Notes under the pieces: generated by a model
The model's database searches: none
What the model was told of the DNA's origin: nothing
Seen by the model: the letters and a program-made list of their open reading frames with translations, nothing else
Shown here: one piece after another, positions 1 through 64,000 of the stretch
Position numbering within the stretch: position 1 is the first letter of the stretch
Layout: every line of letters starts with the position of its first letter
Assembly (NCBI RefSeq): GCF_044324785.1
Contig: NZ_CP172127.1
DNA from: Escherichia coli
GTDB lineage: Bacteria; Pseudomonadota; Gammaproteobacteria; Enterobacterales; Enterobacteriaceae
Reading direction: 5' to 3' (one strand)
Length of the DNA stretch: 64,000 bases
Position numbers and translations under genes: made by a program

Positions 1-78
1 CCGAAGAATGCTCCGGGATGTTTATCCACGCCCGGTCGTGCTACCTTTTATGTCCTCACAACAAAAAAGGATATTTTC

Positions 79-297
79 ATGTCAGAGATAGCCGAACTTA
101 AAGAAGAATTAGCTAAAGTTAGAGCTGAATTACATACCCACAAGGCATTGCTCTTAACCATTCTTCGTGATCTTCCTCCTCAAAAAGATAAATTTCTCTT
201 GAGAATTGGAGCGTCCGTTAACGATCTGAACCGCCCAGATATTCAGGAGTTAGGCACACTCATTCAATTTTTGCGGTTGCTAAATAACCGCAAATAG
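79..297 (+). CDS. hypothetical small protein (72 aa)
   Basis: ORF only; weak RBS; convergent and overlapping with 260..634; no recognisable motif. Confidence 0.3.
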   Translation: MSEIAELKEELAKVRAELHTHKALLLTILRDLPPQKDKFLLRIGASVNDLNRPDIQELGTLIQFLRLLNNRK

Positions 298-634
298 CAT
301 CAACATTAAGCCGGGTGCCGTCATGTTTATTGGCGGCATCAGTAGCTATTTGTAATATTTTTCTGACGTCATCAATACTTGTTCCCCGGGTTGTTTCGCA
401 CAGACTTTTGTCAATTGCGCAGAAAACTTCAAAAACTCCCGTAGCCAATTTTTCCCGTTCATCTGCTTTCAGAGTGATGACCGGAGAATATAGCGTAGTA
501 AAGGCTTCTCTGATTTCCTGCGCCATAGCTACTGGTGATTTTGTTTCGCAAAGCTGGGTGCTGAACTGCATCCGGTCACTCAGTAGATGAGCGGCGATCA
601 CCTGAATTTGTTGCGGTAAAGATTTAAATTCCAT
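260..634 (-). CDS. hypothetical early-leftward phage protein (about 125 aa from internal ATG)
   Basis: AGGAG RBS precedes internal Met (MEFKSLPQQ...); sits leftward of the repressor as in lambdoid PL operons. Confidence 0.5.
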   Translation of the reverse strand: MEFKSLPQQIQVIAAHLLSDRMQFSTQLCETKSPVAMAQEIREAFTTLYSPVITLKADEREKLATGVFEVFCAIDKSLCETTRGTSIDDVRKILQIATDAANKHDGTRLNVDAICGYLATAKIE

Positions 635-741
635 CGTTTGGTACTCCTGACACACTGGTCTGGGTTGCCCTTATCGCCGGGTAGCGGAACGTGTTTCTGA
701 ACAACTGCCGCTGGGTAAGCGTTGTTGATGAAAGCGACTTT

Positions 742-790
742 ACAATTTGTATTTGTAATGGTCAATGTATTTTTAAAAAATAATTTGTAG
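742..790. promoter_or_regulatory. putative left operator cluster (repeated TTGTAA / ATTTGTA half-sites)
   Basis: acaatttgtatttgtaat and aatttgtag repeats left of the repressor gene, same half-site as the right operator region. Confidence 0.35.
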
Positions 791-884
791 TTAGGGGCAA
801 AAAAATATTCACTGTGTAAAGGTGTTTTTGTGTTAGGGGGAAAGTTGCATGCCAGCAGCGGCTGGCCTGGAAATTTGAACTGAA

Positions 885-1313
885 CTATTTTGTCTGGTTT
901 TTGGCTTCAAGTAGTTCTTTTAGCAGTAGATCGAAGTGCTCTCTTTTTTCTTTTAGCTCATTGATTAGTTTATTTTTTTCGCTCTCAGGCAGTCCTCTGA
1001 ATAGTTGCAGTAGAGCCTGTTCTTGTGGGGTTAGTTCTTGATTGTAATTACCGGGGTGTAGCGTGGATTCATCCAAATATTCTCCTTCATTCATGAAGAA
1101 AAAATGAACAGGGTATCCGGTCACTTTTGCTAGCTTGTCTAATTTATCTTTTCTTGGCGTTACCCCATTACACCATGCCTGAACTGATTGAGCTGTAACC
1201 CCAATATGGCGAGCTAACTCAGATTGAGACCAGCCTAAGTCTTTTAGAATCCGTTGTAGTCGGCTAGCAAAAGCCATGTTTTTCGTTTTTGTGTTCATAC
1301 CGTAAGGATACAA
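885..1313 (-). CDS. phage repressor, XRE-family HTH (CI-like, short form without S24 peptidase domain)
   Basis: HTH segment SQSELARHIGVTAQSVQAWCNG; divergent from a Cro-like gene; true start probably internal Met (1298 or 1277), possibly leaderless. Confidence 0.7.
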   Translation of the reverse strand: MYPYGMNTKTKNMAFASRLQRILKDLGWSQSELARHIGVTAQSVQAWCNGVTPRKDKLDKLAKVTGYPVHFFFMNEGEYLDESTLHPGNYNQELTPQEQALLQLFRGLPESEKNKLINELKEKREHFDLLLKELLEAKNQTK

Positions 1314-1318
1314 GGTTT

Positions 1319-1376
1319 AATTGTAGGGAGCATTGCAAATATAATTTGTAATTACAGTTATGATTTGTAATGATGG
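1319..1376. promoter_or_regulatory. putative right operator / divergent promoter region
   Basis: near-palindrome ttgtaattacag plus ttgcaat and atttgtaat repeats between divergent repressor and cro-like genes. Confidence 0.45.
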
Positions 1377-1396
1377 CGCGGACACAAGGAGTCCAT

Positions 1397-1627
1397 ATGG
1401 ATAAACAACTGCAAGACAAAATTCTTTCCGTAATGAGTCAATCAGAGTTAGGTCGGCGATTAGGGAAAAAACCACAAACTGTGAGCCTCTGGTTCAAAGG
1501 ACGGGTTCCCGGTGAAGAGGTTTTGCGCACATCTGAAGCTCTTGAATGGCGCGTGACCCCTCATGATCTTAGACCGGATCTTTACCCAAACCCAGATGAC
1601 AGCTTGCCTAAAACGGAAGCAGCTTAA
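1397..1627 (+). CDS. Cro/YdaS-like HTH regulator
   Basis: AGGAG RBS then ATG at 1397; MDKQLQDKILSVMSQSELGRRLGKKPQTVSLWFKG resembles YdaS/Cro family; first rightward gene. Confidence 0.65.
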   Translation: MDKQLQDKILSVMSQSELGRRLGKKPQTVSLWFKGRVPGEEVLRTSEALEWRVTPHDLRPDLYPNPDDSLPKTEAA

Positions 1628-1685
1628 CTGTTGGTGAGCCCCAAATCTGATTAAGCGTAATCAATTTTTAGCGACAGGAGACGCT

Positions 1686-2162
1686 ATGGAAAACCCAGAG
1701 GAATTACAAAAAGAGATTTTGACCTGGGCGGCAAGGGCAGGGCAGGAACTCGTCACGATTGAAATCTGCCGGGCCTGGTTCAGTCAGGGACGCAATGATG
1801 AGTTGAGACTACATGAATTTGAGGACGCGGACGGCAACGTGGACTGGAGAGCCATCAACAACAATCGGCAGAAAATCTTTCGCTGGTTACGTGGCGAGAC
1901 AACGGCGGCGCGCCGAAAAACTCAGGTGCTGGCCAGTGTGATGAAAGCCGTGCTACCCGCAGAACGGCGTGCGCGTCTGGAGTCGCCGGGCGATCCTGTT
2001 TTGCTGGCAACGCTGGCGGCAAAAGAAGGGGTGGAAGCGATTAACGCTGTACATCTCCACTTCGCGCCAGAGATAACTATTCAGGAAATTGACGAAGCAA
2101 TAGCGGCGCTGGTAGCGACGCGAGGGGCAGTGATAAGCACTGCGCAAGGCCATCATGCATGA
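1686..2162 (+). CDS. YdaT-family (CII-like) regulator
   Basis: follows cro-like gene as in Rac ydaS-ydaT; family assignment by recollection of the sequence pattern. Confidence 0.5.
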   Translation: MENPEELQKEILTWAARAGQELVTIEICRAWFSQGRNDELRLHEFEDADGNVDWRAINNNRQKIFRWLRGETTAARRKTQVLASVMKAVLPAERRARLESPGDPVLLATLAAKEGVEAINAVHLHFAPEITIQEIDEAIAALVATRGAVISTAQGHHA

Positions 2163-2163
2163 G

Positions 2164-2204
2164 CGCCTGACCAGCGTTTAACTTATACCGAGGAAAGACC
2201 GATG
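2164..2204 (+). repeat. conserved ~40-bp intergenic motif, copy 1 (cgcctgaccagcgt..accgaggaaagacc.atg)
   Basis: near-identical to 4599..4636; each copy lies between a stop codon and the next ATG. Confidence 0.55.
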
Positions 2205-2426
2205 TTAAGACATATTGACCGCATTACCTGGCGTAACGGCTGGCACCTGAATGGACGCCCGGCACATGTTGCAGAGATCCGCCCCATATTCGATGGCCGC
2301 GTCGCAGCTGCACGTTCTGTATGGGAAAAGTACGAAGAAGAAAAAGCGAAACTGCGTGAGCAAAATCTCTCTGGCGCTGCCTATGAGGCTGGCTGTCGCG
2401 TTCTCTCAGAGGCTTTGGGCATATGA
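2202..2426 (+). CDS. hypothetical protein (74 aa)
   Basis: ORF preceded by GAGGAAAG RBS inside the conserved motif. Confidence 0.4.
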   Translation: MLRHIDRITWRNGWHLNGRPAHVAEIRPIFDGRVAAARSVWEKYEEEKAKLREQNLSGAAYEAGCRVLSEALGI

Positions 2427-3190
2427 ACATCCTCCCGTTACTTGATAGACCCATAGCCTTCCAGAGAAGTTTTATCCGTCTTGAAATTGGCGTGACTGCC
2501 GCATTGTTTCTGTCGCAGTTGACGTACTGGACAAACAGAACAACTGACGACGGCTGGGTGTATAAAACCCAGGATGAGTGGGAAGAGGAAACAGGGCTTT
2601 CACGATACGAGCAGGAGGGCGCCCGCAAAAAACTACGTGGTCTCGGCGTCTTGCTGGAACGTAAACAGGGCTTGCCTGCCAGGCTGTACTACAAAATCGA
2701 TAATGATGTGTTGTGCCAGCTACTTACGTCCGCATACAAGGATGCGGAAAAACCACATACAGGTGAGGGGAAAACCACCAGGCCTGTACGTGGAAAACCA
2801 ACAAACATTCTTACAGAGAATACAACAGAGATTACTACAGAGATTATTACTGATGGTGAATCGGCTGACGCCGACACCCAACAACCTGCCGACCAGAGAA
2901 TAAATTATCAGGTGATACTCGATACCTATCACGAGATTTTGCCAGAGATGCCACCAGTGAAAATCCTCACTGACGGCAGAAAAAAACACCTTCGCACTTT
3001 CTGGAAAAAATTCAATTTCAATGAGTCCCGTTGGCGGGCCTATCTGGAATTTATCGGTGGCAATTGTCGCTGGATGCTGGAGGACAGGCCAAATGGCAGG
3101 GGAGGATTCTGGCGGCGTAAAAATCTTGATTATCTGATTACCGAACGCTGCTACGTTTCGGTTAAGGAAGAACGCGCAAATGATAAATAA
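2423..3190 (+). CDS. phage replication initiation / replisome organizer protein
   Basis: position immediately upstream of and overlapping DnaB-like helicase; N-terminal region resembles replication organizer proteins. Confidence 0.5.
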   Translation: MNILPLLDRPIAFQRSFIRLEIGVTAALFLSQLTYWTNRTTDDGWVYKTQDEWEEETGLSRYEQEGARKKLRGLGVLLERKQGLPARLYYKIDNDVLCQLLTSAYKDAEKPHTGEGKTTRPVRGKPTNILTENTTEITTEIITDGESADADTQQPADQRINYQVILDTYHEILPEMPPVKILTDGRKKHLRTFWKKFNFNESRWRAYLEFIGGNCRWMLEDRPNGRGGFWRRKNLDYLITERCYVSVKEERANDK

Positions 3191-4595
3191 CGCGATTGCA
3201 CTGTACAGCGTTGACGCAGAACAGGCTGTTCTGGGCTGTCTGATGCTGAATACCGACCACGACAGAACCAATGCGGTATTTGCGTTACTGAAACCGGAAA
3301 CGTTTTATATCAATGCGCATCAGGTTATCTACCGGGAGATCAAAGGATTATTTCAAGCTGATAAACCAACTGACCTGATAACACTGACCGAACTGATGGA
3401 ATCGAAGGGGCTGTATGAGCGCGTGGGGGGATTCGCATACCTGGCTGAAATGAGTAAGGCGGCGATACCGGCCTCAATGGTCAACTACGCGAAAATTGTA
3501 CGTGAAAAAGCCATTCTTCGTTACGCCGTGGAAAAGTTGAATTCTTGTCTGGAGATTATGACCCAGCCTGCAGATATGACTGCTACTGACAGGATCAGCA
3601 CCGTTCAGCAAGTGATTGGACAGGTAGCTGAACATGCCCGTACCGGGCATAAGGGCGGTTTGCGTCCGGCAAGTGAAGTCGTCGATGACTGGATAGATGA
3701 CCTTGATCGCCGTTTCAATGATCCAGCACATGCAGCCGGACTAACGCTCGGAATCGAAAGCCTTGATCGCTTAATGGCACCAAAGCAGGCGTTAAGAGGC
3801 TCATTGGTCGTTATTGGTGCCCGGCCAAAAATGGGCAAGACAGCCGCGTTTAATAAAATTGCGGTGCATTTTGCTCTGAATCATCGTTTGCCGACGCTGG
3901 TATTTAGCCTGGAAATGACTGACAGAAGTCTCATTGAACGCATGGTTGCGCAGGAAGCAAAGGTCAATTCGGAGATTTTTTATCTTGGCCCTAACGATGA
4001 ATCTGAATTGAGTCTCGCAATAGCAAAGGCGGGGGAGATTGCCGAATCCAACATGATGATTGACAGCACGGCAGGCGTAACCCTTGCGCATATTGTCGCT
4101 GAATGCCGAAAGGTTAAGCGGATGCATGGCTCGGTTGGCCTGGTGGCAATTGACTATTTGACGCTGATGAAAACCGAAGCGGCAGAACGTCGGGATATTG
4201 CGTATGGCGATATCACAACCGGTTTGAAGAACCTGGCAAAAGAGCTGGATTGTGTTGTGGTCCTGCTGACGCAACTCAACCGAAAACTTGAAGAACGAGC
4301 AGATAAGCGGCCTAACCCGAGCGACAGTAAAGATACCGGGCAGATCGAACAAGATTGCGATGTCTGGATTGGCCTCTATCGTGATGCTGTTTATAACGAA
4401 AATGCCGACCCAAATCTCATGGAAATGTTGCTACGTCTGAACCGCGAAGGACCATCGGGAACAGCCTACGCCCTGATGAAAAATGGCTCAGTTATTGATA
4501 TCAGCGATGAGGAGGTTTATCGCCGTACCAACTACCGCTCAGAAAAAAATAAACGTTATTCCCGTAGCGATAATTCTCGCACAAATGAATTTTAA
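3180..4595 (+). CDS. replicative DNA helicase, DnaB family
   Basis: Walker A GARPKMGKTAA, DnaB-like N-terminal domain, 471 aa. Confidence 0.85.
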   Translation: MINNAIALYSVDAEQAVLGCLMLNTDHDRTNAVFALLKPETFYINAHQVIYREIKGLFQADKPTDLITLTELMESKGLYERVGGFAYLAEMSKAAIPASMVNYAKIVREKAILRYAVEKLNSCLEIMTQPADMTATDRISTVQQVIGQVAEHARTGHKGGLRPASEVVDDWIDDLDRRFNDPAHAAGLTLGIESLDRLMAPKQALRGSLVVIGARPKMGKTAAFNKIAVHFALNHRLPTLVFSLEMTDRSLIERMVAQEAKVNSEIFYLGPNDESELSLAIAKAGEIAESNMMIDSTAGVTLAHIVAECRKVKRMHGSVGLVAIDYLTLMKTEAAERRDIAYGDITTGLKNLAKELDCVVVLLTQLNRKLEERADKRPNPSDSKDTGQIEQDCDVWIGLYRDAVYNENADPNLMEMLLRLNREGPSGTAYALMKNGSVIDISDEEVYRRTNYRSEKNKRYSRSDNSRTNEF

Positions 4596-4598
4596 CCA

Positions 4599-4636
4599 CG
4601 CCTGACCAGCGTGAAATAACCGAGGAAAGACCAATG
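4599..4636 (+). repeat. conserved ~40-bp intergenic motif, copy 2
   Basis: matches 2164..2204 with a shorter internal spacer. Confidence 0.55.
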
Positions 4637-5044
4637 ACCACCACTCCAGGCAAATTAGAGTACCCGTCGGACAAAGGACACATAGACGACGGTAAAAACT
4701 ATCTCGACGTCATTTTGTGGAATATGAACGTCGGGCCACGTGCGCGCACTCGCGCGGTTTTTGTGCCAAGACCTAAAGCAGGCAATTTTTCAACCCCTGC
4801 TAAGCCTGCCCGTCAGGCATCCGTAGCCGCAGCGCCAGCAGTGAAACGTAAGGGCAAAACGCACACCGGGATCGCGATTCGCAGAAATGGTGAGCGGCAA
4901 GTAAAACTCCACGAAACAGCGACAACCTGGTGTGCTTCACCGCATGAAACTTACGACAAGATAACCGGGCAGCGCATTGGTGCGCCTGGTCGCTGTCGCC
5001 TGCTGTTGAGTTCCATCACTCCGATAGCAAAGAAAGGGGCGTGA
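4634..5044 (+). CDS. hypothetical protein (136 aa), basic C-terminal half
   Basis: ORF with RBS in conserved motif. Confidence 0.45.
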   Translation: MTTTPGKLEYPSDKGHIDDGKNYLDVILWNMNVGPRARTRAVFVPRPKAGNFSTPAKPARQASVAAAPAVKRKGKTHTGIAIRRNGERQVKLHETATTWCASPHETYDKITGQRIGAPGRCRLLLSSITPIAKKGA

Positions 5045-5045
5045 T

Positions 5046-5282
5046 ATGGCCGGGCAATCAGATTACCTGCCGCCCGGCTTACCACACAACCGCGCCAAAT
5101 GGCCCCAGGAATACCAGCTTAAAGAGCACTACGACATGCGAGCGGCGACGCTGATCCGCCAACTCTTTGAGAAACGTATTCCGAGGGGAAGCGTGATTGA
5201 GCAAATCGGAATGACGCCGGATACGTACCGGGAATTTTTCAGAGAGCGTCTGAACTACTGGAGAGGGGTGATGGAGCAATGA
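5046..5282 (+). CDS. hypothetical protein (78 aa)
   Basis: tightly packed with neighbours in same orientation. Confidence 0.4.
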   Translation: MAGQSDYLPPGLPHNRAKWPQEYQLKEHYDMRAATLIRQLFEKRIPRGSVIEQIGMTPDTYREFFRERLNYWRGVMEQ

Positions 5283-5590
5283 AATACAAACGGTGGGTGC
5301 GTGCGGAAGTCGTAATCATCAAACAATGTGCGGGCAGCATGACAGTTGAACGTATAGGGCAGCTTATTGGAAGAACCGGTGCAGCGGTACGCACAAAAGC
5401 GCGCGAGCTGAAAATCTGTATGTATCTGCGGGGTAATTATCACCAGTCAGCAAAATACTGCCAGGAGGATATCGAGCTGGCAAGGGAATTACATCAGTCG
5501 GGTATTAATCGCCAGGATATCGCAGAAAAACTCGAAATGCCGATCGGAGCGGTGAATCAGTTTGTTTATTTTGAGCGGAGGATTTCATGA
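5279..5590 (+). CDS. hypothetical protein, possible HTH DNA-binding (103 aa)
   Basis: overlapping start/stop with neighbours; two HTH-like segments. Confidence 0.4.
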   Translation: MKYKRWVRAEVVIIKQCAGSMTVERIGQLIGRTGAAVRTKARELKICMYLRGNYHQSAKYCQEDIELARELHQSGINRQDIAEKLEMPIGAVNQFVYFERRIS

Positions 5591-5811
5591 AAGAACTTTT
5601 TCTGGCATTTGTGCCCCGGTTTATTAATGACCAGATCGCACTGACTGATAATGGTGAACAATATGAAATTGCCTGCAGCATGGTGGATGTGAATCCGGGC
5701 GAACGGTATGACGCGATGTGTGACCTGAAAATATTCACCTGGCTGGGTTGGGCCATTCCGTGTGGAGAACCAACAAATATTCGCCCGTTTGAGGGCAGGG
5801 AGGCTGTATGA
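5587..5811 (+). CDS. hypothetical protein (74 aa)
   Basis: ORF; stop overlaps a further 38-aa Cys-containing small ORF starting at about 5808. Confidence 0.4.
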   Translation: MKELFLAFVPRFINDQIALTDNGEQYEIACSMVDVNPGERYDAMCDLKIFTWLGWAIPCGEPTNIRPFEGREAV

Positions 5812-5998
5812 GTGAATTGAAAATACGTCGCAAGGCAATAGCACGCGTTAAAAATCCATTACCAGTGCCCGCCGAATGCCATTTTTGTGGTGGGAATGTA
5901 CGGATTGGTACGTATGTATGGTGATTGCGGAGTGACGTAAAACGAATCGTTGTGGGTGTAATATCGTCAATATCATTGGTTTCCCGGAGGGAAAGGAC

Positions 5999-6220
5999 AT
6001 GTTTGGCGATAAACTGGAGTTACCACGGAACGGGCGGATAGTGCTCTATATTTCAGATTACAAAGTAACCAGGGCTGAGGTGTTGGAACCGGAAAAACAT
6101 CTGGTCACGTTACCGGACATTATTGAGTTGTATAAGCGGGTCGGATATGTGGACTTGCATCGCGATGATGTTCCCGTTGAGTGTATGGAATGTGAACACC
6201 GGAGGTTTGAAGTTGATTGA
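5999..6220 (+). CDS. hypothetical protein (73 aa)
   Basis: ORF with GGAGG RBS. Confidence 0.4.
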   Translation: MFGDKLELPRNGRIVLYISDYKVTRAEVLEPEKHLVTLPDIIELYKRVGYVDLHRDDVPVECMECEHRRFEVD

Positions 6221-6312
6221 ATTGACTTAGAAAAAGCCCGGGGCTATAGTTTCCGCGCAGCCGCAAAATCGGTTGCCGGGATTGGCGTCCCGGATATCTA
6301 AGTGACGCATAG

Positions 6313-6331
6313 CCGCGTTAGCGGTTTTTTT
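6313..6331 (+). terminator. putative intrinsic terminator
   Basis: ccgcgttagcgg hairpin followed by a T7 run. Confidence 0.45.
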
Positions 6332-6444
6332 ATGTGTTAGGCACGGCCACATTCGCATTATGGTGGGCTGTGTGGGGGCTTCTGCGGAAGCGCCGGGTTC
6401 ACTTAGCCGGTTACGCCAACCCTGCACAGTTCACCACCAGATGA

Positions 6445-7137
6445 TTGGCGTCGCTGGTGGTGATGAAAAAAACACTAAGTGAGGCCACTGCGATGACAAT
6501 CCAAATATCTGCGGAATCCCTTTCTCCGCTACATCATAACCAACTTCCCGTCATCACTACTGAATTGCTTGCCAGTTTGTATGGCACGGAAGTAAATGGT
6601 ATCCAGCAAAACTTCAAGCGCAACATCGCCAGATTTGTCGTAGGAAAGCATTTTTTTAAGCTGGAAGGTAATGAATTACGCGACTTCAAAAACAGACTGA
6701 CAGATAGTCAGTCAGTTGCTAAACATACCCGATCCCTCATTCTCTGGACAGAACGCGGCGCAGCTCGCCATGCCAAAATGCTGGAAACAGAACAGGCCTG
6801 GGAAGTTTTCGAAAAGCTGGAAGATTGTTATTTTAGCCAGCGTCCAGAGAGGCGGAGTACAACTACCGATGACCGTACTCCCTTACGTGATGCCGTTAAT
6901 ATGCTGGTCGGTAAGAAAGGCATGATGTATCCCGATGCCTACACCATGATTCATCAACGCTTCGCCGTCTCTCACATAGAACAACTGTCACAGACGCAAA
7001 TGTTAGAGGCGATTGAATACATCCACTGCCTGCTACTCGATGAAAATCAACCAACCATTCCAGATCACCACTATCAAAAATGGAAAAGTGACCAGAATGC
7101 GCCATGTTGCCAAAGGCGAACATCTGATGACCTTTGA
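6445..7137 (+). CDS. antirepressor-like protein with ORF6N-type N-terminal domain
   Basis: ELLASLYGTEVNGIQQNFKRNIARFVVGKHFFKLEGNELRDF pattern; C-terminal 30 aa look unnatural, possible frameshift into 7013..7270. Confidence 0.5.
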   Translation: MASLVVMKKTLSEATAMTIQISAESLSPLHHNQLPVITTELLASLYGTEVNGIQQNFKRNIARFVVGKHFFKLEGNELRDFKNRLTDSQSVAKHTRSLILWTERGAARHAKMLETEQAWEVFEKLEDCYFSQRPERRSTTTDDRTPLRDAVNMLVGKKGMMYPDAYTMIHQRFAVSHIEQLSQTQMLEAIEYIHCLLLDENQPTIPDHHYQKWKSDQNAPCCQRRTSDDL

Positions 7138-7270
7138 CGCTTTCAAAGAGATCGCTGAGCGGGCAGGGTATCTGGTGATCCACAGCGACAATCTGCGAAG
7201 TATGACACTGGATAAATTGATGGTAATGGGGAAAAAGTCTGCTGTATCCGTTGCTGATTCAGCATTTTGA
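7013..7270 (+). CDS. possible C-terminal continuation of antirepressor in +1 frame, or separate small gene
   Basis: protein-like ORF overlapping the 3' end of 6445..7137 in another frame. Confidence 0.3.
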   Translation: MNTSTACYSMKINQPFQITTIKNGKVTRMRHVAKGEHLMTFDAFKEIAERAGYLVIHSDNLRSMTLDKLMVMGKKSAVSVADSAF

Positions 7271-7300
7271 CAGGTTGAATGTTTGGCGCGGTTATACTCT

Positions 7301-7377
7301 ATTTGCGCTTAAAAAGGTATTTAGTCACAACCAGCACGAGGCCGAATACTCTGTCAAAGTACCGCCCATGTAAAACT
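7301..7377. repeat. direct repeat copy A (~77 bp), degenerate copy of the 3' end of gene 10899..11504
   Basis: about 92 percent identical to 10901..10978 with a 1-nt indel. Confidence 0.8.
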
Positions 7378-7447
7378 GTAACGTATGTACTTGATGACTA
7401 AGCTGGCACCAGGTTAACACCAGGCGCCAGCTTGAAGGAAACTTCAG

Positions 7448-8371
7448 TTATTGGTTTCTGAGGAAAGCGATTCTTGAAAGGGTCATTTGCGTCTGGCAGT
7501 CGACCATTTTCTTGACTTCAGCATCTGTTCCCTGCATTGAAACTTTACCGCACATAGCATCCTTAGTTTTGATCCACTGACGCTGAGAAGGCAGCAAATC
7601 TTTTTTCTTCGCCGGGGTTAACTTGCTCCAGACGGTACTCAAATCAGAGTCGGCATTCGCAAATGCCATTCGGGACTGATCAAGGCTGTCAGCTTTTTGT
7701 GGCTGAAGTTGTGCCTGTCTCTCTATTTGCTTCTCCGCCTCATACTTAGCCTGTTCCTGCGCCCTGAGTTGCACCTGTTGTTCCGCTTCAATTTGGCTCT
7801 GTTGGGCATCCTTAGCCTGCTGGATTTTCTGCTGCTCAACGATCGGGTTGATAATAGAAAGTGATGTCAGTAAAGCGGCGCCCACTGATATCGGATTATC
7901 AGAAGAGGTTTTTACAAAAACGTTTTTCTGATCGTCGGTCGCCTGCACGGTGTAGGTGATACGTTTGGAAAAGGCGTTTGCGTTGTTCTCCAAAAACAGG
8001 CTTTCCATTTGCTTGTCGAGATTACGATTAAAATTCTTTCTGTAATCATCAGAAAGCTGGACGTATTCGTTCGCAGGTAGAGTCATCGTCACGGTCCCTT
8101 CACAAGTTTTCATTGTGCTGCCCGTGTCACTTGATGTTGTGGAGATTTCAGAGATGGCTAGTTTGATCTTGTCCAATGTGCTTCGTTTGGTCTGATTAGT
8201 GACATCAGGGTATTTATCGACCTGTTCAGAGAGTCCTTCATAAGCAGATTTTTTTAATAAATCCATAAGCGCTGACTGGGTTATTTCCGAAGAACAACCG
8301 ATCACATCTTTTTTGTTATCACAGCCTGTAAGGGCAATGGCGAGTAAGAGTACTGAGTATTTTAATCTCAT
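7448..8371 (-). CDS. lipoprotein with C-terminal DUF1311 (LprI-like) domain
   Basis: lipobox LTGC after signal peptide; Gln-rich coiled coil; C-terminal QRQWIKTKDAMCG...DCQTQMTLSRIAFL pattern. Confidence 0.55.
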   Translation of the reverse strand: MRLKYSVLLLAIALTGCDNKKDVIGCSSEITQSALMDLLKKSAYEGLSEQVDKYPDVTNQTKRSTLDKIKLAISEISTTSSDTGSTMKTCEGTVTMTLPANEYVQLSDDYRKNFNRNLDKQMESLFLENNANAFSKRITYTVQATDDQKNVFVKTSSDNPISVGAALLTSLSIINPIVEQQKIQQAKDAQQSQIEAEQQVQLRAQEQAKYEAEKQIERQAQLQPQKADSLDQSRMAFANADSDLSTVWSKLTPAKKKDLLPSQRQWIKTKDAMCGKVSMQGTDAEVKKMVDCQTQMTLSRIAFLRNQ

Positions 8372-8996
8372 GAATTCCCTTTAGAGTAAGGATTGGTTTT
8401 TAAGACGCGGTCTGTAATCAGTTCCGAGAGCTACAGTAAACAACGCTGAGCACTGAACGCATCACAGGCAAGGTAAAGGCGATATCGGCAAAGGCTGTGA
8501 AACCTTTAATTCAACAGATGGAAACGGTATGCGCAGGATCCTGTAACGACGCTCCCAAAACCGGAAACCTGTAAGGCATGTTTTCGCTGCTGAACTTAAT
8601 ATACGAACCTGCACTATCATGAACATATTTTATATCGTTATACCCCGAGTGATTGTGCCCGGCAATGGATAGTGTCCTGGAGGAACTATTTCTACTGTAA
8701 AAGGTAGACATTTAATTTCAGTGTGGAATTATTCCCTGCTGTTAATAACCATGGCTCTATATGGCACCGAGCGGACTAGTTAACTTGCCTGAAAGCCGCT
8801 ATGAGTGAGGAGCGAATATTGGCACGAGAGGATACCTGAACCATTTTTTGGACATGCGCTAAAAGCGAATGATTAGTTTTATCGGAATATTTACAGTATA
8901 CTTACAAGGCAAGCTTGGCGTGCCGTCTTGGGCGAGATTGCTTAAATTATTTTGTGGATATATCATTCAAACAAAAGATAATAAAATGAGGTTGTT

Positions 8997-9194
8997 ATGT
9001 CATATATTCGCGTAGAGAAAGATGGCCTTCAGTATGAAGCAGAATACTTCCGTAAAGAGGATATGGTCACAGTCTTTGGGGTTAGAGGAGGGCATTCCAG
9101 CGTGGTTCTAAATGGAATGACAGAAGTCGCGGCTGCTCGTACTGCGTTACGAAATCTTATTAGAGAAAATCAGGTTGATCCTCTAACTGATTAA
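8997..9194 (+). CDS. hypothetical small protein (65 aa)
   Basis: ORF in AT-rich island, GAGG RBS. Confidence 0.4.
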   Translation: MSYIRVEKDGLQYEAEYFRKEDMVTVFGVRGGHSSVVLNGMTEVAAARTALRNLIRENQVDPLTD

Positions 9195-9398
9195 AAATAA
9201 GCCATCTTAACTGAGAGCATATTTTGATATAATTTAGATTAAATCTATTTTGAAGGTTAGTTTGGGATGAGAAGATTACATCAAAACCGTTATTACTAGC
9301 AATAAGTTGTGTAAATCAAATAATACATAATCATGTGGTAACATATACTAAGCGTAGTAAAGTTTTTATATATTCCTGTAACTTTGTGAGAAACTTCC

Positions 9399-10064
9399 AT
9401 GAAAGCCGACAACTTAAGAATTATAGAGAATGGCAAATATGTTTTCGATATGTTCTTGGATACTGGTGAATTTTACTATACAAGTCATGCCTTTGACACG
9501 AGAGAAGATGCAAAAAGCTGGATGGAAGAATGGCAGATTTGGGCAAATAATGTATCGAGTGGGAAAGTAAGTAGTATTTATTATATTTTACAAGTGCCTG
9601 ATACTTGGGCCGGTTCTTCAGATAAAAATAACCCTTACTCGGGACTTTATGTGAAAATAGGGCGTTCCAATAATGTGCTAAAAAGGTTGTCTAACCTGCA
9701 GACAGGTGCATTTGGTCAATTAATATTACACGCTTTGGAACCTGGTGGTTCAGAAAAAGAAAACTATCTTCATGAAAAATTTAGCAACGAAAGACGTCAA
9801 GGTGAATGGTTTGTTTGTACTAAGGAACTTACCAAGCATATATTTACAACATGGTTTAAAAACAAAATGCTCCCACCAGAACATCAAATAAAAATAATGC
9901 AGCTCGCAGAAAGAATAGGTATTTATTCGCATGTTCATACACTAATGGGGGGGAAGCCAGACTTAGTAAACCCATCTATTAGTGAACCTTGGGAATGCGA
10001 AAAATATGTTTTGGTTGATATGATTTATAGCTCTTTAGCAAAGCAAGTTAATCATAAAAAATAA
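9399..10064 (+). CDS. T5orf172 (MUG113, GIY-YIG-like) domain protein
   Basis: YVKIGRSNNVLKRLSNLQTG ... LHEKFSNERRQGEWF matches the T5orf172 signature; unknown flanking regions. Confidence 0.6.
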   Translation: MKADNLRIIENGKYVFDMFLDTGEFYYTSHAFDTREDAKSWMEEWQIWANNVSSGKVSSIYYILQVPDTWAGSSDKNNPYSGLYVKIGRSNNVLKRLSNLQTGAFGQLILHALEPGGSEKENYLHEKFSNERRQGEWFVCTKELTKHIFTTWFKNKMLPPEHQIKIMQLAERIGIYSHVHTLMGGKPDLVNPSISEPWECEKYVLVDMIYSSLAKQVNHKK

Positions 10065-10384
10065 AGTGTTACATTTTAACCATACAATTATTGATTCACT
10101 AATGAAGAGGTGATTTAAACGTATGAAGTTTTAATAAGCTCCAAGAATATTTTGTCATACATGGGTTAAAGAGTTATATAATAATATCTGCTTCTGGAAT
10201 ACAGCAGACAAGCACCTGCAGATAAAGGTCTGCTGAGAGCGAGAAGCGGATCATACGTTGGAAGTTGTTTAGGCAAATACGTTATAAACGTATTTGATTA
10301 AATTTACTTGGATCATAGTCTTCAATAACGCTTTATTATATTGTTTTTCATGCAGCAAACAGGTTTACAGGTAGGTAATAAGCT

Positions 10385-10789
10385 ATGAGTGGATGGAAAG
10401 AGTCTTTTACATTAGCAGAACAGATACAATTAGCATTAAATTTAGGTTATGAGGCTGTACCAGATGAAGAGGCATATACTGGGGCATACTTCATTAAAGG
10501 TGGTAAGAAGTGGATCTTTAACATCATCGGTCTCAAAAAGACATTGAATATATCTTCAGATGATGAACTAAGAGGGCAGGATTATGATGTTGATATGTAT
10601 TTCGAAATTCGCCAAAATTGGGCACAATACCAAGATATGATCTTTGGAAGCGAAGATATCACTCCTTCACCTAAAAATGAACTTACTTCAATTTACCATG
10701 ACCTGCAGGTAACGGATGAACCCAGGGAAATGGTGTATCTTTCTGATGGGATGTGGCTGGATCCCAACGGACGAATTGTACAACGATAG
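10385..10789 (+). CDS. hypothetical protein (134 aa)
   Basis: ORF in AT-rich island with long AT-rich leader. Confidence 0.4.
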   Translation: MSGWKESFTLAEQIQLALNLGYEAVPDEEAYTGAYFIKGGKKWIFNIIGLKKTLNISSDDELRGQDYDVDMYFEIRQNWAQYQDMIFGSEDITPSPKNELTSIYHDLQVTDEPREMVYLSDGMWLDPNGRIVQR

Positions 10790-10898
10790 CACTCGAACAC
10801 ACTCAGTAATCGTCTATAAGGCCAGCACTTGTTACTTGGTCATTTGGGGTTGCTGGTCTTCTCCATTAAATCGACTAAAGTCTGTTCCATAGAGAGAG

Positions 10899-11504
10899 TT
10901 ACTTGCGTTTAAAAAGGTATTTTGTCACGACCAGCACGAGGCCGAATACCTCTGTCAAAGTACCGCCCATGTACAACTGGAGCGTTAAGTCTTTAAATAC
11001 AAGCCATTCAGCACCAGTGGCAAAAAATACACCATTCATTATCAAAAGCTGGCAAGCAAGGATAATAAGGAACCATTTGCCATAGCGTTTTTTTAGATCG
11101 ATTTCAGCTTCAAAATCTTTGTTGTTGAGTTGTTTGCGCTCATGCTCAGTATCAAGTGAATTCACCTGTTTCACAGATGTGAACTCGGTCAAGATTTTAC
11201 TCTCAGTACGGGTGACTTGTTGAGAGGGGGTAGGAATTGGAATTCTTTTGATTGACGCAGCTACAGCCATTTTGCGAGCTTCGGCAGCTCTTTTTCTGGC
11301 TATTCCGTGAATACGGGCAGACGGTTTTTTTGGAGCATGCGAAACCTTTGTCTGAGGTGAAGTTTCGTCAGGAGACTGAACCGGAGTTTCATCCTCCTCC
11401 GGCTCAACCTCTTCTGCTAACTGACGGTGTAGGTTGAGGGAATCCTTCAGTCGGCGTGCAACTTCCTGTTTGAAACGGCTGTTAAAATCGTCATCCGATG
11501 GCAT
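10899..11504 (-). CDS. membrane-anchored protein (charged N-terminal region, two C-terminal TM helices), partner of ImmA-like peptidase
   Basis: start 9 nt after peptidase stop, RBS inside peptidase 3' end; hydrophobic segments WFLIILACQLLIMNGVFFATGA and LVLVVTKYLF. Confidence 0.55.
   Translation of the reverse strand: MPSDDDFNSRFKQEVARRLKDSLNLHRQLAEEVEPEEDETPVQSPDETSPQTKVSHAPKKPSARIHGIARKRAAEARKMAVAASIKRIPIPTPSQQVTRTESKILTEFTSVKQVNSLDTEHERKQLNNKDFEAEIDLKKRYGKWFLIILACQLLIMNGVFFATGAEWLVFKDLTLQLYMGGTLTEVFGLVLVVTKYLFKRK
10901..10978. repeat. direct repeat copy B (~78 bp), coding for the C-terminus of 10899..11504
   Basis: pairs with 7301..7377. Confidence 0.8.
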
Positions 11505-11513
11505 TCTAAAGCG

Positions 11514-12002
11514 TTACCCCAACCTCAAGTTCTTTAAACGATAAGTCATCGCATCGTCAGATACGCCAAAATGATGCGCCATTATATAACTTGGTTGGCC
11601 GTCAGCGTGCAGTTTTCTGACCTCATCTACCGGCATCAGAAGTTCTGCTGCGAACTTGTTCGCAAAAATTTCATCAGGATGCGTTCCGGCGCTTGCGGTT
11701 TCGCCACGTAAATCAACGTACTCATATTCATCGCTATGCGATGCTTGCCGGGCGATGTAATGCCCCAACTCATGCCCACATGAAAAACGTTGACGAACTT
11801 TGTTGTCATCACTGTTTAGAAAGATCGCTGGATCTTGATCTTTTTGTTTAATCAGTGCGCCAGAAACTTTCCCAGGAAGATCGGTAATAAAAACATCTAA
11901 TCCCATGTCGTGAGCAATTTTCGCTGGATCAACAGGGAAACCACGCCCGCACCAGAACGTGTCCAGCACTCGCCGGGCGTGCTCTCTTGGGTTGGTAGCC
12001 AT
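11514..12002 (-). CDS. ImmA/IrrE-family zinc metallopeptidase (DUF955)
   Basis: HELGHY zinc-binding motif and downstream EIFANKFAAELLMP segment. Confidence 0.7.
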   Translation of the reverse strand: MATNPREHARRVLDTFWCGRGFPVDPAKIAHDMGLDVFITDLPGKVSGALIKQKDQDPAIFLNSDDNKVRQRFSCGHELGHYIARQASHSDEYEYVDLRGETASAGTHPDEIFANKFAAELLMPVDEVRKLHADGQPSYIMAHHFGVSDDAMTYRLKNLRLG

Positions 12003-12075
12003 AGCTCCTCCAGTTACTGCATTACGATTATTGGTCGAAATATAGACAACATGTTCCGTACCACATTCCTGTAAA

Positions 12076-12094
12076 AGTGCAAATTCTGCACTTC
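12076..12094. promoter_or_regulatory. palindromic operator-like site upstream of the peptidase operon
   Basis: aagtgca-aattc-tgcactt, perfect 7-bp arms, about 75-90 bp upstream of the peptidase start. Confidence 0.4.
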
Positions 12095-12435
12095 TGGTAC
12101 GATATTAACTGTTAGTAGTAAAGTCTTCCAGATAAATCACTTTAAAATCGTGTGAATTGCTTGCTTTTTACGCTGCATTGTGGATGGCTCAATGTTTCCA
12201 GTAAAAACATACATGATAATCATGACATTAGTGGTTTTTTAGGCGTCCATCTGTTTCTTAAAAAAATGGATGCCACAAGCGCCCGGATGAGAACAGGAAG
12301 GGAAGGCTATTACATGTGTGATTTATTACATCTGTAAAAAAATACAGATCTAACCTGATCTTTTCATTGAAGTTTTTCTTGGTCCTGGATAGGATCTGGA
12401 GGTTGCGAAGATTTTAGAGTCGCATCAAAGGGAAA

Positions 12436-12461
12436 GCCCTGACAGCGCCAACTGTCAGGGC
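12436..12461. other. perfect 10-bp stem hairpin (gccctgacag / ctgtcagggc) in a 567-bp non-coding stretch
   Basis: inverted repeat with 6-nt loop; T-rich flank on minus strand. Confidence 0.5.
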
Positions 12462-12569
12462 CATACAAAAACATCGGTTAATGCTTTCGTTGAGATCTCG
12501 GTTTGGGAGATTACCTCAACCGGGATCCCGTGTAAAGCATTCATTGCCGAAAATGATATAGGTCAATGA

Positions 12570-12848
12570 ATGAAACACATCTGTAAAAAGTCACATCGTC
12601 ACGACAGTATGTTTGATGTTCTTTCCGCAAATCAGGGGAACGTTGGGCGGCACAAATGTTGTGGATGTGCCTATGATAAAGGTATGTGGCACGCATTAAT
12701 TGGCGTTCCACGTGCGGTTGATGACTCTGTTTTAGGTGATTTGCCCGAAAGCCAGGCCGGGCATGTACGTCATAAAGATGCTTTTGAAGCATATAACATG
12801 GGATATGACCATGGGATGCATAAAAAAGCCTACGGCATGGCCTCATAA
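12570..12848 (+). CDS. hypothetical Cys/His-containing protein (92 aa)
   Basis: ORF followed by a clear intrinsic terminator; antisense ORF 12541..12936 judged spurious. Confidence 0.45.
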   Translation: MKHICKKSHRHDSMFDVLSANQGNVGRHKCCGCAYDKGMWHALIGVPRAVDDSVLGDLPESQAGHVRHKDAFEAYNMGYDHGMHKKAYGMAS

Positions 12849-12868
12849 CCAGGTGTAACTTATTAACT

Positions 12869-12896
12869 AACCCGCTTCGGCGGGTTTTCTTTTTTA
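12869..12896 (+). terminator. intrinsic terminator
   Basis: aacccgcttcggcgggtt hairpin followed by ttcttttttat. Confidence 0.7.
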
Positions 12897-12966
12897 TAGA
12901 ACCCTGCGATGTGAAAACGAATAATAAATTGTGCAAATAGTGCAGTTTTTATTATTCGAGGTAATT

Positions 12967-13608
12967 ATGAAAACCTTCTATGAGGGCTGGCCTGAAACTT
13001 TCGTTAGCCGGTTAGATATGTTACGGGCGTTGGATGATCGCGGTTCGACCCGGAGGCTCTATCTTGAGCGGACCGGAGCAATATTTGGCGCTCTGGCAGA
13101 AGAGATACGTACAGCCGTTGCCGGGCATCCTGAAACTGACGCGAGTGAACTTGATATCGGGCCGCTATATCGCTATTACAAACGTGGAGAAAAGGGGGAT
13201 CCGCTGGCTGACTTACTTATTAAATTGGCTCCACCAACCTGTGAACGGGTTCGTATATCTCCTGAAGTGTACACAATCCCGTATCTGTTTTTTGCACTGT
13301 TGATAGCGCAAGGCGCTGACAACGATGCCCGAGATTTTTTCAATATGATGATGCGACCGTTGATCATCGCCTACCGCTTCAAACAACTGGCGCGCTACCT
13401 TGGCACGAAGGGCGGAGGACGACCACAGCACAGATTAAAAAGTGAAGCCATTGAACTGGCTGATCGTTTTTTTACTGAAAACCCGACTGCGCCATTATCG
13501 CGTGGTGTGCAATACATATCCGGTATTTTTGTGGCGAAATACTCCGATCCACCTGCAGCCTCGACGATTAGAAAATGGTTAATTTCAATTTACAGGAGTG
13601 ATAAATAA
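12967..13608 (+). CDS. hypothetical protein (about 213 aa from internal ATG with GAGGT RBS)
   Basis: ORF 12931..13608; better start at MKTFYEGW; no recognisable domain. Confidence 0.45.
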   Translation: MKTFYEGWPETFVSRLDMLRALDDRGSTRRLYLERTGAIFGALAEEIRTAVAGHPETDASELDIGPLYRYYKRGEKGDPLADLLIKLAPPTCERVRISPEVYTIPYLFFALLIAQGADNDARDFFNMMMRPLIIAYRFKQLARYLGTKGGGRPQHRLKSEAIELADRFFTENPTAPLSRGVQYISGIFVAKYSDPPAASTIRKWLISIYRSDK

Positions 13609-13759
13609 TGACCATAAACGGTTTAATCCCCTATAAAACCGTTTAATAAAATTCACGACGTGAATATAATTGTTCATTATTCCCTCATTGTATCTGGCGT
13701 TATGACAAATGCCATAAAATACTGTATAAATGTACAGGCGGTGGCGTTAGGGGGAAGAC

Positions 13760-13939
13760 ATGAATATTCAAGAATCTATAGGCGAACTACCGGAAACATG
13801 CCGGGCTGTTATCAAGCGTAAGGACGGACACATCGTTGGTGTGCGTGTTCTGACTGATGATGAACGGATTGCCAGCCTGATGGCGTTTCTCGAGTTGGCA
13901 GAAATAGCTGGATATACTATTACACCCCCTGACGCGTAA
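13760..13939 (+). CDS. hypothetical small protein (59 aa), below ORF-track threshold
   Basis: GGGGGAAGA RBS then ATG; translation MNIQESIGELPETCRAVIKRKDGHIVGVRVL... Confidence 0.35.
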   Translation: MNIQESIGELPETCRAVIKRKDGHIVGVRVLTDDERIASLMAFLELAEIAGYTITPPDA

Positions 13940-14016
13940 AACACGGTATAATATCGGTGCTGGATTGAACACCCGGCACCATTTTCTGAACACTGCCGCG
14001 CCACCTGGAGTTAACC

Positions 14017-14613
14017 ATGGCGCAGCATTCATTTATCAGGGTATCCGGCGGTTCGCTAATACCCGCGACACCAGACACGCAACGCTGGTTGACTGAACGA
14101 GTCAAACCAGGTGCTGTTGTGTATGCAGATTTCAAACAGGCGCGTAATCCCGCGTTTCATCGTAAATTTTTCTCACTTCTCAACCTGGGCTTTGATTACT
14201 GGCATCTCTCCGGAGGGGCTATTTCTCCTGCAGAGCGCGAACTGGTTCACGGCTACGTTAAGTTACTGGCTTATTACGGTGGGCATGGTGATGTCATGGC
14301 TGAGCTGGCTGATCAGTATCTTCTCGATGAGTCGGAAAAGCGCGCGGGGAATATCAGTGCGGTTAAGTCGTTCGAGGCGTTTCGCGCCTGGGCGACTATG
14401 GAAGCTGGATTTTATGACGTTCATCAGATGCCAGACGGCAGTGTGATGCGCGTACCTCGTTCAATCTCGTTTGCTGCGATGGACGATCTTGAGTTCGGTC
14501 AACTGTATTCAGCCGTTTTAGATGTGCTGTGGAATTATATTTTGTTCCGCACGTTTGCCTCTCAGGAGGCCGCTGAAAATGCCGCCGCGCAGCTGCTGGA
14601 TTACACATCATGA
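14017..14613 (+). CDS. DUF1367-family phage protein (YbcN-like, nin-region type)
   Basis: position upstream of YbcO-like and Q-like genes; sequence pattern recalled from DLP12 ybcN homologues. Confidence 0.5.
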   Translation: MAQHSFIRVSGGSLIPATPDTQRWLTERVKPGAVVYADFKQARNPAFHRKFFSLLNLGFDYWHLSGGAISPAERELVHGYVKLLAYYGGHGDVMAELADQYLLDESEKRAGNISAVKSFEAFRAWATMEAGFYDVHQMPDGSVMRVPRSISFAAMDDLEFGQLYSAVLDVLWNYILFRTFASQEAAENAAAQLLDYTS

Positions 14614-14903
14614 AAAAAATCGACCTGAGAAAAGCTGCACGCGGTCGCGCTTGTACTGTGCGTATCCCCGGTGTGTGCAATCACAATCCTGAAACCAGTG
14701 TACTGGCTCACTACCACCTCGCCGGAACATGCGGAACAGCAATCAAACCACACGATATGCAGGGCGCTATCGCCTGCAGTGCGTGTCACGATGCTATCGA
14801 CGGACGTACAAAAACAGATTACGAGCGTGATTCCTTATTACTGATGCACACAGAGGGCGTTTTAAGGACGTTGGCCATCTGGCGTAACGAGGGATTCATC
14901 TGA
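14610..14903 (+). CDS. DUF1364-family putative nuclease (YbcO-like)
   Basis: LRKAARGR.C.VRIPGVCN.NPETSVLAH ... ACSACHD.ID closely matches YbcO of DLP12 as recalled. Confidence 0.6.
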   Translation: MKKIDLRKAARGRACTVRIPGVCNHNPETSVLAHYHLAGTCGTAIKPHDMQGAIACSACHDAIDGRTKTDYERDSLLLMHTEGVLRTLAIWRNEGFI

Positions 14904-15574
14904 TGAGTAACGAGTATTTGTTGGAATATACCCGCATAAAACTGCGCGCTGCATTGCGGGATTTGTCTGGTGGTTCTAAGGGGCAGCTGGAAGCATTGTG
15001 TGAGCACCCGCCGGCAGACAAAAACGCATATCCACGCAAACATATTCATCGTGTGCAACTGGAGGACCGGACCGTTGATGCTCTGGTTACGCCAGTTTAC
15101 GCCCTGGAAAGTTTCAGCAGACGTCGTCCCGCGCCGCCGATGAATGATTTTGAATTCGCTGATTCATCGTGGCGCCGCGCCGTGAATTCGCTCGACGTTA
15201 GCCAGCAGGCGTGGTTGCGCTATTGCTACGGTGGTCACCTGGCGTTCAAACACCAAACAGCTATTTGTGAGGCTGTCTGGAGTCGCTATAAAGGACACAT
15301 CCCCGCGTCAACTCAGAGAAAAGTAGCTAAGCGCCTGCTTTCGTTGGTGTGGTTGTCCGTGCAGGCGGTTGCAGCAGCAAATAAACGCGAGGATTTTAAG
15401 GAGATGGCTGGATCTGCGCTAGCTGGAATGTTGTCTGTTTCTCGTTCCACCTGGTGCGAAACATACTCCCCGCACTGGGTAGGAATGAAAGAGGCGGTGA
15501 GAGCACTTGATGAAATGGCACTTCTTGCAACTTTGCATCATTATCAAAACCATTTAGACGACGTTTGCGTATAA
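14903..15574 (+). CDS. late-gene antitermination protein Q-like
   Basis: position between nin-like genes and the late promoter/lysis cassette; 223 aa. Confidence 0.5.
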   Translation: MSNEYLLEYTRIKLRAALRDLSGGSKGQLEALCEHPPADKNAYPRKHIHRVQLEDRTVDALVTPVYALESFSRRRPAPPMNDFEFADSSWRRAVNSLDVSQQAWLRYCYGGHLAFKHQTAICEAVWSRYKGHIPASTQRKVAKRLLSLVWLSVQAVAAANKREDFKEMAGSALAGMLSVSRSTWCETYSPHWVGMKEAVRALDEMALLATLHHYQNHLDDVCV

Positions 15575-15577
15575 TGC

Positions 15578-15606
15578 TTGCAAAACCGAACAAAACAGGC
15601 CATATT
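15578..15606 (+). promoter_or_regulatory. putative late promoter (PR'-like)
   Basis: ttgcaa, 17-bp spacer, catatt immediately after Q stop. Confidence 0.35.
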
Positions 15607-15642
15607 AAACGCTAATTTGGTATGTTGCCAAATTTCTAAGAA

Positions 15643-15671
15643 CCTCGCCACGGCGGGGTTTTGTCGTTTCT
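15643..15671 (+). terminator. putative tR'-like terminator downstream of late promoter
   Basis: cctcgcc..ggcgggg hairpin followed by ttttgtcgttt. Confidence 0.45.
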
Positions 15672-15935
15672 GAATCAGGAAAAATCATGTCTGAACCTCT
15701 AACCGCTGGCGTTGCTGCTGGCTCGGCGGGGGTGACGTTTGCTGCGTTATTTCCTGAGGCAACACCTGCAGTGATGATCTGTGCGCTGGCAGGCGCAGCT
15801 CTCTATGTGTTGTCGTCCGGGCAGCATCGATTCTGGAAGCAGGTTAGACTGGCCCCCTGAATCTCCAGACAACCAATATCACTTAAATAAGTGATAGTCT
15901 TAATACTAGTTTTTAGACTAGTCATTGGAGAGCAG

Positions 15936-16301
15936 ATGATTGATGTCTTAGGACCGGAGAAACGCAGACGGCGTACTACACAGGAAAAGATCGCTATTGT
16001 TCAGCAGAGTTTTGAACCGGGAATGACGGTCTCCCTTGTTGCCCGGCAACACGGTGTGGCAGCCAGCCAGTTATTTCTCTGGCGCAAGCAATACCAGGAG
16101 GGAAGTCTTACTGCTGTGGCCGCAGGAGAGCAGGTCGTTCCTGCCTCTGAACTTGCTGCTGCCATGAAGCAGATTAAAGAACTCCAGCGCCTGCTCGGCA
16201 AAAAAACGATGGAAAATGAACTCCTTAAAGAAGCCGTTGAATACGGGCGTGCAAAAAAGTGGATAGCGCACGCGCCCTTATTGCCCGGGGATGGGGAGTA
16301 A
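15936..16301 (+). CDS. insC: IS2 transposase OrfA (InsC)
   Basis: [53 protein letters not shown]. Confidence 0.9.
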
Positions 16302-17164
16302 GCTTAGTCAGCCGTTGTCTCCGGGTGTCGCGTGCGCAGTTGCACGTAATTCTCAGACGAACCGATGACTGGAAAGATGGTCGCCGCAGCCGTCACTCAG
16401 ATGATACGGATGTGCTTCTCCGTATACACCATGTTATCGGAGAGCTGCCCACGTATGGTTATCGTCGGGTATGGGCGCTGCTTCGCAGACAGGCCGAACT
16501 TGATGGTATGCCTGCGATCAATGCCAAACGTGTTTACCGGATCATGCGCCAGAATGCGCTGTTGCTTGAGCGAAAAACCGCTGTACCGCCATCGAAACGG
16601 GCACATACTGGCAAAGTGGCCGTGAAAGAAAGCAATCAACGATGGTGCTCTGACGGGTTCGAGTTCCGCTGTGATAACGGAGAAAAACTGCGAGTCACGT
16701 TCGCGCTGGACTGCTGTGACCGTGAGGCACTGCACTGGGCAGTCACTACGGGCGGCTTCGACAGTGAAACAGTACAGGACGTAATGCTGGGAGCGGTGGA
16801 ACGCCGCTTCGGCAACGAGCTTCCGGCGTCTCCAGTAGAGTGGCTGACGGATAATGGTTCATGCTACCGGGCTAATGAAACACGGCAGTTTGCCCGGATG
16901 TTGGGGCTTGAACCGAAGAACACGGCGGTGCGGAGTCCGGAGAGTAACGGCATAGCAGAGAGCTTCGTGAAAACGATAAAGCGTGACTACATCAGTATCA
17001 TGCCTAAACCAGACGGGTTAACGGCAGCAAAGAACCTTGCAGAGGCGTTCGAGCATTATAACGAATGGCATCCGCATAGTGCACTGGGTTATCGCTCGCC
17101 ACGGGAATATCTGCGGCAGCAGGCCAGTAATGGGTTAAGTGATAACAGGTGTCTGGAAATATAG
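16259..17164 (+). CDS. insD: IS2 transposase OrfB (InsD)
   Basis: 301-aa DDE transposase overlapping insC in -1 frame. Confidence 0.9.
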
Positions 17165-17405
17165 GGGCAAATCCACAGGTTATTTTCGCACTCATTTCGT
17201 TTGTTGGCGGTGTGTATTGCGCTGAGACAGCATCAGCCATCATTACCGGTATTCTGAACGCGGTGCTGAGTCACCTGAACCCTCCCGTAACAGTAAAAGT
17301 CTCTCCCGCCATTGGTGCACTGGTTGCATCAGTAATCAGCGTTACATCACTGTTGCGGATCATGTCACAAGCTCGTTTATGGAAATCAGATAAGGGGATG
17401 AAATA

Positions 17406-17678
17406 ATGACCCTGCACTCTGTCCTCATTAATGCCAATGCAATTATCTGTCTGATGCTGGCACTGCGGTTGATGTTTTTTCAAAAAACAGGCCGCTATCG
17501 TTTTTTCATCTCACTAACTGCTTACCTGGCGATTCTGTCTGCTGCGTGGATAGCCCTACGAATTTTTTATGGGAAATATACGCAGGTTGATCCCGCAGAG
17601 TTCTTTCTCAACCTCACCATCTGTATTGCTGTCTGGCGGGCACGAGGGAATATTTCAAAAATAACAGGAGACAGGTAA
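17406..17678 (+). CDS. small membrane protein, holin/antiholin-like
   Basis: 90 aa with two hydrophobic helices; start overlaps the disrupted holin stop (ATAATGA). Confidence 0.45.
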   Translation: MTLHSVLINANAIICLMLALRLMFFQKTGRYRFFISLTAYLAILSAAWIALRIFYGKYTQVDPAEFFLNLTICIAVWRARGNISKITGDR

Positions 17679-18160
17679 TGACGGATCCTAAATGGCTAAT
17701 TGAGGCTCGAAAAAACCTCGGCATTCGGGAAATGAAAGGGAAGCAACATGCTGCAGAAATTGTGCAGTACTGGAAAGATATCAAACGCGGCGGCATTAAG
17801 GATGACGAAACACCGTGGTGCTCCGCCTTCACAGGAGCAATGCTGGAACGTGCAGGTATTCGCTCAACGCGTTTTGAGTCTGCGAATTCTTATCTCGATT
17901 GGGGTAATGAACTGAAGGAACCCGCCTATGGATGCATTGCTATTCTGTCTCGGTCTGGCGGTGGTCACGTCGGCTTTGTTGTCGGGAAAAATGCCGCCGG
18001 GGATTTAATGATTTTGGGGGGCAACCAGGCAGATGAAGTAAATATCAAAGCTTTTCCGAGCTCACGAGTTACCGGCTATCGCTGGCCTGTTGATGTGCTG
18101 GATGTGCCGTCAACCTTGCCGCTGCTGATGGGAGGTGAATTATCAACTTCGGAGCAGTAA
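17678..18160 (+). CDS. putative endolysin, CHAP/NlpC-P60-like cell-wall peptidase (TIGR02594-type)
   Basis: ETPWCSAF Cys and GGGHVGFVVG His motifs; position after holin genes. Confidence 0.55.
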   Translation: MTDPKWLIEARKNLGIREMKGKQHAAEIVQYWKDIKRGGIKDDETPWCSAFTGAMLERAGIRSTRFESANSYLDWGNELKEPAYGCIAILSRSGGGHVGFVVGKNAAGDLMILGGNQADEVNIKAFPSSRVTGYRWPVDVLDVPSTLPLLMGGELSTSEQ

Positions 18161-18162
18161 CC

Positions 18163-18354
18163 ATGAAAAAGTTCTTTCTACTGGCAGCGTTGGTGCTTGC
18201 GGGTTGCTCAAACACGACGTACACGGAAGCAACGCATCCCAACGGCACGACCGTAAAGCACATTTCTATCGCACCGGGTACGAAGATCACAACCGCAAGT
18301 GGTGGCTGTATCGACTCTGCCGGGGCTGCGGCTTCATGCCCATTGGATCAATGA
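18163..18354 (+). CDS. small lipoprotein, possible spanin component
   Basis: signal peptide with lipobox LAGC; directly follows endolysin. Confidence 0.45.
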   Translation: MKKFFLLAALVLAGCSNTTYTEATHPNGTTVKHISIAPGTKITTASGGCIDSAGAAASCPLDQ

Positions 18355-18552
18355 GGGTAATTGGCATAGGCAATTTAACCGTATAAGTGCGCCTTCACCG
18401 GCTTCCTGCAAATAAGTGCATTTCGTAATTTATAAAGTTCTAAGAAGCAAGTCCATAAGCTTAACATTACAGCACAAACGATCTGTTTTTAGTTCTATGG
18501 GTGTTCTCTTTTTTCGGGAATATATTTTAGTAACCAGAATTAAATTCTAAAA

Positions 18553-18577
18553 GGCCTCGCAACTGCGGGGCTTTTTT
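18553..18577 (+). terminator. intrinsic terminator after lysis cassette
   Basis: gcctcgc-aact-gcggggc hairpin plus tttttt. Confidence 0.55.
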
Positions 18578-18730
18578 ATATCCGTATTTCGCTGCGCACC
18601 GCATGCGCATATCAACCACCGAACCAAACCCTTTGGAATGAGCCGTTGAGGATGTCAGTTAGTGCTGGCGAGCCTCGGTGGGCTGACTTCCTATGCGGCA
18701 ACGGTTCATCTCAAAGAGTAGGTACACGCT

Positions 18731-19228
18731 ATGAAATCATTAACCCTCTTCAATCAACCAATCCGCGTCGGGGATGATGGCATGATCTGCCTCACCGACA
18801 TGTGGAAAGCCAGCGGCAAAAGTGACGCTGAATCGCCGTACCACTATCTGCGAAACAAGCAGACCAAAGAGTTCCTTGTCGAGCTGGAGAAAAACCACGA
18901 ATCTGTGGTTTTCACTGCCCGCGGCGTACACGGCGGAACCTATGGCGGGAAGTTTGTTGCTTACGATTATGCGGCTTGGTTAAACCCAGGGTTCAAGTAT
19001 GCAGCCTATAAAGTACTCGATGACTACTTCACCGGAGAGCTTCGGCATCGTAATAGCTTAAGTGCGCAGCTCAACATGAAGTGTTATGAGTTTGACCAGA
19101 AGAAAGACATGGCGAGCTTCTGTGGGCAAGGACTCGCGGCATGGCGTTATACAAAGCCTGTGCTGATCGCTGAGATGAACACCTTGGCAAACCAACTGCA
19201 GATTACGCTCCCTGGACTTCCTGGATGA
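18731..19228 (+). CDS. KilA-N domain protein
   Basis: N-terminal FNQPIRVGDDGMICLTDMWKASGKSDAESPYHYLRNKQTKEFL. Confidence 0.55.
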   Translation: MKSLTLFNQPIRVGDDGMICLTDMWKASGKSDAESPYHYLRNKQTKEFLVELEKNHESVVFTARGVHGGTYGGKFVAYDYAAWLNPGFKYAAYKVLDDYFTGELRHRNSLSAQLNMKCYEFDQKKDMASFCGQGLAAWRYTKPVLIAEMNTLANQLQITLPGLPG

Positions 19229-19467
19229 GTAATCGCGTCATCGAATGCGCCTCCAGAGCGGGGCGTGACTTCTCAGAGTTCATGAAAGGCGAGAAGGGTA
19301 TGGAGGACGCGCTGTCCTCGGTGAATCAGTTTGGCGAGCAGATTCGACTCAACGGCTGCGTCAATCATCACTTTGTCAGTTACATGATGCGTAACGCGAT
19401 CATGCAGGCATTCATGGACATGGCAAGCACTGAGAAAAAAGAAGAGCGCCGACGTAAACGAGCGTAA
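19225..19467 (+). CDS. hypothetical protein (80 aa)
   Basis: start overlaps stop of KilA-N gene. Confidence 0.4.
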   Translation: MSNRVIECASRAGRDFSEFMKGEKGMEDALSSVNQFGEQIRLNGCVNHHFVSYMMRNAIMQAFMDMASTEKKEERRRKRA

Positions 19468-19617
19468 GCAAAAGCTGAGTAGTCATTCCAAAGCTCATCC
19501 CCGGGCGGGCTTGATAATGGATAGTCATCACAGATTTAAAATGTGGCAATGAAGTCTCTTTAATAAGCCAATTCTTAGCATTATTCTGACCTCTCCAATT
19601 GAAAAGGAGGTTGAGTA

Positions 19618-19809
19618 ATGTCAGATGAAATCCGTCGCTGTAAAATCGTCAGTATGTATGAACAACCCGAGGGAACGTTCATTAAGTTCGCTCCAGTGAA
19701 ATTCTATGACGAAGGCAACAACCCTCATGTCGGCGAGCAAGCAATCGTAGAGATGGATAACGGCAAAGTGATTACCGTAAACCCGGGTGAGATTCACTTT
19801 ATTAAATAG
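19618..19809 (+). CDS. hypothetical protein (63 aa)
   Basis: AAGGAGG RBS; followed by terminator. Confidence 0.45.
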   Translation: MSDEIRRCKIVSMYEQPEGTFIKFAPVKFYDEGNNPHVGEQAIVEMDNGKVITVNPGEIHFIK

Positions 19810-19830
19810 TGACAAAACTGATTGTGATGA

Positions 19831-19853
19831 AACCCACTGCGGTGGGTTTTTTA
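19831..19853 (+). terminator. intrinsic terminator
   Basis: aacccactgcggtgggtt hairpin plus tttttatt. Confidence 0.7.
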
Positions 19854-19883
19854 TTGCCATCACCATGGGCAGACCCATCGTAA

Positions 19884-19913
19884 TGGCAAAAGCAGGGCGA
19901 GGTTATCGCCCTG
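19884..19913 (-). terminator. intrinsic terminator for minus-strand operon 19918..20420
   Basis: cagggcga..tcgccctg hairpin followed on minus strand by cttttg. Confidence 0.5.
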
Positions 19914-19917
19914 TGTC

Positions 19918-20187
19918 TTAACCGCGTGCCTCACGACCCTCCTCGTCCTCAGGTACACGATATCGCCAGTATTTGTCCGGCCTAACCCAAACAACATCCC
20001 CGCCGCTATCAACTCTGAACTTATTTATGACTTTTGTTGAAAGTGCTTGGTTGCCGTCTGCATTTTCCTTCAAATGTTGCTCATTACCAACTTTGACCAA
20101 ATAATCAACGACGTCCTGCTGGTATAAGCATCCATCTTTTTGCAGTGCAGATAACATCCAATTTGATACATCTGCAACATCTAACAC
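19918..20187 (-). CDS. hypothetical protein (89 aa)
   Basis: second gene of minus-strand pair. Confidence 0.4.
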   Translation of the reverse strand: MLDVADVSNWMLSALQKDGCLYQQDVVDYLVKVGNEQHLKENADGNQALSTKVINKFRVDSGGDVVWVRPDKYWRYRVPEDEEGREARG

Positions 20188-20201
20188 AGTGGTTGATTGG
20201 G

Positions 20202-20420
20202 TTATGGCTTTGGGATGAATTTATCTAACGACTCTTCTGGGAAATTACCACTGTCTAATTTCCTTCCTGCAAACCATTGGCAACGGTAGTTACCATTGAA
20301 GGTATCCGATAAGGTAGTAAGTGGTTTTTCAACAGTCATTGCTGGGCCACCTGATTTCAATACGACTAGCTCCCCTTTATTAAATTTTGCAACTGGAGTT
20401 TGTGAAGGTGCTTTAGCCAT
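20202..20420 (-). CDS. DUF2158-family small protein (YodC-like paralog)
   Basis: KGELVVLKSGGPAMTVEK ... YRCQWFAGRKL ... FPEESL parallels host YodC (57562..57744). Confidence 0.55.
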   Translation of the reverse strand: MAKAPSQTPVAKFNKGELVVLKSGGPAMTVEKPLTTLSDTFNGNYRCQWFAGRKLDSGNFPEESLDKFIPKP

Positions 20421-20757
20421 TTTATGTCCTTAAAAGTTAGTGATATGACAATGATTAGATGGCGACAATAGGTATAAATTTCAATAATAACAACTTGACT
20501 TAGCTCACAAAATTTAAAGGAAATCTTATGGCAAAACCGGACTGGGGAGCACTGCAACACCAGTTCCTCGCCGTCCATGCCAAAACGGGTATATCACCGA
20601 AAGAATGGTGTGACGCGTAGGGACTGAGCTTCGCAACAGCCGCCGACGTATAAAAAACAATTGCGCAATGTGCCAAAGAGCTGGTGCCTGATGTAAGAGA
20701 CGTTTTACTTAAACGAGAGGCCGCCTTTTTGTTTTAAGACGGCACACCTTCAACAGG

Positions 20758-21003
20758 TTAAGGTAACCGATTTGACCATTTAGTTGCGCGCCAGTTGTTC
20801 TGAATCATAATCTCCTCGAGTATCTCATCTGAAGGCTCTGCTTCGCCGCTTAACCATTCTCTTAAAGTTGGACAATGCAGGTAAGAGGAGTTCGCACGAT
20901 AAAAAGATACGATGGTTTCCTCTGATAACTTCTCAGGAAATTTTTTGGGGTCAGCTTCTTTTAATATTACGCTCATTAAGGCTTCGATTTTTTCTTTGTT
21001 CAT
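20758..21003 (-). CDS. hypothetical protein (81 aa)
   Basis: ORF only. Confidence 0.35.
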   Translation of the reverse strand: MNKEKIEALMSVILKEADPKKFPEKLSEETIVSFYRANSSYLHCPTLREWLSGEAEPSDEILEEIMIQNNWRATKWSNRLP

Positions 21004-21374
21004 TTTTTTGTGTGCTCATGGTTGTTGCTTTTCTGTAAGAATATCAATAATTTCAAGATATATACACATAGGGAAAACTTTGTTCGGTAGTCTATCGATA
21101 CAGCGCAAAAGGATGGCTCGCTGCCAAAGTGAAAGCTTACGCTGATAATGAGATACACAAAGCTGATGTATGCAAACAAGTACGCCGCGAGGCTACAGTC
21201 GAGTTTGATGAACCTGATGCGAGCCCCCGATTCCTGTCCTGAAAGGGATATAGCCCCCCTGGTCGCGGGTCCTTTCCGAAATTCAAAACACCGAGGGTCG
21301 GTAGACGCGCAAAAACTCACTCGTTTTTAGTATTTTTTCATTTTGGGTATTTCCGGTTCCGGTGAGGATTTTTA

Positions 21375-21941
21375 ATGGCAAGTCAGGCTGAGGTCGCAGC
21401 ACATTTACTGCTATCTGATCGTCGTCTGCGCGATCTTGCAAAACTTCCGGGAGCCCCAGTCCCCCAAGGACGTGGCGATTGGGAACTTGACGCATGGCGC
21501 CATTTTTATATTCGTTATCTCCGGAGCAATAGACGCGACACAACTAGTAATGACGAACCGGAAGCTGGGGACAATTCTCCCGAAAAAAATCGCGAGCAGT
21601 GGTTGAAAAATGAGGAACGGCAGGAGCGAATCCTGATGGCTCGCGTGAAACGCCGCATTCTTGCTAAACGCTACGCGCCAATTGAATTAATCAGCGTATC
21701 TGTATCTCGCGTCGCAGTTGAATTACGTACCCGTGTCGAATCGTGGCCACCACGGTTAAAAAAGGTGTGGCCGGAAATGCCGCAGGAGGCGAGCAGTGTA
21801 TTACGAGAGGAGCTGGCAATAGCCCTGAATGAACTGGCAGACATACGAATCGACTTCAGCGATTACGATGTCAGCGATATCGAACGCGATCTCGACAGGG
21901 TTGAATCCCTTGCGCGTGACGATACCGATGACGGGGGTTGA
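21375..21941 (+). CDS. terminase small subunit
   Basis: position immediately upstream of and overlapping gpA-like large terminase; acidic C-terminus. Confidence 0.55.
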   Translation: MASQAEVAAHLLLSDRRLRDLAKLPGAPVPQGRGDWELDAWRHFYIRYLRSNRRDTTSNDEPEAGDNSPEKNREQWLKNEERQERILMARVKRRILAKRYAPIELISVSVSRVAVELRTRVESWPPRLKKVWPEMPQEASSVLREELAIALNELADIRIDFSDYDVSDIERDLDRVESLARDDTDDGG

Positions 21942-23790
21942 GTGGGCTGATAAACATTTTTATCTTCCCGAAGGCTCAAGCCATATTGCTGGCCACTGGA
22001 CGACTCAGCCGGTCCAGGTAGTGATGTTAAATATGATGACTAACGACGCGATAAAAATCGTGTCTGTTCGCAAATCAGCTCGTCTCGGTTATACAAAAAT
22101 ACTCGTCGCGGCGCTGCTCTATTTCGCTGAGCACAAAAAACGTAGTGCCGTGGTCTATCAGCCTATCGATGACGAATCGGATGGATTTGTCGCCGACGAG
22201 GTTGACCCCGCTATCGCCGAAATGCCGGTGATTCAGAAAATTTTCCCAGACTGGGATAAAAGCAACGAGCGTAACAATCTCCAGCGCAAAGAGATGAGCG
22301 GCGCAATTATTGATTTTCGCGGCGCGAGTACGCCGGGGAATTTTCGTCGACTGACGAAACAGGTTGTCGAAGGTGACGAGGTCGACGGCTGGCCGCTGGA
22401 GGTCGCTAAAAAAGGTAAAGGCGAAGGCTCGCCAATTGAGCTGGCGCTCGTTCGAATTAAGGGCGCAGCATACCCGAAAGCGATTTTTGGTTCGACGCCG
22501 ACCGTTACTGGCAAAAGCCATATAGAAATGTTGGAAGACGCGGCTGATCTGACGTTTCGTTTTTACCTGAAGTGTCCGCATTGTGGCGAGGAGCAGGTCC
22601 TGGTATTTGGTTTCGACGGTATCGAATACGGTCTCAAGTGGGATGACAGCCTGCAGACCAACGAGTCGAAATCGTCGTCCGCGTATTACCAGTGCTGCCA
22701 CTGCCCGGAGCATTTTTACTATCGCGATCTCGAAAAAATGGAGCTCGGGGGGCGCTGGATAGCCGAGGACTGCACCTGGACCCGAGACGGAATCCATTTT
22801 TTTGATCATGACAGTGGCGTCGTTCGCGCGCCGAAACACGCGGCGATCGTGATAAACGCCCTGTATTCACTAAACCTTGATGGATGGGGCGAGATTGTCA
22901 GCGAGTGGCTGAAAGCGAAGGGCGACCCACTCAAAGAAAAAACGTTTCATAACACGACGCTCGGCGAGCTTTGGAGCGACGTGGCCAGCGAGCAGCTGGA
23001 GCACGATATTCTGGTTAATCGCCGGGAAAAATACGCCAGCCAGGTTCCTGACGGTGTTGTTTATATAACCGGCGGCATCGACTCTCAGACGTCCGGGCGC
23101 TACGAGTGTTACGTGTGGGGCTGGGGAGCTGAGGAAGAGTGCTGGCTGATTGATAAAACAATCGTCCTCGGTCGCTACGACGAAGAGGACACGCTGCAGC
23201 GTGTCGACGGAGTGATTCGCAAACAATACCGGCGCAGCGACGGGACCACAATCGGCGTCAGCCGCTGGGCGTGGGATACCGGCGGTATAGATGCGCAGGT
23301 TGTTTATAACCGCTCGCTGAAACTCGGTCCGCTGTGGGTCATTCCAATTAAAGGCGCAAGCTCATACGGCCAGCCAGTCGTAAATATGCCGCGTACACGT
23401 AACGCGAATAAAGTTTATTTGTCGTTAATCGGTACTGACACAGCAAAAGATTTGCTCGCGATGCGCCTGCCACTGGAACCAGACCCAAAATCAGCGACAC
23501 CGGGTGCAATTCATTTTCCAAACGACGACGAAAAATTCGGCACAACAGAGGCAAAACAGCTCGTCTCTGAAGTTCTGATCCCGAAACTCATTAACGGTCG
23601 CGTCGTTTACCGCTGGGACAACCAGGGGCGGCGAAATGAGGCGCTCGACTGCTGGGTATACGGGCTGGCAGCGCTGCGTATCAGTAAAATTCGTTTCCAG
23701 CTCAATCTCGAGACGCTCGCTGAGCAACGGAAAAAATCACAAAACAAACTGTCTCTCGAGGAGATGGCGAGAATGCTCGGAGGGAGCTAA
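21829..23790 (+). CDS. terminase large subunit (lambda gpA family)
   Basis: VEWADKHFYLPEGS, VRKSARLGYTKIL, CPHCGEEQ, ITGGIDSQ, WGWGAEEECWLID, VIPIKGAS, RRNEALDC all parallel lambda A; start may be internal Met near 21928. Confidence 0.9.
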   Translation: MNWQTYESTSAITMSAISNAISTGLNPLRVTIPMTGVEWADKHFYLPEGSSHIAGHWTTQPVQVVMLNMMTNDAIKIVSVRKSARLGYTKILVAALLYFAEHKKRSAVVYQPIDDESDGFVADEVDPAIAEMPVIQKIFPDWDKSNERNNLQRKEMSGAIIDFRGASTPGNFRRLTKQVVEGDEVDGWPLEVAKKGKGEGSPIELALVRIKGAAYPKAIFGSTPTVTGKSHIEMLEDAADLTFRFYLKCPHCGEEQVLVFGFDGIEYGLKWDDSLQTNESKSSSAYYQCCHCPEHFYYRDLEKMELGGRWIAEDCTWTRDGIHFFDHDSGVVRAPKHAAIVINALYSLNLDGWGEIVSEWLKAKGDPLKEKTFHNTTLGELWSDVASEQLEHDILVNRREKYASQVPDGVVYITGGIDSQTSGRYECYVWGWGAEEECWLIDKTIVLGRYDEEDTLQRVDGVIRKQYRRSDGTTIGVSRWAWDTGGIDAQVVYNRSLKLGPLWVIPIKGASSYGQPVVNMPRTRNANKVYLSLIGTDTAKDLLAMRLPLEPDPKSATPGAIHFPNDDEKFGTTEAKQLVSEVLIPKLINGRVVYRWDNQGRRNEALDCWVYGLAALRISKIRFQLNLETLAEQRKKSQNKLSLEEMARMLGGS

Positions 23791-24023
23791 TGACCGCGCG
23801 CGAGGTTTTAACAGAACGGCTGCTGGAAGCGGAAATCGCTCTGCACAAATTATTAACGGGTAAATCGACCGTGTCGCTGTCTCACGGCGATTCAGCGGGA
23901 AATAACCGGAGCTATCAGTACTCCCAGGCGAGTATTGAACAGCTCCGAACGTACATTATCGAGCTGAAATCACAGCTCGGTCTGAGTACGGGACGCCGCC
24001 GTCCCGTGGGAGTTCGATTATGA
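23790..24023 (+). CDS. head-tail joining protein (lambda gpW-like)
   Basis: size and LHKLLTGK...YI.ELK.Q.G pattern as lambda W; follows terminase. Confidence 0.65.
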   Translation: MTAREVLTERLLEAEIALHKLLTGKSTVSLSHGDSAGNNRSYQYSQASIEQLRTYIIELKSQLGLSTGRRRPVGVRL

Positions 24024-25594
24024 CTGCTCCACAGCAGCTGCTCGGGCCTGACGGTAAAACGCCACTACGCCGTTTTGCGGGGTATAACGGCGGCGGTCCC
24101 GGTTTCGGTGGCCAGCTGATTGACTGGAATGCGCCACAGCAAAGCGCCGATGCGGCACTGCTGCCTAATTTTTATCGCGGTAACGCGCGAGCAGACGATC
24201 TCGTTCGCAATAACGGTGTCGCGTCGAACGCCGTGCAGCTGCACCAGGATCATATTGTCGGCAATCTGTTTAAATTGAGTTATCGCCCTAACTGGCGTTA
24301 CCTAGGGATATCTCGCGAGGACGCCAGGGCGCTGGCGCGTGACGTTGAGGTCGCGTGGACTGAATACGCTGAGGACCCTCACTGCACGATTGATATCGAG
24401 CGGAAACGGACGTTCACAATGATGATCCGCGAGGGTGTGGCCACTCACGCGTTTAACGGTGAAACCTGCGTACAACCGGTCTGGGAAAGCAGTACCGGTA
24501 GCGTTTTTCGGACGCGATTCAAAATGGTTTCGCCGAAACGGATTCGAAATCCGGGTTACGCAGCTGACACCCGATTTCGCCGCGCCGGTGTTGATATCGA
24601 TAAAAATGGAGCCGCAGTGGGCTACTGGATAGCCGAGGACACCTATCCACTCGGTGGAATCGGCAAGTGCCGGCGTATACCAGCGCAGCTCAGCAGCGGC
24701 AGACACGCATTCATTCACATATTCGAGCCGCTCGAGGACGGACAGACCCGCGGAGATAACATTTTCTACAGCGTCATGGAGCGCCTGAAAATGCTCGACA
24801 CACTGCAGCAAACACAGCTGCAGAGCGCGATTGTTAAGGCCATGTACGCCGCGACAATCGAATCAGAGCTCGATAGTCAGCAAGCGTTTGAATATATCGC
24901 CGGCGCGGGTACTGATATCGACTCGAACCCACTGAATTCGTTTATTCAGAGTTACGTGACGTACTACAACGGCGCAAATATCAAGCTCGGTGGTGTGAAA
25001 GTTCCTCATCTGCATCCCGGCGACAAACTCAGTTTACAGACCGCTCAGAATGCTGATGCTGGTTTTAGTTCACTGGAAAAATCACTCCTGCGTTACGTTG
25101 CAGCTGGCGTTGGCGCGTCATACGAAGAACTTAGCCGGGACTACAGCCAGGTCAGTTACTCCAGCGCCCGGGCCAGTGCTAACGTCAGCTGGCGATTTTT
25201 CATGGGGCGTCGACGTTTTATCGCCGCGCGACAGGCTTCGCTGATGTTCTGCTGCTGGTTTGAGGAGGCGCTGGCGCGCGGGATTATCACTCTGCCCCGC
25301 TCCGCGGTTCGGTCGTTTTACGAGGCGCGGAACTCCTGGACGAATGCCCTCTGGATCGGCGCTGGACGTATGGCCATCGATGGGCTGAAGGAGGTTCAGG
25401 AGAGCGCCATGAGAATCACGACCGGCCTCAGCACGTATCAGAACGAACTGGCGCTGCAGGGACAGGATTACGAGGAGGTTATGGAGCAACAGGAATACGA
25501 AATTCAGCGCCGGCGTGAAATGGGGCTGAGCGAACCGTCATGGTCTGTATCTCACTCCTCAAATACCAACGATAACGGCTGGGGAGGTAACTGA
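24020..25594 (+). CDS. portal protein (lambda gpB family)
   Basis: 524 aa, gene order and similarity to lambda B. Confidence 0.85.
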   Translation: MTAPQQLLGPDGKTPLRRFAGYNGGGPGFGGQLIDWNAPQQSADAALLPNFYRGNARADDLVRNNGVASNAVQLHQDHIVGNLFKLSYRPNWRYLGISREDARALARDVEVAWTEYAEDPHCTIDIERKRTFTMMIREGVATHAFNGETCVQPVWESSTGSVFRTRFKMVSPKRIRNPGYAADTRFRRAGVDIDKNGAAVGYWIAEDTYPLGGIGKCRRIPAQLSSGRHAFIHIFEPLEDGQTRGDNIFYSVMERLKMLDTLQQTQLQSAIVKAMYAATIESELDSQQAFEYIAGAGTDIDSNPLNSFIQSYVTYYNGANIKLGGVKVPHLHPGDKLSLQTAQNADAGFSSLEKSLLRYVAAGVGASYEELSRDYSQVSYSSARASANVSWRFFMGRRRFIAARQASLMFCCWFEEALARGIITLPRSAVRSFYEARNSWTNALWIGAGRMAIDGLKEVQESAMRITTGLSTYQNELALQGQDYEEVMEQQEYEIQRRREMGLSEPSWSVSHSSNTNDNGWGGN

Positions 25595-26901
25595 TGCCGT
25601 GGAACAATTTTCCGCACCTCGCCGCCAGGGCGTTCAATCAACCGCTTTTGCTGGAGCCCGCCTACGCGCGGGTGTTTTTTTCAGCGCTGAGCGACCGGTT
25701 CGGTACCGGGCGACTGATTGATACAGCGTCCGGAGAGGTAATGAACAGCGACGAAATGAACGCGCTCGCGATGGGGTGGGACAGCAGCGAGCGAACACGC
25801 CAGAAATCGTATCGCGTGGAGCGTGGTATAGCCGTTCTGCCTGTTACCGGGACGCTGGTTCATAAATTGGGTTATATCAATCCGGTCAGCGGGATGAGCG
25901 GTTACGACGGAATCGCAAAACGTCTGCAGCAGGCGATTTCTGATCCCGATGTTAAGGGGGTCTTGCTGGATATTGACTCCCCTGGCGGTGAGGTCGCCGG
26001 CGCGTTTGATACCGCTGATCTAATCGCCCGGGCGCGAGAGCAAAAACCGGTGTGGGCGCTGGCCAGCGATACGGCCTGCAGCGCCGCCTATTTGCTGGCG
26101 TCAGCGTGCTCGCGCAGGCTGATAACGCAGACCGGCACGGTTGGTTCAATCGGTGTCCTGATGGCTCACCGCTGCGTCGAAAAAGCGCTGGAGATTGCTG
26201 GCGTTGACGTGACGCTGATTTACGCCGGTGCACGCAAGGTCGACGGAAATCCTTACTCACAGCTGCCCGACGACGTTCGCGACGAATTCCAGCTGAGTAT
26301 TAACAGCACGCGCGAGCAGTTCGCGCAAAAAGTCTCGGATTATACCGGGCTGAAAAAATCCAGGGTGCTGGCCACTGAGGCCGCAGTATTTATCGGCGCG
26401 GACGCGATTAAATCTGGTCTCGCTGATCAACTCGTTAATTACGCGGACGCTATTGCAGTGATGGCCGACGCACTGAAACCAAAAATGGAGCGATTTATGC
26501 CAGGTACAGAAACCACGGCGGAGACCACGACCACAGAACAAACCGCGGCCACGACTACGGTCGCGCAGATTGAGTTCAACGAGAAACAGATTCGCGCTGA
26601 CGCTGTGTCGAGCGAACTGGCGCGCGTGATGGCCATCATCAATTGTCCCGAGGCCGTCGGGCGCGAGGCGCAGGCAAAAGCGCTCGCCGGCGTCCCCGGG
26701 ATGACCGTCGAGCAGGCGCAGCTGGTCCTCGCGGCAGCACCGCAAACGGCGCAGGCGCGGACAGAAACGGCGCTCGATACACTAATGAGCACTGAATCAC
26801 CGGCGACTATTCAGGATGCCGGCAGCATTACGGCAACAGGAACAACCGCAAACGTCTCGATGCTTGTCGCGGCAGGGCGTTCAATTTTAGGGGATGAATG
26901 A
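25594..26901 (+). CDS. head maturation protease / scaffold (lambda gpC-like, S49 ClpP-like)
   Basis: S49 peptidase core plus Ala/Thr-rich scaffold-like C-terminus. Confidence 0.8.
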   Translation: MPWNNFPHLAARAFNQPLLLEPAYARVFFSALSDRFGTGRLIDTASGEVMNSDEMNALAMGWDSSERTRQKSYRVERGIAVLPVTGTLVHKLGYINPVSGMSGYDGIAKRLQQAISDPDVKGVLLDIDSPGGEVAGAFDTADLIARAREQKPVWALASDTACSAAYLLASACSRRLITQTGTVGSIGVLMAHRCVEKALEIAGVDVTLIYAGARKVDGNPYSQLPDDVRDEFQLSINSTREQFAQKVSDYTGLKKSRVLATEAAVFIGADAIKSGLADQLVNYADAIAVMADALKPKMERFMPGTETTAETTTTEQTAATTTVAQIEFNEKQIRADAVSSELARVMAIINCPEAVGREAQAKALAGVPGMTVEQAQLVLAAAPQTAQARTETALDTLMSTESPATIQDAGSITATGTTANVSMLVAAGRSILGDE

Positions 26902-27230
26902 TGACCACAGAAACGTATAGCCCGGATGATTTTATTCTGGGACCTGATCTCGTTGTGACGACCGTCGGTCATTTTCAGGGTGGGATCAACGTACCCCGGC
27001 TGACACCGATTATGCTAGACGCTACCGCCGGCACGTTTAAAGTCTGGGACGGTTCAGTCGGTAAGGCCATTGGCCTCACAGCCACCGCAGTTAATACGGG
27101 TTCCAGTTCTGCAGACTGCTCGTACTACAAATCAGGCTCGTTCCGTTACACGGCGATCAATTGGGGTACGGTTACCGACGTAGCTAAACGCAAATCAGCG
27201 TTTGCTGGTACGCCAGTCAGCGTCGGCTGA
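26898..27230 (+). CDS. head decoration protein (lambda gpD-like)
   Basis: PLMLD...W.G...YKSG.FRY...W......KR.AFAGT pattern as lambda D. Confidence 0.75.
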   Translation: MMTTETYSPDDFILGPDLVVTTVGHFQGGINVPRLTPIMLDATAGTFKVWDGSVGKAIGLTATAVNTGSSSADCSYYKSGSFRYTAINWGTVTDVAKRKSAFAGTPVSVG

Positions 27231-27251
27231 TGGCAAAAAAACTCAAAACAA

Positions 27252-27277
27252 GCCGCCTCCGGGCGGTTTTTTTATAC
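27252..27277 (+). terminator. intrinsic terminator / attenuator before major capsid gene
   Basis: ccgcc-tccg-ggcgg hairpin plus ttttttt. Confidence 0.6.
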
Positions 27278-27288
27278 AGGATATCTAA

Positions 27289-28323
27289 ATGAGCGATTCG
27301 TTTACTACGTCAGAACTCATTACCGCGACACAGCAGGTATTTAAGTTCAATCCGTTATTTTTAAGACTTTTTTTTCGTGAGACATACACGTTTACGAGCG
27401 AAGAGGTTTTTCTGGATAAAATCCCGGGAAAAGTGAACATGGCCGTGTACTGCGCGCCGATGATCACCGGCAAAGTTGACCGCACTCGCGGCTATTCAAC
27501 GAACCATTTCAAACCGGGTTACACGAAGCCGAAACACACGATCAATCCGAATATGAGCATCAAGCGCGCCGCAGGTGAGCAGATTGGCCAGCCGGAAACG
27601 CCGGTCGAACGTCGTGCAAAAATTATCATGCAGAACCTGCTCGACGAGGAGCTCAGCATCAGTCAGCTCGAAGAGTTCCAGGCAGTGCAGGCGGTTCTGT
27701 ACGGTAAATACACCGTCTCTGGCAGCAATATCGAGACCTATGAGATCGATATGAGCCGCAGCGCGACGAATAACGTCACTCAGTCCGGTTCGACAGCTTG
27801 GTCGACTCAGGACGCAGAAACGTATGACCCGAGCGACGATATCGAATCCTATGCGGACCTCGCCTCCGGTGCTGTTAACGTGATAATTATGGACGGTAAA
27901 GCCTGGAAGCAGTTGAAGCGCTTTAAAAAATTCTGGACGACACTGGATACGCGCCGTGGCTCAAACAGCCAGCTCGAAGTCGCGCTGAAAAACCTGGGCG
28001 ATGTCGTTAGCTTTAAGGGCTATTACGGCGACACGGCGCTGTTCGTTTACAAGGGGCAATATATTGACCCTGTAACAGGCACTGAAACGCGTTATATGCC
28101 GGATAACACGATGATCCTGGGCAACACAAAAAATCGCGGACTCCGCACCTATGGCGCGATCCAGGACGAGGACGCGCTGAAAGAGGGTATCTGCGAGGCC
28201 ACGCGTTATCCAAAAGTCTGGACTACGACCGGCGATCCGGCAGTGACGCAGACAATGACCCAATCCGCGCCAGCGATGGTCCTCACCGACGCCGACGCGT
28301 TTGTCGTCGTAAAAATCGCGTAA
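27289..28323 (+). CDS. major capsid protein (lambda gpE family)
   Basis: FKFNPLFLRLFFRE, IPGKVNMA, RRAKIIMQNLLDEEL, TRRGSNS, NTKNRGLRTYG parallel lambda E. Confidence 0.9.
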   Translation: MSDSFTTSELITATQQVFKFNPLFLRLFFRETYTFTSEEVFLDKIPGKVNMAVYCAPMITGKVDRTRGYSTNHFKPGYTKPKHTINPNMSIKRAAGEQIGQPETPVERRAKIIMQNLLDEELSISQLEEFQAVQAVLYGKYTVSGSNIETYEIDMSRSATNNVTQSGSTAWSTQDAETYDPSDDIESYADLASGAVNVIIMDGKAWKQLKRFKKFWTTLDTRRGSNSQLEVALKNLGDVVSFKGYYGDTALFVYKGQYIDPVTGTETRYMPDNTMILGNTKNRGLRTYGAIQDEDALKEGICEATRYPKVWTTTGDPAVTQTMTQSAPAMVLTDADAFVVVKIA

Positions 28324-28346
28324 GAGCCGAAAGGCTCTTTTTTTAG
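28324..28346 (+). terminator. intrinsic terminator after major capsid gene
   Basis: agagcc-gaaa-ggctct hairpin plus ttttttt. Confidence 0.7.
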
Positions 28347-28355
28347 GGAATTAGC

Positions 28356-28769
28356 ATGAGCACAAAAACAGAATTGCTGGCGCGCATTGACGATTTGAGC
28401 GCCCAGCTCGGTCGCGAATTGCCGCGCAGCGGGACTATTGCTGAACTGGAATCAATCGTCGCTGGCGCTGAGTCAGAGCTCGATATTCTGAACGAGCAAT
28501 CCGGTGACGCGAGTGATGCCAACATTAATGCGAACGCATCAGATGAAACTGATGATGACAGCGCAGAACAACCGTCAATCGCGAGCACGACGTCACAACC
28601 AGAACTGTCTCCCGCTACGCGCCGCGTTAAGCTGCGTAACACGCTGGATGTATATCACTACGTGAACGGGCGTCGCGTTCGCGAGATTGTTGCCGCTGGC
28701 CGTGAAATTGTTGTTGATTCACCAGAGGTTGCAGACCTCATCGCAGCTGATCACGTTTACGCTCTATGA
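28356..28769 (+). CDS. DNA packaging protein (lambda gpFI-like)
   Basis: N-terminus MSTKTELLARIDDLSAQLGRELPRSGTIAELESIVA resembles lambda FI. Confidence 0.55.
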   Translation: MSTKTELLARIDDLSAQLGRELPRSGTIAELESIVAGAESELDILNEQSGDASDANINANASDETDDDSAEQPSIASTTSQPELSPATRRVKLRNTLDVYHYVNGRRVREIVAAGREIVVDSPEVADLIAADHVYAL

Positions 28770-29146
28770 GCTACTACGATGACCTCCGGGCCGGCGATGA
28801 GGAGATGATTCTGGAGTGGGGACGGCCCGTTAAATTACGCGGTAAAACCGCCCCCATTATCGCTATTTTCAACGAGCCTTACGCGCGCGTTGACGTTCCT
28901 CACGCTGGTTTTATTACCGGTACAGTAACGAGCCTGACGGCGCTCTCAGACGACGTCGCTGGCATTGTTGCGCGTGACGTCGTCCAGGTTCCAAAGCAGC
29001 GCAGTATCGCTGATGACGGCTCAGTTACCTGGTCTTGTTGGACCGATTACGTTGTTAAAGAGCCTCAACCTGATGGCACAGGGCTCACGAATATTTTTTT
29101 AGAGCCTCACACGTCCAGCGAAAACAGCGAGTATTCAAAATACTAA
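28766..29146 (+). CDS. head completion / head-tail connector protein (FII-position)
   Basis: position after FI-like gene. Confidence 0.4.
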   Translation: MSYYDDLRAGDEEMILEWGRPVKLRGKTAPIIAIFNEPYARVDVPHAGFITGTVTSLTALSDDVAGIVARDVVQVPKQRSIADDGSVTWSCWTDYVVKEPQPDGTGLTNIFLEPHTSSENSEYSKY

Positions 29147-29167
29147 GTGGGACCGCGGTCCCACTTA
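29144..29167. other. 24-bp perfect palindrome (taagtgggaccgcggtcccactta) at head/tail module junction
   Basis: perfect inverted repeat overlapping the stop codon; no T-run. Confidence 0.6.
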
Positions 29168-29177
29168 AGGGGGAACC

Positions 29178-29858
29178 GTGGCCGATTTACGTAGTAACGC
29201 GCAGATGTTCGATATCGATGTTTCGGCGCTGGAGCAGCTCAGAGTCGAAATCAGCGCGACGCAACATCAGATGCTGATGGCATACAACAGAGCGCTGAAC
29301 CGAACTGCAAAGCATATGCACCGAATTTCAGCAGGAATTATTTTGACTGCACTGGCAGCTAAAAATCATAAGGCCGTAAATAAACGAATCAAACCGTTCA
29401 TTAAGCGCCGCAATTTTACGAAAGAAGGGGCAGGAGATCTGAGTAGCGTAAAACTCTGGTACGGCCTGAACGATTTCCGTGTATCTGAGCTAAAGGGGCG
29501 ATTACAAAATCCCAGGAAGCAGAAGCAGCCTCGCAATCCAGAGACCGGTCAATTTTTGAAAACAAAAAAAGGCGCTCGAGGGGCAACTTTTACGCCCAAA
29601 AGTGCAGGGCTGGCGATGATTAGTTGGCCAGATTCATTCGTAGCGAAACGCTACGGTGCGAAAAGCGTCTGGATTCGACTGGCTCGCGGAGGAATCGAAG
29701 AGGCTCGCGTACCTGTGCACGACGCGCTTGAGGATGCTATCGATGATTATATTTTTGAAAACATTGGCCCTGTTTTCATGGACTTTTTTGAGAAAGATTT
29801 GCGCGGTCGAGTGAAAGGACGCGTTCACGTAGACCCTAAAACAGGTAAACGATTATGA
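29178..29858 (+). CDS. hypothetical virion morphogenesis / tail completion protein
   Basis: GTG start with GGGGGAA RBS; first gene of tail module. Confidence 0.4.
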   Translation: MADLRSNAQMFDIDVSALEQLRVEISATQHQMLMAYNRALNRTAKHMHRISAGIILTALAAKNHKAVNKRIKPFIKRRNFTKEGAGDLSSVKLWYGLNDFRVSELKGRLQNPRKQKQPRNPETGQFLKTKKGARGATFTPKSAGLAMISWPDSFVAKRYGAKSVWIRLARGGIEEARVPVHDALEDAIDDYIFENIGPVFMDFFEKDLRGRVKGRVHVDPKTGKRL

Positions 29859-30391
29859 GCGGACTGGATGCATTTGACGAATATCTTGATCGCGTTAAAG
29901 GCGCGGTTTTACAAATACCGTTCATCAAAACATTCGGAATTTATCCAGAAATTCCGGCAGGATTTGAAACGCCAGCTCTGTTCCTGGAAATCAGCAACTG
30001 GTCACAGAGTGACGAATCGGTTCCAGGCTCAATTCAGTCAGTCGAGCTGTCGTGTAATTTGTATTTGCTGCGTGAGTTTGCTGCGGATCGGTACGGACTG
30101 AAATCGCAGAATGCAGCGCTCTATATGACGAGCTGGATTAATGGGCGAATGTTTGGTGCCGGAACTAAACCAGCAAAATTCAGCGACGCGGAACCGTGTG
30201 ACTGGATTAAAAACGGGCAGTCAGTCGGCTCGCATTCAGTTCAGTGCGTGTCGTTCACGCAGGTTGTCGGCGTTGGTCCCGATATTTTCGATTATCCCTC
30301 ACAGGGAACACTGAAAAATATATACGTCGGAATAGCGCCAGATATCGGCGCAGAACACGAGAGCGACTACTATGGCCCAATCGGACGATGA
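29855..30391 (+). CDS. hypothetical tail-associated protein
   Basis: coupled to neighbours in tail operon. Confidence 0.4.
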   Translation: MSGLDAFDEYLDRVKGAVLQIPFIKTFGIYPEIPAGFETPALFLEISNWSQSDESVPGSIQSVELSCNLYLLREFAADRYGLKSQNAALYMTSWINGRMFGAGTKPAKFSDAEPCDWIKNGQSVGSHSVQCVSFTQVVGVGPDIFDYPSQGTLKNIYVGIAPDIGAEHESDYYGPIGR

Positions 30392-31277
30392 TGAGTATGC
30401 GGCAGCGGAGAACGCGCGCCGGCTGCGTGACGCAGTTAAACGCGGCACTATAGCTGCAGTTAAAATGAATCCTCCTCGCTGCCGCGTCTCATTTGGCGGC
30501 GAGCACCAGTCAGGCTGGCTGCAGTGGTTCACGCACGCGACATCGGAACGAGTGGACTGGAGCGCTCCATCAGTGGGTGATCCCGTTACCGTTGTTTCTG
30601 AGGGCGGGGACACGCGAAATGGGGTTGTCATGCTCGGATTACATATTGACAACAAAGCACCGCCCAGCACTGACCCTCACGACCACGTCACCGCATACTG
30701 TGACGGCGCAACGCTAACCTATAACACAGAAAACCACACGCTCATCTGGCAAGGAGTACCGGACGGCGTAGTAAAAATACTCGGTGAGTCTGAAATAGAA
30801 ATATTCGGACGTGCAGACGTTACTATTAATAGCGAAAACGTTGTCAATATTCACGGTGGAAAATTAATTAACGCAGACGCTGACATTATTAATGTGACAG
30901 CAACAGACACAATTAACGCACATGCTGATTTAGTGAACGTTATAGCAACGAGTTCTGTTAGTGTTACTGCTGCGAACAGAATATCGCTGACAGCTCAAAC
31001 AATCAGTGCGTGGGCTCCGGGTGGGATAACACTAGCTGGTCCAACGCATATCACCGAGACATTAATTGTAGATAAATTAGCGACATTCCGTAACGATATT
31101 TCTGTCACTGGAGATAACGGTGGAACAGGTAATATCACAACTCGCGGTAGTGTGTTAGCAGGACAAGAGGTGCAGGATCGGCAAGGCACAATAACTGAAG
31201 TCCGCACAACGTATAACGGACACACTCATACATACCCGGACGGGGAAACACAACAACCGAACCAACCGATGGCGTAA
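30372..31277 (+). CDS. baseplate central spike protein (P2 gpV / Mu gp45-like)
   Basis: position before W-J-I; beta-helix-like repeats; C-terminal YNGHTHTYPDG motif. Confidence 0.65.
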   Translation: MAQSDDDEYAAAENARRLRDAVKRGTIAAVKMNPPRCRVSFGGEHQSGWLQWFTHATSERVDWSAPSVGDPVTVVSEGGDTRNGVVMLGLHIDNKAPPSTDPHDHVTAYCDGATLTYNTENHTLIWQGVPDGVVKILGESEIEIFGRADVTINSENVVNIHGGKLINADADIINVTATDTINAHADLVNVIATSSVSVTAANRISLTAQTISAWAPGGITLAGPTHITETLIVDKLATFRNDISVTGDNGGTGNITTRGSVLAGQEVQDRQGTITEVRTTYNGHTHTYPDGETQQPNQPMA

Positions 31278-31279
31278 AT

Positions 31280-31621
31280 ATGCTTGGAATGGACCGTAAC
31301 ACTGGTAAACCTTTATCCGGGGTTGACCATATTCGTCAGTCTATCGTTGATATTTTAACGACTCCGCTGGGAACACGTGTAATGCTGCCGGAATATGGAA
31401 GCAAATTATTTGACCTCGTTGATAATCCCACAGATCCATCGCTTGCTATGCGAATAATTATGGAAAGCGCTGGCGCAATAGCACGCTGGGAGCCACGCGT
31501 CAGAATTGACAGAATAAATGTGTTAGCAGTGGATATCGGGAAAATAACAATATTAATTATCGCAACAGATATCGAAACACAACAGCGATTAGAGTTTAAT
31601 AATATGGAGCTGATATTTTGA
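31280..31621 (+). CDS. baseplate assembly protein W (GPW/gp25 family)
   Basis: 113 aa; SIVDILTTPLGTRVMLPEYGSKL pattern. Confidence 0.75.
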   Translation: MLGMDRNTGKPLSGVDHIRQSIVDILTTPLGTRVMLPEYGSKLFDLVDNPTDPSLAMRIIMESAGAIARWEPRVRIDRINVLAVDIGKITILIIATDIETQQRLEFNNMELIF

Positions 31622-32538
31622 TAACATCAACAGTTCAGAATTCGATAGTGAAAACTATTGATATGAGTCTGCTGCCGCCGCCAGCATTCGTTAAAACCCC
31701 GTTATTTTCAGATGTTAAATCTAAGCTACTGTCAGATCTGCAGATATTATATCCACAATTTAACGCACTCCTGGAGTCAGACCCGGCAGTTAAACTGCTG
31801 GAAATAGTTGCATACAGAGAAATCATTATTACAGCTCGGGTAAATCAGGGGATGTTCGCGGTGTTACTCGCGTTTGCAAAAGGGAGTGACCTCGACCAGA
31901 TTGGCGCTAATTTTGACTGTCTGCGGCTGTTGATAACGCCAGCTAATCCTGACGCAATCCCCCCGACTGAGGCGGTTTACGAGAGTGACGACGAGTATCG
32001 TCATCGCATACAGCTATCATGGTATGCGCGGAATACTGCTGGCAGTACGAACGCGTATAACTATTTCGCGCTATCGAGTGATCCAGACGTTTTGTCTGCT
32101 CAGGCATACGGCCCCCCCGTGACCCAACCTGGATACGTCGATATGTATGTCCTGTCGCGAACCGGCGACGGCACTCCGCCTCAATCACTACTGAATACAG
32201 TTAATGCAGCGCTGTCTCCTGATGACACCCGACCGCTAACCGATTTCGTTACAGTAAAACCTGCGTCGAACCTGAATTACCGGGTTGAGGCCGTTATCGT
32301 AGCGGGGCTCGGTCCCGACCAGAACGTGTTGCTCGACGGTGCTCAGAGCGATTTAGCTATATACGTGGCTACACAACATAAAATCGGGGCGACGGCAGCT
32401 CTGTCGGGAATTTACGATGCGATACACCGTGACGGCACTGAGCGTGTGATTCTGATATCGCCAACAGAGGATGTGATCGCTGGCGTCGGACAGGCCCCGC
32501 ACTGCACAGAAATCAAACTCAGCGTGCAAATGGGGTAG
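31618..32538 (+). CDS. baseplate protein J
   Basis: size and order as P2 J. Confidence 0.75.
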   Translation: MITSTVQNSIVKTIDMSLLPPPAFVKTPLFSDVKSKLLSDLQILYPQFNALLESDPAVKLLEIVAYREIIITARVNQGMFAVLLAFAKGSDLDQIGANFDCLRLLITPANPDAIPPTEAVYESDDEYRHRIQLSWYARNTAGSTNAYNYFALSSDPDVLSAQAYGPPVTQPGYVDMYVLSRTGDGTPPQSLLNTVNAALSPDDTRPLTDFVTVKPASNLNYRVEAVIVAGLGPDQNVLLDGAQSDLAIYVATQHKIGATAALSGIYDAIHRDGTERVILISPTEDVIAGVGQAPHCTEIKLSVQMG

Positions 32539-32540
32539 CC

Positions 32541-33167
32541 ATGACAAGTCAAAGCGTACTGCCTCCGAACGCAATAACCCCCGAGAGAGCGCTGGAATCT
32601 GTTTTATCTCACGTTGGCGATCTGCCTGGCGATATTCGAATTATTAAAAATCCCGATTTGTGTCCTGCAAATCTGTTGCCGTGGCTGGCGTGGGAATACG
32701 CCGTCACCTACTGGAACCCCGACTGGAGCGAGCAGCAAAAACGCGAAATTATTAAAGCAGCTGCGTGGCAGAACAAGCACCGCGGAACGCGTGGAGCTGT
32801 TGAACGAGCGTTATTAACAGTTGGATTTGAGAGCAAAATGAGAGAGTGGTTTGAAGCCACGCCGAGGGACGACCCGTATACATTCGCAATTAAAATATAT
32901 CTGCTAAAAAGTATAGGGTTAGATTTAGAGCTATTGAATACATTTATAGCGCAAATATTTGATGCAAAAAATTGTCGTTCATTATTAAAGGAAATAAATT
33001 TCGAAACGGGTGTCGATGGTGAGTTTTTTATAGCCGGTACACCTTACGCGAAAATAGACGTAAACGTCCCAGCAGACGGCGACGGCGGTGTAAAAATTAA
33101 CGGCGGGCTATATATATCGGGCTCACCAATTGTTAGTTTAAATGTGGAGATAGGGCCAAATGGCTGA
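32541..33167 (+). CDS. tail protein I (baseplate)
   Basis: size and order as P2 I. Confidence 0.7.
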   Translation: MTSQSVLPPNAITPERALESVLSHVGDLPGDIRIIKNPDLCPANLLPWLAWEYAVTYWNPDWSEQQKREIIKAAAWQNKHRGTRGAVERALLTVGFESKMREWFEATPRDDPYTFAIKIYLLKSIGLDLELLNTFIAQIFDAKNCRSLLKEINFETGVDGEFFIAGTPYAKIDVNVPADGDGGVKINGGLYISGSPIVSLNVEIGPNG

Positions 33168-34284
33168 AAATAAAATTTACGCAGTACTGACAGACCGTGG
33201 CGCACAACTCGAGGCCGCTGCCCTGGCGTCAGGCGTTCCAGTGGTGCTGAACAAATTTGTTATCGGTGACGCGAACGGAAACGACGATGTAACACCAGAC
33301 CCTGCACGAACAGCATTAATTCACGAGACGTATCGCGGTGATATTAAATCGTCAGAAAATAGCGGTAATCAGGTTATTTTTACGCTATACGTACCACCGG
33401 AAACCGGCGGCTATACTATCCGCGAAGTGGGAATACTGACAGATAAAGGTGAACTGTACTCTGTAGCGCGTTCGCCGGATATTTTAAAACCCACGGACAG
33501 TAACGGCGCGCTGATTTCAATCACGTATAAATACACTCTCGCGGTGTCCAGCACCTCTACAGTTAATGTTGTAGTATATGACAACTACGTAACTCCCGAA
33601 GCAGCTGACAAAAAATATTTGCAGATAAGTAAAAACTTATCTGAAATTTCCGCAAATGGTGAAACTGCTCAGCAGGCTGCGCGGAAAAATATTGGTATAG
33701 ATGGGGATGTTGCATATAGAGATAAGAGTAATACATTTACAACTCAAAACACTTTCAAAGACGATGTTTTTTTTGAAGATATTTTGATTTCTAAAAAACA
33801 AATAAATATAAATAAACCAGATACCAACTTGACATTATTTTCGCTTGCGGGCTGGTCAGATGTGAGCGGTGATTATTTAGAAGTGTCGACGCGGGGGGGA
33901 AATAATCAAAACGTTTTTTATAGATTACGCGGAATTCACTATGACGGCCTGGTGTTACTGTGCGGCGGGCAGACGTATAAATATTGGAATGAGGGAAATC
34001 TTAAACCGGTTAAAACGATTAACGGGAAGTCCCCAGACGCTAACGGGAACGTCGCAATAACAGTAAGTAGCTCAGGGATACAGAACGTCCAGCTTGGCGC
34101 AGAGGTTGCTCACACACCGGCGAGTAATGAGGTTACGTGGGACTTTAAATGTCCGACCGGCTGTGTTCTTACTGGGATATATGTTCAGGAAACCGGCGAC
34201 AGCTCAGCTGATAATATCGGCGGTGTTTATTATAAACCGATCCAAAAATACATTAATAATGTATGGACTACGATTTCCGGATGA
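33160..34284 (+). CDS. tail fiber protein
   Basis: conserved N-terminal fiber domain, AT-rich variable C-terminal half. Confidence 0.7.
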   Translation: MAENKIYAVLTDRGAQLEAAALASGVPVVLNKFVIGDANGNDDVTPDPARTALIHETYRGDIKSSENSGNQVIFTLYVPPETGGYTIREVGILTDKGELYSVARSPDILKPTDSNGALISITYKYTLAVSSTSTVNVVVYDNYVTPEAADKKYLQISKNLSEISANGETAQQAARKNIGIDGDVAYRDKSNTFTTQNTFKDDVFFEDILISKKQININKPDTNLTLFSLAGWSDVSGDYLEVSTRGGNNQNVFYRLRGIHYDGLVLLCGGQTYKYWNEGNLKPVKTINGKSPDANGNVAITVSSSGIQNVQLGAEVAHTPASNEVTWDFKCPTGCVLTGIYVQETGDSSADNIGGVYYKPIQKYINNVWTTISG

Positions 34285-34287
34285 GTT

Positions 34288-34866
34288 ATGCAAAATTTAA
34301 AATCATTTAAGCTTGTAAAACCTAAAACGAAATTACTTAAACTTAGCGAGTCTGACGGACAAAATGTTTTGTATCTTCAGTCCGAAGACGGCCTGGATTG
34401 GTATGAATGCCAGTCACTGTATCGCGATGACACAGTAAAAATAATGTACGACAAAGAAAACATTATTCGATCAGTTGTTGATCGCCCGGTCCCGGAGCGA
34501 GGAAATACCTATTCTGTGAGCATGTTTTTCCCGATTGATATGAGTGTTACGGAGGTTGAGTTGAGCACATATCCTTCTGAGCTAACTCTCGACGGATCGT
34601 GGAAATTTGTTGACGGTGATGTATATCAAGATGAGCTCATTGTAAATGAGCGTATTTACAAAGAAAACTCCAAAAAAATTAATGAATTAGTCCGAGAGGC
34701 TCAGTCAGCAATTCTAAATTTACAAACGGCCATAGAGATTGATATTTCATCAGATGGTGATGAGGAAAAATTAATAGAATGGCGACGGTACCTGTGCGCG
34801 CTGAATAAAATAACAGCCACGGATCTGAGTCAGTCCCCACTTAACACGCCTTTACGACCAGCATAA
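34288..34866 (+). CDS. tail fiber assembly chaperone
   Basis: immediately downstream of fiber gene. Confidence 0.5.
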   Translation: MQNLKSFKLVKPKTKLLKLSESDGQNVLYLQSEDGLDWYECQSLYRDDTVKIMYDKENIIRSVVDRPVPERGNTYSVSMFFPIDMSVTEVELSTYPSELTLDGSWKFVDGDVYQDELIVNERIYKENSKKINELVREAQSAILNLQTAIEIDISSDGDEEKLIEWRRYLCALNKITATDLSQSPLNTPLRPA

Positions 34867-34878
34867 ATAGGGTACCTA

Positions 34879-36384
34879 ATGAGCACTAATTTTTTACACG
34901 GTATTCGCACGCTCGAATACGACGACGGCACAAAAGAGATTAGCACGGTAGATATTTCAGTTATCGGGATTGTTGGTACTGCACCGGATTCCGCGCAATC
35001 AACCAGTTCCGAGTTAATAACAGGGAGTGCTATTTTAAAAAACCGCCTGAAATTCACGGCGACGGGACAGGGGGTGAACGGCAATTCATGGAGCGTAGAG
35101 ATTCTCGAAACCGATCCGGACGGCTGCACGGCACTGTGGAGTGATATGCCCGACGGGAGTCGACGTTTATCAATATCAGTCGCACCGGCATCCGGCTCGC
35201 ACGGATACACCCCAGCAGAAATCGTGCAGGCAGTCACAATAGCAAACCCGCCTCCGGACCAATTATTTTTAACAATTACGGCAGTAGATGTCGAGGAGGA
35301 CGCGGGAAATGTGACTGCCTCACCGTTGCAATATTTAAGCGGCGGCAGTGATGAGGCGTTCCCAATTAATACCCCCGTACTTGTTGCCGGGAGTCCAAAA
35401 AAATCCGCTTTACTGGGTGAGCGCGGCACGTTGCCGAAAGATATTGCCGATATTTTCAATCAGGACAACGCCTTGCTTGTTGTTGTACGAGTAAAAGATG
35501 ACAAAGACACAACAAAACAACAGCAAAATATTATCGACGGTGTCAAGCAGCTGGAAAAATCGAAACAGTTAACCGAAGTCACACCGCGTATTATTATTGC
35601 ACCAGATTTTAGCGCAATTGATGCGATAGCCGCTCAGCTTGAGGTGGCCGCAAATAAACTCCGGGGGGTGTGTTATATAGACTCTCCGCGCGCTGCTACC
35701 CCTGCAGACGTTGTGAATCGCCGGCAAAAACTCGGCGGACGTGCTGAGTTGTTGCGTCCCCGTGTTTATTCAACTAGCGACGTCGGGGGGCAATCAAGAC
35801 CGTATTCTGCCATCGCTGCTGGTTTACGAGCCAGAATTGATAATGAAAAAGGGTTTTGGTGGAGTAAGTCGAATCAAAATATTTATGGAATAACAGGGCT
35901 TGAGCAGGTTGATGATTTCATTATTGGCGAGACAAACTGCACAGCGAACCTGCTGAACGCTAGTCAGGTCAGCACCATCATTCGCTATGACGGATTCCGA
36001 CATTGGGGTAACTATCTGTGCAGCCTGGATCCGCAATGGTCGTTTGAATGCGTTCGTCGAACAGCTGACGTAATTGAGGATTCTATAGCCCGGGCAATGA
36101 TGACCGATTTTATTGATCGCCCGATAGACCTGCATCTCGGAACAGACGTTGTCGAGTCGATAAACGCGTATCTGCATAAATTAGAGGAGCAGGGTGCGAT
36201 TAACGGAGGGCGTGCGTGGTTAGACGGTGAGCTGAATACAAAAGAAAGTCTGGCCGCTGGCAATCTTTATATTAATGTTGATTTTGGTCCGAAATCTCCG
36301 GCACAAACAATTACGTTAATGTACCGCATTAATAATGACTATACAGTTGAAGCACTAGCCTCACTTTTTAAAGAAACAGCCTGA
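34879..36384 (+). CDS. contractile tail sheath protein
   Basis: N-terminus MSTNFLHGIRTLEYDDGTKEISTVD resembles P2 FI / Mu L. Confidence 0.85.
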   Translation: MSTNFLHGIRTLEYDDGTKEISTVDISVIGIVGTAPDSAQSTSSELITGSAILKNRLKFTATGQGVNGNSWSVEILETDPDGCTALWSDMPDGSRRLSISVAPASGSHGYTPAEIVQAVTIANPPPDQLFLTITAVDVEEDAGNVTASPLQYLSGGSDEAFPINTPVLVAGSPKKSALLGERGTLPKDIADIFNQDNALLVVVRVKDDKDTTKQQQNIIDGVKQLEKSKQLTEVTPRIIIAPDFSAIDAIAAQLEVAANKLRGVCYIDSPRAATPADVVNRRQKLGGRAELLRPRVYSTSDVGGQSRPYSAIAAGLRARIDNEKGFWWSKSNQNIYGITGLEQVDDFIIGETNCTANLLNASQVSTIIRYDGFRHWGNYLCSLDPQWSFECVRRTADVIEDSIARAMMTDFIDRPIDLHLGTDVVESINAYLHKLEEQGAINGGRAWLDGELNTKESLAAGNLYINVDFGPKSPAQTITLMYRINNDYTVEALASLFKETA

Positions 36385-36401
36385 TAATTCGGAGAGTAAA
36401 T

Positions 36402-36914
36402 ATGTCAGACAGCAACGCTTACCGCGCGTTTGCGCTATTCGTGCAGGGCGAACGGGTTTTAAATTGTACTGAATATACTCCTGTCGATATGAAAATAATC
36501 GAGGACGAGTTTAAAACAGGCGCGATGGATACAGCTATCACATTAGATGGCGGTATGGAGAAAATGTCAGCCAGTTTTAAAGTTTCGGGTTCTGATTCTG
36601 GTGTTATGAGCTATTTCGGGTTAATACCGGGAGTCAAGACGCGGTTTGAAATTCGTAGTGCGTACACAGACTCCTATGGAATAAATTTTGAGCGTATTGA
36701 TACCTACGAGGGACTTATTACGGCAATCACTGATGACGCTCAGGGGACTGATTCAAAATCGTCAGTGGGGCAATCAGTAACGATTGCGCCGAGCTATTAT
36801 AAACGAGTTCAAAATGGACGAATTATTTACGAAATTCATCCTGCAAAAATGAAACGCGTTATCAACGGTGTTGATGTTCTTGCGGGCGTCGCTCGAATCC
36901 TTCATGTATATTAA
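36402..36914 (+). CDS. tail tube protein
   Basis: 170 aa following sheath. Confidence 0.8.
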   Translation: MSDSNAYRAFALFVQGERVLNCTEYTPVDMKIIEDEFKTGAMDTAITLDGGMEKMSASFKVSGSDSGVMSYFGLIPGVKTRFEIRSAYTDSYGINFERIDTYEGLITAITDDAQGTDSKSSVGQSVTIAPSYYKRVQNGRIIYEIHPAKMKRVINGVDVLAGVARILHVY

Positions 36915-36926
36915 AAGGTAAGTAAA

Positions 36927-37208
36927 ATGGAATCCTTATTAGACAGTATGACTATTACGCTCTCTCGACCGTTTATTATTAAGGGCGAGAGCTGCGATAC
37001 AATTACTATTCGCGAACCCAAATTACGCGACCGCATTATGTTCAGTAACGATAAAAGCAGTCTTGAAGAGCGGACAGCGACAATGCTGGCGCGCCTGGCA
37101 AATCTGGAAAGAGAGGATTTATATGCGCTCCCCGCGTGCGATTACGATCAACTGGAGGCCGCGTTTAACGAACTGGTAAAGCACCCGAAAGACCGACATC
37201 AGATATAG
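36927..37208 (+). CDS. tail assembly chaperone (P2 gpE-like)
   Basis: 93 aa between tube and tape measure; -1 frame open for about 55 codons from 37169 to 37335. Confidence 0.6.
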   Translation: MESLLDSMTITLSRPFIIKGESCDTITIREPKLRDRIMFSNDKSSLEERTATMLARLANLEREDLYALPACDYDQLEAAFNELVKHPKDRHQI

Positions 37209-37316
37209 TTATTCTGATTCCGTTTATTGCGAAAAAACTTGCCATCCCGCCTGATACGCAAATGGACCTGCCGTATCGGGTTTTTAATTTCTATGTAGAC
37301 GAGGTCATGAAAACCG

Positions 37317-38957
37317 ATGGCTATTTCTCAAAACTTTAAAACGCAGGTTGTATTCGGGGGGCGAATAGACCCGTCGTTTCGGCGCGGTACAACAGAACTC
37401 AACGACGCCATTCGGCAGACGTCGTCTACTGTCGGAAAATTAACGAAAAGCCAGGATAAATTAAAAGACAAAATCGCAGCAATGAAACTGGCAGGTAAAG
37501 ATGTCTCTGATTTATCTGCTCAATATCAAAAGCTGGACCGTCGGATAAAGGCGACAACGCAGGACCAGGAGGCGCTGAATACCCAGCTTGCTAAAAAACA
37601 GCGGCTGGAGAAGTGGACGGGGCGCGCAAAAGGTGCTGCAAAATGGGGCGGACGAGCCGCCGCAGGTGCGGTGAGGGCCACGGGACGGGGTATCAAATGG
37701 GGGACGCTGGGGGCCGTGGGTCTGCTCGGCGGCGCGGCTGCTGGCGCGCTGGCAATGAATGCAGAGACGTCAGAAAAACTCGGTCTGGCGAAGTCCTACG
37801 GTGTTGGCATCGAAAAATACGCTGCGTGGGAAAATATTGGTAAAGCTGCGGGCCTGAACGGCGAAAATGTTGGTGACCTGTCAGAAGAACTTACAAATAA
37901 AATCGGCGAAATCGGAAACGAAAAAAACCTGAACCCCATGTTGTTTCAAATTGGCTTGACAAAAAAACGGATGGCTAAATGGGATCGAGAAAAACAGTTC
38001 AATGAAGTTATGCGGCGTATCTCTGAAATGAAGGATGATCAACAGGCGGCGAGTCTGGCTGATCAGCTAATGGGGGGAGAGGCTAATAAAATAATGACCT
38101 ATATGCGGGCGACTGGTAAAAGCTGGGAGCAGACTATGTCGGACGCTCAAAAATCAAACCTGCTAACGAAAGAAGGGGCTGAGGGTGCAGCGCGCGCGCA
38201 CGTATCCGTCACGAATCTGTGGGGGGCAATCACATCGGGGCTGGCAGATACTCTCGGCAAAATCGGAGGGGAACTCGCGCCGACGTTTGACGCTATGCGA
38301 GACGGGCTGGCATCCTGGTTTAAAGAGAATCAAGGGGGGGTTGTTGATAGTATTAAAGAATGGGTTAAGCCAGAAAATATGAAAAAACTTTGGGAGGGGA
38401 TAGTCAGTTTTGGCGAGGCGTGCGTTAAATTCGGAAAAATAATTTGGGCAGTCGTAAAAAAACTGGAGTGGTTAATCCCGGACGAGAAAACAGACGAGGA
38501 ACAGCGCGTATATAACGAAGAATATAATAAAGCGTATCAGGAATTCATGGATAGTGGTGGTAAATATTCACCGAACCCAGGACTGGCAGCAGATAATGTA
38601 GCAAAAGCAAAAGCCGACGAAGCCGTGGATAATATGCGACACCCTGAACGTCTTGCTCGTGCAAAATCACAGGCTGAATCAATGCTCTCGTTTGCTAACC
38701 CGTTTACTGGATTAATAAATAAAGACTCAACGCCTGAATCACAAAACTCAGCAACGTTGAATATTGACGCGCTGAGACAGGCAGTCGCAACTCCAGCGCC
38801 AGAGCAAAACAATAAAATTGAAATCAATATTATCGGAGCAGCAGATCCACAATCAACACAGCAGGCTGCCGCATCGGGTGTGCTCGACGGGCTGAGACAG
38901 GTTGCGAGTTCGTACAATCGTGGTGCAATGTTTGATAAACCAGCGGCGGCGGGGTGA
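37317..38957 (+). CDS. tail tape measure protein
   Basis: 546 aa, coiled-coil and Gly/Ala-rich segments. Confidence 0.7.
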   Translation: MAISQNFKTQVVFGGRIDPSFRRGTTELNDAIRQTSSTVGKLTKSQDKLKDKIAAMKLAGKDVSDLSAQYQKLDRRIKATTQDQEALNTQLAKKQRLEKWTGRAKGAAKWGGRAAAGAVRATGRGIKWGTLGAVGLLGGAAAGALAMNAETSEKLGLAKSYGVGIEKYAAWENIGKAAGLNGENVGDLSEELTNKIGEIGNEKNLNPMLFQIGLTKKRMAKWDREKQFNEVMRRISEMKDDQQAASLADQLMGGEANKIMTYMRATGKSWEQTMSDAQKSNLLTKEGAEGAARAHVSVTNLWGAITSGLADTLGKIGGELAPTFDAMRDGLASWFKENQGGVVDSIKEWVKPENMKKLWEGIVSFGEACVKFGKIIWAVVKKLEWLIPDEKTDEEQRVYNEEYNKAYQEFMDSGGKYSPNPGLAADNVAKAKADEAVDNMRHPERLARAKSQAESMLSFANPFTGLINKDSTPESQNSATLNIDALRQAVATPAPEQNNKIEINIIGAADPQSTQQAAASGVLDGLRQVASSYNRGAMFDKPAAAG

Positions 38958-39382
38958 CAATGAGTGATGCAATAAACGGTGCTGAGGATATCATGCTCGG
39001 TTTGGGTGATTTCATTTTTGCTATATCAACAGTAGCGTACAACAAACTGCAACGTAGTGACGCCTGGCGCTGGGCTCAGCAAACACGATTCGGGAAAAAC
39101 GACGCATTGCAGATAACCGGACGACCGAACCCCACAATCACGATCGATGGGAAAATAAACGCGTTATTCCTTGATGGGTGCGGCATTGGCTTGTTAACAG
39201 ATTTGCGGGCACTGGGGAACTCGGGAGAACCCCAGCAACTGGTGCTGGGGACCGGGGAGGTGAAGGGGTACTGGGTTATCAGGGAGTTAACAGAAACGCA
39301 AAACAGTTTTCTGAAAGGAGGGACCCCAAAATCGCAGGACTTTTCACTCACGCTCGAATATTATGGAGCTTCGCTAGATTAA
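38954..39382 (+). CDS. tail protein U
   Basis: pattern matches P2 gpU family. Confidence 0.7.
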   Translation: MTMSDAINGAEDIMLGLGDFIFAISTVAYNKLQRSDAWRWAQQTRFGKNDALQITGRPNPTITIDGKINALFLDGCGIGLLTDLRALGNSGEPQQLVLGTGEVKGYWVIRELTETQNSFLKGGTPKSQDFSLTLEYYGASLD

Positions 39383-39544
39383 TACAAAATCAAGCGCTAC
39401 CAGAGCACTTAACAAGTATAAAAATAATAAAAAAAACTACGAGCATAAATGTAAAACAACCTGATGGTATTTTTTTTTGACGCCGAAATACTAATACCTC
39501 TCCGACTACTAAAATTAATTCTCATTATGAAATCCTTTTAATTA

Positions 39545-39769
39545 ATGGGGCCCCAAATGATTACATACACTACACGGGACGGTGACCGTCTCGATCAGAT
39601 CTGCCTTGCTGTCTACGGGAGAACAGCAAAAACGACAGAAACCGTGTTATATCAGGTTTTAAATTACGGCGTAACGGATATGTGTGCCGTGTTTCGTGCA
39701 GGAGAAAAAATTGTTTTACCAGAAATCGACCCCGAACCGGCTAAAAAAGAAACGCAATTATGGGATTGA
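39545..39769 (+). CDS. tail protein X (LysM-like)
   Basis: DRLDQICLAVYGRT ... ETVL pattern as P2 gpX. Confidence 0.7.
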   Translation: MGPQMITYTTRDGDRLDQICLAVYGRTAKTTETVLYQVLNYGVTDMCAVFRAGEKIVLPEIDPEPAKKETQLWD

Positions 39770-39772
39770 TGA

Positions 39773-40816
39773 ATGAGTGATTACGTAAATACTGGCGTGG
39801 AAGCATGGAAGCCCAATTTTTATATATCTGCTGATAATGAAAACATCACGGATAAAATAAGAAAAGGTTTGATCAATATCACGCTCACAGATTATGGTGG
39901 TTCGAGTAAACAGACAGACGAATTACGCGTAGCAATCGTTTCTGAAACTCTGAAAATTCCGGCCCGCGGAGTAAAAATCAGTATTGGGCTCGGTTTCGGT
40001 AATCAGATAATTGATAAGGGTGTATACATCGTTGATGGTGCGAGCAGTGGCGGTGAACCCCGGGTAGTTGATTTCACAGCAAAAGCAGCTCCGATGAACG
40101 CATCAAAAGGCTCTCCGACAGTTCAGAGCAAAAAAACTCGCTCCTGGAGCGACGTCACTGTCAGCAATATCGTTGCAACAATAGCGAGCGATAACGGGCT
40201 AAAACCTCGCGTATCAAAGCGGTTTGCAGACAACATTATCACGCAGCTCGATCAAGTCGGCGAGTCAGATATGCACCTGATGTCGCGGCTCGCAACGAGA
40301 TTCGATGCGGTGAGTAAACCCGCGGGCGGGTACTGGATATTCCTGCCGCGCGGCGCGGGCGAATCTGTTAGCGGAGCACCGCTTCAGCACTACACGCTCA
40401 CGCGTCGTGATAACTCAAGCTGGGGTTATTCGAGAAATGGACAAAACGGTGATAGTGGCGGAGGTGGCGAAAATGCGGAGCCAACGTATTTGATCAAATA
40501 TCACGATACAGCAACGGGGCAGATCAAAGAATTGCGTACGGGCAGTGGCGGCGATCCTGTAATCGAGTGGCCGGCAGTGGAGCCGTCGCTTGATGCAGCG
40601 AAAGAAGCTGCGCCAGGACTCAAGGGCGGTGCAGCTAAAAAAGAGTTCTCCATGACTTACACGACGCCCGCGACGCTCGATTTAGTATCGCTGACTGCAG
40701 AATGCAAAGTCACAACACAAGGATTCGGGACAGAGGAGGACCGAGACTGGACAATCAATACGTTGACGCTGACGCTGGCTGAAAACGGATTCTCTGCGCG
40801 ACTGTCGCTGGAGTAA
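39773..40816 (+). CDS. tail protein D (late control D family)
   Basis: 347 aa, last gene of P2-like tail order. Confidence 0.8.
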   Translation: MSDYVNTGVEAWKPNFYISADNENITDKIRKGLINITLTDYGGSSKQTDELRVAIVSETLKIPARGVKISIGLGFGNQIIDKGVYIVDGASSGGEPRVVDFTAKAAPMNASKGSPTVQSKKTRSWSDVTVSNIVATIASDNGLKPRVSKRFADNIITQLDQVGESDMHLMSRLATRFDAVSKPAGGYWIFLPRGAGESVSGAPLQHYTLTRRDNSSWGYSRNGQNGDSGGGGENAEPTYLIKYHDTATGQIKELRTGSGGDPVIEWPAVEPSLDAAKEAAPGLKGGAAKKEFSMTYTTPATLDLVSLTAECKVTTQGFGTEEDRDWTINTLTLTLAENGFSARLSLE

Positions 40817-40821
40817 ATGAA

Positions 40822-42648
40822 ATGGCAATAATATCGGGTGTATACGCAAATGGGGTCGGCGAGCCCGTTGTCGGCGTTCAGTTAGTATTAACAGCACGGG
40901 TCACGAGTTCACGCGTAGTAATGACCACTGTTGTAGAGCAAGAAACAGGCGCGGCGGGTGAGTACAAATTTGATATGAAGCCCGGAGTTTACGTTGTCAC
41001 TGCTAGTGCGGCATATCTCGGCGTGATTAACGTTAACCCGGACAGTGTTGACGGCACGTTAAACGACTATTTGACTAATTTTAGCGCAGACGAACTGACG
41101 CCAGCTGCGTTGGCGGAGATCCAGGAACTCGTTGCCACAGCACAAGCCGCTGCCAGTGTTGCCAGCGCCGCCGCAACGGAGGCCAGGCAGAATGCCGCCG
41201 CCGCCGCTGCTGCTGCGCAGATTTCGACGGCAGCGGCAGGGAGCGCCAGATTTGAGAATTTTGACGAAATTATCAATGTCAATACAACAGCAATGCTGGA
41301 GCTGGAAAAACCGGAGGTGTTAGATCCGGATATTGCAATAACTATCACAGAGACGATTAATTATAACTATATTGGCCCGGTAAACGGATTTTGCGACGTT
41401 ACTAGCCCGCTTGAATATAAAATTCAAATGTACGCCTACACAACAGGCGAATATTTTAACGGCGAAACAAATTTAACAGCGGACGGGAAGTTTTCTTTTA
41501 AACGTTCCTGGGCTGGTGCAAAACAATTCAGATTGGTGCGCGTAGCAGATAGTAAATGGATCACTACGCTGGAATACCCGCTGTGTATTCGCAGTTACTG
41601 GATGCCCGCTGACGCCGATCCCGAGGTAGTCAGCGTCATGAAAGACCGTTGCTACACATATGATCAGGCGTGCGCGGCGCTGGCTCTCATGGCGCAGAAT
41701 CACGAGGCGGTAGAGCGTTATGTTACGGGTCTGTGCGCCCTGGTGGGTGAAAACGGCGGCATTAAATTTTTTGTTAACCGGCTGTCCGCACAGTCCTCCC
41801 GCGAATATTACCGCACGGGTAACGCGGCGTGGGTGTTGTACGCCCTGGCATTCTATCTGAGCAAATACCCTACCGGCAGTAACGCTGAGTTAGCGCGCGC
41901 GAAATTAAACGCCGGGCTAACCTGGCTGGACGGTCTGAAGGTTGACGCCAGCGGCGACCCGCGCCACGGCTTATACATGGGCGGCAACGGTAAATATCTG
42001 GAGGACGGATCATTTGATCCGAATTATGTTGCGACCTGGTGCGCGCTCGAGCACAACGTTGATATTTATTTTTTATTCGAACTCGTTGGACGGTTAACCG
42101 ATTTTACCGGATACGAACTGCGAGCCACCACGCTGGCTGCAAATATCGTGGAAAAATTCTGGATTGAGAGCGAGGGGCGATTCCGGCAGGGCGTGCACAT
42201 TGACGGCCCGGACAACGCCGCAGCGCTGGATCAATCGAGTTGGGGCGGGATATTCGCAGTAAAAGCCGCGCCGGAGTTGGCGGAAAAATGCCGCCGTTAT
42301 ATGGAAAGATTCCGGTTCGGCACACTGGAGAGCACCGGTTATACACCGTATCACCCGGACTACGGATACAGCGGCCATAGCCGTGGCGTGTGGACCGAGG
42401 GTACAGCGGGTGTAGCACTATTCGAACGTGCGCTAGGGAACGAGCAGAGAGCTACCGATCTGATCGCGGGATTAAAACCACTGCGTAATGAATACGGCTA
42501 TCGCGACTCATGCGACGATAAAAAATACGACACACTGCCGGACTGGCCGTCGACTACAAACACCGCTTGGGTTATTTTAACATGCAAGCCGGCGGGGTTT
42601 TGGTGCGTAGATTTCCCGGTATTGGACGTTGGTATCGTCAGGTACTGA
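40822..42648 (+). CDS. side-tail-fibre-like N-terminal domain fused to putative (alpha/alpha)6 glycoside-hydrolase-like domain
   Basis: N-terminal ~100 aa parallel lambda Stf N-terminus; Ala-rich linker; ~400-aa C-terminal domain with glycosidase-like character. Confidence 0.5.
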   Translation: MAIISGVYANGVGEPVVGVQLVLTARVTSSRVVMTTVVEQETGAAGEYKFDMKPGVYVVTASAAYLGVINVNPDSVDGTLNDYLTNFSADELTPAALAEIQELVATAQAAASVASAAATEARQNAAAAAAAAQISTAAAGSARFENFDEIINVNTTAMLELEKPEVLDPDIAITITETINYNYIGPVNGFCDVTSPLEYKIQMYAYTTGEYFNGETNLTADGKFSFKRSWAGAKQFRLVRVADSKWITTLEYPLCIRSYWMPADADPEVVSVMKDRCYTYDQACAALALMAQNHEAVERYVTGLCALVGENGGIKFFVNRLSAQSSREYYRTGNAAWVLYALAFYLSKYPTGSNAELARAKLNAGLTWLDGLKVDASGDPRHGLYMGGNGKYLEDGSFDPNYVATWCALEHNVDIYFLFELVGRLTDFTGYELRATTLAANIVEKFWIESEGRFRQGVHIDGPDNAAALDQSSWGGIFAVKAAPELAEKCRRYMERFRFGTLESTGYTPYHPDYGYSGHSRGVWTEGTAGVALFERALGNEQRATDLIAGLKPLRNEYGYRDSCDDKKYDTLPDWPSTTNTAWVILTCKPAGFWCVDFPVLDVGIVRY

Positions 42649-42676
42649 CAATTATAATTTTTGGAGTTTTTTATAC

Positions 42677-43096
42677 ATGGTCGTTAAAAATATTCTTGCC
42701 TTTGGGATTATGTGTGCGCTTGCTGGTTGTGCAACCAAGCCAGTCTCAAACGAGCAGGCTACTCCCGTTCCAGAAAAACAGGTAATCAATAGCGCAATAC
42801 TCGAAAAAAGAGATGGGACAGGAGAGGTGATCATCAAGCGTGATTCGGGTTTCTTTGGGAGCGCGTGCTTTTCCCGTGTTTATGTTGATGGTAAAGAGGT
42901 GGCAGATTTAGGTACAGCTCAGAAAGTCGTTGTATACCCAACGATTGGTGATCATGTCTTCAGCGCGTGGCCAAAAGGAGTATGTGGTGGTGGCATGAGT
43001 GAGCAGGCGGGCAAGGTGACAACAGATCGTACTTTGATGTATCGCATAGGTTACGGTTCAAACGGTGAATATGGCATTCACCCAACTGCGTTTTAA
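42677..43096 (+). CDS. lipoprotein (about 139 aa from internal ATG), prophage-end cargo
   Basis: GGAG RBS then MVVKNILAFGIMCALAGCATK with lipobox; last gene before att. Confidence 0.5.
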   Translation: MVVKNILAFGIMCALAGCATKPVSNEQATPVPEKQVINSAILEKRDGTGEVIIKRDSGFFGSACFSRVYVDGKEVADLGTAQKVVVYPTIGDHVFSAWPKGVCGGGMSEQAGKVTTDRTLMYRIGYGSNGEYGIHPTAF

Positions 43097-43253
43097 CTGT
43101 GTTGGGTATGCGATTTTATTCGCATACCCCTTAGGGCAATTGACGATACTTCCAAATGACCATTATTTTACGTGTGGCCTCGATGTTGCGCACATGAGAG
43201 TTCTATATTCTTTCAAACAGGATTATCCCATTGATTTAATTATACTTTCGTAT

Positions 43254-43314
43254 GGTCTCGAAAACCGGAGTAGGGGCAACTCTACCGGGGGTTCAAATCC
43301 CCCTCTCTCCGCCA
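43254..43314 (+). other. 3' fragment of tRNA-Ser (anticodon CGA; anticodon loop to CCA), putative prophage attachment-site remnant
   Basis: ggtctcgaaaaccggagtaggggcaactctaccgggggttcaaatccccctctctccgcca matches the 3' part of a serU-type tRNA-Ser; 5' acceptor/D-arm absent. Confidence 0.6.
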
Positions 43315-43983
43315 CTTTATCAATGACTTATCTCCCGACTTCCCGCCTTGCTTTTCCTAAACAGAACAATCGTAGAATATTCTTGAAGGGTTAGATCGTC
43401 ACTGTTTTCTGTTCGATACTGTGACATTCAGCACTTGATTCGCTATGGATCTGACAGGAAGGTTTCGAGCGAAAATCTGCAGTTATTCAGTCGTTTTCTT
43501 ATCGCTCACCATTATTCTTTTAGACATTCATCCTATGAAACTGCCGCAAAGTTGGTGGTGGGAACTGAAGTTGCGTAGAGAAGGGGGCAATAATTGAGCC
43601 AAAAAAGGAACGCGGCCGTCAGATTAAAGCCGCGGGACAAAGTCCATAATTTCCAAGAGTTGTTGAATTTCCCAGCTTTTTTGAAAGCCTTTGTATCATA
43701 CTAACAAGTAAAAAAGGTTTAAATACCAAAATTAACCTATATTTCTGGTTAGCTTTACCATGACAGATGACTTGCTTCTGGAGACATTGGCGCTGCCAGT
43801 CTGTATTGGTGAGTTGTGTATTTATTGTTCGCCGCTTTCTCGGTTTTTTTCTACAGACATAATAAAAAAGACACGTCTCAAGCATGAGCGTGTCTGAGTT
43901 TGTTTTATTTATTTGTCTTGGTAAATTATTGTCGTTACTACCAGGCACTGTTCTGTTAAATAATTGAAGTCAGCGCAAAAAAA

Positions 43984-44634
43984 TCAATGAGACATCATCT
44001 CCTCGACCACTTCTTCGCTACTCAACTGATAGGGATAATACGTTGGCCAGTTTTCCATTTCATTTAATAAAGATTGCTGTGAATCATTACCCATAAAAAT
44101 GTGAAAATGAGATGATTTTCGTGGTGCAATTATATGATCGCTAAATTGAATATATTTAGGGGCTTTGCTTTCAGGATCTTTACATTCGAATAAGTAACGA
44201 ACGCCTTTCTTGCCTGATTTATAGGTGAGTATTTTGTATCCATCATAATCATATTTACAGGATGTTGTTTCATTATTTCTATGGAATTCAACAATGCCGT
44301 CCTCAATGCCAATCATCTCGATATCTGTCACATAACCTTTGCGATAATAATCTTTAATTTCAGCAAATGTTTTAGTTTTATCTGCATCCGCTTTCTTCTG
44401 AAAGACGGGGTCAAGTTTGCCACTTTGCAGTAAAGGATAAACGGATTGCCAGACTCCATCCCAGTCACTGAGCGTTCGGTTTTGTACATTGGCATCATCA
44501 AAAACACCATTAGCAGCTTTTTGTTCGACCTCTGTTAAGGGTTTGCCGTGTGAGTGATGACCATGCGAAAAGGCAGGAGCGCTAACAATAAAGACACCTA
44601 AAGCAACAGCCAGTTTATGAAGACGAATCGCCAA
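43984..44634 (-). CDS. zinT: zinc/cadmium-binding periplasmic protein ZinT
   Basis: 216 aa; signal peptide then HGHHSHG. Confidence 0.85.
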
Positions 44635-44670
44635 AACAGTTTCCTCCAGAGTTAATGTATATGATGTGTA

Positions 44671-44687
44671 ATGTTATATTGTAACAT
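44671..44687. promoter_or_regulatory. putative Zur box in zinT promoter
   Basis: atgtta-tattg-taacat imperfect palindrome about 40 bp upstream of zinT. Confidence 0.45.
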
Positions 44688-44821
44688 ATAACAAAATGCA
44701 ACAACTCTTAGGAGACAAGAGAATAGTTATCTCAGGTGTGCTTATCTATCTTATTGAAATAAAATAAATTATGTCGATGATTTGAGGTTGATGACAAACG
44801 AAACATAACTTGATGTGATCT

Positions 44822-44858
44822 GCGTAGGCCGGATAGGGCGCTCGCGCCGCATCCGGCA
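44822..44858. repeat. REP (repetitive extragenic palindromic) element
   Basis: gcgtaggccggatagggcgctcgcgccgcatccggca. Confidence 0.6.
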
Positions 44859-44890
44859 GGGATAACGCGTACTTTGTCGGCAATATGAAG

Positions 44891-45526
44891 TTATACAGAT
44901 AATTTGTTGTGAACCTGCTTGCGTAACCGGTTAAAAAGGGAACGCAACTTCTTATACCGTAAGGCTAAAAGCAGTACAGCCAGCCCAGCGTAGATGAGTG
45001 GCTGCGGTGAAATAATCTTCACTGACCACAGATAATGTACTGGGGCAAGGATCGCGACAAGATAGACGAAGTTATGCAACTGTTGCCAGTTTTTGCCGAG
45101 TTTTCGCTGCATCGCCTGGGTTGAAGTGAACGCTAAAGCAAGCAAAATTATCCAGCTGATAATACCTAACGTTAAATAAGGCCGGGTAATTAACTCCTTG
45201 CCTAATAACGCCAGATTATTCACGCCCAGCTCCAGTAATGCGTAACTGGTTAAATGCAGTGTCGCCCAGGCAAAGCACCATAAGCCTAACAGGCGGCGAG
45301 TGCGTATCAATAACGGCTGTTTTGCGTAGCGTGCCAGAGGTGTGATTAACAAGGTCGCCAGCAAAAATTTCAGTGCAGTGCGACCAGTAAAATGCTGAAT
45401 ATCTTTCACCGGATCGGCACCCAATCCACCGTGATTAATCGCCCAGACCAGCCAGAGAAACGGCAACAATCCGGCAAGATGCAGGCAAACTTTCAGCCAT
45501 GTCACCTGTTTTGCTGTCAGACGCAT
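44891..45526 (-). CDS. msrQ: methionine sulfoxide reductase heme-binding subunit MsrQ
   Basis: 211-aa polytopic membrane protein adjacent to msrP. Confidence 0.9.
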
Positions 45527-46537
<1,011 letters not shown>

Positions 46538-46639
46538 TCACACTTTTTTGTCTTTAGCCAGCAAGAGCCGTTTACTGTTAATCTGTCAGGGAGTCACCTC
46601 CCTAACAGTAGCAGAGATCTGCTTTTACATATTTATGCA

Positions 46640-47053
46640 TTAACTGCCACGATAGGTTGAATACCCATATTGGCTAAGTAATAAAGGCACATGATAATGC
46701 TCGTTCACTTTATTAATATGAAATTCAACGGGGATCTCAGGGAAGAAACTTTCAAGATTTTGTTTCTTGAAATAGTCCCCGGTTTTAAATACGACACGGT
46801 AATCGCCCGTAGTTGCAGTTTGCTCGGGCCACAGTGCCTTAATTCGTCCATCCTTATCTGTTTTGGCGGTATTAAGTTGTAACCAGCCGTTATCCGCTTT
46901 CTTTTCAAGAGTGACTGTCACGTCGGCAGCGGGTTTTCCTGTTTGCTGGTTCAAAATGTGCACGCTAAGAATGTTTTGTTGTGCAGCATAGACCAAAGAA
47001 GGTAATGAAAATGCAGCCGTTACTACGGAGAGTACTAAATAACGCTTTAACAT
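46640..47053 (-). CDS. hiuH: 5-hydroxyisourate hydrolase (transthyretin-like)
   Basis: 137 aa; C-terminal YRGS. Confidence 0.85.
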
Positions 47054-47185
47054 GTTTATATCCTTGTCATGTGAATGAGTTTTGAGGATAGCGAAAAAGC
47101 GTCCAGGGTAACCTTACAGAAGCATTACAATTTTGTAATGAACCAGGCTGTTTCTATAACATATGATTTATGGCATATTATTTTC

Positions 47186-47857
47186 ATGAAGATTCTACTT
47201 ATTGAAGATAATCAAAGGACCCAGGAATGGGTAACGCAGGGGCTTTCCGAAGCGGGTTATGTCATTGATGCCGTTACTGATGGCAGAGATGGGCTTTATC
47301 TTGCGCTGAAGGATGATTATGCATTGATCATTCTGGATATTATGCTTCCGGGTATGGATGGCTGGCAGATCTTACAAACGTTAAGAACGGCAAAGCAAAC
47401 TCCTGTTATTTGCCTTACTGCAAGAGATTCTGTCGATGACAGAGTCAGAGGGCTGGACAGTGGGGCAAATGATTATCTGGTAAAACCTTTTTCATTTTCT
47501 GAGTTGCTGGCAAGGGTTCGGGCACAATTAAGGCAACATCACGCTTTGAATTCAACATTAGAAATCAGCGGCTTAAGAATGGACTCTGTTAGTCAAAGTG
47601 TGAGCAGGGACAATATCAGTATTACACTGACGCGCAAGGAGTTTCAGTTACTTTGGCTACTGGCCTCCAGAGCTGGCGAAATTATACCCAGAACGGTTAT
47701 TGCGAGTGAAATTTGGGGAATCAACTTTGATAGTGATACCAATACGGTGGATGTCGCCATTCGCAGGCTCCGCGCAAAAGTTGATGATCCTTTTCCTGAA
47801 AAGCTAATCGCCACAATCCGGGGGATGGGCTATTCATTCGTAGCGGTAAAAAAATAA
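47186..47857 (+). CDS. hprR: two-component response regulator HprR
   Basis: OmpR-family receiver plus winged helix; start taken at MKILLIEDN. Confidence 0.85.
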   Translation: MKILLIEDNQRTQEWVTQGLSEAGYVIDAVTDGRDGLYLALKDDYALIILDIMLPGMDGWQILQTLRTAKQTPVICLTARDSVDDRVRGLDSGANDYLVKPFSFSELLARVRAQLRQHHALNSTLEISGLRMDSVSQSVSRDNISITLTRKEFQLLWLLASRAGEIIPRTVIASEIWGINFDSDTNTVDVAIRRLRAKVDDPFPEKLIATIRGMGYSFVAVKK

Positions 47858-49215
47858 TGAAAAGATTATCTATAACCGTCCGTTTAACCTTGCTTTTTAT
47901 ATTGCTGCTGTCTGTTGCTGGCGCTGGAATTGTCTGGACTCTCTATAATGGCCTGGCAAGTGAGTTGAAATGGCGCGATGATACAACACTCATTAACCGG
48001 ACAGCGCAGATCAAGCAGTTGTTAATTGATGGGGTAAATCCAGATACGTTACCTGTGTACTTTAACCGGATGATGGATGTTAGTCAGGATATCTTGATCA
48101 TTCATGGTGATGGCATCAATAAAATTGTTAACCGGACGAATGTCAGTGATGACATGTTAAATAACATACCTGCTACTGAGACAATCAGCGCAGCTGGCAT
48201 TTACAGAAGCATTATTAATGACACTGAGATAGATGCTTTACGAATTAATATTGATGAAGTTTCGCCATCATTAACGGTTACTGTGGCTAAATTGGCTTCA
48301 GCCAGACATAACATGCTTGAACAGTATAAAATTAATAGCATTATAATTTGCATTGTCGCCATTATACTGTGCTCAGTATTAAGTCCGTTGTTAATCAGAA
48401 CGGGGTTACGAGAGATCAAAAAGTTGAGTGGTGTAACGGAAGCGCTGAATTATAACGATAGCCGAGAGCCTGTTGAGGTTAGCGCATTACCGAGAGAACT
48501 AAAACCTCTTGGGCAGGCGTTGAATAAAATGCACCAAGCCTTAGTCAAAGATTTTGAACGCCTAAGTCAATTTGCTGACGATCTCGCTCATGAACTTAGA
48601 ACGCCAATTAATGCATTACTGGGTCAGAATCAGGTTACGCTCAGTCAAACCAGAAGTATCGCTGAATATCAAAAAACAATTGCCGGAAACATTGAAGAGC
48701 TGGAAAATATTTCGCGGTTAACAGAGAACATACTGTTTCTTGCCAGGGCAGATAAAAACAATGTTTTGGTGAAACTGGATTCGCTTTCTCTCAATAAGGA
48801 AGTCGAAAATTTGTTGGACTATCTTGAATACCTTTCAGACGAGAAAGAGATTTGCTTTAAGGTCGAGTGCAATCAGCAAATCTTTGCGGATAAAATTTTA
48901 CTGCAACGAATGTTATCGAATCTTATTGTTAACGCTATTCGATATTCACCAGAAAAATCGCGCATTCAGATAACCAGTTTTCTTGATGCCAACGGCTCTC
49001 TTAATATTGATATCGCCAGCCCTGGAACGATAATTAATGAGCCTGAAAAACTCTTCCGTAGATTTTGGCGGGGAGATAATTCGCGTCATTCCGTAGGTCA
49101 GGGACTTGGTCTTTCTTTAGTCAAAGCGATTGCCGAATTGCATGGGGGAAGTGCTACGTATCACTATCTCAATAAGCATAACGTGTTCCGAATTACGTTA
49201 CCGCAAAGAAATTAA
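47857..49215 (+). CDS. hprS: sensor histidine kinase HprS
   Basis: two TM helices, H-box ELRTPIN, ATPase motifs; overlaps hprR stop. Confidence 0.85.
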   Translation: MKRLSITVRLTLLFILLLSVAGAGIVWTLYNGLASELKWRDDTTLINRTAQIKQLLIDGVNPDTLPVYFNRMMDVSQDILIIHGDGINKIVNRTNVSDDMLNNIPATETISAAGIYRSIINDTEIDALRINIDEVSPSLTVTVAKLASARHNMLEQYKINSIIICIVAIILCSVLSPLLIRTGLREIKKLSGVTEALNYNDSREPVEVSALPRELKPLGQALNKMHQALVKDFERLSQFADDLAHELRTPINALLGQNQVTLSQTRSIAEYQKTIAGNIEELENISRLTENILFLARADKNNVLVKLDSLSLNKEVENLLDYLEYLSDEKEICFKVECNQQIFADKILLQRMLSNLIVNAIRYSPEKSRIQITSFLDANGSLNIDIASPGTIINEPEKLFRRFWRGDNSRHSVGQGLGLSLVKAIAELHGGSATYHYLNKHNVFRITLPQRN

Positions 49216-49322
49216 TATATGTCTTCAGTACGCCTTAAATTAACCATGAAAAAACGCAGCTACGTCGTGAGTATTAACGTGGCTGCGATTGATTATGCGC
49301 TTACATTACAATGTAACAGGGA

Positions 49323-50174
49323 TTAACTCGAGTAAGCGGCCAGCATTTCCTGCGCCGCCAGTTTACCCAACGCATTCGCTGCGAAAGGACTGTCGCCGGT
49401 GAGAACTTTACGGTCCTTATGTACTCGTCCGGTGATGTCGTCATTAATGATGTTCATGCCCATTTTCTTCAGCTCTTCGCCGAAGTACCAGGTGAGATGA
49501 CCCGGCATATAGCCTATCTCTGGCGTTTGTTTGTCTGCGGCGTCTGGGAATGCGCAAATGGAATAACCATTCAGTGGGTTATCGCCGTGGCGAAGCGCCA
49601 GAAAAGCCGCCGGGCCGTGGCAAAGGGAGATAACAAAACGGTCATTTTTGATTGCCCACTGTAAAGCGGCAGCTACGTCCTGGCTTTCAGGTAAACCAAT
49701 AAGTGCGCCATGACCACCAGGAACAAAGATTGCTGCATATTCGCTGTCAGCGTTGAGGCTGGCGACAACATCCGCGAGTTTCTTCGGATTGCGGAACAAC
49801 GATTTATGCTGCTCAAAGAATGGCATTACTTTTTCATCTTTGTGCGGCATAGCCCAGTATTCAAACTTGGTCATCAGACCGGAAATGGTCGCCACTTCGA
49901 ATTCGAAACCTGCAGCATGGAGATGATACAACGGCAGCAACGTTTCAATCGGATGGTTACCGGTCGAGAACAGTTTTCCGTTATCGGTCGGCAAATAACG
50001 TTCGTCCGCGGCGATCACCAGAATTTTATGTTTACCGCGATACGGTTTTGGATAGTCCACGCCATCAAGATCAGAGACAGGACTGGTATATTGGCTAAGC
50101 GAATATTCTGAAGGGAAGAATGCATTATCTTCAGCAATATCGACCTGCGGATTTTTACTTGTTTGAACAGTCAT
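49323..50174 (-). CDS. hchA: Hsp31 glyoxalase/chaperone HchA
   Basis: 283 aa DJ-1/PfpI family. Confidence 0.9.
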   Translation of the reverse strand: MTVQTSKNPQVDIAEDNAFFPSEYSLSQYTSPVSDLDGVDYPKPYRGKHKILVIAADERYLPTDNGKLFSTGNHPIETLLPLYHLHAAGFEFEVATISGLMTKFEYWAMPHKDEKVMPFFEQHKSLFRNPKKLADVVASLNADSEYAAIFVPGGHGALIGLPESQDVAAALQWAIKNDRFVISLCHGPAAFLALRHGDNPLNGYSICAFPDAADKQTPEIGYMPGHLTWYFGEELKKMGMNIINDDITGRVHKDRKVLTGDSPFAANALGKLAAQEMLAAYSS

Positions 50175-50765
50175 AGTGTATTCCTTATTGTTGCTTAGTT
50201 AGGGTAGTCACTATATTTGCGACTGAGCTGGTCGCTATTTTTAACCAGGCTGGAAAATTGAGTCAATATATCGAAAGCGGTAGTCGGCGGGTGTAAGTAT
50301 GTAATGATGATGCTGCACTGGTGTTGAATATTATTCACGCCAAATTTTCCTTATTGAGCTACGTCGTCGCAAGTGGCCTCAATGATTTTAGACCATTATC
50401 AAAGGTACGGGGCGGCGGGGAGAGATTTAGTTATGTGGAATATTATGGTACTGATGAATATTTATATCCCGGATTGGCAGAGAAAAAGCTTTTTTCATGC
50501 ACTATTTTTGCAAATATTTCTATATGGGAGGCGGTTTTGTTGCGGATTAATTCATAAAGAAATGCATTTGGGTGTTGGCTGGAAGAGACGCTAGTAGATT
50601 TTATTGAGCCAGGAGGGGCGGGGTAATGTGCTGTATCGATATGCTTTGGCAATTGCGTGTGCCGCAGATGGAGATGAAATGCCAATAAAAAAGCCTGAGT
50701 TCGATGAGGGACGAACTCAGGCTATTGTTATGTTTTACAGTAACACGCCGCAGCGCGTTGGCTGA

Positions 50766-51881
50766 TTAGAACTGGTAGACGATACCAACTGCAAACTGGT
50801 CATCAGCTGCTGCGCCAGTAATGGCGGCGTCATCTTTATCCAGCATGTTGAATTTGTATGCAGTATAAACGTTCATGTTCTTATTGAAGTAGTACCAGGT
50901 ACCAACTTCAATGTAGTTCACACGGTCAGCGTCAACATATCTATGTCCAGGTACACCTTTGATATCTTTACCTTTAGAATACACATAACCTAAGGACGGA
51001 CGCAGACCAAAGTCGAATTGATACTGAACAACCGCTTCAAAGTTCTGGGTTTCATTGATAAGTTGATCACGCATTATTGTATTGCCTTCTCGATCGGCAA
51101 CACCTGTATCAATAGAACCCGGAGTCATATTACGAGTTTCACCGTACATTACAGCTGCGTAGACATTGTTCGCGTCATACTTTGCAGCCAATGACCACAG
51201 TTCAGCATTTGAACCGTTTCCATCGGCAACTTGATCGTTGGTGCGATCAGATTTGCTATATGCACCAACGATACCAAAACCATTGATGTTATAGTCTACA
51301 GACAACGCATAGCCGTCACCATTTTGTTTCTTAGTGCTACGGTTGCTGTTTTTGCCTTGGTACTGAATCGCAAAATCAAGACCATCAACCAGGCCAAAGA
51401 AATCATAGTTACGGTAGGTTGCAACACCGTTGGTACGACCATTCATGAAGTTGTCAGCGGAAGCCCAGGAATCGCCACCCCATTCAACTAACATATCGGT
51501 ATAAGCTGCGGCATCATAAGCAACACCGTAGTTACGGCCATAGTCAAATGATCCTAACTCGTTATATTTCAAACCGGCGAAGGTTAAACGGGTTTTTTCC
51601 TGGTTTTCACCTTCAGGTTTGCTGGCGTCGAGGTTGTATTCAAACTGACCGAAACCAGTCAGTTCGCTGGTGATTTGGGTTTCACCTTTAACACCGAAAC
51701 GAGCATAGGAGGTATCTTCGTTTTCGCTGTTATTATCATCAGTATTTGACCAGATGCGTTCGCCAACCATCTTGCCGTAGAAATCAACTTTATTGCCATC
51801 TTTATTATAAATTTCAGCCGCATTTGCTGCGCCAGCAACTAATAACGCCGGGACCAGCATTGCCAGAACTTTTCTTTTCAT
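50766..51881 (-). CDS. yedS: OmpC-family outer membrane porin (yedS-like, apparently intact)
   Basis: signal peptide [22 protein letters not shown]-terminal VGIVYQF; uninterrupted ORF. Confidence 0.75.
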
Positions 51882-52447
51882 TATGTATTCCCTTGTGATT
51901 ATAATCTTCATGAATATATCAATAAGTGCCGTTATCCAAAAAAAAGCACATTTGGATACTATTCTATGAAGTTCATTTTATTTTAAGGATTACATGTAAC
52001 AAATGTATTTAAAAGATTTCAAAATGTTTCTAATCTATTTAATATAATTCAGAATTATGAATTCTAGATATAAATATTCATGATAATTATGAATATATAT
52101 CAATATGTTATGAGTTGATTGGAAAGATAGGAAGTATCAATGATTGCGGCGCTAAACGGCTGATGTGATCACGCGCACATTAATGAAGGCATAAAAAAAA
52201 GCCGGCATCATGCCGGCCCAAAAAATATAAACAAGACGATAAAAGGCTAATAACGGGGTTATCATGACACAGAAATCAAAAAAGGTATAATTGAATTCGC
52301 TGCTAATATATTGTTTAGGTGAATTAATAAAACCATTACCATAGATAATAATAAATCTTCATTGCTGTTTTTCCGGTAATTATTGCCGTTGCGCAAAAAT
52401 TATCTATTTGTTCAAAAAATGATTGAGTCTTGACTGGCTCATCCAAT

Positions 52448-52813
52448 GTGGAAAAATGTGACTTTTATCACATAATAGTACTAAGTCTGAATTTTCCGGG
52501 TTATCTCAAAATGGAATACGGTTCGACAAAGATGGAAGAGAGACTCTCTCGCAGCCCTGGCGGCAAATTGGCTTTGTGGGCTTTCTATACATGGTGTGGC
52601 TATTTTGTCTGGGCAATGGCGCGTTACATCTGGGTGATGAGCCGGATCCCCGAAGCCCCCGTGTCGGGATTTGAAAGCGATTTAGGCTCTACCGCGGGAA
52701 AGTGGTTAGGGGCACTGGTCGGCTTTTTATTTATGGCACTGGTCGGGGCATTGTTAGGCAGCATTGCCTGGTACACCCGACCTCGTCCCGCACGTAGCAG
52801 ACGCTATGAATAA
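52448..52813 (+). CDS. yedR: inner membrane protein YedR
   Basis: small two-TM protein; GTG start assumed (121 aa). Confidence 0.6.
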   Translation: MEKCDFYHIIVLSLNFPGYLKMEYGSTKMEERLSRSPGGKLALWAFYTWCGYFVWAMARYIWVMSRIPEAPVSGFESDLGSTAGKWLGALVGFLFMALVGALLGSIAWYTRPRPARSRRYE

Positions 52814-52852
52814 AAACTGCTAAGGTTGCGACTCTTTGGCAACGGAGCGCGT

Positions 52853-53548
52853 ATGGACGTACAACACTGGCAGGCACAGTTCGAAAACTGGTTGAAAAAC
52901 CATCATCAGCACCAGGACGCGGCCCATGACGTATGTCATTTTCGCCGTGTCTGGGCTACGGCACAGAAGCTGGCGGCAGATGACGATGTCGATATGCTGG
53001 TGATTTTAACCGCCTGTTATTTTCACGATATTGTGATCCTGGCGAAAAATCATCCACAACGGCAGCGTTCTTCAATCCTGGCGGCAGAAGAAACGCGTCG
53101 CCTGCTCCGTGAAGAGTTCGTGCAATTTCCGGCGGAGAAAATTGAGGCCGTTTGTCATGCCATTGCCGCGCACAGTTTCAGCGCGCAAATCGCCCCCTTA
53201 ACAACGGAAGCTAAAATCGTCCAGGATGCGGATCGGCTGGAAGCCCTGGGGGCGATTGGCCTGGCGCGCGTGTTTGCCGTTTCAGGGGCATTGGGCGTGG
53301 CGCTGTTTGATGGCGAAGATCCGTTCGCACAGCATCGCCCGCTGGATGATAAACGCTACGCGCTGGATCATTTCCAGACTAAGTTGCTGAAGCTACCGCA
53401 AACCATGCAAACCGCAAGAGGCAAGCAGCTGGCGCAGCACAACGCGCAATTTTTAGTCGAGTTTATGGCGAAGCTCAGTGCCGAACTGGCGGGGGAGAAT
53501 GAAGGTGTCGATCACAAGGTGATAGATACGTTTTCACCCGTGGGCTGA
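52853..53548 (+). CDS. yedJ: HD-domain phosphohydrolase YedJ
   Basis: HD motif; ATG with GGAG RBS. Confidence 0.75.
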
Positions 53549-53614
53549 GCGCGTGGCCCTAAATGGCTGTAATTATGTTAACCTGTCGGCCATCTCAGAT
53601 GGCCGGTTAAATCT

Positions 53615-55033
53615 ATGCAGGAAAATATATCAGTAACCGATTCATACAGCACCGGGAATGCCGCACAGGCAATGCTGGAGAAACTGCTGCAAATTTATGA
53701 TGTTAAAACGCTGGTGGCGCAGCTTAATGGTGTGGGTGAGAATCACTGGAGCGCGGCAATTTTAAAACGTGCGCTGGCGAATGACTCGGCATGGCACCGT
53801 TTAAGTGAGAAAGAGTTCGCCCATCTGCAAACGTTGTTACCCAAACCACCGGCACATCATCCGCATTATGCGTTTCGCTTTATCGATCTATTTGCCGGAA
53901 TTGGCGGCATCCGTCGCGGTTTTGAATCGATTGGCGGACAGTGCGTCTTTACCAGCGAATGGAACAAACATGCGGTTCGCACTTATAAAGCCAACCATTA
54001 TTGCGATCCGGCGACGCATCATTTTAATGAAGATATCCGCGACATCACCCTCAGCCATAAAGACGGCGTGAGTGATGAGTCGGCGGCAGAACATATTCGT
54101 CAACACATTCCTGAACACGATGTATTACTGGCCGGTTTTCCTTGTCAGCCATTTTCGCTGGCTGGCGTATCGAAAAAGAACTCGCTCGGGCGGGCGCACG
54201 GTTTTGCCTGCGATACCCAGGGCACGCTGTTCTTTGATGTGGTGCGCATTATCGACGCGCGTCGTCCGGCGATGTTTGTGCTCGAAAACGTCAAAAACCT
54301 GAAAAGTCACGATAAAGGAAAAACGTTCCGCATCATCATGCAGACGCTGGACGAACTGGGCTATGACGTGGCTGATGCAGAAGATAACGGGCCAGACGAT
54401 CCGAAAATCATCGACGGCAAACATTTTCTGCCGCAGCACCGTGAACGCATCGTGCTGGTGGGTTTTCGTCGCGATCTGAATCTGAAAGCCGATTTTACCC
54501 TGCGTGATATCAGCGAATGTTTTCCTGCGCAGCGAGTGACGCTGGCCCAGCTGCTGGACCCGATGGTCGAGGCGAAATATATCCTGACGCCGGTGCTGTG
54601 GAAGTACCTCTATCGATATGCGAAAAAACATCAGGCGCGCGGTAACGGCTTCGGTTATGGAATGGTTTATCCGAACAATCCGCAAAGCGTCACGCGTACG
54701 TTGTCTGCGCGTTATTACAAAGATGGCGCAGAAATTTTAATCGATCGCGGCTGGGATATGGCAACGGGTGAGAAAGACTTTGACGATCCGCTGAATCAGC
54801 AACATCGCCCACGTCGGTTAACGCCTCGGGAATGCGCGCGTTTAATGGGGTTTGAAGCGCCGGGAGAAGCGAAATTCCGCATTCCGGTTTCGGACACTCA
54901 GGCCTATCGCCAGTTCGGTAACTCGGTGGTCGTACCGGTCTTTGCCGCGGTGGCAAAACTGCTTGAGCCAAAAATCAAACAGGCGGTGGCGTTGCGTCAG
55001 CAAGAGGCACAACATGGCCGACGTTCACGATAA
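53615..55033 (+). CDS. dcm: DNA-cytosine methyltransferase Dcm
   Basis: 472 aa; FAGIGG and PCQ motifs. Confidence 0.9.
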
Positions 55034-55484
55034 GGCCACACGCAGCAAAAATATGCGCGCGATTGCCACGCGTGATACGGCGATTGAGAAGCGCCTCGCC
55101 AGTTTGTTAACCGGGCAGGGACTGGCGTTTCGCGTTCAGGACGCGGATCTCCCCGGACGCCCGGATTTTGTCGTTGATGAATATCGCTGCGTGATATTTA
55201 CCCACGGCTGCTTCTGGCACCATCATCACTGCTATCTGTTTAAAGTGCCTGCGACTCGAACCGGGTTCTGGCTGGAGAAGATAGGTAAAAATGTTGAGCG
55301 CGATCGCCGCGATATCAGTCGCTTGCAGGAACTCGGCTGGCGCGTATTGATTGTCTGGGAGTGTGCGTTACGTGGGCGCGAGAAGCTGACGGATGAAGCG
55401 CTTAGCGAGCGTCTGGAAGAGTGGATCTGCGGCGAAGGAGCCAGCGCGCAGATCGACACGCAGGGGATTCATTTACTCGCTTGA
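55014..55484 (+). CDS. vsr: very-short-patch repair endonuclease Vsr
   Basis: [28 protein letters not shown]; starts inside the 3' end of dcm in another frame. Confidence 0.9.
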
Positions 55485-56393
55485 TGCGTCCTGAATAACG
55501 GGCGCAACTACGGGTTTGGCCGGGAAGAGATATTTTCCCAACGTGACCAGTACCACCGCGAAGACAATCACGCCGAGCGCCAGCCATTCAATCTTCGACA
55601 GCGTCTCTCCGCCCAGTCCCGTACCCAGCAAGACCGCGACCACAGGGTTAACGTAGGCGTAGCTGGTGGCGAGAGCCGGACTGACGTTGCGGATTAAATA
55701 CATATAAGCGTTAATGGCGATAATCGAACCAAACAGCGCCAGATAGCCGACCGCAAGGAAGCCTGAAAGGGAAGGGAGCGCCGTCAGTTTTTCACCCGCA
55801 ATCATCGACGCGATCATTAACACCACGCCTGCCGCAAGCATCTCAATCGCACCCGCCATCATCCCTACAGGTAAGGTAATGCGCGAGCCATAAACTGAGC
55901 CAAACGCCCAGCTAATCGAGCCGATTAAAATCAGAATCGCGCCCCACGGATTGCCGCTTAAATTTCCACCGCTATTGAGCATGATGATTCCGGCAAGTCC
56001 AATGGCGATACCCACCCATTCCAGTTTGCGCGTTTTAATGCCAAACAGGCGGCTGAAGCACAGGGTAAAGAGGGGCACGGTTGCAACCACTACGGCGGCG
56101 ATGCCGGAAGGAACATTTTGATGTTCGGCAACCGTTACCATGCCATTACCGACAGCCAGCAATAACAGGCCAATCAGCGCGGCATTGAGCAGCGGACGTA
56201 GCGGGGGGAGCTTGTGTCCGCGCAGTAGCAAAAATGCCAGCAATAAAATACCGGCTGCCAGGAATCGCACGCCCGCCATCATTAACGGCGGCCAGCTTTC
56301 CACGCCAATCCGAATGACAAAATAGGTTGAGCCCCAAATGATATACAACGCAAACAGCGCGCCAAAAAGCGGTAACAACTGGCGGAAACGCAT
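55473..56393 (-). CDS. yedA: EamA-family (DMT) transporter YedA
   Basis: 306-aa 10-TM protein. Confidence 0.8.
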   Translation of the reverse strand: MRFRQLLPLFGALFALYIIWGSTYFVIRIGVESWPPLMMAGVRFLAAGILLLAFLLLRGHKLPPLRPLLNAALIGLLLLAVGNGMVTVAEHQNVPSGIAAVVVATVPLFTLCFSRLFGIKTRKLEWVGIAIGLAGIIMLNSGGNLSGNPWGAILILIGSISWAFGSVYGSRITLPVGMMAGAIEMLAAGVVLMIASMIAGEKLTALPSLSGFLAVGYLALFGSIIAINAYMYLIRNVSPALATSYAYVNPVVAVLLGTGLGGETLSKIEWLALGVIVFAVVLVTLGKYLFPAKPVVAPVIQDASSE

Positions 56394-56565
56394 AATCCCT
56401 CACGGTGGAAATAAAAAGGTGGTTCATAGTAAACGTGAAAATCATTCTGCTGGCGAGAGATATAATTGCACTTGATTGTTAAAAAAATGTTGACCTGTGA
56501 AGCAAGTATCAGAGCTGCCGTTTTTGCTTCATACTTACACCCTTCAACAATAAAAATGAGAGGGA

Positions 56566-57483
56566 ATGCTTTTGGCCGGGAGTAGTTTACTGACGTTGCT
56601 CGATGATATCGCCACACTGCTGGACGATATTTCCGTGATGGGCAAACTGGCGGCGAAGAAAACCGCCGGTGTATTAGGGGATGACTTATCGCTCAATGCG
56701 CAACAAGTTTCAGGCGTGCGGGCCAACCGGGAACTTCCCGTGGTCTGGGGCGTGGCGAAAGGATCGCTGATCAATAAAGTGATTCTGGTGCCGCTGGCGC
56801 TGATCATCAGTGCGTTTATCCCGTGGGCGATTACGCCACTGTTGATGATTGGCGGCGCGTTTCTCTGCTTTGAAGGGGTAGAGAAAGTGCTGCATATGCT
56901 GGAGGCGCGTAAACATAAAGAAGATCCGGCGCAGAGTCAGCAGCGTCTGGAGAAGCTGGCGGCGCAGGATCCGCTGAAGTTTGAAAAGGACAAAATAAAA
57001 GGGGCGATTCGTACCGATTTTATATTGTCTGCGGAAATCGTCGCCATCACGCTGGGGATTGTGGCAGAAGCGCCGTTGCTTAATCAGGTGCTGGTGCTTT
57101 CAGGCATCGCGCTGGTAGTGACCGTGGGCGTCTACGGTCTGGTAGGGGTTATCGTTAAGATTGATGACCTGGGGTATTGGTTGGCGGAAAAATCCAGCGC
57201 GCTGATGCAGGCATTAGGTAAAGGGTTATTGATTATCGCGCCCTGGTTGATGAAAGCGTTATCGATTGTCGGCACGCTGGCGATGTTCCTCGTCGGCGGC
57301 GGGATTGTGGTACATGGTATTGCGCCGCTGCATCACGCCATTGAACATTTCGCCGGGCAGCAAAGTGCAGTGGTGGCGATGATATTACCGACTGTTTTAA
57401 ATCTGATTCTTGGATTTATCATCGGCGGCATCGTGGTGCTGGGAGTGAAAGCAGTAGCGAAAATGCGCGGTCAGGCACATTAA
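56566..57483 (+). CDS. yedI: inner membrane protein YedI (DUF808)
   Basis: 305 aa. Confidence 0.75.
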
Positions 57484-57561
57484 TACTCGCACTGGCTATT
57501 ATGCAAAATTCGCCATCTTCAACTAAGGTGAACAAGTTTCACTCGAAAAAAGGAGGCGAGT

Positions 57562-57744
57562 ATGAGCTTTATGGTTAGTGAGGAAGTTACGGTTAAAGAG
57601 GGCGGCCCGCGGATGATTGTCACCGGATACTCCAGCGGTATGGTTGAGTGTCGTTGGTATGACGGTTACGGGGTCAAGCGGGAAGCTTTTCATGAAACCG
57701 AGCTTGTTCCAGGGGAGGGGAGTCGTCCTGCGGAAGAAGTTTGA
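57562..57744 (+). CDS. yodC: DUF2158 small protein YodC
   Basis: 60 aa MSFMVSEEVTVKEGGPRMIVTGYSSGMVECRWYDGYGVKREAFHETELVPG. Confidence 0.8.
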   Translation: MSFMVSEEVTVKEGGPRMIVTGYSSGMVECRWYDGYGVKREAFHETELVPGEGSRPAEEV

Positions 57745-57914
57745 AAGGGTATCATTAACACCAGGCCGGATCACATCCGGCCTGGTGTGCCAATGCCTGC
57801 AATGAATGATAGTCGCGTCTTATCATGCCACCATTATAAAATTATCGCTGTTTTGCGGTACGTTATCGCCGGGTTATGCCAGAATCATAAAAAAGCAGGT
57901 TGGGAGTCGTCAGG

Positions 57915-60439
<2,525 letters not shown>

Positions 60440-60618
60440 TTACCAGGATGATTCTCAAAACAGCACAAATTATCAAAGATGATTTTTTCGGGAGCGATCC
60501 CGTTGACGCCAGAGCCACCAAGGGGTGACGCGCGTCACATTTCTATTCATAAGTAGCGTTAATCATTCATATCACGAATATTTTCTTGTCAGCGAAAAAA
60601 ATTGCGGATAAGGTGATG

Positions 60619-60705
60619 AACACATCAGATTTCCTGGTGTAACGAATTTTTTAAGTGCTTCTTGCTTAAGCAAGTTTCATCCCGACCCCCTCAGGGTCGG
60701 GATTT
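60619..60705 (+). ncRNA. dsrA: small regulatory RNA DsrA
   Basis: aacacatcagatttcctggtgtaacgaattttttaagtgcttcttgcttaagcaagtttcatcccgaccccctcagggtcgggattt matches DsrA including its terminator hairpin. Confidence 0.9.
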
Positions 60706-60718
60706 TTTTATTGTGCAT

Positions 60719-60946
60719 TCAACGATTCACTTCAGAGACGCTGAAGTCATGAATATCCAGTTCGAAGGCATCCGCCAATTCACGCCATGTATGATATTCA
60801 CGTCCATCGACGCTAACGTGTTCAGAATCGTTCTGGCTGCGATGAACTTCGCTTTCGCTAATTTCATTGATCGCCGCCAGCAGGGCATCGACATCGACGC
60901 TGACCTCACGTTTTGCGGTATCGCTGTACTCTTTTGCGGTTTTCAT
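60719..60946 (-). CDS. yodD: small protein YodD
   Basis: 75 aa from MKTAKEYSDTAKREVSVD. Confidence 0.7.
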   Translation of the reverse strand: MKTAKEYSDTAKREVSVDVDALLAAINEISESEVHRSQNDSEHVSVDGREYHTWRELADAFELDIHDFSVSEVNR

Positions 60947-61018
60947 CATCTTTCCTCGCAACCGTTACTCTGTTGTTGCCGCCAGTCGTTAAGTCCGCCT
61001 GGCATCTCTTAAGTATAG

Positions 61019-61297
<279 letters not shown>

Positions 61298-61340
61298 TCT
61301 AATTCAGCCTGACTGGTGGGAAACCACCAGTCAGAATGTG

Positions 61341-61964
61341 TTAGCGCATGTTGACAAAAATACCATTAGTCACATTATCCGTCAGTCGGACGACATGGTA
61401 GATAACCTGTTTATTATGCGTTTTGATCTTACGTTTAATATTACCTTTATGCGATGAAACGGTCTTGGCTTTGATATTCATTTGGTCGGAGATTTGAATG
61501 GTACCCTGACCTGCCATCCACATTCGCAACATACTCGATTCGGTTCGGCTCAATGATAACGTCGGCATATTTAAAAACGAGGTTATCGTTGTCTCTTTTT
61601 TCAGAATATCGCCAAGGATATCGTCGAGAGATTCCGGTTTAATCGATTTAGAACTGATCAATAAATTTTTTCTGACCAATAGATATTCATCAAAATGAAC
61701 ATTGGCTATTGCCATAAAAACGATAAATAACGTATTGGGATGTTGATTAATGATGAGCTTGATACGCTGACTGTTAGAAGCATCGTGGATGAAACAGTCC
61801 TCATTAATAAACACCACTGAAGGGCGCTGTGAATCACAAGCTATGGCAAGGTCATCAACGGTTTCAATGTCGTTGATTTCTCTTTTTTTAACCCCTCTAC
61901 TCAACAGATACCCGGTTAAACCTAGTCGGGTGTAACTACATAAATCCATAATAATCGTTGACAT
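61341..61964 (-). CDS. rcsA: capsule synthesis regulator RcsA (LuxR-type)
   Basis: 207 aa with C-terminal LuxR HTH. Confidence 0.9.
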
Positions 61965-62253
61965 GGCATACCCTCACTCAATGCGTAACGATAATTCCCC
62001 TTACCTGAATATTTCATCATGACTAAACGGAACAACATGGGTCACCTAATGCGCCACTCTCGCGATTTTTCAGGCGGACTTACTATCCCGTAAAGTGTTG
62101 TATAATTTGCCTGGAATTGTCTTAAAGTAAAGTAAATGTTGCGATATGTGAGTGAGCTTAAAACAAATATTTCGCCGCAGGAGTATCCTGGAAGATGTTC
62201 GTAGGTATTATTTTTCGGATAATCCTTAGGATAACATGATAAACGTTACGGAA

Positions 62254-63039
62254 TTATATTAATGGCAATTCACTAATAATATCAGCCAGCAAATTAAACA
62301 TCTCACTGAATAAATGTTCGCAAAAAGGCGCAATTAACGGCATTAATGCCGCCATTAAAGAGATACCGACAGTCAGAGTTAATGGAAATCCAATAACAAA
62401 AATGGATAATTGCGGAGCCATACGATTAAGTAAACCTAATGCCAGATTCAGGGTCAGCAGCAGAGTAATGAGCGGTAACGCCAGCATCAGCCCGTTAAGG
62501 AAAATCAAACTCCCTGCTTTGGTGAGTGCCAGAAACGCATTGCTGTTCAACGGTTCGCCACCAATTGGCAGGGTGTGAAAGGTATCGACCAGCAGTGAAA
62601 TCAACCATAAATGACCGTTAAATGTCAGGAACAGCAGTAACGCCAGCATATCCATGATACGCGCTAAAACGGGCATATTGAGATGGCTGGCCGGATCGAC
62701 AAACGTCGCAAATGACAGCCCCATTTGCAGACCGATAATTTCACCAGCGGTTCGCACAGCGGCAAAGGCAAATTGCATGGTAAAACCAAGCGCAATGCCG
62801 ATCAGGATCTGCTGCACGGCCAGCCACAGAGCAAAGAACGAAAAAACAGGAACATCGTTGGCAGGTAATGATGGGGCAATAGCGAACGTGATCATCATTG
62901 CCAGACCCAGTTTTACCCGTTTCGGCACGCTGCGTTCGCTCAGAATTGGCGCGGTAGAAATGAGCGCCAGCACGCGCAGTAACGGCCAGAAGTACAGACT
63001 TAGCCAGGAAAGCCATTGATCGCTTGTCACCTGCAACAT
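62254..63039 (-). CDS. fliR: flagellar export apparatus protein FliR
   Basis: 261-aa polytopic membrane protein. Confidence 0.9.
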
Positions 63040-63047
63040 TGTACGGG

Positions 63048-63317
63048 CTACCCGATGATATACGGCAGGTTAGTGAACAAGGTGCGGACGTAATCCAGCA
63101 ACAGATTGAGCATCCACGGTCCGGCAATAATAATGGCGATAAATACGGCGATGATTTTCGGAATAAACGACAGCGTCATTTCGTTGATCTGCGTGGCGGC
63201 CTGCAAAATACTGATGATAAGGCCCGTGACCAGCGCCACCAGCAACAGTGGGGCAGCCAGTGCCAGCGCGACTTTCATCGCTTCAGTCCCCATCATCATG
63301 ACCGATTCAGGTGTCAT
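63048..63317 (-). CDS. fliQ: flagellar export apparatus protein FliQ
   Basis: 89 aa. Confidence 0.9.
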
Positions 63318-63326
63318 TTTGCCTCT

Positions 63327-64000
63327 CTAGCTGTAAAAGCTCTGCGCCAGCGAACCGACCAGCAATTGCCAGCCATCCACCAGTACAAACAGCATCAGTT
63401 TAAAGGGCAGAGCAATGGTGGCTGGGGGAACCATCATCATCCCCAATGCCATCAACACGCTGGCAATCACCAGGTCGATAATCAAAAACGGAATGAAGAT
63501 CGTGAAGCCTATCTGAAATGCGGTTTTCAACTCGCTGGTCACGTAGGCTGGGAGCAAAATGCGCATCGGCACGGCTTCAGGTCCCTGCAACGGGCCGGTA
63601 TTCGCTAGTCTGGCAAACAACCCTAAATCCGCCTCACGGGTCTGACGCAGCATAAACTCACGTAGCGGCTGCGCCCCTTTTTCCAGCGCCTCCTGCATTG
63701 AGATTTTCTCTTCGCTGAATGGCTGGTACGCATCGACATAAATTTTGTCGATCACCGGTGACATAATAAAAAAGGTCAAAAACAGTGCCAGCCCCAGCAA
63801 TACCTGGTTAGGTGGCGCGGAGGGCGTTCCCAGCGCGTTACGCAATAAACCAAAAACAATGATGATGCGGGTGAAACTGGTCATCATCAGTAAAATTGCC
63901 GGAATAAACGTCAACGAGGTGATGAACACCAGCGTCTGCACCGGGAGCGACCAGCTTTGTCCACCGCCAGGCAGCGGCTGGCTGGTGATACCCGGCAGTT
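63327..64000 (-). CDS. fliP: flagellar export apparatus protein FliP (5' end cut by window edge)
   Basis: ORF continues upstream of first in-window Met; last in-window codons encode the FliP signal region. Confidence 0.85.

Follow-up and report, generated by a model that had tools for sequence, protein, structure and literature searches.

Does a prophage still lyse its host when an insertion sequence has broken the first gene of its lysis cassette? The question is raised by a 64,000-nucleotide stretch of Escherichia coli contig NZ_CP172127.1 (assembly GCF_044324785.1; hereafter, the window), which carries an Escherichia prophage with a lambdoid head and a contractile tail. The gene that heads the late lysis cassette of this prophage, here termed gene A, is split by a copy of IS2; the gene that follows it is termed gene B. 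IS elements often insert in prophage genes, and this insertion bears on the prophage's ability to kill its host or release particles. The coordinates of the features discussed below are collected in Table 1.

Table 1. Features of the interrupted lysis cassette and of the inserted IS2 (window coordinates).
Feature	Position	Strand	Remarks
Antiterminator Q homologue	14903-15574	+	phrog_304 'anti-termination protein Q-like', 9.4e-76
G+C-rich hairpin + T-run	15639-15672	+	terminator-like in consensus scan; between Q and gene A
Gene A, 5′ fragment	15687-15844	+	codons 1-52 plus 2 nt
Target duplication, left CAGGT	15840-15844	.	one copy in relatives with intact gene
IS2 IRL	15845-15886
IS2 orfA/insC	15936-16301	+	121 aa
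IS2 A6G slippery (-1 frameshift) motif	16253-16259	+	sequence reading
IS2 orfB/insD	16259-17164	+	301 aa
IS2 IRR	17135-17175
Target duplication, right CAGGT	17176-17180	.	one copy in relatives with intact gene
Gene A, 3′ fragment	17181-17406	+	1 nt plus codons 54-127, stop
Gene B	17406-17678	+	90-aa intact membrane protein, Phage_holin_3_7 (PF05449) / phrog_217
Endolysin candidate	17678-18160	+	160 aa; TIGR02594, 137.1 bits (cut-off 70.55), profile 2-132 of 132
Predicted lipoprotein	18163-18354	+	63 aa, LAGC lipobox, conserved in phage 705R4

The inserted element occupies positions 15845-17175 on the + strand (1331 bp), with its transposase genes co-directional with the lysis genes, as determined by direct reading and by script. 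Its ends form imperfect inverted repeats of 42 and 41 bp in a gapped alignment, TAGACTGGCCCCC... and ...GGGGCAAATCCA. The products of orfA and orfB match the NCBIfam models for IS2 TnpA (NF006928, 275.8 bits; cut-off 229) and IS2 TnpB (NF006918, 706.5 bits; cut-off 597), respectively. In length, repeats, two ORFs with a frameshift site, 5-bp duplication and near-identity, the element agrees throughout with IS2, a member of the IS3 family. It is the only IS2 copy within the window, several E. coli genomes have copies that match it at 100% over all 1331 bp, and copies covering at least 80% of the element are present in 4059 genomes; from other E. coli IS2 copies it differs only in its insertion site. 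In describing a 1331-bp IS2 with a 5-bp CAGGT duplication, the sequence-only reading of this DNA is correct to the base.

Intact relatives carry a single CAGGT at the same place. Specifically, a 127-nt query with the restored site at its centre finds a one-piece match in 443 of 5,426 complete E. coli genomes (414 of the 443 at at least 99% identity), and the IS2-occupied site is present in none of the 5,426. Given that a 5-bp match at a given position is expected by chance at a rate of 1/1024, this expectation and the empty-site evidence together exclude a chance origin of the CAGGT pair. An exact search for the left junction in a collection of one genome per species, with a single E. coli/Shigella representative, gave no match. 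The same left junction is, in turn, recorded in an independent short-read assembly, SRR31073010, which ends 28 nt into IS2, indicating that the insertion is not an assembly artefact; the exact 57-aa shortened product of gene A is also recorded there. The insertion is a recent IS2 transposition into codon 53 of gene A, its recency being pointed to by the 100% identity of the IS2 to other copies and by the perfect target duplication.

As it stands, the 5′ fragment of gene A runs into IS2 and reaches a stop at 15860, after 57 aa, while a GTG at 17149, in the right end of IS2, starts a putative in-frame 85-aa ORF spanning the 3′ fragment. Deletion of IS2 and one CAGGT restores a 384-nt ORF encoding 127 aa and four hydrophobic segments, bearing out the in-frame protein of about 127 aa with hydrophobic segments that had been reconstructed from the letters of the sequence. 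Restored A has 100% identity with URC10632.1 of Escherichia phage vB_EcoM-705R4, and its residues 52-127 are 100% identical to WP_001294589.1. Its proposed place in a holin family was upheld by profile alignment, with matches to Pfam Phage_holin_8 (PF16931; 5e-11, residues 1-117) and to phrog_198 (2.7e-34, residues 1-125). Furthermore, PF16931 is present in each of the homologues of 123-134 aa.

The hydropathy profile of restored A places its four segments at residues ~5-21, 28-44, 53-85 and 95-111, and an AlphaFold2 model of low confidence (pLDDT 56), used for helix positions only, places helices at residues 6-21, 27-43, 49-82 and 95-122. The C-terminal tail is basic (MSQARLWKSDKGMK), with four basic residues and one acidic residue among the last 15. 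A is small, with transmembrane segments and a charged C-terminal tail, and in this respect fits the holin trait. The break falls after residue 52; IS2 cuts A between hydrophobic segments 2 and 3, and the result is a null allele of A. A search for solved-structure relatives of A, B and the endolysin found none.

The cassette lies directly downstream of a Q homologue with 97.8% full-length identity to Q of the E. coli TUM13936 prophage. The hairpin between Q and gene A folds as RNA with -15.9 kcal/mol (z = -2.3), and we infer a resemblance to the tR′ terminator of lambdoid late-promoter regions. Gene B, which begins where gene A ends, has its ATG overlapping the stop of A (TAATG) and its own Shine-Dalgarno sequence, AAGGGG. 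Its product is a three-segment protein with a conserved basic RGN tail; it matches PF05449 (1.1e-18, Pfam) and phrog_217 (4.4e-31, PHROG) over the full length and is 100% identical to the TUM13936 and phage 705R4 copies. The endolysin candidate, whose family TIGR02594 comprises NlpC/P60-CHAP-like cell-wall hydrolases, also gives a weak CHAP match (7.8e-5). By hydropathy, it is without an N-terminal hydrophobic segment, and its access to the cell wall would thus depend on a hole. The 63-aa lipoprotein matches no family in profile searches, and it is not accompanied by the ORF with an N-terminal transmembrane segment that a two-component spanin (Rz/Rz1) would include. These results confirm the downstream order first read from the sequence, namely a second membrane protein, an endolysin and a lipoprotein. 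In a consensus scan, IS2 contains no terminator-like site on the + strand and its right end forms no hybrid outward promoter.

Two uninterrupted alleles show the same cassette in full. In the prophage of E. coli TUM13936, the same 127-aa gene (WP_001294589.1, 'putative holin') stands in the order Q, A, B and TIGR02594 endolysin, and in Escherichia phage vB_EcoM-705R4 (ON470624) the same cassette, with URC10632.1 as A, is followed by a small lipoprotein ORF that lacks an annotation in TUM13936. At the DNA level the identity is ~98%. The two prophages differ in their surroundings, in that the TUM13936 prophage adjoins yecA whereas that in the window adjoins the dgcQ/dcm region, and they also differ in early and cargo genes. 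The chromosomal flank in the window reaches no more than 98.7% identity with any complete E. coli genome.

The order A-B-endolysin is found in all 23 phage records examined, which include Hendrixvirinae, Uetakevirus, Schitoviridae, Peduoviridae and Casjensviridae, and in all seven genome or metagenome loci examined. The endolysins at these A-B loci are of the CHAP, GH19, GH24 and PG_binding_1+Muramidase types. A profile comparison of A with B is negative. Two unrelated small membrane proteins, A of PF16931 / phrog_198 and B of PF05449 / phrog_217, are shown to form a fixed module in widely differing phages, whatever the endolysin type. A lies inside the lysis cassette, yet B always stands between A and the endolysin, both in the window and in the 23 phage loci. 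In Pseudomonas, A is intact without B in 9 of 48 genome loci, while no B without A occurs in 21 loci selected through B, an asymmetry hinting at a possibly greater autonomy of A.

Modules of the phiCTX type offer the closest comparison in gene content. Members are phiCTX ORF9/ORF10, Burkholderia KS5 gp35/gp34 and AP3 gp13/gp14, Ralstonia RSA1 ORF12/ORF13, Salmonella SPN1S 0026/0027, phiP27 L28/L29 and Klebsiella Pylas gp75/gp76, and they share with the window a phrog_198 gene followed by a phrog_217 gene (PF16931 then PF05449), the two adjoining or overlapping and placed immediately before the endolysin gene. They differ in belonging to other phage lineages and having other endolysin types, and most of them have a recognisable Rz/Rz1 spanin pair, whereas the window cassette has none. 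Annotators of the Burkholderia phages KS5, KS14, KL3 and AP3 and of Klebsiella Pylas label A a putative antiholin and B a holin. The 'antiholin' or 'LysA' labels on the KS5, AP3 and Carl1 homologues of A are positional; more generally, the upstream type has been called 'putative antiholin' and the downstream type 'holin' by position and topology only (PMC3091744; GenBank, Pylas note). In the literature we found only genome annotations, with no experiments on members of PF16931 or PF05449 and no experimental dissection of phiCTX-type modules.

Better-studied lysis systems resemble this one in function only. In lambda, antiholin and holin come from the same gene. Lambda S105/S107 and P2 Y (holin) with LysA (membrane antiholin) offer the analogy of a small class-I-like holin with a membrane protein that tunes its timing; P2 lysA is non-essential and affects timing, according to its record note, and the P2 gene order is Y, K, lysA, unlike A-B-endolysin. 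A and B have no detectable homology to P2 Y and LysA (hhalign probabilities ≤0.6%); in particular, A does not align as an antiholin of the LysA type (hhalign probability 0.3%), LysA being the one dedicated membrane antiholin compared. The Pseudomonas aeruginosa pyocin holin Hol (PA0614, TC 1.E.20), which serves a signal-less endolysin, is experimentally supported (PMC8131026, PMC10710452). phiCTX ORF9 belongs to family A, and Hol was considered as a homologue of ORF9 and thereby as an experimental anchor for A. It was dropped, because TC 1.E.20 holins are unrelated to the phiCTX type, TC 1.E.56 (Ghequire et al. 2015, PMC4684702), and the 48 Pseudomonas loci from a motif scan for phiCTX-ORF9 relatives include no P. 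aeruginosa locus. The evidence on Hol is not transferable to A or B, since it concerns a different holin family.

What, then, does the loss of A do? The sequence-only reading held that the holin is inactivated and that the prophage is in consequence probably unable to lyse its host. The broken gene does belong to a holin family, but a lysis block does not follow firmly from this, since B is an intact full-length holin-family gene, A and B are a fixed pair, and annotators call B the holin. The phenotype could be a lysis block, or premature or otherwise mistimed lysis. We tentatively favour, with somewhat less than even confidence, the reading that B is the hole-former and A an antiholin-like partner, the loss of which mistimes lysis. 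B, with its three segments, its basic RGN tail and its constant place beside the endolysin, would form the hole, and A, as a membrane partner of B, would set or restrain the timing of hole formation. After induction, Q-modified transcription would pass through IS2, and B and the endolysin would be made. Lysis would still take place, though mistimed, most probably premature and with a small burst. The lesion would cripple the prophage rather than lock it in. The expression of B and the endolysin could, in addition, be lowered by IS2 polarity or because translation no longer runs through the A-B overlap.

Almost as likely is that A is itself the holin, or else shares that role with B as an obligate co-holin, in which case virions would be made without lysis and the prophage would be locked in. 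A has holin-like features of its own, namely about four transmembrane helices, a basic C-terminal tail and matches to holin-annotated families, including a holin-named Pfam family, and these weaken the reading that its loss merely mistimes lysis. That reading is weakened further by the A-only Pseudomonas loci, by the position- and topology-based origin of the 'antiholin' labels and by the lack of homology to LysA. The presence of A in 23 of 23 phage modules suggests a role beyond that of an optional timer, the A-only loci have no B-only counterpart among the loci examined, and an endolysin without an export signal would be wholly dependent on a hole. Against a requirement for A, however, B is a full-length, intact holin-family protein that always adjoins the endolysin, annotators of the best-studied carriers give the holin role to B, and we found no experiment on the A family. 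Moreover, where other phages carry two neighbouring holin-like genes, losing one of them often shifts lysis in time and does not prevent it. The strict co-occurrence of A and B suits an obligate two-component holin as well as it suits a hole-former with a timing partner; that A and B are such a holin, with A indispensable and the arrangement conserved in lambdoid, N4-like, P2-like, epsilon15-like and Casjens-type phages alike, seems to us less likely than not.

The effect could also lie outside A. IS2 insertions are classically polar, and this one sits just after Q and the terminator-like hairpin and ahead of every late gene (B, endolysin, head and tail), so that IS2 might reduce or stop late transcription or uncouple the translation of B, which may be partly coupled through the overlap of the A stop with the B start; late proteins, rather than A itself, would then be what is missing. 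We consider this improbable, because IS2 has no intrinsic-terminator-like site on the + strand, its ORFs are co-directional and translated, which would counteract Rho, and B has its own Shine-Dalgarno sequence. In addition, Q-type antitermination is processive, and the Q-modified RNA polymerase of lambdoid phages is established to resist both Rho-dependent and intrinsic terminators. Less probable still is that the insertion is without consequence, the prophage being already defective or non-inducible through other lesions in or beyond the window. The window begins inside the early region and contains neither attL nor int and xis, and the ORF6N-domain gene (6445-7270) is frameshifted into two parts when compared with its counterpart in the TUM13936 prophage. 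On the other hand, full-length ORFs are present throughout the repressor/Cro region, the replication genes, Q and the late genes, and each of the 24 late genes running from terS to gpD in TUM13936 is matched in the window by a full-length ORF free of stops; the identical IS2 and its perfect duplication point to a recent hit in an otherwise undecayed prophage.

The event itself is an ordinary IS knock-out of an already known kind, and every component is annotated in public records. Its modest practical value is that the strain carries a clean, apparently recent A-null allele of the PF16931-PF05449 module, with the rest of the late region intact. Phages of many lineages share this module, among them therapeutic-candidate phages of Klebsiella, Salmonella, Burkholderia and Ralstonia, and its current labels ('holin', 'antiholin', 'holin/antiholin') are guesses. 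Should A and B prove to be an obligate two-component holin, the strain would be a natural, otherwise isogenic A-null lysogen in which virions are assembled and none released. It would then provide a ready genetic handle on the roles of the two proteins in a widespread lysis module, and would show a host disarming its prophage by one IS hit.

Deletion by script of the IS2 element together with one CAGGT joins the two parts of the interrupted gene, here termed A, into a 384-nt ORF encoding 127 aa, in agreement with the sequence-only reading, in which two ORF fragments joined in frame into a protein of ~127 aa. The restored locus is collinear, as one aligned piece over the junction at ~98% identity, with 463 complete E. 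coli genomes and with Escherichia phage vB_EcoM-705R4 (705R4). With a 127-nt probe that has the restored site at its centre, 443 complete E. coli genomes give a full-length match (414 at ≥99%), while no split match was found among the E. coli genomes searched, and the junction alignment shows that intact copies carry one CAGGT. At the protein level, restored A has 100% identity to URC10632.1 of 705R4 and 98% identity to a protein cluster of 225 members.

IS2 contains orfA and orfB, which overlap at an A6G slippery motif, between termini that form imperfect inverted repeats of 42 and 41 bp (script). Direct reading and script agree exactly with the earlier description of a 1331-bp IS2 with insC/insD between two CAGGT copies. 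The window contains no second IS2 copy (script), and the element is identical over its full length to copies in E. coli genomes, 4059 of 5426 of which carry a near-complete copy. The insertion is real: the flanks are not a chance repeat, since intact copies have a single CAGGT and an uninterrupted site, nor is the junction an assembly artefact, since the independent Logan assembly of run SRR31073010 has the same left junction. In that assembly, a contig is 100% identical to window positions 12687-15872 and ends 28 nt into IS2, and a 57-aa truncated A product is on record. A recent insertion is suggested by the perfect target duplication and by the element's 100% identity to other copies. Inactivation of a prophage gene by IS2 is an already known, ordinary kind of event.

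Features of the prophage, the interrupted lysis cassette and the chromosomal flank
Feature	Position	Strand	Size	Basis or match
Prophage	1 to ~43,250			collinear with the prophage of E. coli TUM13936 and with 705R4
ORF6N-domain gene	6445-7270	+		overlapping ORFs 6445-7137 and 7013-7270
Cargo region	10899-12002	-
A, 5′ part	15687-15844			script
CAGGT, left	15840-15844			direct reading, script
IS2	15845-17175		1331 bp	direct reading of 15400-18900, script
orfA	15936-16301		121 aa	NCBIfam IS2 TnpA, above curated cut-off
A6G motif	16253			script
orfB	16259-17164		301 aa	NCBIfam IS2 TnpB, above curated cut-off
ORF from GTG in IS2 right end	17149-17406	+	85 aa
CAGGT, right	17176-17180			direct reading, script
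A, 3′ part	17181-17406			script
Gene B	17406-17678		90 aa	PF05449 Phage_holin_3_7 1e-18; phrog_217 'holin' 4e-31
Lipoprotein, LAGC lipobox	18163-18354	+	63 aa	last gene of cassette; ORF also in 705R4
Segment between cassette and terminase	18362-20531
KilA-N/Rha-like regulator and second gene	18731-19467	+	165 aa, 80 aa	phrog_129, phrog_875
Extra tail-fibre gene	40822-42648	+	608 aa	phrog_13714 1.4e-214
Lipoprotein gene	42629-43096			phrog_890
Escherichia chromosome	43255-64000			dgcQ-dcm region

Compared with holin families, the restored A protein matches Pfam Phage_holin_8 (PF16931, 5e-11) and phrog_198 'holin' (2.7e-34). Hydropathy indicates four hydrophobic segments (~5-21, 28-44, 53-85 and 95-111) and a basic tail, and a low-confidence AlphaFold model (pLDDT 56) has helices at 6-21, 27-43, 49-82 and 95-122. 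IS2 lies in codon 53, so A loses its last two helices and the tail; transposition of IS2 produced a null allele of A. The 85-aa ORF opened by a GTG in the IS2 right end shares the reading frame of the 3′ part of A, overlaps the end of insD in a different frame and could in principle yield a C-terminal A fragment (helices 3-4).

The rest of the lysis cassette and the late region are intact. B, whose ATG overlaps the stop codon of A, shows 100% identity to its counterpart in intact relatives. The gene after B encodes a 160-aa protein of the TIGR02594 family (137 bits, cut-off 70.55) with a weak CHAP match; this protein lacks a hydrophobic N-terminus and is predicted to be a cytoplasmic endolysin, which would need a hole to reach the wall. 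For the lipoprotein that follows, neither PHROG nor NCBIfam gives a family match; it lacks a C-terminal membrane segment, and the cassette contains no i-spanin partner or recognisable spanin pair. The order of a second small membrane protein, endolysin and lipoprotein proposed earlier is thereby borne out. A Q-type antiterminator gene and a terminator-like hairpin lie 5′ of A, the usual lambdoid late-control layout.

The prophage, whose left end (int, xis, attL) is outside the window, combines a lambda-like head with a P2/Mu-like contractile tail. From terS to gpD, all late genes of the TUM13936 relative correspond to full-length, stop-free genes in the window, and only A among the late genes is broken. 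In the early region, the ORF6N-domain gene (antirepressor/KilA-N-like) aligns with a 264-aa TUM13936 protein in two tblastn segments in different frames, indicating a frameshift near 7031-7074. The cargo region, between replication genes and a NinB-like gene, encodes an ImmA/IrrE-type metalloprotease (CapP-like PADLOC match, 1.6e-25) adjoining a 201-aa phrog_5346 protein, and the two may be a regulatory or defence-associated pair. Neither the TUM13936 prophage nor 705R4 has a counterpart of the segment between cassette and terminase, which holds the KilA-N/Rha-like regulator. After the gpD-like late-control gene, the extra tail-fibre gene, missing from the TUM13936 prophage, precedes the phrog_890 lipoprotein gene. 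Gene order in the flank (dgcQ, dcm, hprS, msrP and others) follows that of E. coli. In a set of 5,426 complete E. coli genomes, the highest identity to the flank is 98.7%, with none at 99%, placing the source in an Escherichia/Shigella lineage outside this set. The prophage and its TUM13936 relative occupy different sites, the latter beside yecA.

A and B have no detectable homology to each other. In tblastn searches, 30 phage records contained an A-type gene and 169 a B-type gene. In all 23 phage loci compared (16 picked via B alone, 5 via A, plus 705R4 and phiCTX; family calls by PHROGs for 7 pairs and local HMMs for the others), an A-family gene runs up to or into the start of a B-family gene, and the latter abuts an endolysin gene. 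Carriers include lambdoid Hendrixvirinae (mEp390, ENT39118), phiP27, Uetakevirus SPN1S, N4-like Schitoviridae (Pollock, Pylas), Peduoviridae (RSA1, KS5, AP3, phiCTX) and Casjensviridae (MA12, Seifer, UF_RH7), and the same order recurs in seven genome or metagenome loci (five via divergent B, two via A). The endolysin behind the pair varies (CHAP, GH19, GH24 and PG_binding_1+Muramidase types). In these phage, genome and metagenome loci (L004-L024, L026-L030, L032-L034), PF16931-PF05449 is an invariant module, combined with at least four unrelated endolysin types in at least five phage families. Among 48 Pseudomonas species genomes found by A-family motif scan, B lies directly 3′ of A in 39; in nine (L057, L059, L062, L064, L066, L069, L073, L081, L082) an intact A stands alone between genes for a LuxR-type HTH regulator and an Ogr-like zinc-finger protein, with no B-like ORF in any of six frames. 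Syntenic loci of other Pseudomonas species (e.g. L065) retain B and another 166-aa ORF. The A-only loci may represent remnants or else domestication of a holin-like gene.

We found no experimental study of the PF16931 or PF05449 families in the literature. In Lynch et al. 2010 (PMC3091744), the DUF754 (PF05449) protein of KS5, KS14 and KL3 is named a holin and the 113-124-aa protein upstream a 'putative antiholin', with the explicit statement that gene order and predicted transmembrane topology are the basis of these labels. The notes in the GenBank records of Pylas and Seifer likewise give holin and putative antiholin, or 'holin-antiholin'; RefSeq names A and B alike 'holin', and annotations across loci are inconsistent ('holin', 'antiholin', 'holin/antiholin', 'hypothetical'). 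Neither A nor B is detectably homologous to P2 LysA (antiholin) or P2 Y (holin). The proven P. aeruginosa holin PA0614, considered as a relative of phiCTX ORF9 and experimental anchor for A, was rejected, as this kinship is contradicted by Ghequire et al. 2015 (PMC4684702) and unsupported by the motif scan of Pseudomonas genomes.

The sequence-only reading was right that a holin-like gene is inactivated, but its further step, that the prophage is probably unable to lyse its host, does not follow directly, since an intact second holin-family gene, B, comes next. We lean, at somewhat less than even confidence, towards B as the hole-former and A as its timing partner, in which case an induced cell would still lyse, at the wrong time. 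B is favoured as the hole-former because of its constant position beside the endolysin, its three hydrophobic segments and its conserved basic RGN tail; its Pfam name offers the lead that it belongs to holin superfamily III. Nearly as likely, lysis fails, as the sequence-only reading proposed, A being itself the holin or an obligate co-holin; the constant presence of A in phages and the Pseudomonas loci with A alone favour this view. Less likely, though possible, is a polar action of IS2 on the entire late operon, given that IS2 has no terminator-like site on the + strand, that Q-type antitermination resists terminators, and that B has its own Shine-Dalgarno sequence. The added value of the insertion lies only in its being a natural A-null allele with which to probe a widespread, uncharacterised two-gene lysis module.

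Follow-up and report, generated by a model that had tools for sequence, protein, structure and literature searches.

The window, by which we mean the whole 64,000-nucleotide stretch of Escherichia coli DNA that was analysed, carries a prophage in which a short open reading frame (ORF) lies upstream of the packaging genes (Table 1). The ORF runs from ATG to TAG over 30 codons, with the translation MAKPDWGALQHQFLAVHAKTGISPKEWCDA*, and a Shine-Dalgarno-like AAAGGA motif is located 7 to 8 nt 5' of its ATG. It is preceded by a leader and two divergent cargo genes and followed by the left edge of a lambda-like module. Between its stop and the ATG (21375) of the 188-amino-acid (aa) ORF encoding the resident small terminase subunit (TerS), we measured 755 nt, in keeping with the figure of about 750 bp in an earlier note on this DNA. 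The plus-strand ORFs after the 188-aa ORF encode 653, 77, and 524 aa, and downstream of the resident large terminase subunit (TerL) are genes for gpW, a lambda-family portal protein (Phage_portal_2), an S49 protease, and an E-type capsid protein. GpA_ATPase and GpA_nuclease domains are found on the identical TerL gene in the related assemblies L019 to L023; the true start of the resident TerL is probably downstream of its first ATG. We take this lambda-type terminase to cut at cos rather than to package by the headful.

Table 1. Features at the short ORF and in its surroundings (positions in the window)
Feature	Coordinates	Strand	Basis or remark
Cargo gene DUF6953	19918..20187	-	Pfam; divergent, upstream of the short ORF
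Cargo gene DUF2158	20202..20420	-	Pfam; divergent, upstream of the short ORF
Leader with ribosome-binding site	20421..20527	+	105/108 identical to the leader of the intact TerS gene in L024
30-codon ORF and TAG	20528..20620	+	Equivalent to ancestral TerS codons 1-30 (helices 1 and 2 of the N-terminal module, as predicted)
TerS remnant, very probably a pseudogene; about 52 codons of an ancestral 245-347-aa TerS	20528..20683	+	blastn, blastx, DNA alignments
Amber codon (TAG) where intact homologues have Gln31 (CAG)	20618..20620	+	Alignment to intact homologues and other stub lineages
Site of 1-nt deletion, frame shifted at about codon 39	20640..20641	+	Relatives CAGCTCGCC, window CAGC-CGCC
20-nt joint, from the end of TerS homology to the start of the lambda-like module	20684..20703		Alignments
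Left edge of the lambda-like module: terminator-like hairpin and 81-aa ORF	20704..21003	-	Alignment, PHROG
Terminator-like hairpin	20743..20720	-	Follows the 81-aa ORF; only sensible site of the promoter/terminator scan
81-aa ORF, PHROG 5191	20758..21003	-	PHROG profile match
Resident TerS, 188 aa, PHROG 57	21375..21941	+	E value of 1.7e-38, residues 1-186
Resident TerL, lambda GpA type, 653 aa	21829..23790	+	PHROG 15, E value of 2e-244

The packaging region differs in detail among relatives. For the E. coli prophages L004 (6049..6354) and L005 (6047..6352), RefSeq gives a resident TerS of only 101 aa (WP_223718779.1), and the gene is also called at 101 aa in L025 (GCA_044537665.1). In L004 and L005, probably either the annotated start lies too far downstream or the 5' parts have been damaged. 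L021 (GCA_048597945.1) lacks about 300 bp equivalent to 20900..21199 of the window; this gap covers the 5' part of the 81-aa PHROG 5191 ORF up to just before the presumed cos region.

The earlier note proposed that the short ORF resembles the N-terminus of a different TerS. We compared the 30-aa peptide by tblastn with 50,697 phage records, comprising 2.3 Gb of phage DNA. It matched 255 records, all but one of which (254/255) cover at least 80% of the peptide, and each alignment starts from residue 1 of the gene matched. The best match is to Klebsiella phage RothC (90% identity; E value of 2e-12). A gene annotated as "terminase small subunit" in Providencia phage PSTCR3 shares 79% identity (E value of 2e-10), Yersinia and Klebsiella phages 70 to 73%, and more than 100 Stx-converting phages about 50%. 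When the amber codon and a frameshift were repaired from close relatives, the restored 47-aa peptide matched the "terminase small subunit" profiles PHROG 51 (E value of 5.7e-16) and PHROG 370 (E value of 1.5e-15), in both cases over profile positions 1 to 45, as well as PHROGs 32222, 30708, and 1711; PHROG 57, the lambda Nu1-type family, was not among its matches to PHROG profiles. The restored sequence contains an N-terminal module of about 45 residues (MAKPDWG..L...FL..HA..G.SPK.WC...GL.Y..A.RYIK). The proposed resemblance is borne out by the tblastn E values of 2e-12 to 2e-10 and by PHROGs 51 and 370. A translated search of the ORF and its downstream frames matched the first 47 to 52 residues of intact TerS proteins, and similarity to small terminases is clear from tblastn, blastx, and the PHROG profiles alike.

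The homology is longer than the 30-codon ORF and spans about 156 nt, hereafter the stub. In blastn searches against phages, 20518/20528..20683 is 74 to 75% identical to Klebsiella phage TerS genes (E values of 1e-17 to 9e-20). The blastx alignment passes through the TAG, which lies opposite Gln31 of every intact protein; the codon is CAG in every intact homologue, as it is in stubs of the other lineages. The frame of the stub is interrupted both by the TAG at codon 31 and by a 1-nt deletion at 20640/20641, after which it reads ...RRRIKNNCA, aligned to ...RRYIKKPTA. Homology to TerS stops at about 20672-20683, that is, at about codon 48-52, and the frames downstream of 20683 gave no match to TerS. 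The description of the ORF as truncated after 30 codons therefore fits the reading frame, which has its TAG at codon 31, but not the gene fragment, whose homology continues through the TAG and the frameshift to about 20683. The 30-codon end is a secondary CAG>TAG change, and the original truncation lies at about codon 52. The stub lacks the canonical TerS core, the SF6/SPP1 G1P-like DNA-binding and oligomerisation domain (Pfam PF03592).

An AlphaFold model of the module (pLDDT of 73.5) places helices at residues 6-20, 24-31, and 35-43, the third of which is removed by the amber codon. Foldseek of this model against the PDB returned nothing significant (best E value of 1.0), with a list made up mostly of helix-turn-helix (HTH) domains, which is no more than a hint. 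A complete three-helix fold in one conserved frame was not found: helix 3 is lost, and the frame is broken in all lineages. An Rfam scan of 20100..21500 at E values up to 1 gave no match, and the promoter/terminator scan gave no signal above chance inside the stub. NCBIfam had no match for the stub, the resident TerS, or the 81-aa ORF; on the N-terminus of an intact TerS, it gave a sub-threshold IS66 TnpA-like match.

Intact homologues of the stub belong to a packaging system different from the resident one. They are 245 to 347 aa long, those of 323 to 347 aa carry the Pfam Terminase_2 core, and the core lies at residues ~75-270. The 332-aa Terminase_2 protein of L024 (GCA_037447825.1) matches SF6 G1P (PDB 3zqp) over residues 75-196 with an E value of 6e-9. 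Where the downstream genes are annotated, the large terminase that follows is of the Terminase_6N/6C type in L024 and "terminase large subunit" or PBSX family in others; in L024, a DUF4055 portal and then a Mu-F-like protein come after the Terminase_6 TerL. Residues 1-43 of these MAKPDWG-type proteins (PHROG 51/370) align to the stub at 57 to 90% identity. Examples are WP_174785161.1 and WP_148977527.1 from E. coli prophages, XDI99161.1 from Klebsiella phage RothC, QBP08130.1 from Klebsiella phage ST405-OXA48phi1.3, and QPB12015.1 from Providencia phage PSTCR3; the "DNA packaging protein" of Stx phages (Ss-VASD, AKO62154.1) is a more distant relative. The stub and the intact genes occupy the same place, where the late structural region begins downstream of the lysis and cargo genes. 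Yet the stub retains about 52 of 245 to 347 codons in a broken frame, without the core and without a Terminase_6 partner. The next genes are instead the PHROG 5191 ORF on the minus strand, the PHROG 57 TerS, and the GpA TerL. The packaging role once performed by the ancestor of the stub is now performed by the resident lambda-type Nu1/GpA terminase, whose small subunit family (PHROG 57) is unrelated to that of the stub (PHROG 51/370).

We compared the architecture of intact TerS homologues in L001, L002, L006, L007, L009, L010, and L017. No fewer than three TerS architectures share the MAKPDW N-terminal module of ~43 residues; they diverge immediately beyond residue 43-50 and are unrelated or rearranged after residue ~50. 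The three are the 246-aa RothC type, which has no Pfam match; the 323- to 347-aa Terminase_2 type, which has a Cys-rich insert; and the PSTCR3 type. Between RothC and E. coli 129130, the TerS proteins have identical ends but a different middle part. These alignments point to domain-level mosaicism within functional small terminases. Since divergence among the intact genes sets in where the stub ends, the N-terminal module behaves as an exchangeable unit.

On the right-hand side of the stub, one parental sequence gives way to another. From 20704 onward, the window is 94% identical to the lambda-like module, which is present in phage vB_EcoM-705R4. The module occurs without the stub in about 470 of 5,426 complete E. 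coli genomes, with the match again starting at 20704. The match between the window and stub-free prophages such as vB_EcoM-705R4 breaks off at 18340 and resumes at 20704; relative to the 705R4-type backbone, the window thus carries an island at 18341..20703, and this island is itself mosaic. In 705R4-type prophages, the stop of a small ORF that follows the endolysin gene lies 6 nt from the point corresponding to 20704. Homology to TerS ends at 20683 and the 705R4-type module starts at 20704, as at a mosaic junction, and the crossover point can be located to within about 10-30 nt (20672-20703).

The left-hand surroundings of the stub are matched in one NCBI assembly, L024. The segment 19827..20683, comprising DUF6953, DUF2158, the leader, and the stub, is 92% identical to L024, an alignment that likewise ends at 20683. 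There, DUF6953, DUF2158, and the matching leader precede the intact 332-aa TerS gene, which is followed by the Terminase_6 TerL gene. The arrangement in L024 is of the donor type.

Other parts of the prophage were also characterised. Within the island, a KilA-N/ORF11CD3 gene (18731..19228) and a PHROG 875 gene (19225..19467) form the block 18569..19520. Counterparts with 82 to 89% identity occur in about 940 E. coli genomes, in Salmonella phages, and in HK620 (hkbK/hkbL) and many Stx phages, the identity to the HK620 and Stx phage block being 87 to 89%. The block is usually found between the lysis genes and the terminase and behaves as a widely travelling cargo cassette; in Shigella phage Ss-VASD, it lies between Rz and the TerS-like "DNA packaging protein" gene. 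Directly after the endolysin gene, a 63-aa ORF (18163..18354) with a lipoprotein-type signal (MKKFFLLAALVLAGC...) may encode a spanin-like or other lipoprotein component; its counterpart in 705R4-type prophages is the small ORF that stops 6 nt short of the packaging module. A 1,329-bp IS3-family element (15847..17175) separates the Q gene from the lysis genes; its orfA (15891..16301) encodes HTH_Tnp_1 and its orfB (16259..17164) an rve domain, and the ends of the element look like those of IS2. The element interrupts a putative holin gene (Phage_holin_8 in relatives), and lysis by the prophage may therefore be impaired. It is absent from L019, which is otherwise 100% identical on both sides. 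The host flank at 53000..58000 (dcm, vsr, yedA, yedI, and yedJ) is at most 98.8% identical to any of the 5,426 complete E. coli genomes, and the exact arrangement of the prophage is absent from these genomes and present in several NCBI draft/GenBank assemblies. The DNA may come from a lineage outside these RefSeq complete genomes, possibly Shigella or a sparsely sampled E. coli clade.

The same stub, with an identical right-hand joint, is found in about 20 complete E. coli genomes, among them E24377A, SE11, TUM13936, and CFSAN061769, and in six IMG/VR contigs. Because the joint is identical in all copies, the truncation was a single event. The lesions that followed differ. The TAG is common to the lineage of the window (L019 to L023 and L025), and the 1-nt deletion at 20640/20641 occurs only in the window and in the 100%-identical L019. 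In the L020-type copies, the amber codon is the sole interruption of a 54-codon frame. Type A stubs (E24377A, CFSAN061769, and three IMG/VR contigs) have a +1 insertion after codon 6 that leads to a TGA at codon 8 (M-A-N-R-D-W-A-stop), and in type B stubs (TUM13936 and three IMG/VR contigs) the ATG does not lie in the TerS frame, codon 31 is still CAG, and no deletion is present. Over the 30 codons, the window differs from the L020-type copies by two non-synonymous substitutions (D5N and V16D) and zero synonymous ones, and D5N hits the invariant Asp5. Independent inactivating lesions have thus arisen in different lineages, as under relaxed selection, and the pattern of lesions and substitutions is that expected of a pseudogene. 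Programmed read-through or frameshifting was considered and rejected, since the lesions vary from lineage to lineage. The 3' half of the stub is 98 to 100% identical among lineages, and so is the flanking module; this identity therefore reflects recent common ancestry and not constraint. A scan of species-representative genomes and IMG/VR for the exact pattern of the window-type allele (56 nt, N at the amber position) gave no match, and thus no un-mutated version of it.

The 5' half has a separate history. Over 20528..20588, the window is identical at 58/61 positions to intact TerS genes of the RothC and 129130 types and at 41/61 to the type A stub, whereas beyond this segment, from 20589, the identity is with the E. 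coli stubs (98%). Furthermore, the genes upstream fall into three distinct sets, all of which meet the stub at or inside its 5' end. The simplest reading is that the 5' end and the leader may have served as the right-hand homology arm in exchanges of cargo with phages that carry an intact TerS gene. This reading agrees with the homology-driven, divergence-tolerant exchange reported for lambdoid phages, including exchange with defective prophages (De Paepe et al. 2014; PMC3945230).

Three other explanations of the stub deserve consideration. With a length of only 30 codons and several equally short ORFs overlapping it on both strands, the ORF could be a chance open frame in intergenic DNA whose likeness to TerS is fortuitous. 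We reject this explanation, the probability of which is negligible: the tblastn matches reach E values of 2e-12 in 255 phage records and always align to residue 1 of TerS, the restored peptide matches PHROG profiles, homology at the DNA level goes on past the stop, and the leader aligns collinearly with the one in front of an intact TerS gene. The stub might instead still encode a working small protein, either the 30-residue peptide or, by read-through in the L020-type copies, a 54-residue HTH mini-protein, which could act as a decoy and disturb the packaging of competing phages that rely on this TerS family. The good ribosome-binding site and conserved leader would suit such a product, as would the single amber codon that separates the L020-type copies from an open 54-codon frame and the resemblance, not significant, of the predicted three-helix module to DNA-binding domains. 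However, the inactivating lesion is different in every lineage (TAG, 1-nt deletion, +1 insertion, or no ATG in frame), a peptide that ends at the TAG is missing helix 3, both substitutions within the ORF change the amino acid, one of them at invariant Asp5, and the best structural match has an E value of 1.0. A working protein is extremely unlikely on these grounds.

Alternatively, the DNA itself could be kept for a role in cis, as a donor pac site for headful packaging by a co-resident phage or as a homology anchor for cargo swaps. In the genome of SPP1, which has a related TerS core, the 5' end of the TerS gene contains part of pac. The junction of three upstream cargo sets at or inside the 5' end of the stub, the change at 20589 from RothC-type identity to identity with the E. 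coli stubs, and the documented exchange of lambdoid phages at diverged sequences (PMC3945230) would all accord with an anchor. Against retention for such a role, a repeat search of 20400..20760 for pac-like boxes yielded only one 14-nt pair at chance level, use as a crossover site needs no selection for retention, and about 470 genomes carry the module without the stub. We consider a cis role distinctly unlikely. It is highly unlikely, too, that the stub and its conserved leader are other than inert in the sense of keeping a donor pac sequence or a TerS-derived decoy. Were pac kept, a co-resident or superinfecting phage with a PHROG 51-type terminase would start headful packaging inside a cos-type prophage and mobilise the downstream prophage and host genes; were the stub a decoy, such a phage would be inhibited by it.

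The explanation that we favour is that 20528..20683 is very probably a non-functional, decaying fragment of a TerS pseudogene at a phage mosaic junction; none of the results contradicts this reading. The retained part is the N-terminal three-helix module of about 45 residues and a few linker codons, from a TerS family that normally works with a Terminase_6-type TerL. By illegitimate recombination, codon ~52 of the foreign TerS gene would have been fused to the sequence immediately past the terminator of the minus-strand 81-aa ORF, the first gene of a lambda-like packaging and head module (Nu1-like TerS, GpA-type TerL, gpW, and lambda-type portal). The stub cannot act in packaging, because the whole TerS core and the cognate TerL are absent, and it then decayed independently in each lineage, as its lesions record. 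Later homologous exchanges at the 5' end and leader would have swapped the upstream cargo and left the mosaic structure that we observe. A late transcript probably still crosses the stub, from which a 30-residue peptide without helix 3 would be made; no function is expected of it.

The earlier note regarded the ORF as the remnant of a replaced packaging module. This interpretation is supported in essence, as a foreign TerS remnant is present at a module junction; replacement is one of two histories that fit. A pac-type module may have been replaced, or the stub may have been imported together with a block of cargo into a backbone of the lambda type. To the left and right of 18341..20703, the backbone matches stub-free prophages, and the alignments are compatible with either history; both describe the same kind of recombinant.

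Mosaicism is pervasive in phages such as HK97, HK022, and HK620, and remnants at mosaic junctions have long been described in lambdoid phages. As in those cases, the homology of one parent ends abruptly at the stub and that of another begins, the leftover fragment is decaying, and short or diverged flanking homology has been reused for further exchanges; we see no difference in kind. In a search of the literature on phage mosaicism at large, we found no description of the particular joint between codon ~52 of TerS and the PHROG 5191-cos region. The stub is an ordinary by-product of phage mosaicism and a fragment of a known TerS family, not a functional member of it. For annotation, 20528..20683 should be recorded as a TerS pseudogene fragment and not as a 30-aa gene, as it is called in one assembly, and beyond annotation the significance is small. 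The stub is a marker of one joint, between a Terminase_2/Terminase_6 packaging region and a lambda-type cos module, with which the founding event and subsequent exchanges of cargo among E. coli-type prophages can be traced. The N-terminal module of about 45 residues in PHROG 51/370 TerS proteins, for its part, behaves as an exchangeable unit within this family.

Follow-up and report, generated by a model that had tools for sequence, protein, structure and literature searches.

A probable lambda-type cos site with a simple cosB ahead of the small terminase gene of an Escherichia coli prophage

A temperate prophage of E. coli, with an early region of lambdoid type, a head like that of lambda and a contractile tail like that of P2, very probably has its cos site at positions 21267-21362 of the window (the whole 64,000-nt stretch of Escherichia coli DNA analysed here). 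Judged by sequence comparison, the subsites follow the order cosQ - cosN - I2 - cosB, as in lambda, with terS and terL immediately after, and the whole appears to be a lambda-type cos with an N15-style simple cosB, common to a family of telomere phages of Aeromonas and Vibrio. By lambda-like cos we mean, after PMC4669245, 12-base 5' cohesive ends similar to those of lambda together with cosQ, cosN and cosB. An earlier note on this DNA had proposed a cos or packaging site upstream of the small terminase gene, and this proposal is now supported by a match to cosQ, by the spacing of the elements, by the ends of related phages and by the gpA-family large terminase. The note had regarded the likeness to lambda as an analogy and not a sequence match. 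This has to be amended, since a sequence match to lambda was found: the string 'cgcgggtcc' that was quoted contains the lambda cosQ heptamer. The description of 21230-21374 as a non-coding stretch, GC-rich and then T-rich, was accurate. Indeed, the quoted strings are present there, the first part (21230-21310) has 56.8% G+C and the second (21311-21374) 32.8% G+C and 46.9% T, for a window average of 47.9% G+C. Base composition by itself would not exceed chance in this stretch. Beyond chance lie, in contrast, the exact match of 13 nt to lambda, CGGGTCCTTTCCG, its fixed spacing to the cohesive end, and a conservation of the non-coding DNA that is higher than that of the adjacent coding DNA.

The stretch is contained in a 370-nt gap between a minus-strand gene and terS. 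The features of the region are the following:

20758-21003, minus strand: gene of family phrog_5191, function not assigned
21267-21273, plus strand: cosQ-like heptamer GGGTCCT, within the 13-mer (21266-21278) identical to lambda
21291-21312: cosN nicking site, with predicted nicks between 21295 and 21296 on the top strand and between 21307 and 21308 on the bottom strand
21296-21307, plus strand: predicted 12-nt 5' cohesive end GGTCGGTAGACG, from homology to the mapped ends of relatives
21308-21347, plus strand: I2-like segment, CGCAAAAACTCACTCG followed by T tracts, resembling lambda CGCGGGTTTTCGCT and N15 CGCAGATTCTCGCT
21348-21362, plus strand: single R3-like site TATTTCCGGTTCCGG, the presumed TerS binding site (simple cosB), from its position and conservation
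21375-21941, plus strand: terS, small terminase, 188 aa, remote Nu1 homologue (phrog_57, 'terminase small subunit', E = 1.7e-38)
21555-21564, minus strand: inverted copy of the R3 core, GAACCGGAAG, in the E-P-E codons of terS, a candidate accessory site like N15 rR2
21928-23790, plus strand: terL, large terminase of the gpA family (Pfam GpA_ATPase, 2.6e-46; GpA_nuclease, 1.3e-63)

No conserved gene was found within 21230-21374. An open reading frame of 60 aa (21148-21330) crosses the stretch and was rejected as a gene: it is without a family match, it is not conserved upstream of cosQ in relatives, and the gap that holds it carries no annotated gene in either the 705R4 record or the RefSeq annotation of strain C41.

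The small terminase is about 45-47% identical to the TerS proteins of the Aeromonas phages phiARM81ld, PhAER-1, PhAER-2 and PhAER-5, and more distantly related to those of the Vibrio phages Valp1, HY01 and ST2-1pr. Its homology to lambda Nu1 is visible only with PHROGs and hhalign; the latter places TerS residues 3-154 on Nu1 residues 4-165 (144 columns, including the N-terminal helix-turn-helix region; probability 90%, E = 1.7e-6), which makes the protein a Nu1-type TerS with an N-terminal winged helix-turn-helix. No match to Pfam, Phage_Nu1 included, or to NCBIfam was obtained even at E = 10, so that the homology to Nu1 must be called remote, and a sequence search among solved structures returned noise only. 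A gpA-family large terminase is encoded beside the site, TerL being about 44% identical to gpA of lambda and of phage 21. Cos sites, and not the headful mechanism, are used for packaging by the characterised members of this family (lambda, 21, N15), which have 5' cohesive ends. The start of terL at 21928 follows the 705R4 annotation (an ATG, with a 14-nt overlap with terS); the longest open reading frame, from 21829, overlaps terS by 113 nt. TerL is followed downstream by gpW, a lambda-family portal and an S49 protease. In strain C41, the corresponding prophage has an early region of lambdoid type (repressor, RepO, helicase, Q), genes for lysis, a head of the lambda type and a contractile tail of the P2 type.

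The 13-mer containing GGGTCCT links the site to lambda. It occurs once in the window and in 0/100 shuffles, and it is invariant in 11 of 12 aligned relatives. An 11-mer, GGGTCCTTTCC, with one mismatch allowed, is not significant alone in 64 kb (0.71 occurrences expected, 1 found); it is the exact 13-mer, taken together with its position, that is significant. cosQ is a 7-bp, highly conserved element required for the termination of packaging (PMC4669245). The right end of lambda reads ACGGGTCCTTTCCGG..., with GGGTCCT 23 nt ahead of the nick; in the lambda record, which ends ...ACGGGTCCTTTCCGGTGATCCGACAGGTTACG and begins GGGCGGCGACCTCGCGGG, the heptamer occupies the nucleotides 24-30 before the right end. 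The distance from cosQ to the CGCR flank is 35 nt, i.e. a 23-nt spacer plus a 12-nt cohesive end, in lambda, PhiR12_2, phiARM81ld, ST2-1pr and the relatives L036, L037, L039, L041, L044 and L045. The window, 705R4 and the E. coli-type relatives L029 to L033 have 34 nt, and every relative with mapped ends has one nucleotide more. Either the spacer is 22 nt long or the overhang is other than 12 nt. cosQ stands upstream of cosN at a fixed distance, with a predicted spacer of 22 nt (23 if the nick falls between 21296 and 21297).

The physical ends of several relatives can be read from their sequence records. That of phiARM81ld begins GGGCGTTAGACCCGCATG..., its first 12 nt being GGGCGTTAGACC, 78 nt ahead of terS, and ends ...GGGTCCTTTTTTGCACCTTTTTCCCTTGCG, i.e. 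...CCCTTGCG. The separately deposited PhAER-1 and PhAER-5 have the same left end as phiARM81ld, and GGGCGTTAGACC is also found after ...CCCTTGCG at their other end. The presence of the 12-mer at both ends of a record is what filled-in 5' overhangs would give. In the Valp1 record (OR500391.1), GGGGCATGACCT still has Illumina adapter attached to it at either end of the sequence: one end reads adapter and then GGGGCATGACCTCGCAG..., and at the other ...GGGTCCT is followed by 23 nt and GGGGCATGACCT, then by adapter. This contamination of a 'complete genome' (L013, L014; adapters TTCCCTACACGACGCTCTTCCGATCT... and ...AGATCGGAAGAGCACACGTCTGAA) marks the true ends of the virion DNA, with a 12-nt cohesive end on both sides. 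The record ends of phiARM81ld, PhAER-1, PhAER-5 and Valp1 are thus physical ends: they have an overhang of 12 nt, placed 23 nt after GGGTCCT, and all four align with position 21296 of the window. The published accounts of phages HY01 and Valp1 do not discuss cos.

Family loci were searched for with a three-sequence TerS alignment as query, and 12 family members were aligned with MAFFT (alignment A4). The invariant columns comprise cosQ, GG at +1/+2, C at +11, CGC at +13 to +15, part of TCNCTC, the T run and TTTCCG.TT.C; the A residues at +10 and +16 are nearly invariant. Conservation between relatives starts exactly at cosQ, and upstream of 21267 the sequences of relatives L029, L030 and L033 are unrelated. 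Against L029, whose TerS is 87% identical, the DNA from cosQ to the ATG is 83% identical and the 200 nt upstream of cosQ 47%. Against phiARM81ld, identity is about 70% between cosQ and the start codon of terS; the 67 non-coding nucleotides to the right of cosN reach 78%, compared with 58% for the coding DNA of terS and 49% upstream of cosQ. Alignment to lambda-like cos sites, suggested in the earlier note as a check, bore out two further parts of it: the quoted gggtcggtagacgcgc aligns to the 12-nt ends of phiARM81ld, PhAER-1, PhAER-5 and Valp1 and to lambda bp 1-16, and the T-rich segment ending tttccggttccgg corresponds to I2 plus R3 of lambda.

These comparisons lead us to predict that the cohesive end of the prophage is 5'-GGTCGGTAGACG (21296-21307), give or take 1-2 nt. 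The predicted end aligns to GGGCGTTAGACC of phiARM81ld and the PhAER phages, to GGGGCATGACCT of Valp1 and to GGGCGGCGACCT of lambda, the last with matches at 7/12 positions and differences at the other 5/12. It also closely resembles the predicted end of ST2-1pr, GGTGTGTGAACG. In alignment A4, +1 of phiARM81ld falls opposite 21296, with a 1-nt gap in the spacer between cosQ and cosN. When +1 is set at 21296, the ungapped identity to bp 1-70 is 35/70 for lambda, 32/70 for N15 and 46/70 for phiARM81ld, and it clearly drops when +1 is moved by one base either way; the lambda value is the best in the window, yet other T-rich stretches score 33-34. The placement of the end rests on this alignment and on this register of ungapped identity, both of which favour +1 at 21296, and the position of the nick is uncertain by 1-2 nt because of the 34-nt distance from cosQ to CGCR here as against 35 nt elsewhere. 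A scan for two-fold symmetry gave too weak a signal to fix the centre of cosN: the symmetry at the predicted centre is 5/12, equal to that of lambda and no better than at several neighbouring centres. Contigs that carry the site do not end there (0/14 viral contigs in IMG/VR, 0/10 metagenome contigs), nor does 705R4, the only full-length phage record (27 kb), start at cos. As none of these E. coli-type records and contigs ends at the site, the cut positions are predicted and not observed.

The site could be a cos with other cuts than these, namely CG/AGGGTCGGTAGA/CG (21294-21305; slashes mark the cuts), or an overhang of 11 or 13 nt. In lambda-like phages, a highly conserved CG dinucleotide flanks each nick (PMC4669245), and the register 21294-21305 keeps CG on both sides, while the preferred one has CG on the right (21308-21309) and AG on the left. 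Some departure is in any case forced by the distance of 34 nt instead of 35 nt, and relative L044 has the same left flank, CCGA/GGGT. However, with a cut at 21294, cosQ and the nick would be separated by 20 nt, where ten other lineages have 23 nt, and cosN would move by 2 nt with respect to I2 and R3. Both the alignment and the register tests favour 21296, and in ST2-1pr the near-identical ...ACG/GGTGTGTGAACG/CGCAG goes together with the standard 23 + 12 spacing. We therefore regard these other cuts as possible, though rather unlikely.

Two more distant explanations would deny the site its present role in packaging. According to one of them, the conserved block is an element of transcriptional or translational control of terS (a late promoter, a 5' UTR element or a terminator). 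The block does stand directly ahead of terS, with a Shine-Dalgarno GAGG at 21364-21367 abutting the R3-like site. In the Aeromonas phages (right end of phiARM81ld, L003 945-985; L036, L037 and PCAh2), cosQ is overlapped by a strong hairpin, CCCATTCC...GGAATGGG (z = -2.97 in phiARM81ld), with a T run after it as in an intrinsic terminator; the window is without an equivalent structure. The window has instead the palindrome ACCGAGGGTCGGT at 21290-21302, which spans the predicted top-strand nick and was called as a weak terminator-like hairpin on the minus strand (21303-21289); the E. coli-type group shares it, with a broken version in L033, so that it is probably not required. Against control, no promoter-like site was found in 21267-21374, the sole plus-strand match lying at 21121-21149, and the promoter and terminator signals scanned for are no more numerous than in shuffles. 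The RNA folds of the window are no better than those of shuffles (z = +1.14 and -0.65), and the site has 0 Rfam matches. In addition, a control function would leave unexplained why the genomes of four relatives end at the start of the block and why the lambda cosQ match stands at a fixed spacing. We consider this explanation extremely improbable. According to the other, the site descends from a cos but has fallen out of use in a defective prophage. Some copies of the prophage are indeed decaying: in C41 (L051, NZ_CP127252.1), the closest genome copy (99.6% identical), terS is annotated with 306 nt only (20688-20993) and the S49 protease as a partial pseudogene (24850-25839). The deposited phages vB_EcoM-705R4 (L001, ON470624.1), 720R5, 569R10 and 783R5 (ON470604, ON470596, ON470627) are 20-27 kb records that look like partial prophage contigs; the deposited 'complete genome' of 705R4 opens with the start of an ImmA/IrrE-peptidase gene, and in each of the other three the match reaches the end of the record inside terL. 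In the window, however, terS, terL, gpW, portal and protease are full-length open reading frames with strong family matches, and 443 of 5426 complete E. coli genomes (about 8%), those of strains E24377A, SE11 and C41 among them, carry the site with 95-99% identity and always on the chromosome. Every cos subsite is intact, and within cosN the E. coli-type variants differ only in the centre of the cohesive end (TCGGTAGAC, TCGGGAGAC, TCCCAGGAC), where lambda-like phages tolerate change. A relic is therefore highly unlikely.

The DNA from cosN to terS amounts to just 67 nt of non-coding sequence with one R-like site. Its left part resembles I2, an element needed for efficient termination in lambda (PMC4669245), and its CGCA and TCNCTC columns vary little or not at all among 12 relatives. 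The R3-like site, in which TTTCCG.TT.C is invariant in 12/12 relatives, occupies +53 to +67, counted from the predicted end, compared with +53 to +64 for lambda R3 (CGTTTCCGTTCT) and bp 48-59 for R3 of N15 (PMC4669245). From this position and from the homology of TerS to Nu1, we infer that TerS would bind TATTTCCGGTTCCGG. No IHF consensus with two or fewer mismatches was detected in the cos of the window. A complex cosB, with three R sites (R3, an inverted R2 and R1) and an IHF site between R3 and R2, is thus not what is seen; the region has the simple N15-type arrangement of a single R site at the R3 position without an IHF site, together with an inverted copy inside terS, GAACCGGAAG, conserved in six relatives.

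Within this inverted copy, the sequence GAACCGGAA (21555-21563) forms a perfect 9-nt inverted repeat with 21351-21359, about 205 nt from the R3 core. It is found at the same Glu-Pro-Glu codons in phiARM81ld, L029, L030, L036, L039 and ST2-1pr, 196-215 nt from R3 in the first five of these, and the TerS protein sequence varies around it. In phiARM81ld and L039, the base flanking GAACCGGAA agrees with each phage's own R3. In N15, rR2 is an inverted copy of R3 located at bp 249-260, inside the TerS gene (PMC4669245), and by analogy GAACCGGAAG is a candidate for an accessory site of the rR2 type.

From the homologies to lambda and N15, the exact nicks, the binding of TerS and the roles of cosQ and of the inverted copy can be fitted into the following scheme. 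The Nu1-like TerS would bind the single R3-like site through its N-terminal winged helix-turn-helix, possibly assisted by the inverted copy inside terS, and would position the gpA-type TerL on cosN. TerL would then nick twice, 12 nt apart, to leave the predicted 5' cohesive end, and packaging would move to the right, through terS and terL to the head genes. The terminating cut would be directed by cosQ, cosN and I2 of the following cos on the concatemer.

The order and orientation of cosQ, cosN and cosB relative to the terminase genes are those of lambda. Besides the terminase relationships described above, the two sites have in common the cosQ heptamer within an identical block of 13 nt, a cohesive-end spacing that agrees within 1 nt, a G-rich cohesive end followed by CGC, an I2-like TC.CT element, and an R-type site, (A/G)TTTCCG.TTC, at +53, comparable to R3. 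They differ in the size of cosB, about 67 nt here and about 180 nt in lambda, and in the start of terS, at +80 here and at +191 in lambda. They differ as well in the R sites (one R-like site here; R3, R2 and R1 in lambda), and no IHF (I1) consensus was found here. With N15, the prophage site shares a compact layout (terS at bp 89 in N15 and at about +80 here), just one R site, located at about +50 to +65, with no IHF site (PMC4669245), and an R core repeated in inverted orientation within terS, about 200 nt downstream (249-260 in N15; +260 to +269 here). The R sequences themselves are unrelated (GAGGTTGTTGTT in N15, TTTCCGGTTCC here), and TerS is only 22% identical to N15 gp1, over a partial alignment. 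Neither the R3 sequence nor the recognition helix of TerS is of the N15 or the Monarch specificity, and from these sequences the N15 and prophage sites appear to have the same architecture and to belong to different specificity groups. The phages also differ in that the tail here is contractile and P2-like, and in that the prophage is integrated while N15 is a linear plasmid. The telomere phages phiARM81ld and PhAER-1/-2/-5 of Aeromonas, and Valp1 and ST2-1pr of Vibrio, form one cos family with the E. coli site, alignable from cosQ to the ATG of terS; they have the R3-like site and the inverted copy in the EPE codons, and their TerS and TerL are the closest outside E. coli. They are, in contrast, linear-plasmid prophages with a protelomerase, in other hosts, and their sites differ in the centre of the cohesive end and in having one more nucleotide between cosQ and cosN.

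General understanding of cos packaging is unchanged by these results, the site being an ordinary compact relative of those of lambda and N15. What is gained is a nearly base-level annotation of cos for a prophage that about 8% of complete E. coli genomes carry, which allows its genome to be linearised correctly and the neighbouring DNA open to co-packaging or hijacking to be predicted. The lambda arrangement of cosQ, cosN, I2 and R3, recognisable in sequence, extends to myovirus-tailed prophages and to the telomere phages of Aeromonas and Vibrio. In addition, there is now a second lineage with an N15-type simple cosB (one R site plus an inverted copy in terS), which bears on how the complexity of cosB evolved.

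It is tempting to go one step further and suppose that the gpA/Nu1-type phages of Escherichia, Aeromonas and Vibrio share a minimal cos, in which the R3-like element and the inverted EPE copy make up all of cosB, the EPE codons are kept as a DNA site, and the layout is old. In such a site, cosB would consist of a tandem half-site, TTTCCGG-TT(T)CCG, beside the ribosome-binding site of terS, plus the inverted copy in the invariant Glu-Pro-Glu codons. We put this forward tentatively and hold it to be somewhat doubtful. If it were true, the EPE motif would have been selected as TerS-binding DNA rather than as protein, and the N15-style combination of R3 and rR2 would be an old and widespread solution, and not a recent simplification of a lambda-type cosB, as has been proposed for N15.

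Other R3-like sequences occur in the window. A second inverted, partial copy, CCGGAAATGCC, at 21771-21781 (matching 21346-21356), lies in the W-P-E-M-P codons of terS; it looks unlikely to be conserved, because the phiARM81ld protein reads WPDVP there, and is likely coincidental. The 9-mer of the R3 core, TTCCGGTTC, is found 4 times in the window, compared with 0.51 expected, two further exact copies being located at 6086-6094 (minus strand) and 42310-42318 (plus strand).

Follow-up and report, generated by a model that had tools for sequence, protein, structure and literature searches.

Comparative analysis supports a mosaic virion plan of lambda-type head and P2/pyocin-type contractile tail in an Escherichia coli prophage

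Lambda-like packaging and head genes in combination with a P2-like baseplate and tail (V, W, J, I, U, X, D) have been described for Wolbachia phage WO and for xfp1/xfp2 of Xylella fastidiosa (PMC3235987, PMC2605562). The lambda-head/contractile-tail design is, being already in the literature and common in E. coli genomes, neither new nor rare. The locus compared here lies in a stretch of 64,000 nucleotides of E. coli DNA (contig NZ_CP172127.1; hereafter the window); its proteins were compared directly with those of lambda (J02459) and P2 (AF063097) by BLASTP/phmmer, with domains assigned by Pfam and profiles by PHROG. The region 21266-40816 very probably constitutes, as a single reading together with its two borders (the cos site at ~21266 and the end of the baseplate hub gene at 40816), the entire late operon, devoted to virion morphogenesis, of a single temperate prophage of the lambdoid type building a myovirus. 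The late genes form one tightly packed series of plus-strand open reading frames with many overlaps of 1-4 bp; upstream, a lambdoid early/late region encodes a CII-like protein, an O-like initiator, a DnaB-type helicase, an anti-repressor, a Q antiterminator, holins and an endolysin. The virion plan, a lambda-type packaging/head module joined to a P2/pyocin-type contractile tail, is supported as a genuine mosaic by the comparison with the reference proteomes, by the absence of P2 head and lambda tail genes, and by relatives with the same tail and a different head; the hybrid proposed in the initial annotation is thereby upheld. All genes named there were recovered on the plus strand where it had placed them (open reading frame list, Pfam), its inventory having missed two reading frames between FII and V as well as a second fibre gene (40822-42648).

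The packaging and head module comprises the following features:

21266-21307, plus strand: candidate cos region (lambda cosQ core and flanks copied exactly; cohesive-end candidate at lambda's spacing)
21375-21941, plus strand: small terminase subunit, Nu1 family (phrog_57, 1.7e-38, the PHROG common to lambda Nu1)
21928-23790, plus strand: large terminase subunit, gpA type (Pfam GpA_ATPase and GpA_nuclease, 1e-46 / 1e-63; 43% identity to lambda A over 624 aa)
23790-24023, plus strand: gpW-type head-tail joining (adaptor) protein (Pfam gpW, 6e-16; 35% to lambda W)
24020-25594, plus strand: portal protein, lambda gpB family (Pfam Phage_portal_2, 1e-90; 64% to lambda B)
25594-26901, plus strand: gpC-type S49 head protease/scaffold (Pfam Peptidase_S49, 6e-37; 55% to lambda C)
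26898-27230, plus strand: head decoration protein, gpD type (Pfam HDPD, 9e-8; 38% to lambda D)
27289-28323, plus strand: major capsid protein, gpE type (Pfam Phage_cap_E, 4e-60; 57% to lambda E over 340 aa)
28356-28769, plus strand: FI-type DNA-packaging protein (Pfam Packaging_FI, 3e-10; 35% to lambda FI)
28766-29146, plus strand: FII-type head-closure (Hc1) protein (Pfam Phage_attach, 6e-11; phrog_82, 1e-23, which also contains lambda FII)

For each of lambda Nu1, A, W, B, C, D, E, FI and FII, a homologue is encoded at 21375-29146, in the order of lambda; the series up to FI, as initially annotated, was confirmed by Pfam, PHROG and the comparison with the lambda proteins. Identities range from 35 to 64% for A to FI, Nu1 and FII being recognised by profile only (BLASTP of the small terminase subunit against lambda Nu1 was marginal, E = 0.025; BLAST revealed no direct similarity between the FII-type protein and lambda FII). 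The start of the large terminase gene (ATG 21928) was taken from the annotation of ON470624; the internal Met of lambda Nu3 is not kept in the gpC-type gene, where the aligned codon is Ile. Compared with their homologues, the head genes are intact and of full length. At the left border, the 13 nt CGGGTCCTTTCCG (21266-21278) match lambda 48472-48484 (cosQ core and flanks) exactly, and a cosN-like 12-mer, GGTCGGTAGACG (21296-21307), identical to lambda at 6 of 12 positions, lies in register with cosQ; it is a candidate for the site of the cohesive ends.

A P2-type capsid (gpN/gpO/gpQ) misread as lambda-like, which would make the element an ordinary P2-like phage and which the initial annotation had itself set against its proposal, is refuted and can be regarded as virtually excluded: Nothing was found in its favour, no part of the 64-kb window matched P2 Q, P, O, N, M or L at E <= 1e-3, matches to lambda A, B, C, D and E by contrast reached 1e-15 to 0, and the Pfam families of the head are the lambda-specific ones. 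Since the lambda tail genes (U, V, G/T, H, M, L, K, I, J) are likewise absent from the whole window, the mosaic reading stands.

At the border between head and tail genes, the following features were found:

29144-29167: 24-bp perfect palindrome TAAGTGGGACCGCGGTCCCACTTA, between the FII-like stop codon and the gpZ-family gene
29178-29858, plus strand: neck/tail-completion protein (Ne1), lambda gpZ family (phrog_27, 2.6e-41; lambda gpZ falls in phrog_27 at 3e-69)
29855-30391, plus strand: tail terminator, homologous to PA0615, the collar of the R2 pyocin (E = 9e-33 along the full length, with a profile built from 40 homologues)

The palindrome, initially taken as the head/tail junction, is present, but the lambda-like series runs one gene beyond it, to the gpZ family. 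It is kept in relatives, three of which (L024, L025, L027) carry a compensatory double change, and two further ones (L022, L023) possess unrelated G+C-rich hairpins at its site. The FII-type and gpZ-family proteins resemble lambda FII and Z at the profile level only, being too diverged for BLAST. As a single sequence, the tail terminator matched PDB 6u5f_A at E = 0.0036 (about 20% identity to the pyocin collar); hhalign did not relate it to P2 R or S, both of which are absent from the 64-kb window. According to its AF2 model (pLDDT 91.8), the protein has a tail-terminator fold, the best Foldseek matches being the pyocin collar, followed by the Mu terminator, lambda gpU and T4 gp15.

The palindrome or its hairpin could also divide two transcription units, and the tail proteins match R2-pyocin structures chain by chain; the R2-pyocin cluster order, collar-V-W-J-I-H-G(chaperone)-sheath-tube-E-T-U-X-D, is that of the window tail. 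Both points would suit two unrelated neighbours, a head-only lambda-like remnant and an R-type (pyocin-like) tailocin used by the host, with no hybrid virion at all. This is very improbable: The FII-type and gpZ-family genes are separated by only 31 bp on one strand, without integrase, att site or regulatory gene, the two blocks are linked by a full neck set (W, FII, Z, terminator), and no head gene is damaged or shortened. In addition, gpZ-family and collar genes are neighbours in 78 of 80 related loci, and the pair lies downstream of a head module in all 74 of these 80 with visible upstream sequence. The prophage is carried by 440-441 of 5,426 complete E. coli genomes, with the whole block, head and tail together, conserved as a unit at ~92-94% identity; the block is also present in IMG/VR viral contigs.

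The contractile tail, baseplate and fibre genes of the preferred single late operon, and the fibre gene behind it, are as follows:

30372-31277, plus strand: baseplate spike, gpV type, 301 aa (Pfam Phage_base_V; 34% to P2 V N-terminus; matches PDB 3qr8)
31280-31621, plus strand: baseplate wedge/sheath initiator, gpW/gp25 type (Pfam GPW_gp25; 37% to P2 W; PA0617, 3e-22)
31618-32538, plus strand: baseplate wedge protein, gpJ type (Pfam Baseplate_J; 41% to P2 J; PA0618, 1e-58)
32541-33167, plus strand: baseplate wedge protein, gpI type (Pfam Tail_P2_I, 3e-37; 34% to P2 I; PA0619)
33160-34284, plus strand: tail fibre with P2 gpH-type N-terminus (Pfam Phage_tail_fib, tail-collar fibre N-terminus; 33% to P2 H residues 28-141)
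34288-34866, plus strand: tail-fibre assembly chaperone, gpG/Tfa type (Pfam Caudo_TAP; 31% to P2 G; Mu tail fibre assembly protein U, 5yvq)
34879-36384, plus strand: tail sheath, 501 aa (Pfam sheath domains; PA0622, 2e-45)
36402-36914, plus strand: tail tube protein (Pfam Phage_tube, 8e-22; 30% to P2 FII; PA0623, 5e-14)
36927-37339, plus strand: tail assembly chaperone E (36927-37208, Pfam Phage_TAC_7) with probable E' extension (to the stop codon at 37337-37339)
37317-38957, plus strand: tape measure protein, 546 aa, by its place between E/E' and U
38954-39382, plus strand: gpU-type tail protein (Pfam Phage_P2_GpU, 1e-32; 36% to P2 U; PA0626)
39545-39769, plus strand: gpX-type (LysM-like) tail protein between U and D (Pfam Phage_tail_X; 39% to P2 X)
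39773-40816, plus strand: gpD-type baseplate hub (26% to P2 D over 370 aa, BLASTP 9e-24; pyocin R2 chain 6u5h_C, 1e-20; weak match to Pfam GPD)
40822-42648, plus strand: second tail-fibre gene, N-terminal domain of lambda Stf (orf401) type (Pfam phage_tail_N, 5e-25; 34% to lambda orf401 residues 1-129)

At 30372-40816, the gene products are related, at 26-41% identity, to P2 V, W, J, I, H, G, FI, FII, E, U, X and D as homologues. The "P2 gene order" of the initial annotation holds only approximately; the deviations are the place of X between U and D, the missing R and S, and the PA0615-type collar gene in front of V. Residues 3-42 of the sheath match the N-terminus of P2 FI, residues 159-496 are 35% identical to P2 FI, and an insertion of ~115 aa follows the N-terminal segment; the C-terminal part of the gpH-type fibre is variable among relatives. 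The tape measure protein had no Pfam match and belongs to a PHROG without annotated function (phrog_3654, 6e-249), its identity being assigned from its position. E' is probably made by a -1 frameshift: Its frame is open over 37169-37336, and relatives sharing only ~65-77% DNA identity with the window show 61-70% conservation of the E' peptide. The shift window contains the invariant TGGTAAAG with the heptamer G_GTA_AAG at 37175-37181; a canonical XXXYYYZ slippery heptamer is not present.

According to this gene set, the Nu1/gpA terminase would recognise the lambda-like cos site and DNA would be packed into a shell of gpB portal, gpC protease/scaffold and gpE capsid, subsequently stabilised by gpD, with gpW and the FII-type protein closing the portal. 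Tails would be built separately by a P2/R-pyocin-type pathway: the baseplate from gpD hub, gpV spike, W/J/I wedges and the H-type fibre with its chaperone, the tail length set by the tape measure with its E/E+E' chaperones, and tube and contractile sheath polymerising on the baseplate until capped by the pyocin-collar-type terminator. The completed tail would dock onto the FII ring, head and tail presumably being joined through FII and collar; the gpZ-family neck protein would be supplied alongside the tail genes. The prophage would presumably produce such particles; a search of the literature for micrographs of this family of E. coli prophages yielded none.

An exchange of the head behind the same tail is illustrated by an IMG/VR relative (L023) with 85-95% identical baseplate and fibre proteins (V 91%, J 88%, I 91%, H 90%, G 95%) and an unrelated head, in which DNA homology begins at window position 29265, ~100 bp beyond the palindrome. 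Judged from these sequences, this is a true module swap, the head having been replaced in a close relative. One and the same type I-E CRISPR spacer (ATG PAM) directed against 32508-32539 is present in 129 E. coli genomes, consistent with E. coli having encountered the phage.

The closest records are Escherichia phage vB_EcoM-705R4 (ON470624) and the prophages of E. coli SE11 and E24377A, with the same genes in the same order. Their DNA is ~92-94% identical across 84-94% of the region, and for most structural proteins the identity is 93-99%. The SE11 and E24377A prophages adjoin yodB/zinT, the chromosomal site in SE11 being the same as in the window. The related GenBank "vB_EcoM" records measure 19-27 kb and include the host gene yecA, and therefore seem to represent segments of prophages, not packaged genomes. 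In comparison with the 705R4/SE11 family, the window exhibits a divergent cassette at 34031-35635 (fibre C-terminus, chaperone, sheath N-terminus), its sheath being only 71% identical to that of 705R4; 705R4 lacks the second fibre gene, and SE11 has a shorter one. The window copy also differs by an extra 2.6 kb at 18087-20704 and by an IS2-like insertion in a holin gene.

This 1.33-kb IS3-family element (15847-17175) splits the Phage_holin_8 gene, one of two holin genes, so that release may be impaired. The module could hence be genuine and the window copy cryptic and non-releasing, the hybrid design persisting as a genomic fossil in its host. The host flank is at most 98.7% identical to the complete E. 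coli genomes of the RefSeq set searched, which may point to a lineage that is Shigella-like or has otherwise not been sampled; decay mediated by IS elements is well known from lineages of the Shigella type. The window includes neither the left prophage end nor the integrase. However, all structural reading frames at 21375-42648 are open and of normal length, the structural proteins are free of frameshifts relative to relatives 93-99% identical at the protein level, and both the endolysin and the other holin (3TM) are undamaged; a cryptic copy is possible, if rather doubtful.

Compared with the known systems, the late operon shares with lambda the order Nu1-A-W-B-C-D-E-FI-FII-Z (Nu1, FII and Z in the same PHROGs), the upstream CII, O and Q and the cosQ 13-mer; it differs in lacking the lambda tail genes, in its pyocin-collar-type terminator and in the Nu3 internal start. 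P2 shares the tail genes in almost the same order, including the probable E/E+E' frameshift, but none of its capsid and terminase genes nor R and S. P2 X lies between L and Y in the head/lysis operon (6509-6712 of the P2 record), and the window tail forms one unbroken block without P2's orf30 or fun(Z); the window sheath carries the additional ~115 aa, V is 90 aa longer, and regulation is lambdoid (Q) instead of Ogr-type. The R2-type pyocin of Pseudomonas aeruginosa (PA0615-PA0628; PDB 6u5b, 6u5f, 6u5h, 3j9q) matches in collar, W, J, I, sheath, tube, U and D at low identities; it lacks head, portal, terminase and neck proteins, whereas in the window a full head module including FII and Z immediately precedes the cluster. 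Wolbachia WO and xfp1/xfp2 occur in other hosts and are only distantly related in sequence (WO sheaths 37-39% identical). Hafnia phage yong2 and similar IMG/VR contigs share the Z-collar pair and homologous contractile-tail genes (sheath 46-47% identical); in contrast to the window, however, their head is of the fused ClpP-protease/capsid type instead of C/D/E, and their tail genes are permuted to V-sheath-tube-E-T-U-X-D-W-J-I-H.

The region 21375-40816 on the + strand is occupied by a series of open reading frames without a break, many of which overlap by 1-4 bases. The homologies and the gene order support the proposed hybrid virion of lambda-type head and contractile tail, though some details need correction: The direct protein comparison with the reference proteomes of lambda (J02459) and P2 (AF063097), as well as the presence of the lambda-specific Pfam head families, confirmed that the head genes track those of lambda, and the finding that would have refuted the proposal, a P2-type capsid, was not obtained (see the following list).

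Head and packaging genes and their lambda counterparts (coordinates, strand, product)
21928-23790, + strand: large terminase, 43% identical to lambda A
23790-24023, + strand: gpW, 35% identical to lambda W
24020-25594, + strand: gpB portal, 64% identical to lambda B
25594-26901, + strand: gpC S49 protease, 55% identical to lambda C
26898-27230, + strand: gpD decoration protein, 38% identical to lambda D
27289-28323, + strand: gpE capsid protein, 57% identical to lambda E
28356-28769, + strand: FI, 35% identical to lambda FI

The succession W-B-C-D-E-FI is that of J02459. Pfam matches within the head block comprised the gpA terminase ATPase and nuclease (GpA_ATPase at 3e-46 and GpA_nuclease at 1e-63 for the gpA-type large terminase), gpW, the lambda-family portal, the S49 peptidase, head decoration protein D, major capsid protein E, packaging protein FI and the FII attachment family. 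Profiles alone identify the small terminase and the FII-like protein, which share their PHROGs with lambda Nu1 and lambda FII, respectively: The Nu1-type small terminase encoded directly upstream of the gpA gene belongs to phrog_57 (2e-38; common to lambda Nu1) but is without Pfam match and reached only E = 0.025 in BLAST against lambda Nu1, and the FII-type head-closure protein matched Pfam Phage_attach (6e-11) and phrog_82 (common to lambda FII). None of the lambda genes U, V, G, H, M, L, K, I and J was detectable anywhere in the 64-kb window; likewise, P2 Q, P, O, N, M and L gave no tblastn match at E <= 1e-3 in the whole window. The scaffold may be produced otherwise than in lambda, since the codon aligned with the start methionine of the nested lambda Nu3 encodes isoleucine (gene C residue 236, window position 26299) and within residues 200-280 of gene C neither an ATG nor a GTG is accompanied by a Shine-Dalgarno motif. 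Two terminator-like hairpins with T runs are present on the + strand just 3' of D (27250-27269) and just 3' of E (28322-28339), both within the late operon.

Tail genes and their P2 counterparts (coordinates, strand, product)
30372-31277, + strand: V, 34% identical to P2 V
31280-31621, + strand: W, 37% identical to P2 W
31618-32538, + strand: J, 41% identical to P2 J
32541-33167, + strand: I, 34% identical to P2 I
33160-34284, + strand: H-type fibre, 33% identical to P2 H (N-terminus)
34288-34866, + strand: G, 31% identical to P2 G
34879-36384, + strand: sheath, 35% identical to P2 FI
36402-36914, + strand: tube, 30% identical to P2 FII
38954-39382, + strand: U, 36% identical to P2 U
39545-39769, + strand: X, 39% identical to P2 X
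39773-40816, + strand: D, 26% identical to P2 D

The P2-type tail set is represented by V, W, J, I, H, G, FI, FII, E, T, U and D, the assignment of the tape measure T resting on its position and size only. Pfam recognized baseplate V, gp25/W, J, P2 I, the tail-collar fibre, the fibre chaperone, sheath, tube, the gpE-type assembly chaperone, P2 gpU, tail protein X and, weakly, gpD. The P2 gene order claimed in the initial annotation is correct as an approximation: The window order collar-V-W-J-I-H-G-sheath-tube-E-T-U-X-D forms one uninterrupted block with X located between U and D, whereas in P2 (AF063097) X has L on one side and the lysis genes on the other, V is preceded by R and S, and the tail genes, arranged in separate V and F operons, are broken up by orf30 and fun(Z). 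P2 R and S had no BLAST match in the window. Between gpU and gpX lies an AT-rich gap of 160 bp (39383-39544) that contains only a minus-strand ORF of 38 aa (39409-39525); in the equivalent gap of E. coli SE11, which carries a related prophage, a minus-strand "superinfection immunity protein" is annotated.

The named genes of the initial annotation were recovered; two ORFs between FII and V had, however, been skipped.

Genes at the head/tail joint (coordinates, strand, product)
29178-29858, + strand: Z-family protein, 226 aa, phrog_27 ("tail completion or Neck1"), 3e-41
29855-30391, + strand: collar protein, 178 aa, phrog_1072, no annotated function

As lambda gpZ is a member of phrog_27 as well (3e-69), the lambda-like series extends to Nu1-A-W-B-C-D-E-FI-FII-Z; used as a single query, the Z-like protein retrieved nothing from the PDB. 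P2 R and S belong to other families than the two window proteins (phrog_65 and phrog_26, respectively). The collar sequence alone retrieved one solved protein from the PDB, the R2-pyocin collar PA0615 (E = 0.0036), while a profile of 40 homologues, taken from an exhaustive representative search (a word-indexed search gave 13 close relatives only), matched the PA0615 chain over its full length at 9e-33. The AlphaFold model of the collar had a pLDDT of 91.8, and Foldseek ranked the pyocin collar (6u5f_A) best, followed by the Mu tail terminator, the monocin cap, lambda gpU and T4 gp15. Based on the profile match to PA0615, the confident model and the structural matches, the product of 29855-30391 is the tail terminator, of the pyocin-collar lineage and with the general gpU-like fold. 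In hhalign comparisons, the collar profile did not match P2 R or P2 S, and its match to lambda gpU was weak (probability 8.6%), the likeness being at fold level only.

The 31-bp gap after the FII-like gene contains a perfect palindrome of 24 bp (29144-29167), which had been regarded as marking the head/tail junction. The palindrome is kept in close relatives, among them three IMG/VR loci (L024, L025, L027) with a compensatory double change (GTGGGCCCGCGGGCCCAC), whereas two further loci (L022, L023) possess unrelated G+C-rich hairpins at this site; in L023, eight consecutive T come after the hairpin, which thus resembles an intrinsic terminator, and the window palindrome has a T-rich tail on the minus strand only. 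In more distant relatives FII and Z overlap and the hairpin is absent. Between the head and tail blocks, nothing points to a second element, be it an integrase, an att site or a regulator.

IMG/VR was scanned with a collar alignment, and all window proteins were mapped onto the resulting 80 loci. A lambda C/D/E-type head was present in 23 loci, while 51 had a fused ClpP-protease/capsid head like that of Hafnia phage yong2; upstream sequence was absent from the remaining 6. Irrespective of the head type, Z adjoined the collar in 78 of the 80 loci, and many of the fused-head loci had their tail genes in permuted order. The deciding case is locus L023, which combines a fused-type head with an FII only 34% identical to that of the window, followed by Z (66%), collar (63%), V (91%), J (88%), I (91%), H (90%) and G (95%); at the DNA level, its homology to the window begins at 29265, inside Z and ~100 bp past the palindrome, and continues to the end of the locus. 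Since L023 thus shares the tail and not the head, the junction between FII and Z acts as a head/tail exchange boundary as originally marked, although Z itself is of a lambda-type family. A more far-reaching interpretation, which we regard as rather improbable, is that the FII-Z-collar trio constitutes a portable neck cassette docking a pyocin-type tail on two unrelated heads (the lambda C/D/E type and the fused ClpP-capsid type), with the G+C-rich hairpin after FII, differing in sequence by lineage and constant in position, as exchange point or expression boundary. The adjacency of Z and collar in 78 of 80 loci, the swap in L023 and the compensatory change or replacement of the hairpin fit such a cassette without proving it.

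Besides the exchange boundary between FII and Z, variation was apparent within the tail block. Compared to ON470624 (Escherichia phage vB_EcoM-705R4), a divergent cassette at 34031-35635 comprises the fibre C-terminus, the chaperone and the N-terminal insertion domain of the sheath; the sheath is only 71% identical in contrast to 93-99% for the neighbouring proteins. In comparison with P2, the sheath has an insertion of ~115 aa after the first ~40 residues. The chaperone gene is wholly absent from SE11. Right after gpD follows a second tail-fibre gene (40822-42648), whose N-terminal domain is that of lambda Stf (orf401); ON470624 lacks this gene and SE11 has a shorter version. No Tfa-type chaperone gene is adjacent to it, the next ORF (42629-43096) encoding a phrog_890 lipoprotein. 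After the gpE gene, an ORF in the -1 frame (37169-37336) overlaps the start of the tape-measure gene. An E+E' product is likely to arise by -1 frameshifting on the non-canonical heptamer G_GTA_AAG, because the E' peptide is 61-70% conserved in relatives with DNA only ~65-77% identical to the window and the shift window carries an invariant octamer, TGGTAAAG; gene E contains no canonical X_XXY_YYZ heptamer, and the E' peptide had no Pfam match.

Upstream of the head block, the genome plan is that of a lambdoid phage: A CII-like activator, an O-like initiator, a DnaB-type helicase, an anti-repressor, the Q antiterminator, and a lysis cassette of two holin genes and an endolysin precede the candidate cos and the terminase. 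A stretch of 13 nt at 21266-21278 is identical to lambda cosQ plus flanks (lambda 48472-48484) and is accompanied at lambda's spacing by a cosN-like 12-mer, in which 6 of the 12 cohesive-end bases match lambda; just downstream of this candidate cos (21266-21307), a GTATTTCCGG motif aligns with lambda's GCGTTTCCG. We infer that the cos ends lie at this place. An exact copy of the lambda cosN 12-mer is absent from the window, and two-mismatch matches are no commoner than expected by chance. An IS3-family, IS2-like element of 1.33 kb (15847-17175; HTH_Tnp_1 ORF and 301-aa rve ORF) is inserted within the Phage_holin_8 gene, of which the fragments 15687-15860 and 17149-17406 are left; the 3TM holin (17406-17678) and endolysin (17678-18160) genes as well as all structural genes are intact. 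As the element splits one holin gene, phage release may be impaired in this copy. A segment of ~2.6 kb between the lysis genes and cos (18087-20704), containing a KilA-N/ORF11CD3 gene (18731-19228) and small minus-strand ORFs without family match, is not present in ON470624. No tRNA genes were found within the window.

With a criterion of at least 80% of the region covered, the block was present in 440-441 of 5,426 complete E. coli genomes at ~92-94% identity; it is annotated by PGAP in E. coli genomes and carried by four GenBank records named "Escherichia phage vB_EcoM-...". The nearest named relatives of the sheath are those of Citrobacter phage Chris1, Hafnia phage yong2, the Vibrio phages Valp1, MAR, VP585 and VHML, and WO. 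The prophage ends on the right at ~43250 and occupies the same site as in SE11; the E. coli core chromosome beyond (43254-64000: zinT, msrPQ, hprRS, hchA, ompC, dcm, vsr region) does not exceed 98.7% identity with any of the 5,426 genomes, and the host lineage is read as Shigella or otherwise unsampled E. coli. A set of 129 E. coli matches with at least 99% identity was rejected as near-identical prophage copies: These are 36-bp CRISPR spacer matches. The type I-E spacer, found in 129 of the 5,426 genomes, is 100% identical to the 32-mer 32508-32539 spanning the stop of gene J and the start of gene I; in NZ_AP022173.1 it lies between repeats CGGTTTATCCCCGCTGGCGCGGGGAACAC, and the window flank CAT (32540-32542) corresponds to a 5'-ATG PAM on the spacer-sense strand. 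In a 2025 paper, 28 E. coli spacers were reported to match ON470624 (PMC12736100). vB_EcoM-705R4 is mentioned in a single paper, as a CRISPR spacer target, and no description of its morphology was found. E. coli type I-E spacers appear to target the prophage family frequently, which gives it relevance for work on CRISPR immunity in this species.

In the proposed assembly, heads would follow the lambda pathway in assembly and filling, with gpW and FII closing them, while tails would be assembled on a P2/pyocin-type baseplate, with their length set by the tape measure with E/E+E'. The collar-type terminator would cap the tail, the Z-family protein being encoded with the tail genes, and finished heads and tails would then join. 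The homologies and the gene order are observed, while the production of such particles and a contact between FII and collar are proposed. Head/tail module exchange is the textbook mode of tailed-phage evolution, and the hybrid design is already known and ordinary: WO phages have been called lambda/P2 chimeras, with Xylella xfp1 and xfp2 as further examples (PMC3235987), and in Xylella prophages lambda-like packaging and head genes are combined with P2-like gpV, W, J, I, U, X and D (PMC2605562). A literature match on the NC-SV prophage was dropped, this being an ordinary lambda-like siphovirus. The discovery value is small, this exact prophage being annotated in hundreds of E. coli genomes and chimeras being long published; it provides, however, a clean annotated example in which the joint of lambda-type head and contractile tail consists of gpW, FII, a gpZ-family protein and a pyocin-collar-type terminator, and in which one tail is found behind two head types.

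The tail itself resembles the R-type pyocin: In a PDB search with all tail proteins concatenated, R2-pyocin chains were matched by J (PA0618, 1e-58), sheath (PA0622, 2e-45), W (PA0617), I (PA0619), tube (PA0623), U (PA0626) and D (6u5h_C). As in the R-type pyocin cluster, a PA0615 homologue heads the tail block, and the order of the PA0615-PA0628 cluster is presumably that of the window tail genes, with U-X-D at the end. The R-type pyocin (tailocin) is headless, whereas the window tail is directly preceded by a complete head module.

Follow-up and report, generated by a model that had tools for sequence, protein, structure and literature searches.

The FII–Neck1 junction of a lambdoid prophage

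The window, that is, the whole 64,000-nucleotide stretch of Escherichia coli DNA that was analysed, carries a lambdoid prophage that combines a lambda-type head with a P2-type contractile tail. On the plus strand, the genes for the lambda-type terminase gpA, the portal, the S49 protease C, the decoration protein D, the major capsid protein E, and FI lie upstream of the junction studied here, and P2-type baseplate, sheath, and tube genes lie downstream. All genes from terminase through baseplate, including both neighbors of the hairpin described below, are on the plus strand. The features of the locus and of the operon around it are as follows.

14903–15574, plus strand: Q antiterminator gene (PF06323, E = 9e-39; the annotation of the relative L006 agrees)
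27250–27269, plus strand: terminator-like hairpin between D and E (D–E), flanked by an A-tract and a T-tract; lambda has a hairpin at the same junction
28322–28339, plus strand: hairpin between E and FI (E–FI), AAGAGCC-GAAA-GGCUCUU, followed by a U-tract; lambda has a hairpin at the same junction
28766–29146, plus strand: gpFII-like head-tail attachment or head-closure gene, FII (PF05354, phrog_82)
29144–29167, plus strand: 24-bp perfect palindrome, TAAGTGGGACCGCGGTCCCACTTA; as RNA, a 10-bp stem with a CGCG tetraloop
29147–29164, plus strand: conserved 18-bp core, GTGGGACC-GC-GGTCCCAC, the part retained in distant relatives
29167–29174, plus strand: Shine-Dalgarno (SD) region of Neck1, (U)AAGGGGGA, whose first base is the last one of the palindrome
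29171–29189, plus strand: imperfect direct copy (15/19) of 29149–29167, GGGAACCGTGGCCGATTTA, which spans the G's of the SD, the GTG, and the first Neck1 codons
29178–29858, plus strand: tail-completion or Neck1 gene with a GTG start (phrog_27)

The stem starts with the TAA stop codon of FII (29144–29146), which supplies its first three bases; the SD of the downstream gene reads AAGGGGG. The start codon assigned to Neck1 is the same in the RefSeq annotation of relatives. On the plus strand, the palindrome is followed by AGGGGGAACC and then by the GTG at 29178, and a T-run is absent. In other words, one feature of an intrinsic terminator, the GC-rich stem-loop, is present, and the other, a U-tract directly 3′ of the stem on the plus strand, is not. 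The first-pass annotation had read these elements (the 24-bp perfect palindrome, the overlap with the stop codon, the downstream GTG start, and the lack of a U-tract) from the letters, and all of them are confirmed in the sequence. Its label of a head–tail boundary is roughly right. FII and Neck1 are connector genes alike, and relatives keep them next to each other.

Lambdoid late genes are expressed as one long transcript, and the Q-modified polymerase ignores terminators. The Q gene implies that the lysis, head, and tail genes share one late transcript that is resistant to terminators. The junction shows a stable structure at a cistron boundary inside one transcription unit, in the order stop codon, hairpin, and SD, downstream of Q. 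Elsewhere in the tail module, the closest annotated E. coli relative (L006) carries a small minus-strand gene labelled 'superinfection immunity' (30066–30266); the gap in the window that matches this gene (39383–39772) contains an A8/T9 inverted repeat at 39429–39478.

The 24-mer tops the window, as the next-longest perfect palindrome in the 64 kb is 18 bp, and in the window's copy its dyad symmetry is perfect over all 24 bp. The naive expectation for a palindrome of at least 24 bp is approximately 0.004 per window, and such a palindrome occurred in 5/300 and 2/600 dinucleotide-preserving shuffles (approximately 0.3–2% per window). By itself, the length is unusual, neither overwhelming nor decisive; its conservation in relatives places the element beyond chance. 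Folded as RNA, the 24-mer is predicted to form its 10-bp stem, with five G–C pairs, and the CGCG loop at −15.7 kcal/mol (z = −4.96 versus shuffles).

Two further repeats in the window were recorded. The 18-bp perfect palindrome, GACACGCTGCAGCGTGTC, lies at 23188–23205 within the terminase large-subunit gene (21829–23790), and the chance expectation for palindromes of this length is approximately 0.24 per 64 kb. In the non-phage flank, a perfect 14-nt inverted repeat with a 3-nt spacer (ACACCAGGCCGGAT / ATCCGGCCTGGTGT, 57758–57788) contains GCCGGAT and resembles a REP element.

Conservation and replacement of the hairpin among relatives

Of 5,426 complete E. coli genomes, 445 carry this prophage family, among them strains labelled ST131. 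Near-identical copies of the junction show 90–97% identity, and four deposited 'vB_EcoM' records also belong here. A tblastn search with FII in the annotated phage collection found just these four near-identical records and was uninformative on divergence. For a wider comparison, junctions were gathered next to Neck1 homologues with identities from 98% down to 35%, encoded in 40 viral contigs and 12 assemblies. FII and Neck1 are adjacent in every relative with a called or annotated upstream gene, including annotated phages at approximately 30% identity.

A comparison with related phages, which the first-pass annotation had proposed, recovers the core of the palindrome at the same FII–Neck1 junction even where Neck1 identity has fallen to 48–63% (L051, L054, L055, and L058). 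The core consensus is GTGGGMCC-GC-GGKCCCAC; it follows the stop codon (TAA or TGA) directly and precedes the start codon by 11–16 nt. It is mainly the closer relatives that retain the outer TAAG/CTTA pairs. The perfect 24-bp form is limited to the closest relatives of the window, and the wider close clade shows variants of the loop and the arms. Among close relatives, the centers are CGCG, CTCG (most E. coli copies), and CGTG; in most relatives the center is asymmetric (CCTCGG or CCGTGG), and the dyad is broken in most E. coli copies. The stem itself shows small defects, namely a G·U pair with a 1-nt deletion in L009–L012 and a loop-adjacent mismatch in L008.

Pairing is kept through this variation. 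Over 14 distinct type-1 junctions, 88.6% of cells form pairs, versus 24–55% when the partners are slid. Pair 18–25 is A–U in eight sequences and C–G in five, with no one-sided intermediates and L048 as the sole unpaired exception; this covariation represents one or two evolutionary events. The strand signal (G·U versus A·C, 8 versus 4) weakly favors the plus strand. Moreover, selection retains the hairpin better than the adjacent coding DNA: the mean pairwise identity of the non-coding core is 0.85, versus 0.68 for the last 60 nt of FII. The core is also conserved beyond the needs of a purely structural role, and beyond the E–FI hairpin across the same loci.

The junction exists in several other states. 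In L023, exactly the 18-bp core is missing: TATTGA is followed directly by TTAGGGAGG, and L020 reads TATTGA-GTGGGCCCGCGGGCCCAC-TTAGGGAGG with identical flanks (junction at approximately 2467–2501 in this comparison). L023 is intact apart from the precise absence of the hairpin, so the hairpin is dispensable, and the earlier suggestion that the site coordinates head and tail expression was overstated. In L024, L025, and L057, an unrelated hairpin, UAGCGGGUCCGCCCGCUA, occupies the junction and also overlaps the stop codon. In L029, L049, and L050, AGCGGGCUUGCCCGCU is followed by eight T's, and by its sequence this junction hairpin qualifies as a canonical intrinsic terminator on the plus strand. 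Relatives of 46% identity or less have a short or zero intergenic gap and no convincing hairpin. In lambda, FII and Z are separated by 11 nt, TGA-AAGGGGGATGT-ATG; this gap contains no hairpin and has the same AAGGGGGA as the SD of the window. Since the lambda junction is this compact, the hairpin can be read as an 18-bp addition to a once-tight junction. L049 and L050 have a different head module at positions 1–751, yet the block of FII, hairpin, and Neck1 is retained; in L049, a single fused ORF of 1,187 aa combines the portal, ClpP-protease, and capsid domains, and a cement protein comes after it.

Three GC-rich hairpins, the palindrome among them, mark gene boundaries at the head end of the operon (D–E, E–FI, and FII–Neck1). 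Those at D–E and E–FI have U-tracts and stand on either side of the major capsid gene E. Like the palindrome, the E–FI hairpin begins at a stop codon, that of E, which lies inside its stem. The D–E and E–FI hairpins are retained in most relatives; L023 lacks the D–E hairpin, and L029 has a different head module. Additionally, a stem of AGCGGGC...GCCCGCU forms the E–FI terminator of L058 (612–660), with a close form in L055 (600–661), and essentially the same stem forms the type-2 FII–Neck1 hairpin of L024 and L029 (around 2467–2501). With the same stem at both junctions, the hairpins look interchangeable, and these sequences suggest that hairpins have been swapped or re-invented between junctions.

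Role of the hairpin and alternative readings

We consider the palindrome to be, quite probably, a functional RNA hairpin of the plus strand. The first-pass annotation had proposed an RNA processing or attenuation site, and its RNA-level part is borne out in kind: a conserved stem-loop lies between the stop codon and the SD, with a compensatory pair and loop variation, and unrelated hairpins, one of them a full terminator, replace it elsewhere. It may be a processing or stability site or a weak attenuator. Most likely, the palindrome is a stability or terminator-like element of an ordinary kind in the mRNA, rather than a special head–tail switch or a recombination joint.

For the stability role, we propose the following mechanism. 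Q-modified RNA polymerase would read through the hairpin. After endonuclease cuts, PNPase or RNase II, acting 3′ to 5′, would stall at the base of the stem, and through this stalling the 3′ end of the head-module message would stay protected. If the cut instead fell in the A/U-rich sequence immediately upstream, the tail message could begin with the hairpin as a 5′ stem-loop that protects it. In either mode, decay of the head half would be insulated from decay of the tail half. Both modes, protection of a 3′ end and a 5′ stem-loop, have been described in E. coli operons, in which protective intercistronic structures lead to differential decay, for example in malE–malF and papBA (PMC5927463). 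Because the U-tract is missing, at most weak termination or pausing of the non-antiterminated polymerase would be added to this effect. Whether the hairpin acts as such a nuclease barrier is, in our judgment, evenly balanced. Going by lambda, the FII and Neck1 proteins are each low-copy; the junction thus marks no obvious change in stoichiometry, which counts against a decay barrier. Furthermore, the predicted equilibrium fold of the window's own variant prefers an alternative pairing, which counts against formation of the hairpin.

This alternative pairing belongs to a different reading, in which the hairpin is a translational device for the Neck1 gene. In one form, the hairpin could prevent ribosomes from sliding to the start of Neck1 once they have finished FII, and so uncouple the two genes. 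In the form drawn from the window's variant, the hairpin could compete with a pairing that hides the SD and GTG, and ribosomes terminating on FII could open this pairing and couple the genes. The geometry is suggestive: the stop codon lies within the stem, the SD starts at the last stem base, the spacing from hairpin to start codon is near constant across relatives, and the hairpin has been inserted into a formerly tight junction, given the 11-nt gap of lambda and the hairpin-less distant relatives. Owing to the 15/19 direct copy, the palindrome region can pair with the G's of the SD, the GTG, and the first codons, and pairing of 29145–29162 with 29171–29188 is the predicted minimum-energy fold in a 90–115-nt context. 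However, the alternative pairing is not conserved. A fold that covers the SD and GTG is predicted for the window, L009, L016, L047, and L054 and is absent from the other relatives tested; the hairpin dominates (probability 0.5–1.0) in L001, L008, L017, L020, L051, L052, L055, and L058. Moreover, the SD is outside the conserved stem, the sole paired base of UAAGGGGG being the first, and the stem does not sequester it. SDs are weak or absent after the type-2 hairpins, and L023 combines a strong SD with no hairpin. An SD-sequestering switch, seen in the window's variant but not conserved, was therefore set aside, and a translational device of either form is unlikely.

We regard it as quite unlikely that the hairpin serves primarily as a transcription terminator or attenuator, on either strand. 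On the plus strand, it would be a weak terminator or pause site without a U-tract, acting on transcription that is not Q-modified and insulating the tail genes in the lysogen. The true plus-strand terminators at the orthologous junctions of L029, L049, and L050 and the terminator-like character of the D–E and E–FI hairpins fit this reading, whereas the missing U-tract, a defining feature of intrinsic terminators, does not. On the minus strand, where UAUUUUGAAU follows the palindrome, it would be an antisense terminator, and this reading gives the top terminator-like match in 19–39 kb (11 pairs, then TATTTTGAAT). However, the minus-strand T-run consists of the codons of the FII C-terminus (S-K-Y-stop); it is present in the hairpin-less L023 and degenerate in L051, L054, L055, and L058, which bear the hairpin. 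There is also no convincing minus-strand gene upstream, the only ORFs being nested in plus-strand genes, and the minus strand has two weak promoter-like matches (29392–29365 and 29880–29852), with fewer promoter-like matches in the region than in shuffles. An antisense terminator was rejected, as its T-run is FII coding sequence and is unlinked to the presence of the hairpin.

The palindrome might also be functionless, made and perfected by template switching during replication (quasi-palindrome correction) and carried neutrally. The 18-bp core does behave as a clean indel, present in L020 and absent in L023 between identical flanks, and the perfect 24-bp form is restricted to the closest relatives. 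Against neutrality, a non-coding 18-mer is kept at 0.85 identity where the flanking genes have diverged down to 48–60% amino-acid identity, one pair has changed in a compensatory manner, and an independent hairpin occupies the same site in other lineages. We consider neutral carriage improbable.

It is similarly improbable that the 18-bp core is a sequence-specific operator, as RNA or DNA, for a protein of the connector cassette or a host factor. A sequence-specific partner would account for the stronger conservation of the core relative both to the coding DNA on either side and to the E–FI hairpin at the same loci. If this were the case, the core would set the synthesis of the neck protein or uncouple the translation of head-completion from that of tail-completion functions.

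A site acting purely at the DNA level, either an operator for a dimeric regulator that coordinates the head and tail genes or a linker for module recombination, is highly improbable. The perfect dyad symmetry and the unusually conserved core would suit such a site, as would the joining of the FII–hairpin–Neck1 block to different head modules (L049 and L050) and to different tail gene orders (L054, L055, and L058). However, substitutions at the center break the dyad in most E. coli copies. The 64-kb window holds no further copy of the motif, even with three mismatches, and no enrichment of half-sites (3 found versus 7.7 expected), and no plus-strand promoter-like site was found within several kilobases of the palindrome. 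A scan of viral contigs for GTGGGMCCNNGGKCCCAC returned 53 stretches, 13 of which are this junction; two control palindromes of similar make-up gave 62 and 30, so the motif is not enriched. The matches outside the family are unrelated terminators, hairpins, or coding sequence and not joints of the FII/Neck1 type. These results lend no support to the protein-binding site offered by the first-pass annotation, which would be a single copy with unrepeated half-sites, no nearby plus-strand promoter, and no enrichment in viral contigs; nor was the same palindrome found at the module joints of other phages among the 53 viral stretches. The recombination joint that it also considered fares no better, as FII–Neck1 adjacency is conserved and the mosaic breakpoints fall within the neighboring genes, away from the palindrome. 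By sliding identity, they are located at approximately +114 inside Neck1 (L047 versus L052) and at approximately −136 from the Neck1 start, inside FII (L029 versus L024).

The viral scan also drew attention to an unrelated contig, IMGVR_UViG_3300036791_000702 (L071–L073, 19.5 kb), with seven copies of GTGGGACCACGGTCCCAC between and inside ORFs. This sequence occurs in two to four copies in a few other contigs, and the control palindromes occur as single copies only.

Known families of elements were considered as well. A REP or BIME element was rejected, with one copy of the motif in 64 kb at up to three mismatches, no enrichment of half-sites, and no Rfam match; an Rfam scan of 26.5–30.5 kb with E up to 10 gave only sub-threshold chance matches, none of them at the palindrome. 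CsrA-type GGA sites, assessed by eye, were discarded since the GGA of the stem is lost in the GGGCCC variants. P2 Ogr-type late promoters carry TGT-N12-ACA at about −55, and the dyad center here, approximately 22 nt upstream of the GTG, is too near to serve as such a promoter for Neck1.

Comparison with known intercistronic elements

If the hairpin does act as an mRNA stability element, this prophage would be another case of a phage late operon that shapes mRNA survival along a long antiterminated transcript by means of intercistronic hairpins. The prophage family supplies natural variants in which the hairpin is present, precisely absent, replaced, or extended by a U-tract. The practical value is modest: operon punctuation in prophages could be annotated better, and the hairpin could serve as an RNA stability element that is compact and portable. 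The hairpin opens no new question.

Among known systems, the protective intercistronic structures of E. coli, the REP hairpin of malE–malF and the 5′ stem-loop of papBA, share with this element a stable stem-loop at a gene boundary within a long polycistronic mRNA. Conservation among homologous operons and the presence of several hairpins per operon are likewise shared with this protective class (PMC5927463). In contrast to the malE–malF element, the motif of the window is unrelated to REP in sequence and is present as a single copy in the window. The present case also differs from the class as a whole in that FII and Neck1 are not obviously needed in different amounts.

Similar to the lambdoid terminators at D–E and E–FI, the element has a GC-rich stem located at or next to a stop codon and just before the next SD; it differs in having no U-tract on the coding strand, and the FII–Z junction of lambda is hairpin-less. 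With phage translational-coupling hairpins, it shares the stop codon in the stem, the abutting SD, and, in the window's variant, a predicted alternative fold that hides the start; in contrast to these, its SD lies beyond the conserved stem, and relatives do not conserve the alternative fold. A literature search found no paper on the FII–Neck1 junction. Collectively, the FII–Neck1 hairpin itself seems to be undescribed, and its kind is familiar from bacterial operons and from lambda.
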